Assembly (NCBI GenBank): GCA_038087875.1
Contig: CM075995.1
Coordinates: 10,542,001 to 10,606,000 of the forward strand
DNA: 64,000 nucleotides
From: Malacoraja senta
Taxonomy: Eukaryota
Direction of reading: 5' to 3'
Positions 1 to 64,000 of the stretch are shown here, in pieces. The notes under the pieces are model-generated. The model was not told the origin of the DNA. It did not search any database and saw only the letters and a list, made by a program, of their open reading frames with translations. The position numbers were made by a program, and so were the translations under genes. Every line of letters starts with the position of its first letter. The stretch's first letter is position 1.

Positions 1-570
1 CCTTTTTACTTCAAGCCAAAGCACCTAACCCACCATTTGCAGTAGTGCTTTTTTAATTTCAAGCCAAAGCACCCAAACCATCGTTTGCAGTAGTGCATTT
101 TAACTTCAACCCATAGCACCCAAACCACCATTTGCAGTAGTGGCTTTTAACTCCAACCCAAAGCACCCAAACCACCATTAGCAGTAGTTCCTTTTAACTT
201 CAGGCCAAATCACCCAAACCACCATTTGCAGTAGTGCCTTTTAACTTCAAGCCAAAGCACCCAAACCACCATTTGTATTAGTGCCTTTTAACTTCAAGCC
301 AAAGCACCCAAAGCACAATTTGCAGTAGTGCCTTTTAACTTCAAGCCAAAGCACCCAAACCACCATTTGCAGTGTTGCCTTTTAACTTCAAGCCAAAGCA
401 CCCAAACCACCATTTACAGTAGTTCCTTTTAACTTCAACCCAAAGCACCCAAACCACCATTTGCAGTAGTGCCTTTTAACTTCAACCCAAAGCACCCAAA
501 CCATTTGCAGCAGTGCCTTTTAACTTCAACCCAAACAACCATTAGCAGACAGTGCGTTTTTACTTCAAAC
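1..570. repeat. 47-bp tandem satellite, about 12 copies, running off the left edge
   Basis: Unit GCCTTTTAACTTCAAGCCAAAGCACCCAAACCACCATTTGCAGTAGT repeated with minor variants. Confidence 0.95.
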
Positions 571-948
571 CAATCATATTTTCATTTTCAAACCACATTA
601 AGGGGACTCACATTTGAGTAGACATGTGTTCAGTGTTATTCATAGCTCAGAGAGACGTGAGCCTCTGACTTCCTCCATCTTGCAGAGACTGAGTGAGGCA
701 CACCACTTCCTGGTTTTATAGTCCCTCCCCCTCCCTCCAGCAGGGGCAGCAGATAGAATGGTGAATTTTTAAAAAACATGAATATATCTCTCATTTTTCA
801 TCGATGGGAAAAATCCTCTGGTCCAGGAAGACGGACGTGGGCTCTCAGCGAGGTGGCCAAAAATGACGGCCGTAGGTGGTGGCGTTCTCTTGGAAATCGC
901 ACCACAGTGGGCCAAAAGTGGTCAAGATCAGACTTTTAGTAATATAGA
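1..948 (-). mobile_element. 5' part of a non-autonomous Helitron-like element carrying the satellite
   Basis: Minus strand begins host A|TCTATATTACTAAAAG at 948, a Helitron-type 5'-TC end. Sub-terminal sequence resembles 43150-43518 plus 46810-46824. Confidence 0.7.
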
Positions 949-1639
949 TATTGTTATATTAAAATGTTATATTAAACATTTATAAATTTATATTGCTCCC
1001 GTATTTCCTTCTTCTTTATAATTTTGAACAAATTATTTGGAAAAGTGCTTGTAATCTTCTACAAAGTTTGGTGTTATTTAAACATGAAAACCCATAATGT
1101 TTATGGTACGCTATTATAAAATAGTAAGATTAAACGAGAACTTACCAGTTTGAAGTTTGATCTTTATTTTATGAGGACTTACAATGAGCGATTATGTGAA
1201 GAAGAGCCCGCCAGTCTTCCTGGACCAAAGCAACGGTGTGAAATCACAGATAACAGTAATTGAAGTGACAGTAAGATTAGAAAACTAGAACGACCAGATG
1301 ACCTTCATGATATGAGGGTTGGGAGCGGTGGGCATCGTAACTCCTCATAAAATAAAGATCAAACTTCAAACTGGTAAGTTCTCGTTTAATCTTACTATTT
1401 TACTTCGGAGTCACGTGAGTGATTCCGTGAAGATTTCAAAGCTCTGTGATTTCATGCCGTGGAAAAGTTCACACAAACACAACTGCATCAGTTGACCACA
1501 GATAAGGGAAACATTGATAATGCATACAGACATGACATGGATTTAAAACATGCTGATGCTATTTAATGAACAAATAATAATAATAGTAACCCCTCTCATC
1601 CGGGAGGAACTATAAAATAGAATGTATAATAGAGTTGGC

Positions 1640-2222
1640 AAATACTCCCGGCCTGGCTATGGGTTATTATAAAATGTTTGGAAAGCTCGTTCGTTAGACC
1701 ATCCTGCAGTTGCTAGGATGTAGTCCAGCGGAACGTACATAACCCTTGCTGCTGATGTTGTAGCAGCCCTGGTGGAATGAGATGAGAACATATTAGTATC
1801 TACTCCTGCATAAGCCAAAACCCCGTTTTAACCACCTGAAGATGGTCTGAACTGATACCTTCTCATGAGGTTTTTCGTAACTAACAAACATGGCTACTAT
1901 CAGAGCCTCTAAGGCACTAGGTGACCTTGACGTAAATGTGTGACCACACATAACCGAAGGTCCATGGGGTATGCCATGAGAACTAGTTTGAGACCTGACG
2001 CCCCTGGCCTGCTGTACTTAACTAAATCATGAACATAAAATATTATATTATTTGCAGGTGTAACCATCCTGTCCAGTCGCAATTTATGTAGTGACTGAAC
2101 CCATTGCGCACAGACCAGTGCCCTGACGATGACTACCTTATGAGAGACGGGCCAAAGATAAGGATGTAGCTGGAGCCCCCTGGTGAAGTAGTGTTAACAC
2201 AATGTCAATATCCCATACATGG
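1640..2222 (-). pseudogene. DIRS tyrosine recombinase, C-terminal remnant
   Basis: Manual translation gives HSTRAATTSAA...ILATAGWSNERAFQTFY, the H-x-x-R, W and catalytic Y pattern. Confidence 0.85.
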
Positions 2223-2223
2223 G

Positions 2224-3065
2224 ATTTGCGGCGGCACGGGATTACTGCAGTGGCCCCTACAGCCTGTCTGTCTTTTTTTTTATTTTTGACTAGTTAAATG
2301 TAGTTGTTCGTGGGGTTTTTTGTACTGCTTTTAACTGTGTATATGTGGGGTGGGGAGGGGGAAACTTTTAAAATATCTTCCCTGCACGGGTGACCCGACC
2401 TTTTCCCTGTCGGGTCTCCATTGTCATTGGGGCCTAGCACCGTGGAGCGGCCTCCAACCGGAACGACCAGGGGGCTCCAGTTGCGGAGCCTGCGGAGCTG
2501 CCGACTCACCATCGTGGGGCTGGCTGGCCTCGGAGCGTGAGGAGCGGTGGCGGCGCGTTGCTGCTCAGTCCGGAGCTCGGAGGCTCCAGCTGCAGCTGCA
2601 GACAGGTGGACTGTGATATCGGGAGCTCGCGGGTCCGGGCGAGAGACCGCTTTCCGGAGCTCCCGCAACGCAACTTCTCCAGCCCGAGTCGCGGGGTTAG
2701 AATGACCCGGAGCGGGGCCGTACTTCGCCCGGTGCGGCTTTAATGACTGCGGGACATTCCAGCGCCAGCCGTGGGCTCCAACGTGTGACTTTTGGGCCGG
2801 GCGCGGCCTCAACGGCCGTGGGACTTAACATTGCCCCCTGGGGCTTCAACATGGGGGGAAAATGGTGCAGGGGAGAGAAAAGACTTTGCCTTCCATCACA
2901 GTGAGGAGGAGATTCACTGTGATGGATGTTTTTCTGTAAATTGAATTGTTTGTGTGTCGTGTAGGAATTGTTTTGTTTGTATGGCTGTGGAAACGGAGTT
3001 TCATTTGAGCCTCTCTGAGGTTCAAATGACAAGAAATAAAATCTAATTTTGTTTTCTTTTTTTTT
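2224..3065 (+). mobile_element. GC-rich non-coding SINE-like retroelement inserted in DIRS
   Basis: Interrupts YR. Has the shared hairpin at 2888-2928 and a 3' stem-loop at 3001-3029 followed by AATAAA. Confidence 0.7.
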
Positions 3066-3735
3066 CGTGTGCTTCGGCCTGGGAGAACTTGTGTTAAAGA
3101 TATCCTTTATAAACTGGGTATCAGAGGGTGAGACCCGATAGAGTGGGTCCCGCTCGCTGCAGGAAATATGATGTGAAGGCCCGTTGGGCTCAGTTAATGG
3201 TTTTATAAGTTAATTTATTGTCAAGGACCCATTTGAAATGAACTCCAAGACTCAGTAATCCGTGCCGTATTATATGTAACATAGTATTTAAACAAAACGC
3301 TTCCCATCTCCTGAAGAGGAAATGTACTGATTTTTTGGTGCTACCTCTGCACTCTGCAGTGAGCACATACATGGATCGGTCTGACAACCCGAGCCGTAGG
3401 AGCAGTCTTCTTAGAGTCTGCAAGTCAATGAATTGATTTTATCATGCAGGGGCTGGTTACCCGGGGCGCAGTCTGAACCAGCACATTTTTATGTTTAGAA
3501 TAACCATATAAGTTTCTATCATATTCCCTACATAAGCGGGAACCATGGCTGCATAGGCCAGTCAGACAGTACGAAAACCCCTGAAGCGGGATCTTGCAGA
3601 ATTTATTGCAAGACCCGACTGATGAGGCAAAATAGAGAAAAGACATAAAAGAACATTCCTCCCTCGTGTAGCGAGAATGTATCTCTCGCCACTATGATCC
3701 ACGTATTTTTGCAACCGGTGAATGTAAACACTACC

Positions 3736-3807
3736 TGCTGTGACTCGGATCCCAACCGAGGTTGCTGTGGCCATAGCGCAGAGTACTAACCACTATACGA
3801 TTACGGC
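3736..3807 (-). tRNA. tRNA-His-derived copy, probably a pseudogene (anticodon reads ATG)
   Basis: Minus strand GCCGTAATCGTATAGTGGTTAGTACTCTGCGCTATGGCCACAGCAACCTCGGTTGGGATCCGAGTCACAGCA (72 nt), about 7 changes from vertebrate tRNA-His-GTG as recalled. Two acceptor-stem mismatches and an altered T-loop. Confidence 0.85.
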
Positions 3808-4971
3808 CACACAATTTATCTGTGTGCTATCTGCGCCGAGCCTGGATACAAACATATCGATATTTGGTGTTCCATTGAGCCATAATGTCATAAAATACTT
3901 TGTGATCCAACATCCATTCTGTGTTTTCATTGATTTTACGTGATTATACACCACCACCAAATGAGGTTAGGTAAATATGATAGGATACTTTGACTGGATT
4001 GCACCCATGTGACTAACATATGCCACCACCACAGTGTATCAACTTGGAATTGAGCATGCAAATTATGCATATTCGCACAATACCCCTTTAACACATAGAA
4101 TGCACATAGTGTCTATAGATAGTTGATACCAATAACTGGAGAATTGGTAACTCATGCAAATCCCTTCTGCCTGCGTGACTAGAGATGGCATTCGTAATTT
4201 TTCATCTTTGAGCACTAGCATCAGTTTGTAATATAACTGAAGATTTAGTGACCAAAACCTACTGGAGCAATGCTGAATACTGTTCGTCCACCATAGTGAC
4301 TTTGGTAGCTTCAGCTGGTAATAGCATAGGTCTGTTAACGATGACCTACATGGCACCTGAGAGGTTACTGCTTTGCACGTTGTAAGTTCTGATAATGCAA
4401 AGGTCCAATTTGCACAGCTGAAACACAGCTGCTATATTGCCAATTACACTTGATGAATAGAAGGCTGCTTCATAACAACAAGGTTGTTACAGGCTTCTAT
4501 TGTTTACACTTTCTTGCCCCAGGCCGAAGTCACAGACAAATTAATAATTAAAGGTAAATCCCAATAATCAATAACGCTAGTTGGTATCAACTTAAATTTA
4601 ACTGGATGGTTGAGGAACCTCAATTTCTCAATTATAGTTTGCGGCTGAAACTGTTGATTTTAGCAAAATACAGCATTTGGAATATCCAGGTAAGCCAGAA
4701 TAAGTGATTTTGAGCTTTTTTCAGTCCAAGCACCGGTTTAGTAATTTGGTAAATAACCTGGGAGCTGAAGTTAGCCCATTTTGCAACGCTTTAACTGTTA
4801 TCATTGTCCCATCCAGATAAATTTCAAATGACTCCGGTGATCCCAGAAAATGGAAATCAGTTGTTTAACAGTAACGAAGTTCCATATTCTGAAAAGTCTC
4901 TGTTGCACATGCGAGTTAAATCAAAGATGAACTGACATCCTCCATCGTTCACAATGAACAGGCCACACCTG

Positions 4972-5232
4972 CCATAATTCCGTGCCTACCTCGAACGATA
5001 ATTCTGACCAGATTCCCGAGCCTGTCTCGAAAGGTACTGAGCCTGCCTTGAAAGACAACTCTGGCCATAATTCTGGGCATGCCTTGAAAGACAATTCCGG
5101 CCATAATTCTGAGCCTGCCTCTAAAGACAACTCTGCAAATATTTCCGAGCTTGTCTCGGAAGGCAATCCTGGCCTAATACTGAGCCTGCCTCGAAAGACA
5201 ACTCTGGCCCCAATTCCAAGCCATGCTTGGAA
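4972..5232. repeat. 36-bp minisatellite, about 7 degenerate units, inside DIRS
   Basis: Variants of CCATAATTCTGAGCCTGCCTTGAAAGACAACTCTGG. Confidence 0.85.
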
Positions 5233-6800
5233 CCCTTGTATACTGTGCAAAATAAACCAATCACATGTTATCATTTTAGTTTATAAACGGATCTGAATCT
5301 CATGTTATCATTGTCATTTGTACAAAACACAAGTGTAAATATTACCAACTTGTAAATGGTCCACATACCCCATGTTTCGGAAGAACCAGACCCACCTACC
5401 TCCATGGTTACCGGTGGTCTTATGGTAAGCCCAAATGCCCCTGATGCGGGTTCTATTCCCGTCCTTGATTGGAGAGTAGGACTGGTCGTGTGTGTGTACT
5501 CATATTTCCTGAGACCGGCATGGACCTTGACCTGAAAGACCTCAGCCCAGCTTTCAAGCTGACTCCAGCTTCAGTGAACTGCTTACTGCTGATGAGGTGG
5601 GAGGGGGTGTCGTTGGTACCTTGATTAGTCCGACAGCTTTTGCATCCTCATCCAGTTATACCTGTTGGATAAGTCTTACCTGAAGAAAAGCTTCGGCGGC
5701 TGGTTTCATTTCTCCAATGTCACCCCTGATAGCGCTATTCACTGTCAGCCGTGAGGGGAACTCTGGCCCCTTCCGGGTTTTCTGCCCATGGCTGGAACTA
5801 ACTCTTCCGGCAGTAACCCTTCGTTTGCGATTATTTCCTTGGAACCATATGCATGTGCTCCAGTATGTTCCACGGACATACTTCGAATTTGAAGTCAGTT
5901 ACACATTGACCACTCACACTCCCCTCCACAGAGAGGGAGATTCATAGGCAGCCCTGAAAACAGGTGCTGCCGCAGGCCCCTGAGGATACCTGCGCTGATA
6001 CGGCCCCTCCCACGGACCTATATCAGGATTTTTGCTCTGTCAGGCAGGAACAGACCCCGAATGCTCCCCTCATCAGAGAGGGAGACATTGTGCAGCCCTG
6101 AAACAGGTGCCACTGCCGTGGGGCCCCGAGGAGTCCCGCGCTGATAACTGCATCCTTTGGAGTATATCATTGTGGAGCAACCTCTCCATCAGGTGCTCCA
6201 TGTGGGTTTAGACGTCAGCAGACGCTACCCATTGAAGGAGGGAAACCTCCTGGCCCGACTCATCCGAGTCCAAAGGCGTGACCGACTTACTCCTGGCTTT
6301 CCCCTATTTCTGGGGCACCATAGCTGTCTTGGAGCCGCTGACTGCACTGTCAGCGACTCGGGTGGCGAGACCAACTTACCCTTGGTTTTACCCCCGTTCT
6401 GGGGAACCATAGCGGTCTGGGAGCCGCTGACCCCATTGTCAGCGACTTAGGTAGCGAACCCGACGGCCGCAGGCTACCCGCGCTTCCGCGGTCCGGACCA
6501 GGATCCTCTTGCCCCAGGGTCCATAACCGGTTTCCCCGTGGCCCGTCCGGACTTCGCCCCGAAATCATCCATCAGGAAGAACTCTGTAAGAAGAGTTTCC
6601 TGCAAGAAAAAACAGAACCTGGAAATAAGTTTAAACTTACCTGCAGGTTTAAACTTACCGCTGGAAGGAGCAGGGCGCCTGCCAGTCAGTCGCTGCGCCA
6701 TGCACAAGGCGTAATGACATGCATGCGCACTGGCGGGCACTTCTTCATGGAATCACTCACGTAACTCCGAAGTAAAATACCAGACCACAATCCTACATGC

Positions 6801-7148
6801 GAAGATAGACACAATCTGCTGGAGTAACTCAGCGGAACAGGCAGCATATCTGGGGAGAAGGAATGGGTGACGTTTCGAGTCGAGACCCTTCTTCAAACTG
6901 AGCGTAAGGGGAGATGGAGACATAGAGATATGGAAGGGTAAGGTGTGAAAACGAGAAATCTAAGGTGATGAAGCTCAAGGAAAATATAGAATGGAGAATC
7001 CAACTTGCATCGGTAATTCTTAATAAGCAGTGCCTTAGAGGTCTTTAAGAGCAATCTGAAGAAGTGTTTCGGCCCGAAACGTTGCCTATTTCCTTCGCTC
7101 CATAGATGCTGTTGCACCCGCTGAGTTTCTCCAGCACTTTTGTCTACC
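6801..7148. mobile_element. Penelope-like pseudo-LTR fragments in inverted arrangement, with hammerhead cores
   Basis: TAGACACAATCTGCTGGAGTAACTCAGCGG is inverted to CCGCTGAGTTTCTCCAGCACTTTTGTCTA. TGAAGA..GAAACG cores at ~6867-6896(-) and ~7056-7083(+). Confidence 0.75.
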
Positions 7149-7516
7149 AGTGCCTTAATGGTTCTGTTTTGAAAGGTAAAGATGCAATAATCACCAGCCA
7201 GCTTCACAAGCTTGTTGCCTGTCCATGAACCCATCAAACTGAACAGGAATCTCTGCTTATGAAAGTATTTTGGCAATTGATTCTAAATTAATTTTAAACA
7301 CGTCTATTGTAGCTAATTATCAAAATGACTCTAATTCTTATTTAATTGTAATGTCATCATGCAGCCAAGCCAATAGTAACCACATAACAGTTTTCCACAT
7401 CATTGAAACTATTATTTTACACTTTGTATCGTGTTATATTTGGCACCAAGTGATCCTATTTTATTATTTTCTACTACAACGAAGCTGATTTTCATGGTCA
7501 TCAGGGCTAATAAGAA

Positions 7517-8048
7517 GGTAGACACAAAATGCTGGAGTAACTCATAGAAACATAGAAAATAGGTGCAGGAGAAGGCCAGCACCGCCATTCATTGTGATCA
7601 TGGTTGATAGTCCCCAATTAATAAACCGTGCCTGCCTTCTCCCCATATCTCTTGATTCCACTACACCCTGGAGCTCTATCTCACTCTCTCTTAAATCCAT
7701 CCAGTGATTTGGCCTCCACTGCCCTCTGTGGCAGGGAATTCCACAAATTCACAACTCTCTGGGTGAAAATGTGTTTTCTCACCTCAGTCTTAAATGGCCT
7801 CCCCTTTATTCTAAGACTGTGACCCCTGGTTCTGGACTCGCCCAACATTGGGAACATTTTTCCTGCCTCTAGCTTGTTCAGTCCTCAGCGAAAAACTCAG
7901 CGGAACAGGCAGCATCTCTGGAGAGAAGGAATGGGTGACGTTGTGTCGAGACCCATTCTTCAGACCCTTCTTCGGACTTCAGGCTGAGTTACATCAGCAT
8001 TTTGTGTCTAACTTCGATTGAAATCAGCATCTGCAGTTCTTTCCTACA
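7517..8048. mobile_element. Penelope-like pseudo-LTR fragment split by a HER1 3' end
   Basis: GTAGACACAAAATGCTGGAGTAACTC resumes as CTCAGCGGAACAGG after the HER1 piece. Ends in CATCTGCAGTTCTTTCCTACA. Confidence 0.7.
7544..7883 (-). mobile_element. HER1-type CR1 LINE 3' fragment
   Basis: ATAGAAACATAGAAAATAGG tail plus the ORF2 C-terminal region. Confidence 0.9.
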
Positions 8049-8269
8049 ATACATAATAAGATATGTGGAAACGGTGAGAGAGGAGTATTGATTGCTCTCT
8101 TGACTGCTGAGGGGACAGTAAGATAAATTTGTCTTGTCTCCTCTCGAAAACAATATGAGTGTGTAAATTCTGTTTTGTCGTTAGAAATGCTACATCAGAA
8201 GGAGGCTTTGAGGAATATAAAATAAGTAAGTAATAACTCAAGTGGCCCCAGAGGACTCAAGAGTAGCCA

Positions 8270-8902
8270 GCTCCTTTGTTTATGAAGGGAAGTTGAGAGA
8301 ATCCATGTATTTATAGGCTGGTGAGCCTCACGTCAGTGGTTGAGCATCTAATTGGAGAGAATTTTTGGGTTAGGATTTACCCACATTCGGAAGAAAATGG
8401 CCTAGTTATGGACAATCAGCATGGCTTTGTCCATAGTAGGTCATGTTTTATAGATTTTATTTCATTTTTTGAGGAAGTGACAAAGGTGATCGATGAGGGT
8501 AGGGCAGTGGATTTTACCTACATGGATTTTAGAAAGGCAATTAATAAATCCCCTCATGGTAGACTGATCCAGAAGATTAAAATGCATTGGTTCCATGGCA
8601 AATTAATCATATGGATTCAGAACTGGCTTACTGGTAGAAGCCAGATGGTTCTGGTGGAAGGGTATACATTTGAGGAAATGCTCCTCCTCAGAGCTGCTAC
8701 CAATTTTGTTGGCCCAATCTATATGTGGTGAACATATGCTGCACTCCCTCAATAGTGATAATGTCCTTCCACCAATTAGGAGACCAAAATTGCACGCAAA
8801 ACTCCAGGTGCAGTCTCACCAGGGCCCTGCGTAACTGCAGTAGGACCACTTTGCTCCTAAACTCAAATTCTCTCGCAATGAAGGCCAACATGCCACTAGC
8901 TT
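8270..8902. mobile_element. Two CR1 RT fragments (8270-8660 +, ~8690-8902 -)
   Basis: QHGFVHSRSC..YMDFRKA (+) and LVRLHLEFCVQFWSP (-). Confidence 0.85.
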
Positions 8903-9674
8903 TGTGTAGGAATGAACTGCAGACGTTACACCTCGAACAGAACTCACTGACAACTGCACCCATGCAGAACTTACTGACTTCACCAACTCCATGACTAATT
9001 TCCATCCTATGCTCAAATTCACCTGGACCATCCAACGAGATACCACTTATGGCCACATGTTCCCATATCCACCCCTTTCTGCTTTTTGCCGAGACCGTTT
9101 CCTCCGTAATCCCTGGTCAACTCGTTCCTTCCCAACCAGGTACTTTCCCCTGCAACCGCAGGAGATGCAACACCTGTCCCTTTACCCCTCCCCCCGACTC
9201 CACCGAAGGACCCTTTCCAGGTGAAGCGGAGGTTCACGTGCACCTCCTCCAACCTCATCTACTGCATCCGCTGTTCCAGGTGTCAACAGCTGTACATTGG
9301 CGAGCGCAAGCGCAGACTCGGCAATCGTTTCGCTGAACACCTCCGCTCAGTCCGCCTTAATCTACCTGATCTCCAGGTTGCTTAGCACTTTAATTCACCC
9401 TCCCATTCCCAATCTGATATTTTGCTTGGGTAGCTTACACCTCAGCGGTATGAACATTGACTTTGCTAACAACAAATAGCCCTTGCTTTCCCTCTCTCTC
9501 CATCCCCTCTCCATTCCCAGATTTCCTACCATTCTTATTGTCACTGAATATATTCTATCTCTCTCCCGCTCAACCATTCCTTCGTTCCAGAGATGCTGCA
9601 TGTCCCGCTGAGTTACTCCATCATTTTGTGCCTTCCTTTGATTTAAACCAGCATCTGCAGTTCTTTCCTACACA
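8903..9674 (+). mobile_element. Internally deleted Penelope-like element with GIY-YIG endonuclease remnant
   Basis: GTFPCNRRRCNTC, then SSNLIYCIRCSRCQQLYIGE..RLGNRFAEHLRS (9140-9420). 8903-8925 is inverted to the tail at 9652-9674. Confidence 0.85.
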
Positions 9675-9675
9675 T

Positions 9676-10105
9676 TGAGAGGTTGAGTAGGCTGGGTGTC
9701 TATTCCATGGAGCGCAGGAGGATGAGGGGTGAACGTATAGAGGTGTACATAATCATGAGAGGAATAGATCGTGTAGATGCACAGATTCTCTTGCCCAGAG
9801 TAGGGGATTCGAGGACAAGAGGACATATGTTCAAGGTAAGGGGAAAAAGATGTAATCGGAATCCGAGGGGTAATTTTGTCACAGAAAGGGTGGTGGGTGT
9901 ATGGAACAAGCTGACAGAGGAGGTAGTTGAAGCTGGTACTATCCCATCGTTCAACAAGCAGTTAGATAGGTACATGGATAGGACAGGATTTGGAGGGATA
10001 TGGAGCAAGCGCAGATTAGTGTAGCTGGGACATTGTTGACCGGTGTGGGCAAGTTGGGCCGAAGGGCCTGGTTCCACACTGTATCACTCCATGGCTCTCT
10101 ATGAC
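9676..10105 (+). mobile_element. CR1 LINE 3' fragment
   Basis: RLGVYSMERRRMRG..TRGH..RVVGVWN. Confidence 0.9.
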
Positions 10106-10289
10106 CAAGTTAACATATTGGGCTGAACCGTTTTGCCTACATTTGGCCAAAATGTAAGGGTTGTTGTCCTTGATCTGAGCTTAAAAAGTGCGGAAGAGGT
10201 TTAAACGGAATAGTTGGAGAAGGCAGAAAAGGTGAGAGGCATGACCAATTAAAGGTAATTTTAAGGTAATACAGGCAATTTAAAGTTAA

Positions 10290-13200
10290 CCATTGTACTG
10301 GTTGCAACAGAAAATTGGTAAATTAAGCAGCAAATAAGGAATAAGGCATAGTCAGCAGAGCGGCCTATTGCGTGATATGTTGTGTGGTGTTAAAGCGCAG
10401 GTCTTTGGCGATATAGTCTTCGGCGAGGAGGCTGGGGGTAGGAGGCTATCGGCAGCAGAGAAGGGAATAGGTTTAATTCAGCTTTGTGAGTATGTCTCGT
10501 TCTTAATCTACTGAAATAATGGCAGGCAAGTTGTTGCAGTGCGTTTTGTGTAGAATGTGAAAAGTCAGGTGCCTCTGACAACTACACCTATGGAAATTAT
10601 GTCCAGGTGCAGCTCCTGAAGGACCGTGTTAGGGAACTGGAGCAGCAGCTGGATGACCGCAGGACCATCCGGGATAACGACAGTTTCATGGACAAGACCT
10701 ACAGTGGGGTTGTCACACCGAAGATACAGGAAGAGTGAAAGTGGATGACAACGAGGAGAAGTAAACATGGAGTGCATGAGACCCCAGTGGCTGTACCGAT
10801 TGAAGTCAGGACTGTGACTCTAACCCTGGTGCTGAGGCTCAGCAGGGAAGAGTGAAGTCAGGTAGAGCATTACTGGTGGGCGACTCGATAGTCAGATGTG
10901 GGGACAGGAGTTTCAGCGGCAACAGGCGTGAATCCAGGATGGTGTGCTGGCACCAGGTGCCAGGTTCCAGGACGTCTCGGTGCCGCTGCGGGGTATCCTC
11001 GAGGGAGGGGAGCAGCCGGAGGCTGTTGTGCATGTTGGCACAAATGATATAGGTAGGACGAGGAAGGAAGTTCTGTAACACAAGTTTAGGGAGTTAGGTG
11101 ACCCCCAGAATAATTATCTCTGGCTTGCTTCCAGTATCTCGTGCTAGTGAAGGTAAGACCAGGAAGTTAGGGGAAATAAATGTGTGGCTAAAGAGTTGGT
11201 GCAGGGGCAGGGATTTAGATATCTAGACCATTGGGATCACTTCTTGTGAAGGGTCATCTATACAAAAGGGGCGGGTTACATCTTAACTGGAGGGGTGCCA
11301 ACACCCAGGTTTGCTAATGCTACACGGGATGCTTTAAACTAGATTGGCGGGGGTGGGGCGTCTCATACGGGACAGAGGCAGGTGAGAGGTTAGAAGTTTG
11401 TATGGAGGGTTGTGATAGAAACGTTAGTGGACAGAATAGGCAGATGAAAGTCAGAGAGCGAGGAAGGAGGGTTAGGTTACACTGCAAGTGTTATAATGGA
11501 AGAGGCCTGACGGGTAAGGCAGATGAGATTAGTGTATGGATAGGTATGAACGACTGGGACGTTGTAACCACTATTGCAACCTGGATAAGAGTCGGACAGG
11601 ACTGGCAGCTCAATGTTCTGGGGTACAGGAGCTTCAGGAGAGATGGGTGAGGGATAAGAGGAGAGGGGTTGCATTGTTGGTTAAGGAGCACGTCACGGCA
11701 GTGGTCAGAGATGACATTAGGGACAGTTTGTCTAGTGAGGCTATATGGGCGGAGCTGAGGAACCAGAAAGTGATGCAACGAGACCTGGGCGTCATGGTAC
11801 ACCAGTCATTGAACGTAGGCATGCAGGTGCAGCAGGCAGTGAAGAAATCAAATGGTATGTTGCATTCATAGCAAAAGGATTTGAGTATAGGAACAGGGAG
11901 GTTCTACTGCAGTTGTACAGGGTCTTGGCGAGACCACACCTGGAGTATTGCGTACAGTTTTGGTCTCCTAATCTGAGGAAAGACATTCTTGCCATAGAGG
12001 GAGTACAGAGAAGGTTCACCAGACTGATTCCTGGGATGTCAGGACTTTCATATGAAGAAAGACTGGATAGACTCGGCTTGTACTCGCTAGAATTTAGAAG
12101 ATTGAGGGGGGATCTTATAGAAACTTACAAAATTCTTAAGTAGTTGGACAGGCTAGATGCAGGAAGATTGTTCCCGATGTTGGGGAAGTCCAGAACAAAG
12201 GGTCACAGTTTAACGATAAGCGGGAAATCTTTTAGGACCGAGATGAGACAAACATTTTTCACACAGAGAGTGGTGAATCTCTGGAATTCTCTGCCACAGA
12301 AGGTAGTTGAGGCCAGTTCATTGGCTATATTTAAGAGGGAGTTAGATGTGGCCCTCGTGGCTAAAGGGATCAGGGGGTATGGAGAGAAGGCAGGTACAGG
12401 ATACTGAGTTGAATGATCAGCCATGATCATATTGAATGGCGGTGCAGACTCGAAGGGCCGAATGGCCTATTCCTGCACCTATTTTCTATGTTTCTATGTT
12501 TCTATGATCACCTTGATAGGGGTGTACTACAGACCCCCGAATAATCAATGGGAATTAAATGAACAAATATGCCAGGAGATTGCAGACAGCTGCAGGTCAA
12601 ATGAGGTTGTTGTAGTAGGGGATATTAACTTACCCAATATTGACTCAGAAAATCATAGTGTGAAAGGTTTAAATGGGGTGCAATTCCCCAAAATTGTTCA
12701 AGAGTTTTCTCAAGCAGTATGTTGAAGCCCCACACACATGAGCGAGCAACACTGGATCTTGTGCTGGGAAATTGGGAAGGGCAAGTCAATGAAGAGGAGC
12801 TTTTGGGGACCAGTGGCGACAGTTCTATTTGGTTTAAGACAGTTTTGGATAGGGACGGAGAGGGTCCACGTGTTAAAATGCTCAAAATGTGGTAAGGCTA
12901 ATTTGAAGGTATGAGAAAAGGTCTCGCTCCTGTTGATTGAGGCAGGTTGTTTACGGGGAAAGGAACATCAGCCAAGTGGTCTGTTTTTAAAAGTGTGATG
13001 ACAACGGCACAGGATATGCACGTCCCTATTATAGTGAAGGTCAAGGAAGGAAAACGTAAGGAAGCTTGGCTGATGAGAGAAATAGAGACATTGGTTAAGA
13101 ATAAAAAGGAGGCGTTGGAAAGCCATAGGCAGCTGTGGATGAGTTTCGGTAAATAAGGAGCAAAGTAAAAAAATCAGAAGGGTAAAAAGAGGCAGGAGAT

Positions 13201-13800
13201 AGTTCTGGCAGATAGCATTGAGGACCAACCCAATGGGTTTTTTGTAAATATATAAGGGGGAAAAGAGTAACTAGAGAGAGAGTGTGGCCCCTCATGAATG
13301 ATAGCGGTCAACTCTGTGTGGAGCCACAGGAGATGGGCAAGGTCCCCAATGAGTATTTCTCCTCTGTATTTACCGAGGAGAAAGGCAGGAAGAAGGAGGA
13401 ACTTGGGGCAATCAATGGAAGTGTCCTGAGAGCAGTTAGTGTTATGGTTGAAGAGGGGCTGAAGGTACTATCGTGTATAAAAGGAGACAAATATTCAGGG
13501 GCAGGAAATCAAGATATATCCGAGGACCTTGAGGGAAACCAGAGAGGAAATTGCGGGAGGCCTGGTTGAAATTTACGAGTCATCTTTAACTAAAGGAGAG
13601 GTGACAGAAGACTAGATGGTGGCAAATGTTGTGCCTCTATTCAAGAAGAGCTGCAGGGAAAATGCTGGGGACTATGTCAGTGAGCTTATCATCTGTTGTT
13701 GGAAAGTTACTAGAGGGATAGGATATGCAGGGATTTAGACAGACAATGGCTGATTAGGGATAGTCAACATAGTACGTGAGAGAAATGGTTGATGAGGGCA
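10290..13800 (+). mobile_element. Decayed CR1 LINE 5' half: 5'UTR, ORF1 (Zn finger, SGNH esterase), APE, start of RT
   Basis: MAGKLLQCVLC at 10519, LVGDSIVR ~10870, YYRPPN..VGDINLP ~12520-12640. Cut at 13801 by an LTR. Confidence 0.85.
11770..12505 (+). mobile_element. Younger HER1 3' fragment nested in the CR1 APE domain
   Basis: Splits ELRNQK|MITLIGVYY. Ends in TTTCTATG repeats. Confidence 0.92.
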
Positions 13801-14048
13801 TGTTAAAGTCAATTACTTATCACAGACCAGTCAAACACAAAGTAAGGCAAGATTATTTTATTCGTTAGTGGGAGTGTGCTGAGAGCTATACACCTTAGCT
13901 TCCCTGTCGCACAACTCTCCGAACAAAGAAAAGTTAGTACAGTTATAGTAATTTCTTATCAATAAACACACCTACCAAGTCTGATATAGCATGATTGAAA
14001 GATTCTGTAGCCTTTCCGGAAATAAGGAATGCTAGACACACGTCAAGC
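13801..14048 (-). mobile_element. U5/R side of an ERV LTR (putative 3' LTR of ERV-B)
   Basis: Starts TGTTAAAGTCAATTACTTATCA, similar to the LTR stub TGTAAAGTTCATTCCTTATCA at 35680. Minus-strand AATAAA ~13857-13862. Confidence 0.6.
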
Positions 14049-15648
14049 TGTACTTATGCTCCTAGAGCTTACTCTCTTAGTCGAGTTCAGTAAAACACCG
14101 TCAAGCAATTTTGGTCAATATTAACATTCCTCCATTTTATCACATGATAACCCATCATTAATGATAACCAGAATACAATAGTGACTGCTTCATTCCAACA
14201 GATATCTTAACAAAAAGATGCTGATGTATTTTCACAGAATTTCATCAAGCTTCCCAAGTTTTTGTGGACGTAGCTTCATGATTTCCATCTGATGAGTCTT
14301 CACCTCCAGACTTTTCGTTGGCGCGAATCCCCTCCATCCATTTTGATAATTCATCTGTGCTTGATCTATAGTAGAGTATGAAGTTTCTAAGAGAACCTGG
14401 AATAAAGTAAGTTAGCAGTCCCAATTTCCACTGATACTCTTACAGTGGTGAAGATGTAACCATGCATTCCTTCCTTCTATCTTCAACAAAAGGCCTCTCC
14501 CTATATACAGCTCCTACTGTACCACATAATTCTCTCGACACTAAAGTCAAGGCTAGAACGTGGTCGGTCATCTCCACAATCACATGATGGAGATTGATCA
14601 TTTTTATTACATTTTGATTCTATGGTATGGTATTCTTGAGGGTCTATCATAATGATTTCAGCTGGGTTCAGTCCAGATTTCCCTACAGGCATGACTCCTA
14701 TTTGAAACAAACTATGGGAAGTAATTTTAATCAAACCAATTTCAGTCTTGCCTTTAATTTAGCTAATTTAGTTTTAAGGGTCTAATCTGATCTTTCTACA
14801 AATCCAGCAGCTTGTGGTCGATATTCACAATACAATATTCACAGCTGTTCGTATAATTTTCATTAATTTGTTCCAATATGACGTGGATCATTATTTAAAC
14901 TAAGTCAAATAAGGATGCCAAATCTAGGGATATTTTTTCTTCAACTCCTTGATAACAGTAGCTGCTTTATTATCAAGGGTTAGACAAGTTTTGATCCACC
15001 GGCCGAATGCATCGACTTTGACAACAAATACCTACAAACCTGGCCCCTTTTCTTATTTGATGTAATCCTCCTTTAATGTCTTAAATAGACTTATAGACAA
15101 TAAGTGGTTAGCATCGACCTCTTGGAGGGAGACTTGTTACTCACTTTTAATCTATCTTATTACTGTTGTACTATTATCTCACGTTCCCAGGTTCCCAGGG
15201 TAATTTTAATGTCAGACTAGCGCCACAATTCCTGACATCTGCTAGGGTTTGTTCTCTCCTTGATACCCGCTGAATAGTCCTGTCCCTCTTCTGACTGCTC
15301 TTCTGGGGGTGAGTCAAGAAAATACATTAGGTTAATTTATATACTGTGCCCAAACCAAAATTGTCAATGATCTCTGAAATGGATTCCATGCCATTCTGAT
15401 AGGCCATTGTTAAGTGTGACATTTAAAAGTTATTCCAATAATTTCCTGATAAAGGGTAGTTAAATTTGGGTGCAGAGTGGGTGTCCCCGGGCCACAGAGC
15501 AATGTTTATCTCCATATATTTACTTGAGATAGCCCGTTCAGACAAAGTGCAGTGGAGCTAGAAGGTATTGTTGTACAATAATCTTTCCAAAGTTGGAGCC
15601 TGCCTCTGGAGGCATCCTGTATCTTTTTAATTTACTGTGACTCGATTC

Positions 15649-17165
15649 ATAGATACATAGATACATAGAAAATAGGTGCAGGAGTAGGCCATTCGGCCCA
15701 TCGAGCCTGCACCGCCATTCAATATGATTATGGCTGATCATCCAACTCAGTATCCTGTACCTGCTTTTTCTCCATACCCACTGATCCCTTTAGCCACAAG
15801 GGCCACATCTAAGTCCCTGTTAAATATAGCCAATGAACTGGCCTCAACCACCTTCTGTGGCAGAGAATACAAGAGATTCACCACTCTGTGTGAAAAATGT
15901 TTTTCTCATCTCGGTCCTAAAAGATTTCCCCCTTATCCTTAAACTGTGACCCCTTGTCCAGGACTTCCCCAACATCGGGAACAATCTTCCTGCATCTAGC
16001 CTGTCCAACCCCATAAGAATTTTGTACGTTTCTATAAGATCCCCTCTCAATCTCCTAAATTCTAGCGAGTATAAGTCAAGTCTATCCAGTCTTTCTTCAT
16101 ATGAAAGTCCTGACATCCCAGGAATCAGTCTGGTGAACCTTCTCTGCACTCCCTCTATGGTTATAATGTCCTTCCTCAGATTTGGAGACCAAAACTGTAC
16201 GCAATACTCCAGGTGTGGTCTCACCAAGACCCTGTACAACTGCAGTAGAACCTCCCTGCTCCTATACTCAAATCCTCTTGCTATGAAGGCCAACATACCA
16301 TTCGCTTTCTTCACTGCCTGCTGCACCTGCATGCCTACTTTCAATGACTGGTGTACCATGACACCCAGGTCTCGCTGCATCTCCCCATTTCCTAATCGGC
16401 CACCATTTAGATAATAGTCTGCCTTCCCGTTTTTGCTACCAAAGTGGATAACCTCACATTTATCCACATTATACTGCATCTGCCAAACATTTGCCCACTC
16501 ACCCAGCCTATCCAAGTCACCTTGCAGTCTCCTAGCATCCTCCTCACAGCTAACACTGCCCCCCAGCTTAGTGTCATCCGCAAACTTGGAGATGTTGCTT
16601 TCAATTCCCTCGTCCAGATCATTAATATAAATTGTAAATAGCTGGGGTCCCAGCACTGAGCCTTGCGGTACCCCACTAGTCACTGCCTGCCATTGTGAAA
16701 AGGACCCGTTTACTCCTACTCTTTGCTTCCTGTTTGCCAGCCAGTTCTCTATCCACATCAATACTGAACCCCCAATACCGTGTGATTTAAGTTTGTATCC
16801 TAATCTCTTATGTGGTACCTTGTCGAAAGCCTTCTGAAAGTCCAGATACAACACATCCACTGGTTCTCCCCTATCCACTCTACTAGTTACATCCTCGAAA
16901 AATTCTATAAGATTCGTCAGACACGATTTACCTTTCGTAAATCCATGCTGACTTTGTCCAATGATTTCACCACTTTCCAAATGTGCTGCTATCCCATCTT
17001 TAATAACTGACTCTAGCAGTTTCCCCACTACCGATGTTAGACTAACTGGTCTGTAATTCCCCGTTTTCTCTCTCCCTCCCTTCTTAAAAAGTGGGGTTAC
17101 GTTTGCTACCCTCCAATCCTCAGGAACTACTCCAGAATCTAAAGAGTTTTGAAAAATTATCACCA
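15649..17165 (-). mobile_element. 5'-truncated young HER1/CR1 LINE
   Basis: CATAGATA/CATAGAAA tail at 15649. RT frame open over most of its length. Confidence 0.95.
15844..17163 (-). CDS. CR1 ORF2 reverse transcriptase portion (439 aa, 5' truncated, frameshifted near the end)
   Basis: NYRPVSLTS, QHGF, LDFQKAFDKVPH, GVPQGSVLGP, FADDTK. Confidence 0.85.
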   Translation of the reverse strand: MIIFQNSLDSGVVPEDWRVANVTPLFKKGGREKTGNYRPVSLTSVVGKLLESVIKDGIAAHLESGEIIGQSQHGFTKGKSCLTNLIEFFEDVTSRVDRGEPVDVLYLDFQKAFDKVPHKRLGYKLKSHGIGGSVLMWIENWLANRKQRVGVNGSFSQWQAVTSGVPQGSVLGPQLFTIYINDLDEGIESNISKFADDTKLGGSVSCEEDARRLQGDLDRLGEWANVWQMQYNVDKCEVIHFGSKNGKADYYLNGGRLGNGEMQRDLGVMVHQSLKVGMQVQQAVKKANGMLAFIARGFEYRSREVLLQLYRVLVRPHLEYCVQFWSPNLRKDIITIEGVQRRFTRLIPGMSGLSYEERLDRLDLYSLEFRRLRGDLIETYKILMGLDRLDAGRLFPMLGKSWTRGHSLRIRGKSFRTEMRKTFFTQSGESLVFSATEGG

Positions 17166-20100
17166 GTCTTCCTTGCTGGTACGAAGTGTTGGGTGAGTTA
17201 AGATGTTAGCAGGGTCTTGCACTAGTATATGAGCAGCTTTTCAACTGTTAATTTTTGTTAAATTTCGTATCAGTTTATGTTGATTTTCTTCATTCAGTTT
17301 CAGAGCTGCAAGAGTAAGGATGTTACTACGATGAGCAATTAGTAGATGGTTTTGTTTTAGTTTTATTCTGGCATTATTCTGGTGGTCTATGATCTTCTTG
17401 GAAAAGTATTACCACTTTCTGGGGAGCTTCTTGAATGGGATTGATGCCCACACATCCTACCTGAGCTGTGTCTTCTGCCCGTTCTTGAGGGTTCACATGC
17501 TCATATACCTCACTCCCCAGATTATGACGTTGATAGGTAACACTGTCCTGGAGGCCTAATAAAACTCAACAACATTTCTGTTAGACATATTTGCCCTAAT
17601 TGTTTGGGTCTGCCATAATGATTGCTCCTCTCCACTGTTGCCCCAGGTCTCTTGCCTCTGCTGGTTCTTACTGGTACCTCAATGCATCCTACAGCTCTCT
17701 CCTCTTCTTTGAACTAGTGCCAAATTTATTTCCATCGAGTTCCTTCATCTCACCACAGTTACTTTGTCTCTCTTCTTAGTTTCTTTATTGCCTCTAATTT
17801 CTTCTCATACTTTGTTCTACTTTGTCTCTCTGTTGGGCCTACCTTGCTCTAATGATCTAATTGGCTACAATTAAAGCAGACTCCCGAGTCCACCAATGTA
17901 TGTGGGGCTTTGTGCAGTTTGTTTCTCTGGGTATAATTCTCCCTTTCTGTCTCTCTGTACCATTGTCAGTGCTATGAGGAGGGAGTACTCACCTCCATAA
18001 GATTCTTCTAATAGGTCTTGAGGAAGGGGTCAGGTTATTTTGTCTGTAATTCTGGACTGGCTGGCTGGCTGGCTGATCAGGACTGTGAAAATGGGTTGGT
18101 TTGTGAGAAGGGTGTCTGTCTTCTTCATCCCTGATCCTCTGAGCAGCCCACTCTCGGCTCTTCCCGATCCCAAGGATTTAAAGGTCTTCTATATTCCCTA
18201 GGATCTCGAGTGTTCCTGCAACCTCTAGGGTCCCAAAGGTTCCTCAGACCTCGTGACCCTCTTCTTTAACCCCTTCCTCCTGTTCGTTCTTTCATTGGAC
18301 ATGATCTGCTCCAATGCCCTGTTTCACCACAAACATAGCACTGATCTGGCCCTACCACTCTAATCCTTCTCCAATGCAGTTTAGGGGAAATCAGCTCCAA
18401 GGCAGGTATGTCATTGAGGTAATCAGGTGGGAATTGTTTTTCCAATACTTTAGGATTTCCCCGTCCTAGGTCTCATTTTGGCGTCTCTTTTGTAGTCACG
18501 CACTCTGGCTCTGTTTTGTCTGTAGGCTGATCTTGCTGCTCTTTCTTTGGTTTTATTTCCACACTTCTAGCTGGATCAACTAATCTTCGGAAGGTATCTG
18601 CAAGGGTAGTGAAAACTGCCTCTTCTCTTGCACTATCCCCTCCCATTACATCCTCCAATGCCTCATATGTTGGATATCCTAAGGCTGCTAGAAATCTGAT
18701 GCTTTCTGTAAGAGTAACTGACTCTTGCACCACTTTTCATAGGTCTCGGGAGCCTGCCTAATGCCCACGCATTGTAATGTTTAAGTAGTAATTAAAGGTC
18801 GCAGGCAATTTATTTTTATCAGGAATGTTGTCTAACACTGTCGTTGCCTCATGAGGCTTCCATGAGGTGTGGACATCTGTGGTACGGGTATTATTTGCAC
18901 CCACCGCACAACCGAATCAAAAGTAGGGGCAGGCACTTTCCTAACTGGAAACTGCCTACTGGTTATTCGCTCTGCTCTCATAATATTTGCTATATCGGAA
19001 TCTGTTTTAGTATCTCCAGCCAATGTCTCACCCTCAGAGGCACTCCCCTCCTCACTAAGGGAATCATGGTATTTTTCAAATGACTCCTTATGGTCTCCCG
19101 CTGCCCGTCTGATTCGTCCAGGCACAGACTCACTAAGGAACTTTGGGGACTGCACTATTCCTTTAAAGCTCTTGTCTTTGAACACTGGCTCCATTATAAA
19201 TTTCCTCCTAGCTCCGTGAGCTACTGAACTATCTATTGTCAGTGAAGCAACCGGGACCAAAGAATCCCGTGCTGGTGTCACCACTGCTGGTGAATCGAGC
19301 TTGGATGTGAATTTAGTAGGTGGAGTTAAAGGCGATGCCGAATCCACATGTGCTGGCTGTTCACAGGAGTAACCAGGTCGATCTGAACTGGGAATGTGAG
19401 AAGGATAAAGGGAAGGCTGTGAATCTCTCATTTGAAAGCCTTCCTACTTCTTTAAATAATCGCCCTCCTCCCCTTTAAGGTCAATGCCAACCACCGGGTC
19501 CTTATATTCAAGAACTGTGGAGGCCAGTTTCCCTCCAGAAGATTTCCCTCTTCCCTTTCCCTGCTCCCTAATACTCTCCTGCTCCTTTCTTAAGGGACCT
19601 GGAAGGTTGATAGACTCCAGTATCATGTAGCTCTATTCAAGCCGCGAGATTGCTCTCTTCCAATTTGTCATTCTTACAACTTCTCTATTTGCCTATCGCA
19701 TTGTATAATATGTTCTCCACAATCCTATTAATTCCTCTGCTACCTCACTGTTACTACACTGCCAAATAATTTGTTCTATACGCCTTATTCCCTTCAATGT
19801 TTTAATGCCTCCCTTCGGCCATATTTCCTTGTTCAATGCTCCCTGAAAATTTCTCAACCTCTCAGCTTTCTGTGGAAATTCATTGCATATTAATTGCAAT
19901 GGGCGTTCAGATTCGTCAGTCATATCTCACTCCATGTAATTTCCCATGCTTGCAGCCAATGGAAATAAACTTCCAAACCACTCACAACTCCTTAACTATT
20001 CACTTCCCTCACAATTTCCGAGGATATCAAACTCGCTCCCGAACAATGGCCAAAAGCTCCATAGCGTGTCAACAATCTCGCACTTCTCACAATACAATCG

Positions 20101-20671
20101 CCCAATCAATCCTTTCAATCGGGTACCCAAATTCCTTCCAATCTCTCAAAATTCACGCACTCAATTCATACAACTTTCAACCTGTAAACAATTCTAAAAC
20201 AATCTTTGATCGACCAAATTAAGGTTCTTCAGTGAGCAATCGAATACACCATTCAGCAGCAGTATCTCCCACACTCAAAACACTTTAATCTAACACAAAC
20301 AAATAAATCCAAACTATGCAAGCAAAATCGTACTTAAACAAGAAACTATACCACTTGTTACTATTTTCCAAAAACATACTCAATATAAATTACAAGCATT
20401 TGTTAATTACAATTTCAAAAACAAATCACTAGATATTTTAATCCCTCCTCGTGGTGTTTTCAACCAACGGAACAATTCCCTCGATACAGCAATCGGAAGG
20501 ATTCGTACCTCTGGCTGAATAGTCACGGGTCGGACTCCAATTACAATAGCAGTCTTAATCAAATTATATTCTTATACAGTCGATTTGAACCACTATTACA
20601 ACAGTGTATCTAACATTCAAAATTTAAATCAAAAGCAATACGCGGCAAATACAATGAAACAATCAACAAGT

Positions 20672-20897
20672 TGAGAATTTGTGGAATTCCTGCCACAGAG
20701 GGCAGTGGAGGCCAAGTCACTGGATGGATTTAAGAGAGAGTTAGATAGAGCTCTAGGGGCTAGTGGAATCAATGGATATGGGGAGAAGGCAAGGCACGGG
20801 TTATTGATTGTGGACGATCAGCCATGATCACAATGAATGGCGGTGCTGGCTCGAAGGCCGAATGACCTCCACCGCACCTATTTTCTATGTTTCTACA
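20672..20897 (+). mobile_element. HER1 3' fragment in the ERV-A leader
   Basis: GTGGAATTCCTGCCACAGAGG..TTTTCTATGTTTCTA. Confidence 0.9.
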
Positions 20898-22544
20898 TCC
20901 TTAACACACTTTAAATATATCTTCACAATTCCTAACTATCAACAATTTGTACAAATATTTATTATACACAAGTTAACTTGGAAGAGAATATGTACACTTT
21001 GATTTAACCAGCACTTATCAATATGAGGTCCTGAATTTAGTAATTTTAAATGAAAACATTTTCAGCTCGTTTTTTTTCTCTGTCCAATTATTTTTAGTAA
21101 GCAAGTTCAAATTCAAATTTTTACGCAGACATCTTTAGGATTATGAAATCCTCAGGATTGGTTAAAGTATTTTCGGCCAATTTATACTTTAACCAGTACC
21201 TTTATGAGACTCCTCACCCTGTTTTTACAGAGATCCAGATAATCTCACACAGGCGGGGACTTGAACCACATAGGCTCACCCTTGCGAGGGCCTCTTTCTT
21301 TCCACCTGCTTGGTACAGGGTGTCAGCACGTAATGGCTTCACGCCGATTTTTATAGTGCCTTTCCAATTCGCACCCCCTGCTACGACGCAGTAATTTGCC
21401 TCTTAGTACTGTTTAGACCCAGTCCTGTTTTCCAATATCCAGCCAATCGGATATCCAAGTCTGGGCAGGGCCTCAAACCACTGTTATTTTCGATGTCAGG
21501 CCAACTCAATGGTACCTAACGGTTAGATTTTGCAACAATGCTGTCGACTTAGTTTTTATGGGACCTCGAACCCCTGGGAAGGGAAGGGCTTCGAACCCCA
21601 AAAAGACAGGAACACCCTCAGTTGCTAGACTACTGTTTTACGATCTCGTTGGGAACCCCAACCCACGTTCATGAATGATCGATCCGCTCTGACTAGCAAA
21701 GTGGGAAAACCAATGTGAAAACTGCACCATGGCGCCGATTTCTTCCCTTGTAATTGGGAACAGGTCAACACCCTCGATCGCAAACTTGTGTCTGGGGGTC
21801 TGTTGAGCCCCCAATGTAATGATGCTCCTAGAGCTAACCCCCTTCGTTTAGTTCAGTAAAACACGGAGTCAAGCACTGCACCACTAAATCTTTTATTTTA
21901 TGAAACAACAACGAATTCCCTATACGATACCTAGCCACACCGCGGGATCAATCCTTGTCTTTTCTTGTCCAAGCCCTTCAGCCTCGTGCAAGCAGATACT
22001 TCAAAAAGGTTATGCAGTCCTCCTCCAGAAGATTGATAACGAACCTCGTGGGGGTTACCTTTTATAGGTCATTGAACGCTGTGGGGCAAGATCTACATGG
22101 GGATGGTACCCCTACAAACCAATCACAGATATCGATTACATGAAAGTGTTATTGACAATTCCCCAACCCAATTACAAAGCTCCCCATTACAAAATATTTC
22201 TACAGAAGCTTCTGGAAAGAAGTCAGTTGACCCAAGTAACGCAACATTCTCCTGGGGAGTATAAACAATTCAAACAAGGCTTCACACTTCAGCCAATCAT
22301 CAAACAGTAACACAAACATCTTGCAACATTATTAACAGTATTTACAATCCTTCTGTAGCCAGCCTATCATGCTAATGCACTTGCAACACCTTTGGGTTTC
22401 TCTGCAAATACTCATACATTTTAACAATAGAAAGTTCAATCGAGGATCTAGACATCCTGGCACCAATTTACAGCATTCAGCTTTGCACAGAAAGTCAGCA
22501 GTACTATGCAAACTTGGCAACGAAATTTCTAGGTCCCTACCTGG

Positions 22545-23375
22545 TCGGTGAGGCAGCTTTTTCTCCAGGCTGCCCTGTCGACACGTCCTCGTGGCCTACC
22601 AGCGGGCCTGGAGCGCCGTTTCCTGGCGGGGACCGCCCCGCACCTCGGCTTGGTGGCGGCACAGCGCTGGAGTGTTGACGCGGAGCGGAGCGGGCGATGC
22701 CTTGCCTGGATCGGCGCGCTCGACTGACGCGCCGGAGCTCCGTAGATTGTGACCGCCGAGGTCAACATCTCCGGGCTGCGGGACTGCGGAGAGGATCGGG
22801 CGGCGCCGACTTTTACATCGGGAGCCTTGGAGCTCCAAACCGGCGCGGCCTTGTCGGCTTCGGTAGCTGCGGCCTCTGTGAGGAATGCGCCCGTTCCAGG
22901 TGGCCCAGCCGCTGAGAGGACTCTCCCAACGCCGGGGCAACATCACCCGGTGAGAATGGCCAGGAACATCGGGCCTCCATAGAGGCAATAGCGGAGGCCT
23001 CATTAGGCCTGACTTTGGGTGAACTGGGGTTGTGGACTGGACATTGTGCCTTCCCCCACAGTGGTAATCATTGTGGGGGGATGATTTTTGTGTGTTGTGT
23101 CTTGTTAGTCTGTGTTCAAGATGGCGGTCGGAGGGGAGAGTGGACGCTGGCGCGGTTTAGCCGTTTCCTGGCGGGGACCGCTGCTCTCTCCTCAAATTGT
23201 GTTTCTGATTTTCTTTTTGTGTCTTTGGAATGAATTCTGTCCTTAATTTGCGTATTGGTCTTTATAATTTATTTTATTCCGATTATATGTTTCTTATTTG
23301 TCAATCTCTGTAAGGTGTCCTTGAGACCTCGGTATAAGGCGCCCGTAAATAAAAGTTATTATTATTATTATTATT
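22545..23375 (+). mobile_element. GC-rich SINE-like retroelement with L2-type (TTA)n tail
   Basis: Hairpin 23048-23083, AAGATGGCG ~23118, ends GTAAATAAAAG(TTA)n. Confidence 0.75.
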
Positions 23376-23694
23376 CTATTGTCAGGAGTCATTGGCCTTT
23401 CCTTGATTTTAGTTGTGTGTTTTATAAAATTGTCAGTTATATCAGATTTGGCATCGAGCCTCTTTTCTTAAACAATGTTTTCTCATATTAAATATACAAT
23501 GTAGGGACTTCCGGTGGCGCCATGTTGGACTGAACAGGCGCTGCATTTAGCTCCGTGCCCGTAATCGGCGAATTTTCGCTTTAAAAATCGATTGGAAGTC
23601 GGGTCCGTGTGTAATAACATCAGCTGCTTGTCGCGGTGCTGATGACGTCATCAGAAATCGCCGCGAAAATAACGGAGGTTTAAGTTATCTTTAA

Positions 23695-24762
23695 ATGAAA
23701 AAAACGACTCCCTGTCAGAGCCCTCAGAGATCTGTCTCCAAGCAACTTTTTAAAATACAGTCACTACCTGAAAAAATTCAAGAACCTGAAGAAGTAACTG
23801 CTGAACTTCAAGAACCTGAAGAAGTATCTGCTGAATTAGCTCTGAAAATGACTACAAGATCAAAGGCTGAAATGGCTGAAAAAGTTTTAAAAGAAATGGA
23901 GGAAATTAAGATATCGGCCAGTGACTTAAAAAATGAACTTTTGGCAGTTAATAAAAGTATGATGGAGAGCATGATGCAGAACATGAACGTCGGGAATCAG
24001 AAAGTTATTGATTTAATCGATAAAATAAATAAACGAATAGACGATGTTCATGGTGAATTATCTTTGAAAATTGATAAGGTCGAAACAGACTGTACTAGTA
24101 AGTTGGATGTGGTCCACCAAACTGTTAGAACATGTTGTGCTACCATGAAAGATATGGAAATAGCAATGTTACAAATGGCTGAAGAAATGCAGAAAATCAA
24201 GAAGAATTATGAAGATGTCGTCGGTCAGCTGACCAAAACGTCGGATAAATGCCTTGACTTGGAAGCAAGGTCAAGACGGCAGAATTTAAGAATAGTTGGA
24301 GTGGCAGAAGGGGAAGAGGGGAACGATCCCCAAGAGTACACTGCTAACTTACTTAAAAATATACTCAACCTGCCAGCTAAACCGAAAATAGAAGTGGCAC
24401 ACCGGGCGAATCGGCCAAAATCGAGGGCACAAATAAGAGGTGCTCCCCCACGACAGATCATTGTGAAATTTCAGGACATTTCAGCATTGGAAGAGGCCAT
24501 GCGAAAAATACAATATGGAAAGATTATGAAGTTTGGGACGAACACTATCAGACTTTTTAGAGACTATCCTTATGAAATTGCTAAAAAACGAGAAGCGTTT
24601 AAAAATACGCAACATATCTTGAAAGGGCACAGGGAAATCAGATATGGAATAATTTATCCTGCTAAGATGATCATTACTTATAAGGATACCGAACGCAAAT
24701 TTACTGATCCAGAAGCTGTTTACAAATATGCTCAAGACATTGTAAAAGAAATAGAGGCTTAA
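23695..24762 (+). CDS. L1 ORF1p (coiled coil, RRM, CTD), intact, 355 aa
   Basis: DLEARSRRQNLRIVGVAEG, IEVAHR, PRQIIVKF, YGIIYPAKM. Confidence 0.92.
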   Translation: MKKTTPCQSPQRSVSKQLFKIQSLPEKIQEPEEVTAELQEPEEVSAELALKMTTRSKAEMAEKVLKEMEEIKISASDLKNELLAVNKSMMESMMQNMNVGNQKVIDLIDKINKRIDDVHGELSLKIDKVETDCTSKLDVVHQTVRTCCATMKDMEIAMLQMAEEMQKIKKNYEDVVGQLTKTSDKCLDLEARSRRQNLRIVGVAEGEEGNDPQEYTANLLKNILNLPAKPKIEVAHRANRPKSRAQIRGAPPRQIIVKFQDISALEEAMRKIQYGKIMKFGTNTIRLFRDYPYEIAKKREAFKNTQHILKGHREIRYGIIYPAKMIITYKDTERKFTDPEAVYKYAQDIVKEIEA

Positions 24763-27437
24763 GCAAAACATCACATCCTCAAGACAAGGTTTTTATTCTA
24801 CAGACAACAGCTGAGGGAAGGTCGATAGAAATAACTTTTTAAACTCTTTAAAAAAGGATTAAGATGGCGCAGCTTCTCCATGTGCAGCTGTCTAGACCCT
24901 CTTATCTTCTCAAGGACAAATTCGGCTTCAACATGAGCGAAAGATGAAATAACAAGGGTGTGGCTGAATGAGCAACCTAACGAAGATGGATGGGGGGGAA
25001 AAAAATCCTGAATGAAAGACTGTTAAAATGTTATCCTTACACTAATTCCATACTAACACAAAAATTACTGAACTAATATAGTTATAGTAATTAATGTTAT
25101 TGAAATTAATACACTAACAGTAATAGTAATTGATTTAAAACTGAATTGCTTAACTGATAAAATGTAATAATTCATTGCAAGGATTGACCCCCCCTCCCCC
25201 CTGGGTAGGGGAGGAGGGGGGCTAAATATCAGTAAATAGAATTTCAACAGACTAACAAATTAATTTAGAAATTATGATAAGTTGTAGTTCAAATCTTGTG
25301 CGGAAGGAGGTGAGGAGATTCAGAATCTTGGCAAATAGCCAGGTGCCTGAATCGGGTTAACCCCTTCCAACCAAAGGCAGATTAGTATGGAGGAAGAAAA
25401 TGTAATAATTGTTAACATAAGTGAATGGTAGATAAGCTTGGAGATTAGAGAAGATTTATTTAAATATAAAGATATGGTAGATACGGTAAGGCTGACACAT
25501 AAAATTTGGCTTTGAATGGGTCCCAACTCCCTTTTGTAAGATTATTCAAGGGAACGGAGCTAAATGTAGATTAGCAACTACGGAAGTCATTAATTGTGTA
25601 ACTACCACCATTAGGTGGATAATTGGTCACAGTGTCGTCATTTTTAGACACTGTAACCTCACTCTTTTGATTTTTTTTTAATGTCACAATAATGTACACT
25701 TTTTTGTTTCTTTACTTAAGGACAATTTTGAGAGGGATGTAATAATTGAATTTAATATTGCAAATGCTCGCCCAACAGCCAGAGACCTAAGGTATTGTTT
25801 GCACCACATGTTTAAAAGGTAGTAAACAATTTAAAATGCAAGACGATATACAAAAGAAATTTGGAGGAATCACATTCTGTAGTTGGAATATTAGTGGTGC
25901 TAATGAACCAATTAAAAGGGGTAAGATTTTTGCACAATTGAAGTCACTCAATTCGGACATAATATTCCTACAAGAAACTCACTTGAAACTGCAAGCTCAA
26001 GCCAGATTGAAGGCAAACTGGATAGGCCAAACATACCAATCTTCATATATTTCCAAAGCTAGAGGCACAGCAATCATTATTCGAAAAGGTATACCATTTA
26101 AATCGAAGAATATCGTGACAGATAAGGAAGGGAGATACCTTATAGTTACCGGAGAGATTCATGATACCCCAATCACCTTGGTAAATATTTATGCGCCTAA
26201 TTTTGATAATCCTCAATTTTTTAATAACATTTTGAATATAATTACAGAGTTCAATTATCAAAATGTGATAATTGGGGGAGATTTTAACTGTGTTTTAGAT
26301 CCATATTTGGATAAATCTTCACAACAGAGTAGGGGCAACATAAAATCTAAAACCAGGGAAATCTTAAATACTTACATAAAAAATACAAATATAACAGATG
26401 TTTGGAGGATCGCTAACCCTGTCAGAAGGGAATACTCGTTTTATTCAATGGTACACAAAACGTATTCACGTATCGACTATTTCTTAGTCGATACAAAACT
26501 AATTCCCTATACAATGAACCCAAAATATCACAATAGTATAATTTCTGATCACTCCCCGTTAACTTTTTTTTTTTAATTAGAAGGAATGCCTTCTAATAAA
26601 TCGTTTTGGAGGTTTAATCCTCAAATCTTAAATGATCCACAAGGGGAAATATATTTAAAACAGATGGAACTTTTTTTTAAGAATAATGATACCCCAGATA
26701 TTTCACCAGTTCTGCTATGGGAATCATTCAAAGCAGTTATTAGAGGATCTATAATCTCATATCTAGCCTTTTTAAATAAAAGGAATAAGAAAGAACAAAA
26801 GCAGTTAGAAGAAAGGATTAGAGAATTGGAATTAGATAATGCTAAAGAGCCTACTATAGACAAATATAATAAAATAACAATAATGAAATTTAAATTAAAC
26901 AAAATATTATCAGCAAATGTTATTAGATTATTTCAAATCACAAAACAGGAAAATTTTGAATTTGGGGATAAACCACACAAGCTTCTGGCTCGACAACTGA
27001 AAAAACGGGAAAAGGACCACACGATTTTAAGGATTAAATCAAATAAAGGGGAATTGTTAACACTACCTAAGGATATTAATAAAAGATTCGCTCAATTTTA
27101 TCAAAATCTATATACATCTAAAGCGGTAGCAGATAGTACTAAAGTTAGAGAGTTCCTGGATAATTGTAAGCTCCCAAAACTCAATGAGAGTGAACAAGAG
27201 GAATTAGGTGCACAAATCTCAACTAAGGAAATAGAAGAAACAATAAATACATTAAAGAATGGAAAAACTCCAGGACCAGATGGTTTTAGTAATTAATTTT
27301 ATAAAAGATTTTACGAGATAATTACACCACGACTACATAAAATGTATACATATGCTTTTAAAGAACATACACTTCCAGAAACACTGGCGGACTCAACGAT
27401 TACACTAATACCTAAAAAAGGTAAAGATTTAGAAGAT

Positions 27438-27917
27438 TTTTTTTAGATTTAGATTTAGATTTAGATAGCCCTTTATTGTCATTCAGACCGAAGTCTGAAC
27501 GAAATTGCAACAGTCATACATAAAACAACAATAAACACATTAACATCCACCACAGTGAGTCCACCCAACATCTCCTCACCGTGATGGAGGCAAAAGTCTT
27601 AGGTCTGCAGTCTCTTCCCTCCTCTTCTCCCTCTGCGCTGAGGCGATACCCCCCGGGCGATGTTACAAATCAGTCCCGCGGCTCAAACACGCCCGGGGTG
27701 GTCGAAGCTGCCGCCCACCAGTCCTGCAGACGCAGCCGCTCACCCGCGGCCGAAACCCGGACTCAGGCCACCACCGCCAGAACACCGTCCCAGCCACTCT
27801 CACGTGAGTACCGTGCCATCTTCAGCCTCGGGCAGGGCCGTCCCGACATGGGCACCGAAGCTCCCCCGGGCCGGGCCACCCCGACATGGGCGTCGCTTCT
27901 TCCCCGGGCCGGGCCGC
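27438..27917 (-). mobile_element. GC-rich SINE-like retroelement with (TCTAAA)n tail, inserted in L1 ORF2
   Basis: Splits DLED|PGSYR. Carries the shared hairpin at 27544-27591. Confidence 0.85.
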
Positions 27918-28622
27918 ATCCGGGCTCTTATAGAGCTATTGCGCTGTTAAATACAGATCAAAAAATATTAGCGAAAACATTAGCTAGAAGGCTAAGTAAC
28001 TATGTCAGTAAATTAATAAATCCGGATCAAACAGGGTTTATACCCAAGAGATATTCAAGTAATAACCTGAGACGTCTGTTTAATATAATGCACTCACATA
28101 AAACCGAAGAGCAAGACTTATCAATTATTTCACTGGACGCAGAAAAAGCATTTGATCAAGTGGAATGGGATTATATGGTTAAAGTATTGCAAAAATTTCA
28201 AGTGGGAGAGAATTTTATCGCTTGGGTAAAATTATTATATGACAGGCCTACGGCCAGAATATTAACTAATAATATCTTGTCCTCGAAATTTCAGTTATCA
28301 AGGGGAAATAGACAGGGGTGTTCATTATCACCTCTGCTATTTGCTCTTGTAATAGAACCGTTAGCGGAAAGTATTAGGATACATCCGAATATTCATGGGT
28401 ACAATACAAAATATTCAAATAATAAGATATCTTTATATGCAGATGATGTACTACTCTATATATTACAAAATCACAAACTAGTATACCAAATATATTAAAT
28501 TTAATTGAGGAATTTGGATCCTTTTCAGGATATAGAATAAATTGGAATAAAAGTGAAATTATGCCGATTAAACCTCAGGAATCGACACACCTGTTAAAAT
28601 TCCCTTTTAAAATCGCCTTAGA

Positions 28623-29092
28623 TATGACGGACATAGCACACCTTGAAGAAATGAGACTCCGCCTAATAGATAAATATGACCAATTCTTAAGGAGTTGGTC
28701 ACCTTTCATCGACTTTTTGGAATCATGTGATGCAGCAGTACCGTAAAGATTACTGATTTCAGGTCAGGTCGTGGATAGATTTACATCTCCTAACAAAGAT
28801 TTGAAAATTTCTTTTTTAAGGGTCTTTTTTTACTATTTCTACTTTCTATTTTTTCTTTTCTTATATACACACTTCACGTTTTTCTATTTTCTACTATTTA
28901 TTTTTCCTCTTTCTTTTCTCTATTTTTTTTTTTTTATTTTTTTATTTTTTACCTCCTTTTCAAAAACATAAAACTAGAGGTTGTACATAGAATGCATTAC
29001 GTTATGACAGTTGGCACCTAAAATTAGGTGCCACTGTATTGATTTGTATTGTATTAACTTCTAATAAAATAAACATCAACAAAAAACAAAAA
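28623..29092 (+). mobile_element. 3' fragment of a second L1 nested in L1 ORF2
   Basis: 14-bp TSD AAAATCGCCTTAGA (28609-28622 / 29093-29106), A-rich tail, ORF2 end WSPFIDFL. Confidence 0.92.
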
Positions 29093-31099
29093 AAAATCGC
29101 CTTAGAAAAATTTATATATTTGGGAATTGAAATTACTAGAAAATATAAATCTCTATTTAATGCAAACTATATGCCCTTACTCAATAAACTAAACACACTT
29201 ATTAAATTCTGGAAAACCCTCCCGATATCTCTTAGAGGCCGAATAAATGCTATAAAAATGATCTTTTTACCACAAATTTTATATCTATTCCAGTCAATAC
29301 CGATATACTTACCAAAAATTTTTTTTTTAAAATTGGATGCTGATATTACAAATTTTATATGGGACTATAAATCCCACAGAATCCAAAGAAAACATTTGTG
29401 TAAACCTAAGGAATTTGGTGGATTATCACTCCCCAATTTTTTATATTATTATTGGGCCACAAATGTCAAAAATATGATTCACCTGTTGGACAATTCGGCC
29501 CAGCAGGTGGATTGGATAGTAATGGGGAGAGAGAGGACTGCTCCCCTTTTAACATAGGAGCGATCCTTCTCTCACCAACAAAAATAAAGATTACAAGACA
29601 AAGTAAAAATCCAATTATTCACAATACAATTAGAATTTGGAAACAAATAAAATTAACGTTAAAATTAAGAAATCTATCACTTCTTTCACCTATAATGAAT
29701 AACCCTTCGTTTAAACCCTCTATGATAGATAGAGCTTTTATTAATTGGGAAAGAGTAGGAATTAAAACGTTTGGAGATATGTATGATAATGGACCATTTT
29801 TTAACATTTCACCAATTACAACTTAAATACAACTTGAATAATAATCAATATTTTAAATATTTCCAACTACGTGACTATTTGAAAAAGTATACACGAGAAT
29901 ATCAAAATATGTCTCCTGACTTATTAGATGACAATATAAAAGCGGAATCAGCTAATTTAATATCATACCTATATAATTCCATTTTAAATATAGAAATTCC
30001 ATCATCGGACGGGATCAGAAGAGAATGGGAACAGCAATTGGCTATAAAAATCTCGAAAGAGAGTTGGGATCAACATCTATTATATGTGCATAAATGTTCG
30101 ATTAACGTAAGACATACTCTGATTCAATTTAAAATTTTACATAGATTATATTATTCAAAAGCTAAATTAAGTAAATTTTACCCAAATACCTCTGCAAACT
30201 GTGATAAATGCCTAGTCCAAGAATCAACTATAACACATTATTTTGTTTTTTATATAAAAATTCAAAAATTTTGGAATGAAATTTTTGAAATTTTCACTAA
30301 ATTATTTAAAATAAAACTGAAACCGAATGCAGAACTGATTATTTTTGGAACAATAGAAGCAAGTTTGGAGCTGACTTCGTTTCAAAGGAGTTTTCTTAGT
30401 TATGGCTTAATAACGGCAAAAGAATTAATACTGAAATTTTGGAAAAATGCTCCTACGCCAACAATAAAAATGTGGACTTCTAATATGTCGGAATTGTTAC
30501 ATCTAGAAGATATGAGATTCCTCCTAGCATGTAAACAAGACCAATTCCAAAAGATTTGGTCTCCATATGTCGACTTATTACAAACATAGGGTGCAACAAA
30601 ATGATGATAATAAATGGATTTAGGTCCTGGCGAGGGGTGAGTAAAGATATGAAGTAGGTGCATCCCTTTCATACGGTCCTATCTTATTTTCTTTTTTCTC
30701 TTTTTTTTCTTTTCTTCTTTAACTACTTCATGTGGTTTAGGTTCACATGTGTGTTCCTGGACCACTTTTTCATTCACTCACTGACTGTCTTTGCTAGCTC
30801 TTTCTATCCTTTTTTCCTATTAAAGTTGAAAAACAGAAGTGGTACAAGAACTGTATAAATTTACGTTATTGCAGATTACTGTAATGTAAAATACTTCTAA
30901 TAAATTAAAAATATATATATATATGTATATACACAATGTATATAGTAAAGAAATAGACTACTTAAATTGTCTCTATTTCCTAAATTCCTTTTAGAAATGA
31001 CTGTATTATTTCTTAAATTTTTGTTAGAATAAAATAATTAACTATTTCATTCTCACCTTTTTATCATTACATGATAACATTCACAGTCCTTGCTATCTA

Positions 31100-31380
31100 C
31101 ACAATGGTCGCAAGCATTTAATAATGAAAAGCAGAAGGATAGAGCCATAATGTATTACAATACCACAAATACCACCAAACCAACGGTATGGCCACCAGTT
31201 CTCATTTCTCTCAACCCAATTTCCAGGGAAATGTGGGTAGCAGGGTCAGTGATATTATCAGGGACATAGGTGCAACATTCTCGTTCTATTATACCACAGA
31301 TGTACATCTGGTGAGGCAATGGCCTTGAATAGAACAAGAAGATATATCTAGTCTGATAAGCGACAGAACTTGGATGAGTG
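31100..31380 (-). pseudogene. Retroviral env transmembrane subunit remnant
   Basis: CGIIERECCTYVPDN is CX6CC followed by TYVPD, then a hydrophobic stretch. Confidence 0.75.
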
Positions 31381-32174
31381 GCAGAGAGACGGAGAGATGG
31401 AGAGACTGAGAGATGGAGAGTCAGAGAGACAGAGAGACAGAGAGACAGAATAAATACATTTCGAGCATTAAAAGAAAACTAGTGCACAAGAATGGGTAAA
31501 ACATACATTAGGTACACAAATTTGTTCGAGAGGAATGAGCCAGAGTGGTAGCCCCCTCCTTTCCAAAAATTTGTATTGCGCATTAGAGGCGTGCCTGGGT
31601 ATTAACTTCACCTTCCCTTGTCTGACAGAGCCATTCTGTCTACTAGAATCTTTGGTTTTGTGGGGACCAAGCATGGGCATTCCCCTGGAAGGCTTGATAT
31701 GGGAGTCTTTATAGTTGCGGCCACCCATATTGGCATTGCACTTAAGGTGGGCTAAGGTTTGCAGTAGGTTCGTCACATAGAATGGCCAGTGCCATTTTTA
31801 AATTGTGAAAGTCTTCTTGTGGGAGTGAGAGAGTTAAAATGAAAAAGGATTACCCAAGCCCACAAAAGCTCTCATCTGCTAGGATTGGGCGGGCTGGTGT
31901 AATTCACAATGGGATGGTTCGATTCCCTGTCCGTCAGAATCCTGGGCGCTGTGATTGGACAGTGATCCAGATCGTGATTGGTCAGACTCGCTGTCATTCA
32001 GGGTCTCGCTACACCCCACACCCGTCGGGTCACTCACATACTCTCCTCTCTCTCTCTCCAGCAGAGGCAAACTCTGTGCTAAAAGTTATACAAAGCTCGA
32101 AGGCAGTTGCACGGCGGGCAGCCTCTAAGCATTCTCCTTATCTCTGTTCTTACAAACAGAAAATTAGAGTCTGT

Positions 32175-32279
32175 CAGGCCTATTTCCTTCGCTGCATAGA
32201 TGCTGCCGCACCCGCTCAGTTTCTCCAGCACTTTTGTCTACCTTCGATTTTCCAGCATCTGCAGTTCCTTCTTAAACAC
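32175..32279 (+). mobile_element. Short Penelope-type 3' tail insertion
   Basis: TSD ATTAGAGTCTGT (32163-32174 / 32280-32291). Confidence 0.8.
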
Positions 32280-32439
32280 ATTAGAGTCTGTAAAACTGTT
32301 GTTTCAAGTTTGTTTTAAACTGTACAGACTGTTGGCAGCTTAAATGTTAAAGTTCTGAGCACCCTCGATTTTCAAATCATGCTTTGTTCCCTTTTTCAAT
32401 CTTCTTTGATTTATCTGCTGTTTCTTTCTCTGGTGCTCG

Positions 32440-33197
32440 AGGGGGGGGGGGGGGGGCGCTGCGAGACGGCTGCCCTGCCAGCAGCGTGTTCTTTATTTCT
32501 ATTTTTTGTGTGTTTTTTGGTGTGACTAGTGTTAGTTTGGGTGTTTCTCAGTATGTCTTATGTGTGGGGTGGTGGGGAGCGGTAAGGGGGAAACCGCTTT
32601 CGGCCGCCTCCTCCACGGAGAGACGACTTTTTCCATGTTGCCTCCCTCGCGGCCTAACACCATGGATTGGAGCAGCATTTCCTGGAGTCGGGCCCGGAGT
32701 CGGGCATCAGCAGCAGGCGCAGTGTAGACTTTCCATCATGTGGTGGGCGAACCCTTGCCGGGGCCAGAAGGTCTGCAGAGGTTCTAGCCACGGCCGGGGC
32801 ATGGACTTACCATCCGGAACCTGGGATCCCTTGCCGGGGATCGCCGGAGAAGAGCTCCGACTGCGGGCCTGCGGCCTATATAGCATCCAGAAGCCGTGGA
32901 CTCCGGTAGGAAAGTGCGGATCCGGGACCTCCACCAAGTGTGTTCCACCGCCTGTACATCGGGCTGTCTGTAGCGGCGACTACGGAGGGTCTATGGCCTT
33001 GACCACAGGTGAACAAAGGAGGAGGACTGGCTGAACTTTGTTGCATTCGACCACAGTGAAGAATGCTGTGGTGGATGCTTCTGTTAAATTTTTATTGTGT
33101 ATTGTGTGTTCTTTTTAAGTGTATCGCTGCTGGCAAATTTATTTCACTGCATGTGATGTGCATGCGATGAATAAAATTGACTTTGACTTTGACTTTG
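32440..33197 (+). mobile_element. GC-rich SINE-like retroelement with (GACTTT)n tail
   Basis: Same layout as 2224-3065. Hairpin 33043-33077. Confidence 0.75.
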
Positions 33198-33453
33198 CTC
33201 TGCATTGTTTAACTCTCTCAGTTGGATTTATATTGCTCATCCTTCCTCTTCTTAGCCTCAGCTCTTTCCCTTCTTTTATCTCATCTTCCTTTTCAGTCTC
33301 CGAGTTGCTATCAGTATCATTTTCTTCTGGGAGTGCTCTTCCCTGTAGGGGTGCTGCAGTCCCCCTTTCTACGGGATCTTATATGGGGGAGGTGGTCTAC
33401 ACTATTCCCGACTTTGTTCCTCATCCCCCTCTTCTATAATCAGGGTCGCTATG

Positions 33454-35060
33454 TGTAGATGAGATATGCATGTGCCTTTTTAGCAGCAACAACCATGGAA
33501 GAGACCCAGCTGGTGGGCTCGACGACCGCCTTTAGGACGCCCATTTGTACCATACTGTGTAGGGTCGCCTCCACTTTGTCCCTCATGGCGAAGGAGATAC
33601 GGTGAGGAGCATGGACCACAGGAACAATCTTATGGTCCACTTCAATCTTGTAGCTGCAGGGTAGTTTGCCTAGCTTATCATCAAAGCGGTCGGGATAATC
33701 GGCCAGCGGGTCCATAAGAGCCTGCACCTGGTGGATGTCCCGGTGGAAGGACACCAGTCCCATTTCCTGGCATGCCTGGATCCCCAGCAGGGGAACGCAT
33801 CTTCGATTGAGGAGAAAGAAGGTGAGGGGCCGAGTGGTCTTCAGTATCTTACAGTGTAGTGTGGCCTTGCCCACAGGAGTAAGGATCTCCCCACCGTAGG
33901 CATGCAGGTTTGAGCTCTGAGAAAATATCTGCTCATTAGTTCTTATCTGGTTGAAAAGGGATGTTGACATAACATTGGTAACCGCCCCAGTGTCGATTTT
34001 GGCCGTGAAGGTCGAGTTGTTCACAGTGACTTGCACAGAAGGATCCGTTATCATAGCAGGTGCGTCCACCACGGTAAACAAGCTGGTCTCCCCCTGAGAG
34101 GAGTTAGATGTAGGAACAGAATGTTCATCGGAATAGTGCTGGGAGCTGAGCTCATTATCCGACTGTAGAAGGTTGTTTAAATTTTGCCTTCGAGCAGCGA
34201 CAGGCTTCCCACGGGAATGACAAGCTGCAGCAAAATGGTTCAACTTATTGCAGGAATTGCAAGTTTTCCCTAGAGCAGGGCATACATTGAACTGATGAGT
34301 TGTCCGTATGCAGACCACTCCCGGTCACTCCAAGCTCGCTACTGTCGTCGGCTCTGCGGGGTCGCCCAGGTCCTATTTCGTCGACTATGCTGGGACCATT
34401 TACCGACGGTCCCGCCAGCACCTTCGGCTCGTCAACGAGCCGCGTCCTCCTGCCGCCGATCCCTTTGCTCCCCCGCTGCCTGTTTCGCGTCCGGCCGTTG
34501 CCCTGCCCGTGATTCCTGACATGCCTCGCTCTGCTCCTCCTTCGCCCCTTCCGCTCCATCACACTCCGACTAGTCCTCGCTCGCCCGCCCGCGCTCTTCC
34601 CGGTCCCGGCCCCGCATCCCCTCCGGGTTTGGTGCCGCGGTCTCTTCCGTTTCCTCCCGTTTCTCCCTTTCAGGTTCGTCCGTCCCCGCTGGTGCCTCTT
34701 CCTCCTGCAGGAAGGGTGGATGGCGAGACGCGGACCCGGGCGGGACGTCTTGTCAAACCGCCTGACCGCTATGGCGATGTTGCCTAGCTATCCTAGCGCA
34801 TGAGCCGTGGTCGCCATGTCACCATTGTATTTGCCTGTCGTTTCGGAGAGGAAGGATGTAGATGAGATATGCATGTGCCTTTAACATAGTGACCTCATAC
34901 CTACTAACCACTCCCCATATCACAAGTATAACTACAACCTCCCCACCCACAGATCGCTCTCTAGTTCCTGTGACAGACCACGTACAGCTAGTGCAATGTA
35001 TAATGATCCAGTATGAATAAAGATAGTAAAGTAACGATGCCTCGTTATCAATCCTTTACA
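33454..35060 (+). mobile_element. Rearranged Gypsy LTR retrotransposon
   Basis: TSD CTATG (33449-33453 / 35061-35065). Right LTR 34857-35060 follows PPT GGAGAGGAAGGA. Left LTR is only ~25 bp. IN tail on +, gag-PR-RT piece on -. Confidence 0.88.
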
Positions 35061-35698
35061 CTATGACAGACAAGGGGACCCCGGGGATCTTTTGCTTAGG
35101 TTTCCGTTTTCACATTACCAATTGTTTATTATCTTTTCCAGCGCTAAATCTTTTTTCCTGGTCGTAATGTTTATATGAGCCTCGGTCTAAATAACACATG
35201 TGGTGTACTGGAGTTCCTCAATCACTCTTATCCAGAGCTTGTCCCAGATTCTATAATATTTCCACGAACTAATCCGACTAACCCAATCAATGTTTCCACA
35301 GACTTATATCCGATCTATCCAATCAATAGCAAGTATCAATAAAATTTCCACAGATGAATATCCAACCTATCCAATCAATAAAATTGATCAATAAAATTTC
35401 CAGACTAATATCTGACCTATCCAATATTCAATAACCCCCCAGAAAAAATAATAAAATAAAAAAATACAAATAAAATCTTACCTTACGTTGTCTGTGATAA
35501 GGATTTTGGCAGGGAACCAGATCGACCTCGGACTGAGGGACCAGAATTTTCCCGGTTGTTTTCTTTGGGAGGTCAGTCTCAAGGGGTCCGTCAAGTGCAC
35601 TTTTCTTCTCGTCCAGTCCCGGTCAAATTATTCAGTCATCTGTGATAATCCCATGCAAAATCCTGCCAACCAAAGCCAATGTAAAGTTCATTCCTTAT

Positions 35699-35901
35699 CA
35701 TAGAAACATAGAAAATAGGTGCAGGAGGAGGCCATTCGGCTCTTCGAGCCAGCACCGTCAATCATTGTGATCATGGCTGATCGTCCCCTATCAATAACCC
35801 GTGCCTGCCTTCTTCCCTTATCCCTTGACTCCACTAGCCCCAAGAGCTCTATCTAACTCTCTCTTAAATCCATCCAGTGACTTGGCCTCCACTGCCCTCT
35901 G
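35699..35901 (-). mobile_element. HER1 3' fragment
   Basis: CATAGAAACATAGAAAATAGG tail. Confidence 0.9.
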
Positions 35902-36145
35902 TCATTCCCTCCCTCAACTCTCCCTTTTCGCACTCCCACACTAAACACAATGTTTAAATAACATTTGTTCTCCACCCCTAACCCACTCATTGCACAGGCT
36001 GGAGCTTATCCCAACACTGATCATTGCCAGTTGAGATCCCATTGTGATGTCATTGTTCACAGCAGCGTATATAATTGAGATCCCATTGTGATTGGAGGAT
36101 TGTGAGATGCCATTGTGACGTCATGACTGGAAACACAGGAGGGGG

Positions 36146-36148
<3 letters not shown>

Positions 36149-36210
<62 letters not shown>
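36149..36210. repeat. (GA)n microsatellite
   Basis: About 30 pure GA units. Confidence 0.97.
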
Positions 36211-36215
<5 letters not shown>

Positions 36216-37597
36216 AAAGAATATAGACACCACTCACCCGGGGGCAGCGTCGGAGGAAAGTTGTAAAACGCCAATCAATCCTTCCCATGTGAAAACCTCC
36301 ACCACCCATCCCACTCCCACAAGGAAAGTTCTGTAAATTAAACCGCTCCCCTTTACCCCCCACAATGAAAACCCCCACATGGGGGGTTGGGGCGACGTCG
36401 GCGCTGACCTCCCCCCACATCCCCCCACATCCCCCCACAAAGAAAGTTCTGGAAATGTAACCTCTCCCCTATTACCCCCCACAATGAAACAGGGAAGTCC
36501 CCCCATCCCACCCACCCCCCTCCCCACAAGGTAAATCACAAGTTTTTTGAGTAAATATAACCTCTCCCCTATTCCACCCCCAAAATGAAAATCTTCCTCC
36601 AAAGAAATCAAAATGAGATTCCATAGTGATGTACCCATTCCCCCAATGCAATCCGTTCCCCCCAATTCCACCACTCACTCATAGCCCCCAACTGCACAGG
36701 CACAACTCATACACTCCTTCCCCCTCATCTTCACCCTCGCTCTCCTCTCCCCTCTCCTGCTCCAATCCTCCACTCCCTTGGTCACCTCTCCCTCTACTTT
36801 TCCCTACCCTCAGTCACTCCATCCCTCACCTCTCCCCTTTCGCACTCCCCCACTAAACACAATGTTTAAATAACATTTCTTCTCCACCCCTCCCTACCTC
36901 TCCTCTCAACTATGCAACAGCTTATCCCAACACTTTTGATTGGCAGCTGAGATCCCATTGTGATGTCATTGACGGACATGGCAGCGTATGTAAATGAGAT
37001 GCCATTGTGATTGGAGGACTGTGAGATCCCATTGTGACGTCATAAGAACAAACTGCCAGAATCTCACATCAACTATCAGATCATCTGTCAAATTATTGTC
37101 CTCAAAATGGTTTATTTTTTATGTTTAAATTTTAATAAGGTGAAATATAACATCAAGCTAAACAAAACTACCATGGGACATAGGTGAGTGGTGGTGCAAA
37201 AATGTTCGCGCTACCGTGTACCATTTTGCCGTAGGTCCCAGATCACATACATATAGAAACAAACAAGATGCAAATTTTAGCAGTCTACTAGACCAACTAG
37301 TCTACAGGAGGCATGGTCCCCCAAAGTAATACACTACCACTCCCCCATAGACCACACGGGAGGCCTGGACCCCCAACGCAACCCGTTCCCCAAGGCAATA
37401 TTCCACCACTCACCTGTTTCCCCAATGCAACCCGTTCCCCCAACGTAATATTCCACCACTGCGCAGGGGTTGATTATTTCGCCTTATTCAAAATTCAGTG
37501 TACTGTGACTTTAAAACATTGCAAAAAAAAAAGCACCCTCCCTCCATGCTGCCAGGAATATGCTTGATACTTGCTGAAAACTTGCTGGAAGGAGTAA

Positions 37598-38143
37598 AGG
37601 CTCTGTCTCACGGTGTTGCGGTCATTGGCGGTAAAGCGCGGCGTCGCCGGAAGAGGGGACTGCACGTCAACCCCGAGAGCGCCGAGTACGGCCGGTCCCA
37701 CGAGCTTGCGGTGTTATAGAAAATAAAGCAAGCGGGGCTGTGGCGGCGGTAGTGCTGATCGCGGCGCCCGTGCCGCACACGTGCCTCACTGGCGGAGGCT
37801 GTGGCGGTGACCGTGCCACACACGTGCCTCACTGGCGGAGGCTGTGGCGGTGACCGTGCCGCACACGTGCCTCACTGGCGGAGGCTATGGCGGTGAGAGT
37901 TCCACTCACGGCGCTCGTGCCGCACTGGCGGCAGCTGTGGTGGTGACCGTGACGCACTCGTGCCTCACTGGCGGCGGCTGTGCGGTAAGAAATTATTTTT
38001 AAACAGTGCTGACTTTTTGTGGTCCCAACACCGCACGGCCTCGGCGGTGGGCGTTTGACCGAACCTGCGGTCTCTGGCGGTCCACGAGCGGTAGTTACTT
38101 CCTGTATCACCGCCAATGACCGCAGACTGGTGAGACAGGCCTT
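37598..38143. mobile_element. PIF/Harbinger-type MITE with an internal 43-bp tandem repeat
   Basis: TAA flanks (37595-37597, 38144-38146). Imperfect ~35-bp TIRs. 43-bp units 37770-37985. Confidence 0.78.
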
Positions 38144-38186
38144 TAAGTGTTCCTCGATTGCAGCTTTATTGCAATCTGGGAAAGGG

Positions 38187-38364
38187 ATAGAGAGAGAGAG
38201 ATAGAGATAGAGAGATATATATGAAGAGAGAGAGAAGTAGAGAGAAAGATAGAGAGAGATAGAGAGAGACAGAGAGAGACAGAGAGAGAGATAGATAGAC
38301 AGAGAGAGAGACAGAGACAGAGAGAGACGGAGACAGAGACGGAGAGGGAGAGGGAGGGAGAGAG
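38187..38364. repeat. Compound GA/GATA/GACA microsatellite
   Basis: Purine-rich simple repeats. Confidence 0.9.
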
Positions 38365-39108
38365 AAAATATGTGAGTTTTAGTAATATAATCGGCCATGT
38401 GGGACCCACTGGGCCCCGTCCCCCAACGCGGCACACGGGAGGGCTGGTCCCCGAACGCAGCATCAGTGCTCACCCCGGAGACAGGCGCCCCCGGAGCCAA
38501 TCACCCCCATCACCCGTTCCCCCAACGTAACCCGTTCGCCCAATGCAATATTCCACCACTCACCCATAGTCCCCAACTGCGCAGGCACGGCTCATACACT
38601 CCCTCCCCCTAGTGTTCACCCTCGCTCTTCTCTCCCCTAACCTCCTCCCCTCCTGCCTTCACCTCTCCCTCCCTCTCCTTTCCCCTACCCTCAGTCACTC
38701 ACTACCCTCAGCCTCAGTCACTCCCTGCCACCCTCCATAACCTCTCTCCTTCCCTACCCCCCTAACCCGTTGGGCCCCGTTTCCCCAACGCAATTTTCTC
38801 CCACTCACCCGTTTCCCCAACACAACCCGTTTCCACCACTCACCCGTTCCCCCAACCACTCACCCGTTCCCCCAACGTAATCAATCCTTCCCACGTGGGG
38901 GTGGGGGGGGGGGGTAGTCGGCGCTTCCTGGAGCCAATGCACGGACTCGACTTTTGGTTCGGTGCCGGCCTTGAGCCAATCAATCCTTCCCACGTTAGGG
39001 GGAGGGCAAAAATGTCACTCTATCCTTACCCGCCTTGAAACTGATAATCCCATTGTCTCTCTGTCACCTCTGTCACCTCTCTCTCCCTCTACTTTTCCAT
39101 AACCTCAG

Positions 39109-39603
39109 TTACAGAGAAGGTTCACCAGACTGATTTCTGGGATGTCAGGACTTTCATATGAAGAAAGACTGGATAGACTCGGCTTGTACTCGCTGGCATT
39201 TAGAAGATTGAGGGGGGATCTTAGAGAAACTTACAACATTCTTAAGGGGTTGGACAGGCTAGATGCAGGAAGATTGTTCCCGATGTTGGGGAAGTCCTGG
39301 ACAAGGGGTCACAGTTTAAGGATAAGGGGGAAATCTTTTAGGACCGAGATGAGAAAAACATTTTTCACACAGAGTGGTGAATCTCTTGTATTCTCTGCCA
39401 CAGAAAGTGGTTGAGGCCAGTTCATTGGCTATATTTAACAGGGACTTAGATGTGGCCCTTGTGGCTAAAGGGATCAGTGGGTATGGAGAAAAAGCAGGTA
39501 CAGGATACTGAGTTGGATGATCAGCCATAATCATATTGAATGGCGGTGCAGGCTCGATGGGCCGAATGGCCTACTCCTGCACCTATTTTCTATGTTTCTA
39601 TGT
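39109..39603 (+). mobile_element. HER1 3' fragment
   Basis: Near-identical to the reverse complement of 15660-16150. Confidence 0.93.
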
Positions 39604-39953
39604 AAAGTAAAGTAAAGTAACTTTATTTATATAGCACTTTCAATCAATACAATCACTGAAGCCAAAGTGCTTTACAGAGAAAATTATCCAAAATAAATGA
39701 AAAAAAGAGGTAGAAAAAAAAGACACGAAACACTATTAGAGATTCAACGCAAACATCCCCCCACAGCAGAGTCGACACTCTCCACTGTGAGGGAAAGGCA
39801 CCAAAATGTCCAGTCCTCCTCCTAGTCCACCCGAGGTCGGGGCCAGTTTGAGGCCTCCGCAGCCAGTCGCCGCAACGGCAGCCCGATGTTGTAGGCCCAC
39901 CTGCCGGGAAGCTGTAACACCGGCATCGGGTGGAAAGTCCTCAGCGGCTTGGT
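39602..39953 (-). mobile_element. GC-rich SINE-like retroelement with L2-type (TTTAC)n tail
   Basis: Minus-strand AAAGTGCTATATAAATAAAGTTAC(TTTAC)n. Shared hairpin 39754-39799. Confidence 0.75.
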
Positions 39954-40308
39954 GTTTCTATGTTTACTCCCTCCCTCACCTCTCCCCTTTTGCACTACCG
40001 GATTAAAGACCCTGCTTAAATAACATTTCTTCTCCCATCCCCCACTCCATCAACTCTCATAGCTTGTGTATTGGCAACAGAGATCACATTGTGATGTCAT
40101 TTTCGGTTGTCGGAATGTTCACGGCACCTTGTGTAAATGAGATCCCATTGTGATGGGATGACTGTGAGATGCCATTGTGACGTTATCATTAGAAGCTGCC
40201 AGACATGTCTCACTCTCACAGGCAGTTATTATTTTCAAAGTTGGCTTTTTTTAAACCTAAAATATCAATAACGTGAAATATAACAACAAATGTGAAGAAA
40301 CCTGATAC

Positions 40309-42487
40309 TGTAGCGGCACCTAGTGGTGGTTTGGGGCGATGCAAACCCTCGCTATTGGCTGGCGCCATCACGTGATCATGGGTGTGTTTTCTCGGGCTCC
40401 CGTGTAGCAGGCGATATTATATATTTGGCTGACCCAGCACGCGGTTTTCGTATACTTCTCTTTGTTTGTCGTTTACAAATAAAGATTTGTTATACTCAAC
40501 CTGCCTGTCTCGCGAAAGTGGTGCCCCGCCGGTCCGATTGTGATTTCGGATCCCGACAACGAATGCCACTGAAAACCTCGACGCCCAGCCCGCCCAGCAA
40601 AATGCGGTTGCCCTAAAACTTCCCTTTTCTGGGCTGTTCAGCCTCAAGTTTGTTTCACCCACATTGAGGCCCAATATCGTCGCGGATGCTGCTCGCTACT
40701 TTTACGTGGTTGGGGCGCTCAGTCAAGAGACTGCCGCCCCGATTGTTGCCATATCTGCAAAATCCGCCTGCGTCGGGTAAATACGAGGGCCTCAATGTCC
40801 TGCTGCTCTGCACTTTTGGGCTCTGTCGTCGCAATCGCCGTGATCGCCTTCTGCATAATGATGGCCTCAGCGATCGTAAGCCGTCCACGCTGATGAGCGA
40901 GATGCCACCAGCCATGCCTGCTTTTCAAACAGGCTTTTCTGGAGCAGATGCCCGACGACATTCGCCTGCTCCTCGGTTGATCAGATTTTACCGACCCCCT
41001 GTAACTCGCTGAACGGGCCGACAAGCTGTGTCTCGCCAAGCAGCAGGACAGTGGATCCATCAACCGGGTGTCCGCGCCCTCGCACCAGCAGCCTCGCATG
41101 GACGTACAGCCCTCCGCTGCCATCGCCGCACCGCAGCAGCCCGCCGGAGACCGTGGTAAGCACCAGTGGTGCAACTACCACCAACGCTGGGGTGCAGAGG
41201 CCCGTCATTGCCGCGCCCCCTGCTCGTTTCTGGGAAATGCCTCGGCCAATCGCCAGCAGAGTCAGTCAGAATCATTGCCTCTACGTCGGGATCGCCGTTC
41301 CAGGCTTCGCTTCCTCGTTGAGCATCCTTCCTCCATTGGGACTCGATAACCATGCTGGTAAGCGTGGCCCCGTACTGACCGCCATCAACATTAGCCCCAT
41401 TCGCACTTAAAGCACTCGGACTCGAGTACTCCCACCCGTACTCTTGGACTTTCACCGTCGCAGACTTTTCCCAGCCGTTACTGGCCGCCGATTTCCTGCG
41501 GGCCTTCTCGTTAATGCTGGACGTGCGGGGCCGGCGCCTCGTGCCTCCGGAGGCCCCTAGGCCCGTGGATCCTTCCAGCCTGCAGCTGGGATCGGTTGCA
41601 GACGGGGAGGGGCCATATATCTCCTTGCTCCACGAATTCCCAGAGCTTCTGACACCCCATTTTCACGCAGCCGCTCTTAAGCACGTGGTGGTACATCACA
41701 TCCCTACCACCGGTCCCCCACTGCATGCATGGGTGCGCAGGCTCCCGCCGGACAAGCTGTTCCTTTGGATCGATCAGCGACGAGGAGAAGAGGGACGTGC
41801 TGCATGGGCAGCAGCCTGTCCTCCATATGATATCGCCCAGGCTTGCATTCGACCAGGATGCATCACCCATGGTCAGTCATGACCAAGAGGGGCCTACTTA
41901 CCTGCGACCCCCGGAGCGAAGCTACATCGCTTTCGACCGGGAGCTCCTGGCCCGTTATTTGGCTGTCTGCCATTTCTGTTATTTCCTCGAGGGCATACCT
42001 TTCACGGCCTTCACGGACCACAAGCCCCTTACGTTCGCCTTTACCAAGGTGTCCGACCCCTGGACAGTTCGGCAACAACAGCACATGGCGTTCGTGTCGG
42101 AGTTCAACACCGACGTTCAGCACGTGGCAGGCAAGCTGAACCTAGTTGCAGATGCTTTGCTCCGCCCTGCGGTGTCAGCCGTAGCATCTATGGACTATTC
42201 CATTAGTGTGGATTATTCGGGGCTGGCCGCCGCGCAATGCGAGGATGGCGAAATGGACGTTTACCGAATGGCTGTGTTGGGGTTGACCTTGGCCTGATAT
42301 CCCGTTCGGTCCAGCAGGTGTGTCGGTCCTCTGCAACGTGTTCACCGGGAGACCACGCCCTATCGTCCCCGTGGTTTGGCGGCGGCGTGTGTATTTGACG
42401 CCATCCATGGTCTGGCCCATCCTTCCATCCGGGCGATTTCTCTGTTGGTGGCGGACAGGTTTGTCTGGCTGGGCCTCCATAAACAGG
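40309..42487 (+). mobile_element. Deleted Gypsy LTR retrotransposon (5' LTR, gag, PR, RNase H)
   Basis: TGTAGCGG LTR start with TATA and AATAAA. PBS-like TGGTGCCCCG ~40519. NAVALKLPFF gag start. FDRELLA..FTDHKPL RNase H. Confidence 0.82.
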
Positions 42488-43518
42488 TTCCAATATTGGT
42501 GGCCAGTGTGGGGGGGGTCATTCTGGAGTGCTAATATGGGTGTTGTGGGCTGAAGGGACTGGTTTCCAGATGTCTAGTATGGACATTGTGGGACGAATGG
42601 ATTCTTGGGCTGACAGCTCAGTCACTCAGGCCCGGTGGGCTGGCAGCTCAGTCACTCGGGGCTGGTGGGCTGGCAGCTCAGACACTCAGGGCTCGTGGGC
42701 TGGCAGTTCAGTCACTCGGGGCTGGTGGCTATTCCTTGAAATTCCATTTCAAGCAGAGTGCAAGCCGCCAAATTCAGTTTCATAGCATTTCAAGCAGCGT
42801 GCAGGTCACCAAACTCAGTTTCATAACATTTCAGGCAGAGTTCAGGCCACCAAATTCAGTTGCATAGCATTTCAGGCAGAGTGTAGGCCACCAAATTCAG
42901 TTTCATAGCATTTCAGGCAGAGTATAAGCCACCAAGTTCAGTTTCAAGGCATTTCAAGCAGCGTGCAGGCCAACAAATTCAGTTTTATAGCATTTCAAGC
43001 ATAGTGCAGGCCACCAAATTCAGTTTCATAGCATTTCAAGCAGAGTGCAGGCCCCAAAATTCAATTTCATAGCATTTCAAGCAGAGTGCAGGCCACCAAA
43101 TTGCCAAACAACTCATTACATTGTCATTAAAGGCTAACAAATCATTTATTGCAAGTACATTTGCAGACTCACAGTTCAGTTGATTTACAGCTTAGAATCA
43201 CCATCGTGGACTCTCCCTCATGATCTTCCAGTGTGACTGACCCAGGTCCAGGCATCCGGGGTTTTATAGTCCTTCCCACCCCCCCCCCCCCCCACCCCCA
43301 CCGGAAGGGGCCATACCTTCATTGTGGTGATTGACAGTCGAGAGGACCAATCAGCTGATCTCAAGATATTTTAAACACTCCTAGCTTTTCTATTTTTCAT
43401 CCTTGGGGCTGCCTTACTCGAGGACTGTGAGTAAGATGGCCAAAAATCAGCGTTATATGGTACCATTTTTTCAAAAATCAATATAGAGCACAGACAGGAA
43501 GTGATCAAGATGAGCCTT
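42488..43518 (-). mobile_element. Non-autonomous Helitron-like element with 30-bp (x4) and 41-bp (~x9) arrays; terminus displaced to 46810-46824
   Basis: Arrays at 42606-42725 and 42745-43100. Sub-terminal AAGTGATCAAGAT matches 916-928. Confidence 0.7.
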
Positions 43519-46500
43519 AGAAACATAGAAAAATAGGTGCAGGAGGAGGCCATTTGGCCCTTCGAGCCAGCACCGCCATTCATTGTGATCATGGCTGATC
43601 CTCCCCAATCAATAACACATGCCTGCCTTCTCCCCATATCCCTTGATTCCACGAGCGCATTGAGCTCTATCTAACTATCTTAAATCCATCCAGTGATTTG
43701 GCCTCCACTGCCCTCTGTGGCAGGGAATTCCACAAATTCACAACTCTCTGCGTGAAAACGTTTTTTCTCAACTCAGTCTTAAATGGCCTCCACTTTATTC
43801 TAAGAATGTGGCCCCTGGTTCTGGACTCGCCCAATATTGGGGAATTTTTTTACTGCATCTAGCTTGTCCAGTCCTTTTATAATTTTATATGTTTCTATAA
43901 GATCCCGCCTCATCCTTCTAAACTCCAATGAATACAAGCCCAGTCTTTTCAATCTTTCCTCATATGACAGTCCCGCCATCCCAGGGATCAATGTCGTGAA
44001 CCAACGAGGATCAATCACAAGGATGTCCTTCCTCATATTAGGAGACCAAAACTGTATGCAATACTCCAGATGTGGTCTTACCAGAGCCCTATACAACTGC
44101 AGAAGAACCTCTCTACTCCTATACTGAAATCCTTTTGTTATGAAGGTCAACATTCCATTAGCTTTCTTCACTGCCTGCACGCCAACATTCAGTGATCCGT
44201 GTACAAGGACACCCAGGTCTCGCTGTACCTCCCCCTTACCTAACCTAACCCCATTGAGATAATAATCTGCCCCCTAGTTTTTGCCACCAAAGTGGATAAC
44301 CTCACATTTATCTATATTATACGGCATTTGCCACGCATCAGCCCACTCACTCAACTTGTCCAGGTCACCCTGCAACCTCCTAGCATCCTCTTCACAGTTC
44401 ACACTGCCACCCAGCTTTGTGTCATCCGCAAACTTGCTAGTGTTGCTCCTGATTCCCTCTTCCAAATCATTAATATATATGGTAAAAAGTTGCGGCCCCT
44501 ACACCGAGCCTTGCAGCACTCGCCACTCTCTGCCATTCTGAAAAGGACCCGTTCACTCCTACTCTTTGCTTTCTGTCTGCCAGCCAATTTTCTATCCATG
44601 TCAACACCCTACCCCCAATACCATGTGCTCTAATTTTAGTCACCAGTCTCCCGTGTGGGACCTTATCAAAGGCTTTCTGAAAGTCTAGATAGACTACATC
44701 CACTGGCTCCCCTTCATCCATTTTAATTGTCACATCCTCAAAAAATTACAGAAGAATAGTCAAGCATGATTTTCCTTTCATAAATCCATGCTGACTTACA
44801 CTAATCATTTTACTGCTATCCAAATGCTCCATTACTACCTCATTAATAATTGACCCTAGCATCTTTCCCACCACCGAAGTCAGGCTAACTGGTCTGTAAT
44901 TCCCCATTTTCTCTCTCGCTCCTTTCTTCAAAAGTTGGATAACATTAGCTATCCTCCAATCCACAAGAACTAATCCTGAATCTATTGAATATTGGAAAAT
45001 GATCACCAATGCGTCCACTATTTTTAGAGCCACCTCCCTGAGGACCCTGGGATGCAGACCATCAAGCCCAGGGGTTTATCATCCTTCAGTCCCATTAGCT
45101 ATTTCTTGCCTTAGATCCTCTTAGATCCTCTGTCTCCAGTACTTCTGGGAGATTGTTTATGTCTTCCTTAATGAAGACAGATCTGAAGCAACTGTTCAAC
45201 TCTTCTGCCATTTCCTTGTTCCCCATAATAATTTCACCCTTGTCTGCCTTCAAGGGACCCACATTTGACTTTGCTATTCTTTTTCCCTTAACATATCTAA
45301 AGAAGCTTTTACTGTCCTTCTTTACATTCCTGGCCAGCTTCCCCTCGTACTTCATCTTTTCAGCCCGTATTGCCCGTGTTGTTTCCTTCTGTTCCCAATC
45401 CTCTGGCTTTCGTCTACTCTTTGCTGTGTTATACATTTTTCTTTTAGTTTAATTCTATCCCTAACTTCTCTTGTCAGCCATGGTTGCCTCCTACTCCCCT
45501 AAGAATCTTTCTTTCTTTTTGGAATGAAATGATCCTGCGTCTTCTGGATTATGCCCAGAAATTTCTGCCATTGCTGTTCCACGGTCATTCCTGCTAGGAT
45601 CCCTTTCCTGTCTATCTTGGCCAGCTCCTCTCTCATGCCTTCATAGTCCCCTTTGTTCAACTACATCACTGACACATCCGATTTAACCTTCTCCTTCTCA
45701 AATTGCAGGTTAAAACTAATCATATTATGATCACTACCTCCAAGTGATTCCTTTACCTCCAGTTCTCTTATCAAATCTGGTTCATTGGACAACACTAAAT
45801 CCAGAATTACCTTTTTTTCTGGTCAGCTCCATTACAAGCTGCTCTAAGAATCCATCTTGGAGGCACTCTACAAACTCTCTTTCTTGGGGTCCTGAACCAA
45901 CCTGATTTTCACAGTCTACCTGCATATTGAAATCCCCCATCACCAAAGTGACATTACCTTTGTTACATGCCAGTTTTAACTCAAATCAAGTCAAGTCAAG
46001 TTTATTCTTCACAAACACATACAAGATGTGCAGTGAAATGAAAAGTGGCAATGCTCGCGGATTGTGCAAAAAACAAAAACAAAAACTACAAAACAGAATG
46101 GAACAGAATCACATATTCGCATATTACATATTTGTGGGAGGAAAAAAGAAAAAATCAGTAATTTTTAAAAAGACACCGCACAACAGTATAATGGTACAGT
46201 AAAGCCCACCTGCCTGTCCTTTCTATTGGATGTATAACTCCTGCTGCAACTTACACCCTACATCCGGGCTACTATTCCTTTGCAATTCCTCAACTCAATC
46301 CACAGTGACTCTACCTCATCAGTCCGTATGGCTTCCCTCGCAAGGGACTGAATTCCATTCCTCACCAGAAGAGCTACCCCCCCCTCCTCTGCCCACCTGC
46401 CTGTCCTTTCTATTGGATGTATAACCCTGAACATTCATTTCCCAGGCCCGATCCTCCTGCAGCCACGTCTCGGTAATCCCCACAATGTCATATCTACCAA

Positions 46501-46809
46501 CCTCTAACTGAAGCCTCAAGCTCATCTACTTTACTTCTTATATTTCGCGCATTCAAATACAATACTTTTAATTCCTTACGCATCTCACCATTCACATCGA
46601 TCCCTATTACACTTGGCCAAATTCTCCTATCCCTTTGTGAGCTTTCTTTCCCGTTAATTCTGGGGTTATTAACTATCCCTTTACTCCCTTTCCCTTGAAC
46701 TCCGTCCTTGACTATCCCATTTGACTCCCCCCCCCCCCCCCCCTTATTTAGTTTAAATCCACCTGTGTCACAGTGGCAAACCTGCCTGCCAGAATGCCGG
46801 TCCCCCACC
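43519..46809 (-). mobile_element. Decayed HER1/CR1 LINE with near-complete ORF2
   Basis: YLNARNIR, ITETWL, QHGF, FADDTK, HLEYC and HER1 tail. Confidence 0.93.
45983..46234 (-). mobile_element. Short LINE 3' tail ((CTTGA)n, Rex/Babar-like) with templated 5' filler
   Basis: TAACTC at both junctions. 46204-46238 copies 46391-46425. Confidence 0.7.
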
Positions 46810-47321
46810 TTTTAGTTATATAGATGGTCGTACCAGATACAGCGGATCAAGGGAAGTAACAAACAACAACCTGCCATCACGCTGAACAGACTGACCGATA
46901 AACCAAGAATGACGGTCTTCATCAAACACCTATGACGAGTTTGGTTTTTGCTGTGTAAATTCGTGGAAAATTACAGCATTGGGTGGAAAAGTGTTGGGTT
47001 CTGTTGCAGCTGTGATAATGAATTAGTCATTCATTTTGGTGATGATGTGCGAGTTAATTGTTCGAGTCATTTAACCTGATCATTGGTGATAATGAGATCA
47101 TGCGCGTACTTGTCAATTGTCTTAAGGAACCTGACCTTTGCCTTTACACCATGTCATGATATGATATGATTGATTGAAGGACCAAGAAAGCGTGCCAAAT
47201 TGCTTCTGCTTGCCACTGCTTGTATATTTGTACTATGCCTATTGCAAATTACTTGCTCTAGGGAACACTTGGAACCTCAAGAGAGCAGAGTAAGTCCCCC
47301 GGAGTGACAAATAAACTTGTT

Positions 47322-47456
47322 GATTTAGCAGTGATTGCAAATAGGTTTATGAAGTGAAGGAGTTAAACTGGATTATTTACTGAGGAAATATCGAGGGGAA
47401 AATAATCCAGTTTAACTCCTTCACTTCATAAACCTATTTGCAATCACTGCTAAATC
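47322..47456. repeat. Perfect 57-bp inverted repeat with a 21-nt spacer
   Basis: 47322-47378 is the exact reverse complement of 47400-47456. Confidence 0.97.
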
Positions 47457-50350
47457 GACCCCCTCACATAGTCCTGGCAAAACAGACAGACGTAGGCCGT
47501 CCCCACATCCCACCACTGCCTTAGCGAATGGAAACACCCCTGCCTCTCTCTCCACTTCACCCAGAACTGCCTGAAAGAATCCCAGAATCGGCGATCCTCC
47601 AGCAGTAGGTTATTAAAATGCCAGTTCACGGACCCTGCACTGAGATAAAGTCCACACACACCAGGCAGTGGTCCGAGCACCGCACCGGCTGCATGGAGGC
47701 TGCCGAGAGACAAGAGACATAGGCATTGGAAACGTACAAGCGATCAATATGGGAACCACCACCCTCAAACCTGTACGAGAAAGCACTAGAGTCGGGATAT
47801 AAATTCCGCCACGCATCAACCAGCCATAAAGACTCTACCAGCTCCCTTAATGTCTTCACTGCTGCTGGGTCATGCTGAACACCAGAGCATTCTCTCACCT
47901 CGAGGGTACAATTAAAATCTCCCCCAGGAAAACACACTCCCCACGGTCAATGGTATTTAACAAAATAGTCACCTCCCGGGTTAGGCACGCCATCCAGGTG
48001 CACGGCCAGATACAGCCTGGTACAATTTCCTGCACACTGAGGATCTCCAGCTGGAAAGATGGGGCCAACGGGAAAGCTACTCCACTCAAATTGGAGTTAA
48101 GATGGCTCATGTAGACCTCCCTTTCCCATTCCAGGAGGCAGGTGATTTCATCATTAGCCACAAGGTGTGTTTCCTGCAAGAAGCTCACCGCGTACCTCCC
48201 GTCCCTGAGCACCGAGAGTTCTGGTGAAACCTGCGGAGAGAACCCCTGCCCCCATTGACATTCAGGCTGGCTATAGTGATCTTAGTGAATTTACACTAGA
48301 TCTTTTGCCAGCACCCGATGACGGAGTCGAGCCGCCCCTAGCCTTCTGCCCTCTCTTTAGGGCCTTGCAAAGATCTTGGAACTGGCGCTGCTCATTTTTT
48401 GTTAGACCCGCCTCCTTCCCCTTCTTTTGAAGGATGGCTTAAATGGACTGCATGGGTCCCGTCAGGTCCGACCAGCAGTTTGCAGCCAACTCTGCCTTAA
48501 TCCTACTCCCTCTGGAGTCCTTTAAGAACTTCTGGATTTCCCAGACTTTAACAAGTCAAGGCACGGGGTTGCGGGCAGGGTACTGTTGACATAGTCCGCG
48601 TCACTCTCATCCACGCACACAATGTCCGAGTCTGAGTCCAGATGATTCCTACTCTCAGCTGCCTCGCTCACCCCTCCCTGTGAGATGGGAGTGCCGGCCA
48701 CATCACACGGTCCCTCCTCCGTCACCATCCCACCCCCAGGATCAGCGACAGGAGCAGGTACCGGTACCTCTGACTGCGACAAGCTTCCTGATAAATGGCC
48801 AGTCTCTGTAACCGGATTGGGAACTGAAGTTGGAGGATATCTCCGGGGCTGGCAGTGAGCGAGCCTGTCTGGAGTCCATCTGGAGGTCACAATCCGAAAT
48901 TATCCTGCTCACCTCCGCACCCAGGGTACCCGCCCCAGCACCGTCACCCAGAGAGTCCATGTCCTCCACCACCAGGGGAATCGCCTCTCTGTGGCCCTCA
49001 GGGGCCGATTTTCCTGGATTCTCCCTTATTCCCTCAGCCGGCTGGGCAGCACACACCTCATCTGGGCTTGTTGCCTCAACGGGAGCACAATCTTGGGACC
49101 CACCCCCACCCCCACACTCAAGTCTCCCCCTTCAGGCTGCCCCAGGTCATTTTCTGAGCTAGGGGACGCTTACTCTGGAGGAATAGCCGTATAGAACGGT
49201 AGTGCGGAGGCCATGGCTTCCACAATGGAGTTCACTGTACCACAGCACTCCAGTGGTCCCTGTACTACAGAGGCATCCTCCAGCTTAGAGGAAGCGTGCC
49301 CTGAGTACTCCACCATGACAGGGGGTAAAGGCCCACCTTCAGGTTGCCCCTGTCCGCAATCCATTTCGGAGGACCCATGCCTCCTCCTCTTCCAGCCACT
49401 GGCGTGCTGTGGTACAGTGAACTCCATTGTGGAAGCCATGGCCTCCGCACTACCGTCTACCTGCTCAACCTCTCCAGCTCCCCGTCGGACCTTAGGGTAC
49501 ATGCTTCCCTGGGCTAGGCTCAGAGGTGAGCACGAGTTTATCTACGGGTCTCGCTTGGAGGTGCTTCTACTTTTTCTTAGCTTTCCTCCCCTGCTGACGC
49601 ACCCATCCCTCCCCCTCGTCCGCCCCACGCACTTCACCGGCATCCGCCGTGACCATTACAGGACATGGGGGAGGGGGAAGCCGGGGTGGAGGGGGGGGGG
49701 GTGGGTAAGGGAGCTATTCCAGCCCACTGTGTAGAACTGGCAGCCCCAGATGGCCCAGCAGTGCTTTCCTGGGCCACCGTGGTAGAACTGGCTTCCCGGG
49801 ATCTGGGACAATTCCTGCAAAAATGTCCCACCTCTTTGCAAGCATGACATCGCAATTGGCCCGAGATCCAGAACACACTATAGGAGAAACCATCCAATTC
49901 CACATTGAACCTCCCCTCTGTGTCTGTCCCCTGTGCCATCTGTATATATACGCAGCGCTTAAAAGTATATATATGCCGCAATCTAGGAGCGTCAAACCTG
50001 TACAACAGTTTGGTGAGCCCCGACTGCACCTTCCCTAGCCTGTTTAGATGTGAGGCCAGGAGCTCATCTGAGATAAAAGTGGGAACATTGGACAGAATAA
50101 CCGGCATCACGGGACCCCCCCCCCCTCCCCGCCATGGGTCCACCACCGTGAAATTCCCGCCTGCCCTTACCCCCCTTTCCAGAGCTAGAGCCACCGCCTG
50201 TTCAGTCTTTAGTATACATTCAAACTTCCCACTGACCACCGCGCCTGGGACTATGGCTTCCCTGCCACTAGTCTCACCCAGAGCATCTAGAATGGCCTGG
50301 AAGGACAGGTTGTTCTGCAAATACATTTGTATGCCCCATCAACTCATGGG
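47457..50350 (-). mobile_element. Tx1-like (L1 clade) LINE 5' part: ORF1 with CCHC and decayed APE
   Basis: VILSNVPTFISDE..CHACKEVGHFCRNCP; FLQETH, GGDFNC, SHIDRLY, SDH. Confidence 0.85.
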
Positions 50351-50509
50351 ACTTAGTCTCGGAGTCTTGAATAAAGACACAATATTAGCCACCCTCTGTC
50401 ATCGGGAACTACACCCATGGCGAATAATAAAGCCTTCATCTCAGCCAGGATTCTCACTATGGATTCTCTTCTTCCTACACTGTTCTTGGAGAGACCTCAT
50501 CAAACCCTA

Positions 50510-51995
50510 GAAATTAATCGTACTTCATATGTTTTAAATTCGTCCAGCACGATTTTAGATATAAACTGAGGGATTCTGAGGGATAGGTTATACAGGCATT
50601 TAGACAGGCAAGGGCTGATTAGAGATAGTAAGCATGACAATAGACAATAGACAATAGGTGCAGGAGTAGGCCAATCGGCCCTTCGAGCCAGCATCACCAT
50701 TCAATGTAAACATGGCTGAAGCATGGTTTTGCACATGGGAGGTCATGCCTCACAAATCTGATTGAGGTTTTTGAAGATGTGACAAAAAAGGTCGATGGGG
50801 GCAGAGGTGTAGATGTTGAATGTATGGCCAACAACGCATTCGAGAAGGTTCCGCATGGTACATTGCTCTGGAAGGTTAGATTGCATGGTATCCAAGGAGA
50901 TATAGCTGAATGGATTGAAAATTGGTTTTATGGAATGAAGCAGAGGGTGATGGTGGAAGGTTGCTTCTCAGACTGGAGGACTGTGACGACTGGTGTGCCT
51001 CGGGTTTCGGTGCTGGTCCCGTTACTGTTTTTCTTCTACATCAATGATTTGGATGAGAAAATACAGGGTAAGATTAGCAAGTTTGTTGATTATACAAAAG
51101 TTAGTGGTTTTGCAGATAGTGAAGATGGTTGTGAACGTTTGCAGCAGGATCTGGATCGATTGGCCAGGTAGGCTGAGGAATGGTTTATGCAATCTAATAC
51201 AGAGAAGTGTGAGGTGTTGCATTTTGGGACGTCTAACAAGGACAATGCATACACAGTGAATGGTAGGCCTCTGAGTAGTTTTGTAGAGCAGAGCGATCTA
51301 GAGTGCAGGTGCATGGTTCCTTGAAGGTCGAGTAGCAGGTAGGTAGATAAGGTGGTCAAAAATGCTTTTAGCACATTGGCCTTCATCAGTTAGAATATAG
51401 AGTACAGAAGTTGGGAGGCCATGTTGCAGTTGTATAAGACGTTGGTGATGCCGCATTTAGAATATTGTGTTTATTTCTGGCCACCATGTTATAGGAAATA
51501 TTTTGTCAAGCTTCAAATGGTTCAGATATGATTTACGAGGATGTTGCCAGGACTAGAGGGTGTGAGCTATAGGGAGAAGTTGAGTAGGCTGGGTCTCTAT
51601 TCCTTGGAGCGCAGGAGGATGAGGGGTAATCCTATAGAGTTGTACCAAATCATGAGAGGAATAGATCATGTAGATGCACAGAGTTTCTTGCCCAGAACAG
51701 GGGAATTGAGGACCAGAGCATATAGGTTCAAGTTGAAGGGGAAAGGATTCAATAGGAATCTGAGGGTAACTTTTTCACACAAAGGGTGGTGGGTGTATGG
51801 AACAAGCTGCCAGATGAGGTAGTTGAGGCTGAGACTATCGCAAGAAACAGCTAGACAGGTATATGGATAGAACTAGTTTGGAGGTATGTGGACCAAGCAT
51901 AGGCAGGTGCACTAGTGTAGCTGGGACATGTTGGCCAGTGTGGGCAATTTGGTCCGAAGGGCCAGTTTCCACACTATATCACGCTATAACTATGG
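50510..51995 (+). mobile_element. Decayed CR1 RT and 3' end, with a HER1 tail at 50638-50718 (-)
   Basis: AFEKVPHG, INDLD, SLERRRMRG. AAGCATG flanks the nested piece on both sides. Confidence 0.88.
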
Positions 51996-52178
51996 CTTTA
52001 TCCCTAAGGGATCGCCATTACCTTTCCCTATTTTCCTATTCTTTATATAGAAACAAAGAATTGCAGGTACTGGTTTATTCTAGAGATAAACACTAAGTAC
52101 TGGAGTAACTCGGGCAGCATCTCAGATCTTTGGAGTCTGAAGAAGGGTCCCAATCTGAAATATTTATTACTCCAAAAC

Positions 52179-54926
52179 TTTTTTTTAATTTTCTTTTTTA
52201 ATTTTTTTTTATTTATTAGAGGTACATTACATTACAACCACATACATTAGTACTCATCACTTATGTCTTCTTACAATTAATGTACTCCATTTATTTTTTA
52301 CACTAGAAAAGGAAAAGATTGAAAGAAAGAAGAAAGTGAAGGAAAAAGTGAGAGTGTAGAAAATGTGACAACAAAAAAGGACAAAGACCCTATAAGAACA
52401 AATGGGACATACCAACTCTTCAACTATCATCCCCCCTTACCTGACCTCAATTTTGTTTTTAAAGGTACCTTTGCACCCTATATTTGTAATAATTCTATAA
52501 ATGCAGACCACATCAGGTGGAAGTGATCTGGTTTACCTGCTAGGAGGAGTCTTATCTCTTCTAGGTGTAATGTTTCGAAATCCACATTTGAAATCCACAT
52601 GTTTATAGTTGGTATTGGAGCCTTCTTCCAAAATTTTAGAATTAGCTTTTTTCCAGTTATTAACCCATAGTCTATTAGTTTCTTTTGAAACACATTTAGT
52701 TCTGGACCATCTTCCGTTATTCCGAAGATAATCCATTCTGCTTTTGGTATCAGTCTTATTTTAAATAACTTTGTAAAGATTTCGAAAATTTCATTCCAAA
52801 ATTTTTGAATTTTTGTACAGAAAACGAATGAGTGCGCTATAGTAGCTTCTTGGGATTGACATTTATCACAAATAGATGATACATTTGGGAAAATTTTATG
52901 AATTTTGGTTTTCGAATAATATAATCTATGTAAAATTTTAAATTGTATTAAAGTGTGTCTTACATTAATCAAACATTTATGCACTTTTAATAAGTGTTCA
53001 TTCCAACTTTCCTTTGAAATTTTAATAGCTAACTCTTTTTTTTTTTTTTTTTTTTTTGGAAAATATTTTTTATTGGAGAAAAGTACACAACCTATTAACA
53101 TCATTACAGTCTTACATTTTTAAATTGATAATATTATCAATTATTATTACATTGTCTCCAATACCTTTTGCCTTGTTTTTAAAAACTAGATAGAACTAAA
53201 AAGATAGATGAAGTAAAGAAAGAAAAGAGAGAGAAGAAAAAGAGAGGAAAAAAAAGAAGGGTAAAAAAAAGAAAAAAAAAAGAGAAAGATAGTTAAAGAA
53301 GAATGGAAAAATGTATTAAAATAAAAAACTTCATTCGAAATATATTCGTACATTTCAGAGTATAGCATTTCATCCATTCTTTAGCCCGAGTATTAGTCAG
53401 GTTCCTGTGCTGAACCATTCTGACCCTTTAAATAATCAATAAAGGGAGACCATGTTCCAACGAATAATTCCTGTTTGTCCAACAGGGAAAATCGGATTCT
53501 TTCCACGTTTAAGGTCTCCGTCATTTCTATAATCCACATTTTGATTGTGGGGGACGTAGGGCCTTTCCAAATAGCTAACTCTTGTTCCCCAGTCTCTTCT
53601 GATACCCTCCGTAGATGGTATTTGTACATTTAAGATAATATTATACAAATATGATATTAAGTTTGCTGATTCAGCTTTTATCTGCATTGCCTCATCCAAT
53701 ACATCTGCTGGGTTATTATAATGATCTTTTGTATATTTTTCAAATAGTCGCATATTTGAAAATATTTAAAATATTGATTATTTCCGAGTTTATATTTTAT
53801 TTGTAATTGTTGAAATGAAAGTAATTTTCCAGTTTCATACAAGTCACCGAGCGTTTTAATTCCTAGTCTATCCCAATGTGTAATTTGGTAAGTATATAGG
53901 AATCGATTGAAATAGGTAAAAAATTTGTGTAGAAAGATCATTTTTATTGCATTTATTCGGCCTATTAAAGACATCGGGAGCGTTTTCCATAATTTAATTA
54001 GTGTTTTAATTATTAAGTAGGGGATCAAAATTTGCCTTAAACATACCTTGATATGTTCTAGTAATTTCGATTCCCAAGTATTTAAATTTTTCTGTAGCTA
54101 TTTTAAAAGGGAATTTAAAAGATGTTGAATCTTTCGGTTTTATTGACATAATTTCACTTTTATTCCAATTTATTCTATATCCAGAAAAAGATTCCAAAGT
54201 CTTCAATTAAATTTAATATATTGGTATAGTGATTTGAGCTTTTGTAATGTACAGTAATATATCATCCGCGTATAAAGATATTTTATTATATGAGTCTTTA
54301 GTATTATATCCATGGATATCAGGGTGTATTCTAATTTTTCCTGCTAGCGGTTCAATAATGAGAGCAAACAGCTGTGGTGATAATGAGCATCCTTGTCTAT
54401 TTCCCTGTGATAGTTGGAATTTCGAGGATAATATGTTATTAGTTAGTATTCTAGCTGTAGGTTTATTATATAGTAACTTGATCCATAGAATAAAATTCTC
54501 TCCCAGTTGGAATTTTTCTAATACTTTATCCATATAATTCCATTCTACTTGATCAAATGCTTTTTCAGCATCCAGCGAAATAGTTGATAATTCTTGATCT
54601 TTAGATTTGTGTGAGTGCATTATGTTGAGTAGACGTCTCATATTGTTAGATGAGTATCTCTTAGGGATAAACCCCGTCTGATCTTGGGTTTATTAATTTA
54701 CTAATGTATTTACCTAATCTTCTAGCTAATGTTTTCGCTAATATTTTTTGAACTGTGTTTAACAATGCTATAGCTCTATATGAACCCGGTTCTTCTAAAT
54801 CTTTGTTTTTCTTAGGTATTAGTGTAATCGTTGATTCCGCTAATGTATCAGGTAGTATTCGTTTTTTAAAAGCATATTGGTACATTTTTTGTAATCTTGG
54901 TATTATTTTATCATAAAAGCTTTATT
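52179..54926 (-). mobile_element. 5'-truncated L1 with a nested L1 3' fragment (53038-53569)
   Basis: Outer TSD TTACTCCAAAAC (52167-52178 / 54927-54938). Inner TSD AATAGCTAACTCTT (53024-53037 / 53570-53583). LDAEKAFD, LYADD. Confidence 0.92.
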
Positions 54927-54939
54927 TTACTCCAAAACC

Positions 54940-57900
54940 TTAAGAGAGGAAATGTTATGGTGGTCATGGGGATTTCAATATGCAGATAGACTGGGAACAT
55001 CTGTGTCCCCAAGAGAGGGAATTTGTGGACTGACCATTAGATGGTTTCTTAGAGCTGCTTGCAGGCTAGCCTCCCAGGGAAAAGGCAATTATGGATTTGG
55101 TATTGTATCAATATATAATTCGATAGCTTAGGTAAAGGAACCACTAGGAGGCAATAATAAGACATAATTGTATGTTTTCCTGGTATTTGAGAGGAAGAAG
55201 ATTAGTGTAGCTGTTCCTGTTGAGCAAATGTGACTACAGAGGCATGAGGGAGAAAACCTTTCGGATATTTGGCTTTTAGGCGTCGTGCCCATTCGGTTAT
55301 TTGGCTTTTAGGCATTGTGTCCTTTCCGTTATTTGGCTTTTAGTTTCGTGTCCGTTCAGTTATTTGTTTTTTCAGCGTCGTGCCCTTTCAGTTATTTGGC
55401 TTTTAGGCGTTGTGTCCGTTGGGTTCCTCTTCTTCGCTTCAGCTTCTCGTCCATACACGTCCCGTCCGGGTACCGGCAGATGCAGTTTAATGCGGATAAA
55501 TGTGAGGTTATCCACTTTGGTAGCAAATACAGGAAGGCAGATTATTATCTAAATGGTATCAAGTTGGGAAAAGGGGATCTGGGGGTCCTTGTTCATCAGT
55601 CAATTTAAATATGCATGCAGGTACAGCAGGCAATAAAGAAAGCTAATGGCATGTTGGCCTTCATAACAAGAGGAGTTGAGTATAGGAGCAAAGATGTCTT
55701 TCTGCAGTTGCACACGGCGCTAGTGAGACAACACCTCGAATATTGTGTGCAGTTTTGGTTTCCAAATTTGAGGAAGGACATTAGTGCTATTGAGGGAGTG
55801 CAGCATAGGTTCACTAGGTTAATTCCCGGAATGGTGGGATTTTCATATGTTGAGAGAATGGACGGCTGGGCTTGTACACTCTGGAATTTAGAAGGATGAG
55901 AGGGTATCTTATTGAAACATATGAGATTATTAAGGCTCTAGAAATAGTGGACGCATTGGTGATCATTTTCCAATGTTCAATAGATTCAGGATCAGTTCCT
56001 GTGGATTGGAGGATAGCTAATGTTATCCCACTTTTCGAGAAAGGAGCGAGAGAGAGAAAACGGGTAATGACAGACCAGTTAGCCTGACATCGGTGGTGGG
56101 AAAGGCTGGTCAATTATTAAAGAGGTAATAATGGGGCATTTGTATAGCAGTAAAAGGATTAGTCCTAGTCAGCATGGATTTATGAAAGGAAAATCATGCT
56201 TGACTAATCTTCTGGAATTTTTTGAGGATGTGACAAGTAAAATGGATGAAGGGGAGCCAGTGGATGTAGTGTATCTAGACTTTCAGAAAGCCTTTGATAA
56301 GGTCCCGCACGGGAGACTGGTGACTAAAATTAGAGCACATGGTATTGAGGGTAGGGTGTTGACATGGATAGAAAATTGGTTGGCAGAGAGGAAGAAAGAG
56401 TAGGAGTGCACGGGTCCTTTTCAGAATGGAAGGCAGTGGCGAGTGGAGTGCCGCAAGGCCCGGTGTTGGGACCGCAACTGTTTACCATATATATTAATGA
56501 TTTGGAAGAGGGAATTAGGAGCAACACTAGCAAGTTAGCGGATGACACAACACTGGGTGGCAAGGTGAACTGTGAAGAGGATGTTAGGAGGTTGCAGGGT
56601 GACATGGACAGGTTAATTGAGAGGGCAGATGCGTGGCAGATGCAGAATAATATAGATAAATGTGAGGTTATCAACTTTGGTGGCAAAAACAAGGGGGCAG
56701 ATTATTATCGCAATGGGGTTAGGTTAGATAAGGGGGAGGTACAGCGAGACCTGGATGTCCTTTTACACGGATCACTGAAAGTTGGCGTGCAGGTACAGCA
56801 GGAAGTGAAGAAAGCTAATGGAATGTTGGCCTTCATAACAAGAGGATTTCAGTATAGGAGTAGAGAGGTTCTTCTGCAGTTGTATAGGGCTCTGGTAAGA
56901 CCACATCTGGAGTATTGTGTACAGTTTTGGTCTCCGAATTTGAGGAAGGACATCCTTGTGATTGAGGCCGTGCAGCGTAGGTTCACGAGATTGATCCCTG
57001 GGATGGCGGAACTGTCATATGAGGAAAGGTTGAAAAGGCTAGGCTTGTATTCACTGGAGTTTAGAAGGATGAGGGGAGATCTTATAGAAACATTTAAAAT
57101 TATAAAAGGATTGGATAAGCTAGACGCAGGAAATATGTTCCCAATGTTGGGCGAGTCCAGAACCAGGGGCCACAGTCTTAGAATAAAGGGGAGGCCATTT
57201 AGGACTGAGGTGAGAAAAAACGTTTCCACCCAGAGAGTTGTGAATTTGTGGAATTCCCTGCCATAGAGGGCAGTGGAAGCCAAATCACTGGATGGATTTA
57301 AGAGTGTTAGATAGAGCTCTAGGGGCTAGTGGAATCAAGGGATATGGGGAGAAGGCAGGCACGGGTTATTGATTGGGGACGATCAGCCATGATCACGATA
57401 AATGGCGGTGCTGACTCTGAAGGGCCAAATGGCCTCCTCCTGCATCTATTTTCTAAGGGTTTCGACATGCTAGAGGCAGGAAACATGTTCCTGATATTTG
57501 GGGAGTCCAGAACCAGGGGCCACTGTTTAGGAATAAGGGGTAAGCCATTTAGAACGGATATGAGGAAATACTTTTTCACACAGACAGTTGTGATTCTGTG
57601 GAATTCAGAGGGCGGTGGAGGCCGGTTCCCTGGATACTTTCAAGAGAGACCTAGATAGGGCTCTTAAAGATATATCGGAGTCAGGGGATATGGGAAGAAG
57701 GCAGGAAAGGGGTACTGACTAGTGATGATCAGCCATGATCACATTGAGTGGCACGAAGGGCCGAATGGCCTACTCCTGCACCTATTGTCTATTGTCTATT
57801 GAGTTGCAAATCTGTGGAATTCTCTGCCACAGAAGCCAGTGGTGCCAATTCACTGGGTGTTTTCAAGAGGGTGTTAGGTTTAGTTCTTAGTTCTAAAGGA

Positions 57901-58297
57901 ATCCATGGATATGGGGAAAAAGCAGGAACGGTAATAATTTTAGATAATCAGATATCATATTGAATGGCGGTGCTGGCTCGAAGAACTGCACCTATTTTTC
58001 AATGTTTCTATGTTTCTAAAAGATGAAATCTGTAAGAAAGCTAGCCAATTATATAAAAGAGGATAATAAAAGTTTCTTCAGATATAAAAAGAGTAAAAAA
58101 GAGGCAAGAGTGGAAGTTGGATCACTGGAAAATGATGCCGCAGGAGAGATGTCAGATGAATTAAATACGTTTTTTGCATCAGTCTTCGCTGTCTCTTCAC
58201 ACCAACAACTCAAGAGAGTCAGGGGGTGGAAGTTAGTGGAGTGGTTATCACAAAGAAGAATGTGCTTGGGACACTGAAAGGCAGAAGGTGGATAAGG
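54940..58297 (+). mobile_element. Mosaic of several CR1/HER1 fragments
   Basis: MGDFN APE piece, RT pieces incl. ORF 56364-57266, stacked 3' ends (57300-58017). Confidence 0.85.
55258..55420. repeat. ~32-bp minisatellite, 5 copies
   Basis: Variants of TCGGTTATTTGGCTTTTAGGCGTCGTGCCCTT. Confidence 0.85.
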
Positions 58298-58522
58298 TAG
58301 ACAAAAATGCTGGAGAAACTCAGCGGGTGAGGCAGCGTCTATGTAGCGAAGGAAATAGGCAACGATTCGGGTCGTAACCCTTCTTCAGACTGATGTGAGG
58401 GTGGGGGGGCAGGAGGAAGAAAGGAAGAGGTGGAGCCAGAGGGCTGAGGGAGAGCTGCGAAGGGGAGGAGAAAGTAAAGACTGAAATTAGTGAAGTCAAT
58501 GTTCATAACGCTGGGGTGCAAA
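58296..58522 (-). mobile_element. Penelope-like 3' end with hammerhead core
   Basis: Minus CAGTCTGAAGAAGGGTTACGACCCGAATCGTTGCC. GMNIDF-like ORF end. Confidence 0.8.
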
Positions 58523-59113
58523 CTGAGTAGTTTTGTAGAGCAGAGGTATCTAGAGTGCAGGTGCATGGTTCCTTGAAGGTCGAGTAGCAGGTAGATAAGG
58601 TGGTCAAAAATGCTTTTAGCACATTGGCCTTCATCAGTCAGAATATAGAGTACAGAAGTTGGGAGGTCATTTTGCAGTTGTATAAGACGTTGGTGAGACC
58701 GCATTTAGAATATTGTGTTTATTTCTGGCCACCGTGTTATAGGAAATATTTTGTCAAGCTTGAAATGGTTCGGATATGATTTACGAGGATGTTGCCAGGA
58801 CTAGAGGGTGTGAGCTATAGGGAGAAGTTGAGTAGGCTGGGTCTCTATTCCTTGGAGCGCAGGAGGATGAGGGGTAATCCTATAGAGTTGTACCAAATCA
58901 TGAGAGGAATAGATCGGGTAGGTGCACAGAGTTTCTTGCCCAGAACAGGGGAATTGAGGACCAGAGCATATAGGTTCAAGGTGAAGGGGAAAGGATTTAA
59001 TATGAATCTGAGGGTAACTTTTTCACACAAAGGGTGGTGGGTGTATGGAACAAGCTGCCAGATGAGGTAGTTGAGGCTGAGACTATCGCAAGAAACAGCT
59101 AGACAGGTATATG
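58522..59113 (+). mobile_element. CR1 fragment, near copy of 51271-51863
   Basis: Shares stops and deletions with 51271-51863. Confidence 0.88.
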
Positions 59114-59844
59114 TATCTGTTACGACTCCCCGAAAGCAGGCAATCCAGAGCCGCGTAACACAGTTTAAAAGCCAAGTTTAAGTTCAAAAATAGTTTAATT
59201 ATTTAATAACACACCAAAACTCCAACCTGATTTAAACAACCCAGACATGCATATGAATGAATGAACAAACAACTTAAAATTGCTCAGGCCAGCCACGCGA
59301 TGGACCGTCGAACCTGAGGCTCTAAACCTGCCTAAAAGAAAGCTATACCTGAAACAAAAGACCGAAAACCTCTAAGGACAGCCTAATCCAATATTTGGTA
59401 CTACGTAATGTTGAAATTACATGAAGTTCAGTGCCATGTGGCTAGGCCTTCCACAGCTCACACCAGCATGGGCTCACGAGGCAGGGTCGTCATCGAGAGA
59501 GAGAGGATTCTGGGAACTCTGCTATTTATACTTCAGATGAGTCACCCATCACCTGACGCAGCTTGGCCAATCGGGCACAGGAGCCTTTTAGCCTGCACTC
59601 GGGAAAGAAGCAGAGAAAGGTTAATACATAACATTGACCAGGAGGAGGAGCGCGTCACACCCCCACCCAAAGATACTGAATAAGTTTCGGAAGAAGAGAG
59701 AAAAAACACCACCAAATCCACGAAACTATTCAGGAGCTAAACTCCACTGGCGCGACAAGGCGTCAGCCAAGACATTATATTATTTTAAAAAACCAACGGA
59801 TTATGATCCGTGAGTACGATGACAGGGATATTCGAGGAGCCAAC

Positions 59845-61380
59845 TTAAACCTCGAAACGACTCAGAGACATCAACATAGCAAGGGCCTCTTTCTCAATGG
59901 TGGAGTACCACTTCTGATGTCGATTAAACTTCTTAGAGAAGTACGAAACTGGATGCTCCACCCCATCTGAATCATCGTGTAGAAGAACTCCCCCAACCCC
60001 ACGATCACTAGCATCCACTGCCAGCTTAAATGGAAGCTCAAAATCAGGTGCCGCAAGCACAGGTGCGCGCACCAGAAGACTTTTAGTATGAGCAAAGGCT
60101 TGTTGACACTCTGCGGACCACACAAAAGCTACCTTTGGACTCAGCAAATCCGTCAAAGGGGCAGCCACCGCAGAGAAGTTTGGACAGAATCCCCTATAGT
60201 ACCCAACCATAGCCAGATACCTACGGAGTTCAGTCCTCGAGGTTGGAGCAGGAAATGCGACAATATGCTCCACCTTTTCCTTGAGAGTGCGAACCTGACC
60301 CCGGCCCACCACCTTACCCAGATACGTTACCGTGGCCTGGCCAACTTCACACTTCCCCAGATTGATAGTTAGCTTTGCCTCCGCTAGATGATGAAATACC
60401 TCCTTCAGATGACCGATGTGTTCGATCCACGACCTGGAGCACACAACCAAATCATCAAGGCATGCCTCACAGAAGGTCAAACCAGACAATACAATGTTCA
60501 CCAACCGTTGGAAGGTTGCCGGCGCATTGCGCATCCCAAATGCCATTAATCTGTACTGCAGAAAGTTATCAGGCGTAACGAACGCAAAGATCTCCCTCGC
60601 CCGCCCAGTCAAGGGAACTTGCCAATACCCTTTCAACAAGTCCAATTTGGACACAAACGATGCACTTCCCACACGATCCACGCAATCCTCCGTTCGTGGG
60701 AGAGGATAGCAATCTGGCTTAGTTACACCGTTTACTTTCCGAAAGTCCGTGCAAAACCTGTCCTCCCCATTAGCCTTCATAGCCAGTAGACACGGAGAAC
60801 TCCACGGACTACAACTAGGTTCAGCAATGTTATGCTGCAGCATATAGTCAACCTGACGTCCTAGACGATGACGCTTGTCAGGGTTGACCCGATACGGATG
60901 CTGTTTAATTGGTGCAGCACCGGCCACGTCAATGTCATGCTGCAGCACAGACGTCTGAGAAAGCACATTCGAGAACAGTGACCCATTGGACTCCACCAAA
61001 TCAAGCAGATCACCGCGCTGACTTTCAGTCAAATGCGCCAGCCGCAAGGGAAGCGACTCCAAAGCCTCAGAGTTACACAGCCTTCCCTGCGTCACTGTCA
61101 CCGACAACCGTGTCTCACCCACATCACCACCCGTGTCAGGGGGCAGCACCACCGCAGCCAAAACAGGCTTAGAGGAAATCGAAGGACACAGCACCTCCCC
61201 ATCCACCTCCACAGGCTCCTGCTCATGGTACTGCTTCATCATGTTGACATGACAGAGCTGAGTCTTTCGCCTTCGATCAGGGGTACCTATAACATAATCC
61301 CTTTCACCAACCTTCTTAACCACCTGATAGGGACCGCTATACCGAGCCTGCAGACTCGAACCAGGAATAGGCAACAACAC
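59845..61380 (-). pseudogene. IN GPY/F tail, RT and partial RNase H (511-aa frame)
   Basis: YSGPYQV; RFCTDFRKVN, LDLLKGYWQ, AFGMRNAP, CLDD (YxDD mutated); VDAS, YSTIEKE. Confidence 0.88.
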
Positions 61381-61512
61381 CAGGACCCTGACCCTGGAGA
61401 AAAATTCCTACTAGAAGCCTTCCTGTCGAACCACCCCTTCATCCTAGACTGAGCAGAAGCAAGATTACCCATTACCTGACCAAAAACCTTCGACATGAAG
61501 TTGGAACCTTGG

Positions 61513-62982
61513 TCACTCTGCACCACCTTGGGCAAACCGAACAACGAACATAATTGTCAATAACTTGTTGCCCACCTTTGTCCGAGGTAGAGGACCCACA
61601 CAATCAACTCGAATCCGCTCAAACGACTCACCGACCACAGGGATTGGATATAAAGGCGCAGGAACAATCGATTGGTTTGGCTTTCCTGCCACCTGGCAAA
61701 TGTGACAACACCTGCACTGCTGTTTCACGTCCTTTTTCAACCCTGGCCAAAAAAAATTCCGTAAGATACGCTCATTCGTCTTATTGACTCCCAAATGTCC
61801 ACCCAGAGGACCATCATGAGCCGTACAGAATATCTCGTCCCTATACCGACGAGGTATTACAATCTGATCAACCACGCTCCAATCATCATGCCCAGATACA
61901 TCCAAGGGAGACCACTTTCGCATCAGTAATCCCTCCCTTAGAAAACACCCCTTTGCTGTGGAATCCATGTCCCCCTCAGGCACCGCGCGGTCGAACAGCT
62001 CAGACAAACTTGGATCACTCTTTTGCTCCTCAACCAGCCGGTCACGTGACAGCGACACTGGCCCACTTTCAGTCACTATCCCCTCTTGAGATGTAGAAAC
62101 ACCCTTCAACACACAGGATCCCTCATCCTGATCTCCAAAAATGCTCTCACTCAGGTCCACTACATCCTCAAATTTCGCCTGGCTCTCAGCCAAAGCCCTC
62201 GTGACAGCACAAGCTGCGAAAACCTTCGGATTTTGCATATCCAACCCATCCAGACTCTGCACCATCGGAACTGCCATTACCTCAGGAGTAACCAAAACTC
62301 CATCTCCTGCCAAGTCATTCCCCAAAATTACTGAAACTCCCTCAATGGGAAAACACGGCCGTAACCCAACAGTTACCCGGCCTGAAACCAACTCGGACTC
62401 GAGACTCACGGTATGCACAGGCACTACCATGTCATCCATCCCGAATCCTACCACAGGGACACTTGACACAACCGATGATTCCGCAGAAAATGGCAGTACA
62501 CTATCCACTTTAAAGGACTGAGTAGCACCAGTATCTCGCAAGATGGATACTGGAACTCTATCACCCCCATCCTTCAGAGAAACACAACCATTCATGATTA
62601 ACGCAGAATAATCCCTACACTGATCAGACTCAGGCACCCCAGGTACCACAGGTGCCTTCTGTGTACCCACCAAAACCACAGTCTTTGCTTTTTTCTGCTT
62701 CAGAATGGGACACGCCCTTAAAATGTGCCCTTTCCCTTTACAATAGAAGCACACAGTACCTTCGTTAGTCCTCCAATTTGCGTCAACCTTATCAGCTCGG
62801 ACTTCCTCCTGTATCAACGTGCTGCCACTTGCAGGCACAGAAACACCTTTGACACTGCCACCGGCGACACAACCACGATCAACCGGCCGTGCACCAAAAC
62901 TATAGGAGCGCCCAACAAAATCAGTTTTATGAGTCAATACATACTCATCTGCCAACACCGCGGCCTTAGACACCTCATTCAC
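61513..62982 (-). pseudogene. Gag CCHC, protease and integrase HHCC (489-aa frame)
   Basis: CFYCKGKGHILRAC; LRDTGA; AHDGPLGGHLG..CHIC; VDCVGPLP. Confidence 0.88.
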
Positions 62983-64000
62983 CTTCTGCTCATTAAGGTA
63001 AGTAGTAACCCTCTAAGGGAGACAATCCCCAAAGTCTTCCATAATCCTATCTAATTCTTTCTCCCGCAGCCTCAACATTGCCCTCTTGGTTTCAAGAACC
63101 CTTTTGGTTTCCTCCTCAAGCTCAAGCCGTTTCATTTCAAGAACATGAGCATGCATGAGTTCATCCTTTTGTAAGGTGAACACCATCCTCTGTGACTCAA
63201 GCTCCATCTCCCTCATACCTCGATCAAACGACTCCTGACTAGGAGCCTCAATAAAGTCCTTCCATCTAGACTCCATATCAAATGTAGCCAAAGCACCAGC
63301 TAAACCCTGGGCACCATTGCTACCACAAACAGGGAAGAAAAATTTCCCTCACAACACACACAGACTTCTTCAGTCACCAGAAGCCTTCCAAAAAAAATCC
63401 CAAAACGTCTAGGGTCCTCAAAGCTTGGGACGAGCCCCCATTTTGTTACGACTCCCCGAAAGCAGGCAATCCAGAGCCGCGTAACACAGTTCAAAAGCCA
63501 GGTTTAAGTTCAAAAATAGTTTAATTATTTAATAACACACCAAAACTCCAACCTGATTTAAACAACCTAGACAAGGATATGAATGAATTAACAAACAACT
63601 TAAAATTGCTCAGGCCAGCCACGCGATGGACCGTCGAACCCGAGGCTCTAAACCTGCCTAAAAGAAAGCTATCCCTGAAACAAAAGACCGAAAACCTCTA
63701 AGGCCAGCCCAATCCAATATTTGGTACTACGTAATGTTGAAATTACACGAAGTTCAGTGCCATGTGGCTAGGCCTTCCACAGCTCACACCAGCATGGGCT
63801 CACGAGGCAGGGTCGTCGTCGAAAGAGAGAGGATTCTGGGAACTCTGCTATTTATACTTCAGATGAGTCACCCATCACCTGACGCAGCTTGGCCAATCGG
63901 GTACAGGAGCCTTTTAGCCTGCACTCGGGAAAGAAACAGAGATAGGTTAATACATAAGATTGACCAGGAGGTGGAGCGCGTCACACCCCCACCCAAAGAT

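Follow-up and report, generated by a model that had tools for sequence, protein, structure and literature searches.

Probable composite non-coding retroposons sharing a putative cis-acting RNA hairpin in Malacoraja senta

What kind of mobile element carries one short hairpin at five places within 64 kb, and what might the hairpin do there? The question arises from a window of Malacoraja senta DNA (the whole 64-kb stretch analyzed here), in which an initial annotation had described a hairpin common to five GC-rich, non-coding retroelements, here called E1 to E5. All five core hairpins were found at the positions and on the strands given for them (Table 1). The pattern as first written, with NN before GGATG and NNN before CAC, fits three of the five copies, and all five are recovered if spacings of 2 to 3 nt are allowed. 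When the window was dinucleotide-shuffled locally 200 times, neither version matched, against five real matches for the relaxed one. A covariance model trained on E1 to E5 returned only these elements on the sense strand of the window, at 51 to 71 bits, a match by construction; the best score elsewhere was 16 bits. Each core folds into the claimed hairpin (z −2.5 to −4.8), with a loop of about 5 to 17 nt. No Rfam family reached its gathering score anywhere in the 64 kb, and a relaxed threshold over E1 gave only matches with E > 1 (best E, 1.4). Scanning viral, metagenome, and prokaryote collections with the pattern gave 2, 15, 0, 20, and 17 loci, all 54 at or below 21.5 bits with the model. 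We regard these loci as chance; none of the 17 listed retains all three variable pairs.

Table 1. Positions of the five elements and their parts in the window
Feature	Position	Strand	Basis or remark
E1, complete 847-bp element	2219..3065	+	empty-site joints; sits in DIRS-like tyrosine-recombinase frame, no target-site duplication seen
E1 head, Rex1-5'-end-like	2227..2258	+	loose end at 2246 (58 contigs); by-eye comparison with Rex1 starts
E1 5' block: hairpin A 2350-2385, hairpin B (pyrimidine loop) 2389-2419, GGCCTA motif 2431	2350..2450	+	folds, homology
E1 core hairpin	2888..2928	+	motif, fold, covariance model
E1 tail: terminal stem-loop 3001-3029, AATAAA 3035-3040	3001..3065	+	loose end at 3047 (35 contigs)
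E2, 5'-truncated inside 5' block, composite 3' end	22531..23375	+	5' boundary approximate
E2 core hairpin	23048..23083	+	motif, fold
E2 second LINE-head-like module, AGATGGCG at 23119	23116..23200	+	
E2 tail: L2-like stem-loop, then (TTA)n	23309..23375	+	L2 label by resemblance only
E3, 480 bp, probably 5'-truncated, antisense in L1 ORF2	27437..27916	-	second L1 copy
E3 core hairpin	27544..27591	-	motif, fold
E3 tail: UUCG stem-loop, GACAATAAA, (TCTAAA)n	27437..27500	-	
E4, 743 bp, probably near full length, head-like 5' end after G run	32455..33197	+	boundaries inferred
E4 5' block: hairpins A and B, GGCCTA motif	32566..32670	+	folds, homology
E4 core hairpin, one G-G mismatch	33043..33077	+	fold, pairing count
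E4 tail: stem-loop, AATAAA, (GACTTT)n	33132..33197	+	
E5, ~350 bp, 5'-truncated, tail to tail with CR1 3' end	39602..39950	-	
E5 core hairpin	39754..39799	-	motif, fold
E5 tail: L2-type stem-loop, then (TTTAC)n	39602..39676	-	

Read on the sense strand, 49 of the 50 stem cells pair (43 Watson-Crick, 6 G·U, 0 A·C, and 1 mismatch). The G·U pairs would be A·C on the antisense strand, in agreement with the proposal that the hairpin forms in the sense RNA. Covariation between the stem halves, also claimed, is no more than suggestive: three cells change on both sides, and the signal is not significant with five copies (32 of 500 shuffles scored as high). The hairpin might be kept by descent, or for a role at the DNA level (as an inverted repeat or a site for a factor), while the RNA structure itself is under no selection. 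Common ancestry of the elements fits descent, while the four of ten stem pairs that are invariant across the copies, together with the nonsignificant covariation, resemble conservation of sequence rather than structure. The arms also contain CACAGTG/CACTGTG, which we take to be the RAG heptamer. However, six G·U pairs against no A·C pair favor one strand, spacer length varies widely, and two stem columns vary on both sides. The hairpin flanks are inverted, not direct, and therefore do not form a transposon footprint. We consider maintenance without selection on the RNA improbable, and infer that the core hairpin probably acts in cis as an RNA element. Comparison with known consensus features led us to drop hammerhead and HDV-like ribozymes, a Transib/RAG footprint, a microRNA precursor (stem too short), and a terminator-like hairpin with a U run (U run not conserved).

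Outside the hairpin, the bodies had been called divergent. This did not hold: for 5 of 10 pairs, the alignment of the 150-nt stretch just 5' of the hairpin scored higher than every one of 500 shuffles (z 11.2 for E4-E5), and E1, E2, and E4 have in common another conserved block with hairpins, close to the 5' end (z 3.4 to 8.0). The bodies form two subgroups, E1 with E3 and E2 with E4 and E5. Likeness between subgroups is patchy; upstream similarity was not significant for E1-E2, E2-E3, or E3-E5, and mid-body alignment of six pairs gave nothing convincing (best z, 2.4). The elements have CpG observed/expected ratios of 0.7 to 0.94, versus 0.55, and contain GACT 29 times in sense and 5 times in antisense orientation (10.9 expected) and ACATCG 5 times (0.18 expected). 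The core hairpin is the most conserved part of a larger homologous body. The best reading is that E1 to E5 represent four or five families, if not more, of one non-autonomous retroposon group, 750 to 850 bp long when whole; E2, E3, and E5 could be 3' pieces of longer elements.

Outside data, in the form of contigs, set both ends for E1 only, E2, E3, and E5 being truncated. Empty-site joints pass from 2218 to 3066-3079 in all four runs, skipping 2219-3065 or nearly so, and the host frame, presumably DIRS-like from its motifs, is found on either side. The 1,001-bp E1 stretch, host flanks included, collected 4,458, 10,033, 6,495, and 300 contigs in the four runs. At its 5' end, E1 fits GGCGGCGC-N-GCAGCGGC, a sequence present at the start of 5 of the 19 skate Rex1 consensuses and of none of 5 skate L2 (by eye; several rows are 5'-incomplete), and by eye this end also resembles stingray Rex1 5' ends. 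In hairpins A and B, the family-majority letters at 2375 and 2391 convert mismatches to pairs, and other copies of E1 end in (CTAAT)n. E4 has a head similar in type to the LINE head of E1; roughly 1,000 consensus rows, each compared over its first 400 nt, hold no close match to it. In the second module of E2, 23160-23181 is an exact 22-nt copy of 22615-22636. E3 inserted with no duplication, as the second L1 copy runs from 54791 to 54789 across the gap, and its target site resembles its own tail repeat. Summed contig depth was 8 to 16 times the median of other element bins over the core and 4 to 6 times over the 5' block in four of four runs, a hint only, as contig depth cannot rank parts. None of the 40 best-supported differences listed (144 further) falls within 2858-2958.

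That the elements have no tRNA head was confirmed by ARAGORN, which found no tRNA gene in any of them, with full scope for E1 and E4 (E2, E3, and E5 are without 5' ends). There was no A/B box pair at exact spacing and no B box in E1. The sense bodies hold 14 runs of at least four T, at which RNA polymerase III (Pol III) should stop. From the Rex1-type 5' end of E1, the elements look like LINE-headed, Pol II-type composites and not headless SINEs. Their non-autonomous, non-coding character was likewise upheld, E1 being complete at 847 bp with no open reading frame above chance (longest stop-free sense frame, 101 codons, at shuffle level, 568/1000). Pfam gave no match for three long frames over E1, E2, and E4, and no autonomous Rex1 or L2 was recognized in the window. 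The 192-codon open sense frame of E4, which runs from the head to just before the hairpin and was equaled in 4 of 1,000 shuffles, could mean that the elements encode a small protein from a start codon in the head, like HAL1 or HeT-A. Against this, the frame was one of 10 tests (significance about 0.04 after these), its best Atlas score was 0.80 (low recognition), and no such long frame exists in E1, E2, E3, or E5 sense; we give a small protein very little credence.

The tails are those originally listed, (TTA)n, (TTTAC)n, (TCTAAA)n, (GACTTT)n, and a stem-loop with AATAAA, and all five elements end in a LINE-type stem-loop plus tandem repeats. The idea of several LINE partners survives as two tail classes, not as five partners. 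The tails of E1, E3, and E4 we take to be Rex1-type; those of E3 (z 6.7) and E4 (z 4.4, 1/500 shuffles) resemble that of E1. The E5 tail shares flanking words with the 3' end of L2 from a bivalve, as aligned in a published study. The split is not clean, because E2 and E5 tails show no significant likeness (z 1.3) and E3 and E5 tails reach z 3.2 across the supposed classes. The comparison with autonomous consensus sequences (PMC13343379) covered the first 400 nt of each. L2 recognition of a stem-loop plus tandem repeats has been described (PMC2653535). E4 and E5 share a body and have different tails (z 1.6), which points to tail exchange; the modular organization first proposed is supported.

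The body and hairpin might instead belong to an autonomous Rex1 or L2 lineage, as its native long untranslated region (UTR); E1 and E4 would then be internal deletions, and E2, E3, and E5 truncated or chimeric. Some elasmobranch Rex1 do have spare non-coding length: ScyCan_Rex1-3 is 3,777 nt long with a 1,009-aa ORF and a GC-rich leader, of which a 13-nt word recurs in E2 and one of 12 nt in E1 (words chosen by eye after viewing). The core also lies some 70 to 130 nt from the tail in four elements, in the range of a 3' UTR. Yet one core precedes L2-type and Rex1-type tails alike, E2 has no coding remnant over about 850 nt, and a 600-nt body is too big for skate Rex1-1, -2, -8, and -12, where at most about 250 nt lie outside the ORF. 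Four words from the 3' arm/loop side of the core are absent from all consensus rows (first 400 nt), and typical Rex1 do not show the E1-E5 body within their first 400 nt, although long-leader Rex1 exist. A UTR origin is in our judgment unlikely, though it deserves some weight.

SVA and LAVA are long, GC-rich, Pol II-type, non-coding, modular passengers, VNTR-based and mobilized by L1 via poly(A), whose modules are joined by splicing. The elements here differ in having no such VNTR and no poly(A) dependence. Splicing together of modules, with the 5' arm of the hairpin as splice acceptor, would fit the pyrimidine-rich stretch followed by CACAG in four of five copies and the alternative upstream sequences that, in each of the four runs, contigs join to E1 at 2860-2885. 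The AG, however, lies within the stem and is GG in E3, homology continues upstream across the supposed intron side, and none of the 15 joints listed (55 further) ends at 2901-2902, which leaves a splice acceptor highly improbable.

The explanation that we favor, with somewhat more confidence than doubt, is that E1 to E5 are Pol II-type, non-autonomous composite retroposons, mobilized by the CR1 group and built of a LINE head, a GC-rich structured body, and a LINE tail. A LINE-derived 5' head would be followed by a T-rich tract, paired 5' hairpins with GGCCTA, the GC- and CpG-rich body, and the core hairpin; 3' of this would come a TG-rich linker, a LINE-derived terminal stem-loop, and a short tandem tail. 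The Rex1-type head would direct transcription by RNA polymerase II, and the non-coding RNA would fold the core hairpin on the sense strand, as the pairing suggests. A Rex1 or L2 reverse transcriptase would then recognize the borrowed 3' stem-loop and repeats and insert copies, often 5'-truncated and without duplication, to judge from the insertion anatomy. Tails, whose swap is evident for E4 versus E5 and E2, may be exchanged when templates are switched within the TG-rich linker immediately 3' of the hairpin. The signal recognized by the reverse transcriptase is not the core hairpin, as every element carries a terminal stem-loop of its own. Tentatively, the core hairpin could be a protein-binding RNA element that aids an unspliced, non-coding Pol II transcript in survival, nuclear exit, or joining LINE particles.

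Of the two marks of a canonical SINE, the LINE-derived 3' tail is present and the tRNA, 5S, or 7SL head is absent from E1 and E4. Conserved-domain SINEs (CORE, V, Deu, Meta, Nin, Ceph, and UCON3; V-SINE HE1 in sharks and rays) likewise keep a conserved middle module across families, and are known to have exchangeable LINE-derived tails and several LINE partners (PMC5786205, PMC11481361, PMC7245038, PMC3747384). The elements here differ in having no tRNA/5S/7SL head, in their Pol III-hostile T runs, in their 750- to 850-bp length, and in a LINE-type 5' end; HE1, unlike them, combines a tRNA head with a CR1 (HER1) tail. Exact-word searches of three supplements gave no relevant match to named SINE domains. 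Bipartite non-autonomous LINEs (Bov-A, RIME, NARTc, RTE-N, and Vingi-N) also join LINE 5' and 3' ends without an ORF and are presumed to be transcribed by Pol II; only RTE, Ingi, Vingi, and R2 were listed as producers in 2018 (PMC5786205). Here an autonomous-LINE 5' end was recognized for E1 only, by eye against Rex1 starts, and the ends are Rex1- and L2-type, with about 600 nt of GC-rich structured body between them and tails that differ within one body group. The bird elements BuceSINE and ManaSINE2 are also non-autonomous, with a GC-rich part of unknown origin and no small-RNA head (PMC4844689), but theirs is a GC-rich head with bipartite RTE tails, whereas here the GC-rich part is internal, behind a LINE head, and the tails are of the CR1 group. 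Autonomous ray and skate Rex1 and L2 are 3 to 4 kb long with an endonuclease-reverse transcriptase ORF starting near the 5' end, which these elements lack.

The literature searched, with most subscription papers and Repbase Reports outside its coverage, gave no description of such elements among the first 20 to 30 matches listed where there were more. They may, at somewhat less than even chances, represent an undescribed ray and skate superfamily of Pol II non-coding retroposons with LINE promoter heads, a multi-hairpin body, and Rex1/L2 tail exchange, the core hairpin being a new cis-acting RNA element absent from autonomous LINEs. If so, the core would be the Pol II equivalent of the domains conserved in SINEs, and Rex1 would be added to the few clades from which bipartite passengers arise. 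The origin and function of conserved SINE bodies are called unknown in the conserved-domain SINE literature; the persistence of a single short, foldable core in many diverged families that have no Pol III head would open its role to testing. The elements could also spread CpG islands through ray genomes, and they may be annotated automatically as Rex1 or L2. They are abundant: the five make up about 5% of the window, and thousands of contigs were found in three runs.

All five hairpins that the initial annotation had reported in non-coding retroposons (E1 to E5, in window order) were present as described. A pattern with 2 to 3 variable bases matched the five and no other site in the window, and it had no match in 200 local dinucleotide shuffles. 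A covariance model built from the five hairpins found no sixth copy in the window. Each core hairpin folds (z, -2.5 to -4.8), and over ten core pairs in five elements 49 of 50 cells pair, 43 as Watson-Crick and 6 as G·U. Since there are 6 G·U and 0 A·C cells, pairing points to the sense strand; the elements are related families, not independent ones. Two stem columns change on both sides, and as many did so in 32 of 500 shuffles, so the covariation of stem halves proposed earlier is not established. We consider a DNA-level or neutral origin of the core less likely.

Retroposons and neighboring features, in window positions
Feature	Position	Strand	Remarks
E1	2219-3065	+	core hairpin 2888-2928; tail, stem-loop and AATAAA
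E2	22531-23375	+	core hairpin 23048-23083; tail, (TTA)n
E3	27437-27916	-	core hairpin 27544-27591; tail, (TCTAAA)n
E4	32455-33197	+	core hairpin 33043-33077; tail, (GACTTT)n
E5	39602-39950	-	core hairpin 39754-39799; tail, (TTTAC)n
Duplication in E2	22615-22636, 23160-23181		exact, 22 nt; E2 body and second head-like module of E2
G run	32440-32455		about 15 G, directly at apparent E4 5' junction
L1-like element	23500-30600		near full-length; 355-aa first ORF, broken ORF2
Second L1-like copy	52470-54920	other strand	partial; about 80% alike to the 23500-30600 copy
Tx1-like and Gypsy-like coding remnants (presumed clades)	47895-50340	-
	33449-34800, 41379-42300, 59845-63012
Another non-coding repeat	35892-36132, 36804-37156, 39966-40289		three copies, 71-83% alike; repeated GAGATCCCATTGTGA words
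tRNA-His call	3736-3807	-	ARAGORN
Minisatellite	1-600		period ~47 nt
Minisatellite	4944-5245		period ~36 nt
Minisatellite	37732-37982		period ~43 nt
Minisatellite	42704-43154		period ~41 nt
Minisatellite	55257-55457		period ~32 nt

The bodies had been called otherwise divergent, and the elements proved to be closer kin than that. When the 150 nt 5' of each hairpin were compared, hairpin left out, five pairs scored above all 500 shuffles (E2-E5, z 15.1; E4-E5, z 11.2; E2-E4, z 6.9; E3-E4, z 6.2; E1-E3, z 4.8). E1-E4 was equaled in 3 of 500, and similarity in the other four pairs was not significant. The alignments gave two subgroups, {E1, E3} and {E2, E4, E5}. E1, E2, and E4 have another block in common close to the 5' end, a pyrimidine-loop hairpin followed by GGCCTA (z, 3.4 to 8.0); the 5' hairpins alone fold modestly (z, -1.0 to -2.0), and the three-way alignment is poor. 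Family-majority letters at 2375 and 2391 of E1 each convert a mismatch to a pair, and they make up two of the three listed family differences in 2345-2420. In both E1 (2350-2419) and E4 (32566-32646), the pyrimidine loop of hairpin B is complementary to a purine run in hairpin A, and the two may form a kissing loop; in E1, the family-majority letter at 2375 would pull part of this run into the stem. Middle parts of the bodies did not align between elements. On their sense strands the bodies are rich in G. Two words picked after seeing the sequences are enriched: GACT occurs 29 times on the sense and 5 times on the antisense strand (expected, 10.9), and ACATCG occurs 5 times (expected, 0.18). 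GGAC[TA] presumably fits the m6A consensus, as a lead only.

Parts of E1 were found in 20 listed runs from 14 studies, each with less than half of the E1 words. Contigs from four of these runs, representing four organisms, covered 30 of 30 E1 bins each, and all four contained joints from 2218 to 3066-3079, the empty site. By these joints, E1 is an insertion of 847 bp and belongs to a multi-copy family; it lacks a target-site duplication. At loose contig ends, other family copies carry a (CTAAT)n tail, and different upstream sequences join the core at 2860-2885. Joining of modules via splice-acceptor capture is less likely. E3 is inserted in L1 ORF2, also without duplication, at a target resembling its own tail repeat; the second L1 copy runs unbroken across the gap. 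E2, E3, and E5 seem to be truncated at the 5' end. The start of E4 resembles a head, and we infer both ends of this element. E2 could be dimeric, or it could consist of a body fused to a separate L2-tailed passenger.

As had been noted, the tails differ, every element having its own terminal stem-loop and repeat. E1, E3, and E4 share one tail type (E1-E3, z 6.7; E1-E4, z 4.4; E3-E4, z 1.8), which we presume to be Rex1-type. The split into two types is not clean (E2-E5, z 1.3; E3-E5, z 3.2). E4 combines the E2/E5 body with the E1/E3 tail type, indicating that tails were exchanged downstream of the core. The E5 tail has the same flanking words as an L2 3' end shown in the PMC11481361 supplement.

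A tRNA search of the five elements gave no match, as expected from the earlier report of no tRNA head, nor did an Rfam search; T runs in the bodies argue against Pol III. The E1 family starts with GGCGGCGC, ten bases, and GCAG. By eye, in the PMC13343379 supplement, the form GGCGGCGC-N-GCAGCGGC was seen at the start of 5 of the 19 skate Rex1 consensus rows, of 2 among the 10 listed stingray Rex1 rows, and of none of the 5 skate L2 rows. Coding sequence directly follows the head in these autonomous Rex1 elements; E1 has none there. In the main rival reading, the body and the core may both come from the UTR of an autonomous lineage. Long-leader Rex1 elements occur in catshark and skate, and one has short words, picked post hoc, in common with E1 and E2; however, in a comparison that covered the first 400 nt of each consensus, typical skate Rex1 leaves no room for the body, and the core stands before two tail types. 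It is less likely that the elements encode a small protein. A stop-free frame of 192 codons in E4 (32456-33031, +; 4 of 1,000 shuffles, one of 10 tests) begins at the head, stops just short of the core hairpin, and has a hydrophobic start, but it is not protein-like and has no Pfam or Atlas support.

The feature is real, and it is better supported as a modular non-autonomous group than when first proposed; a structural and functional role of the core is a proposal. E1 to E5 share with conserved-domain SINEs a common core and exchanged tails but, unlike these, have no small-RNA head. They resemble bipartite non-autonomous LINEs, which PMC5786205 gives for RTE, Ingi, Vingi, and R2 only. No description of such elements was found in the papers searched; sequences this abundant are probably already in automatic libraries as Rex1, L2, or Unknown.

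The data show how the elements were inserted, that E1 is non-coding, that the core pairs on the sense strand, and that shared bodies end in unlike tails. Passengers with LINE heads are presumed to be transcribed by Pol II (PMC5786205), and a LINE-type head would drive Pol II transcription here. Rex1 and L2 would be the mobilizing partners. According to PMC2653535, L2-type enzymes depend on terminal repeats and recognize a stem-loop at the 3' end, and tail exchange is explicable by template switching. Here such switching may have occurred within the TG-rich linker. The core hairpin is not the terminal recognition signal. Its role is the weakest step: we favor, at less than even confidence, a protein-binding element that would help to stabilize the non-coding RNA, export it, or load it into particles.

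The window is repeat-dense animal DNA in which Pfam finds reverse transcriptase, endonuclease, and protease domains. We assign its repeat pieces, presumptively, to CR1-, L1-, Tx1-, DIRS-, and Gypsy-like clades; presumed CR1 3' ends are numerous throughout. Such CR1 ends, together with the match of the E1 head to skate and stingray Rex1, suggest that the DNA comes from a cartilaginous fish, probably a ray or skate. The tRNA-His call has no relation to E1 to E5 and probably marks the head of a tRNA-derived SINE. Copies of the GAGATCCCATTGTGA-bearing repeat adjoin C-rich repeats at 36633-36832 and 38512-38715.
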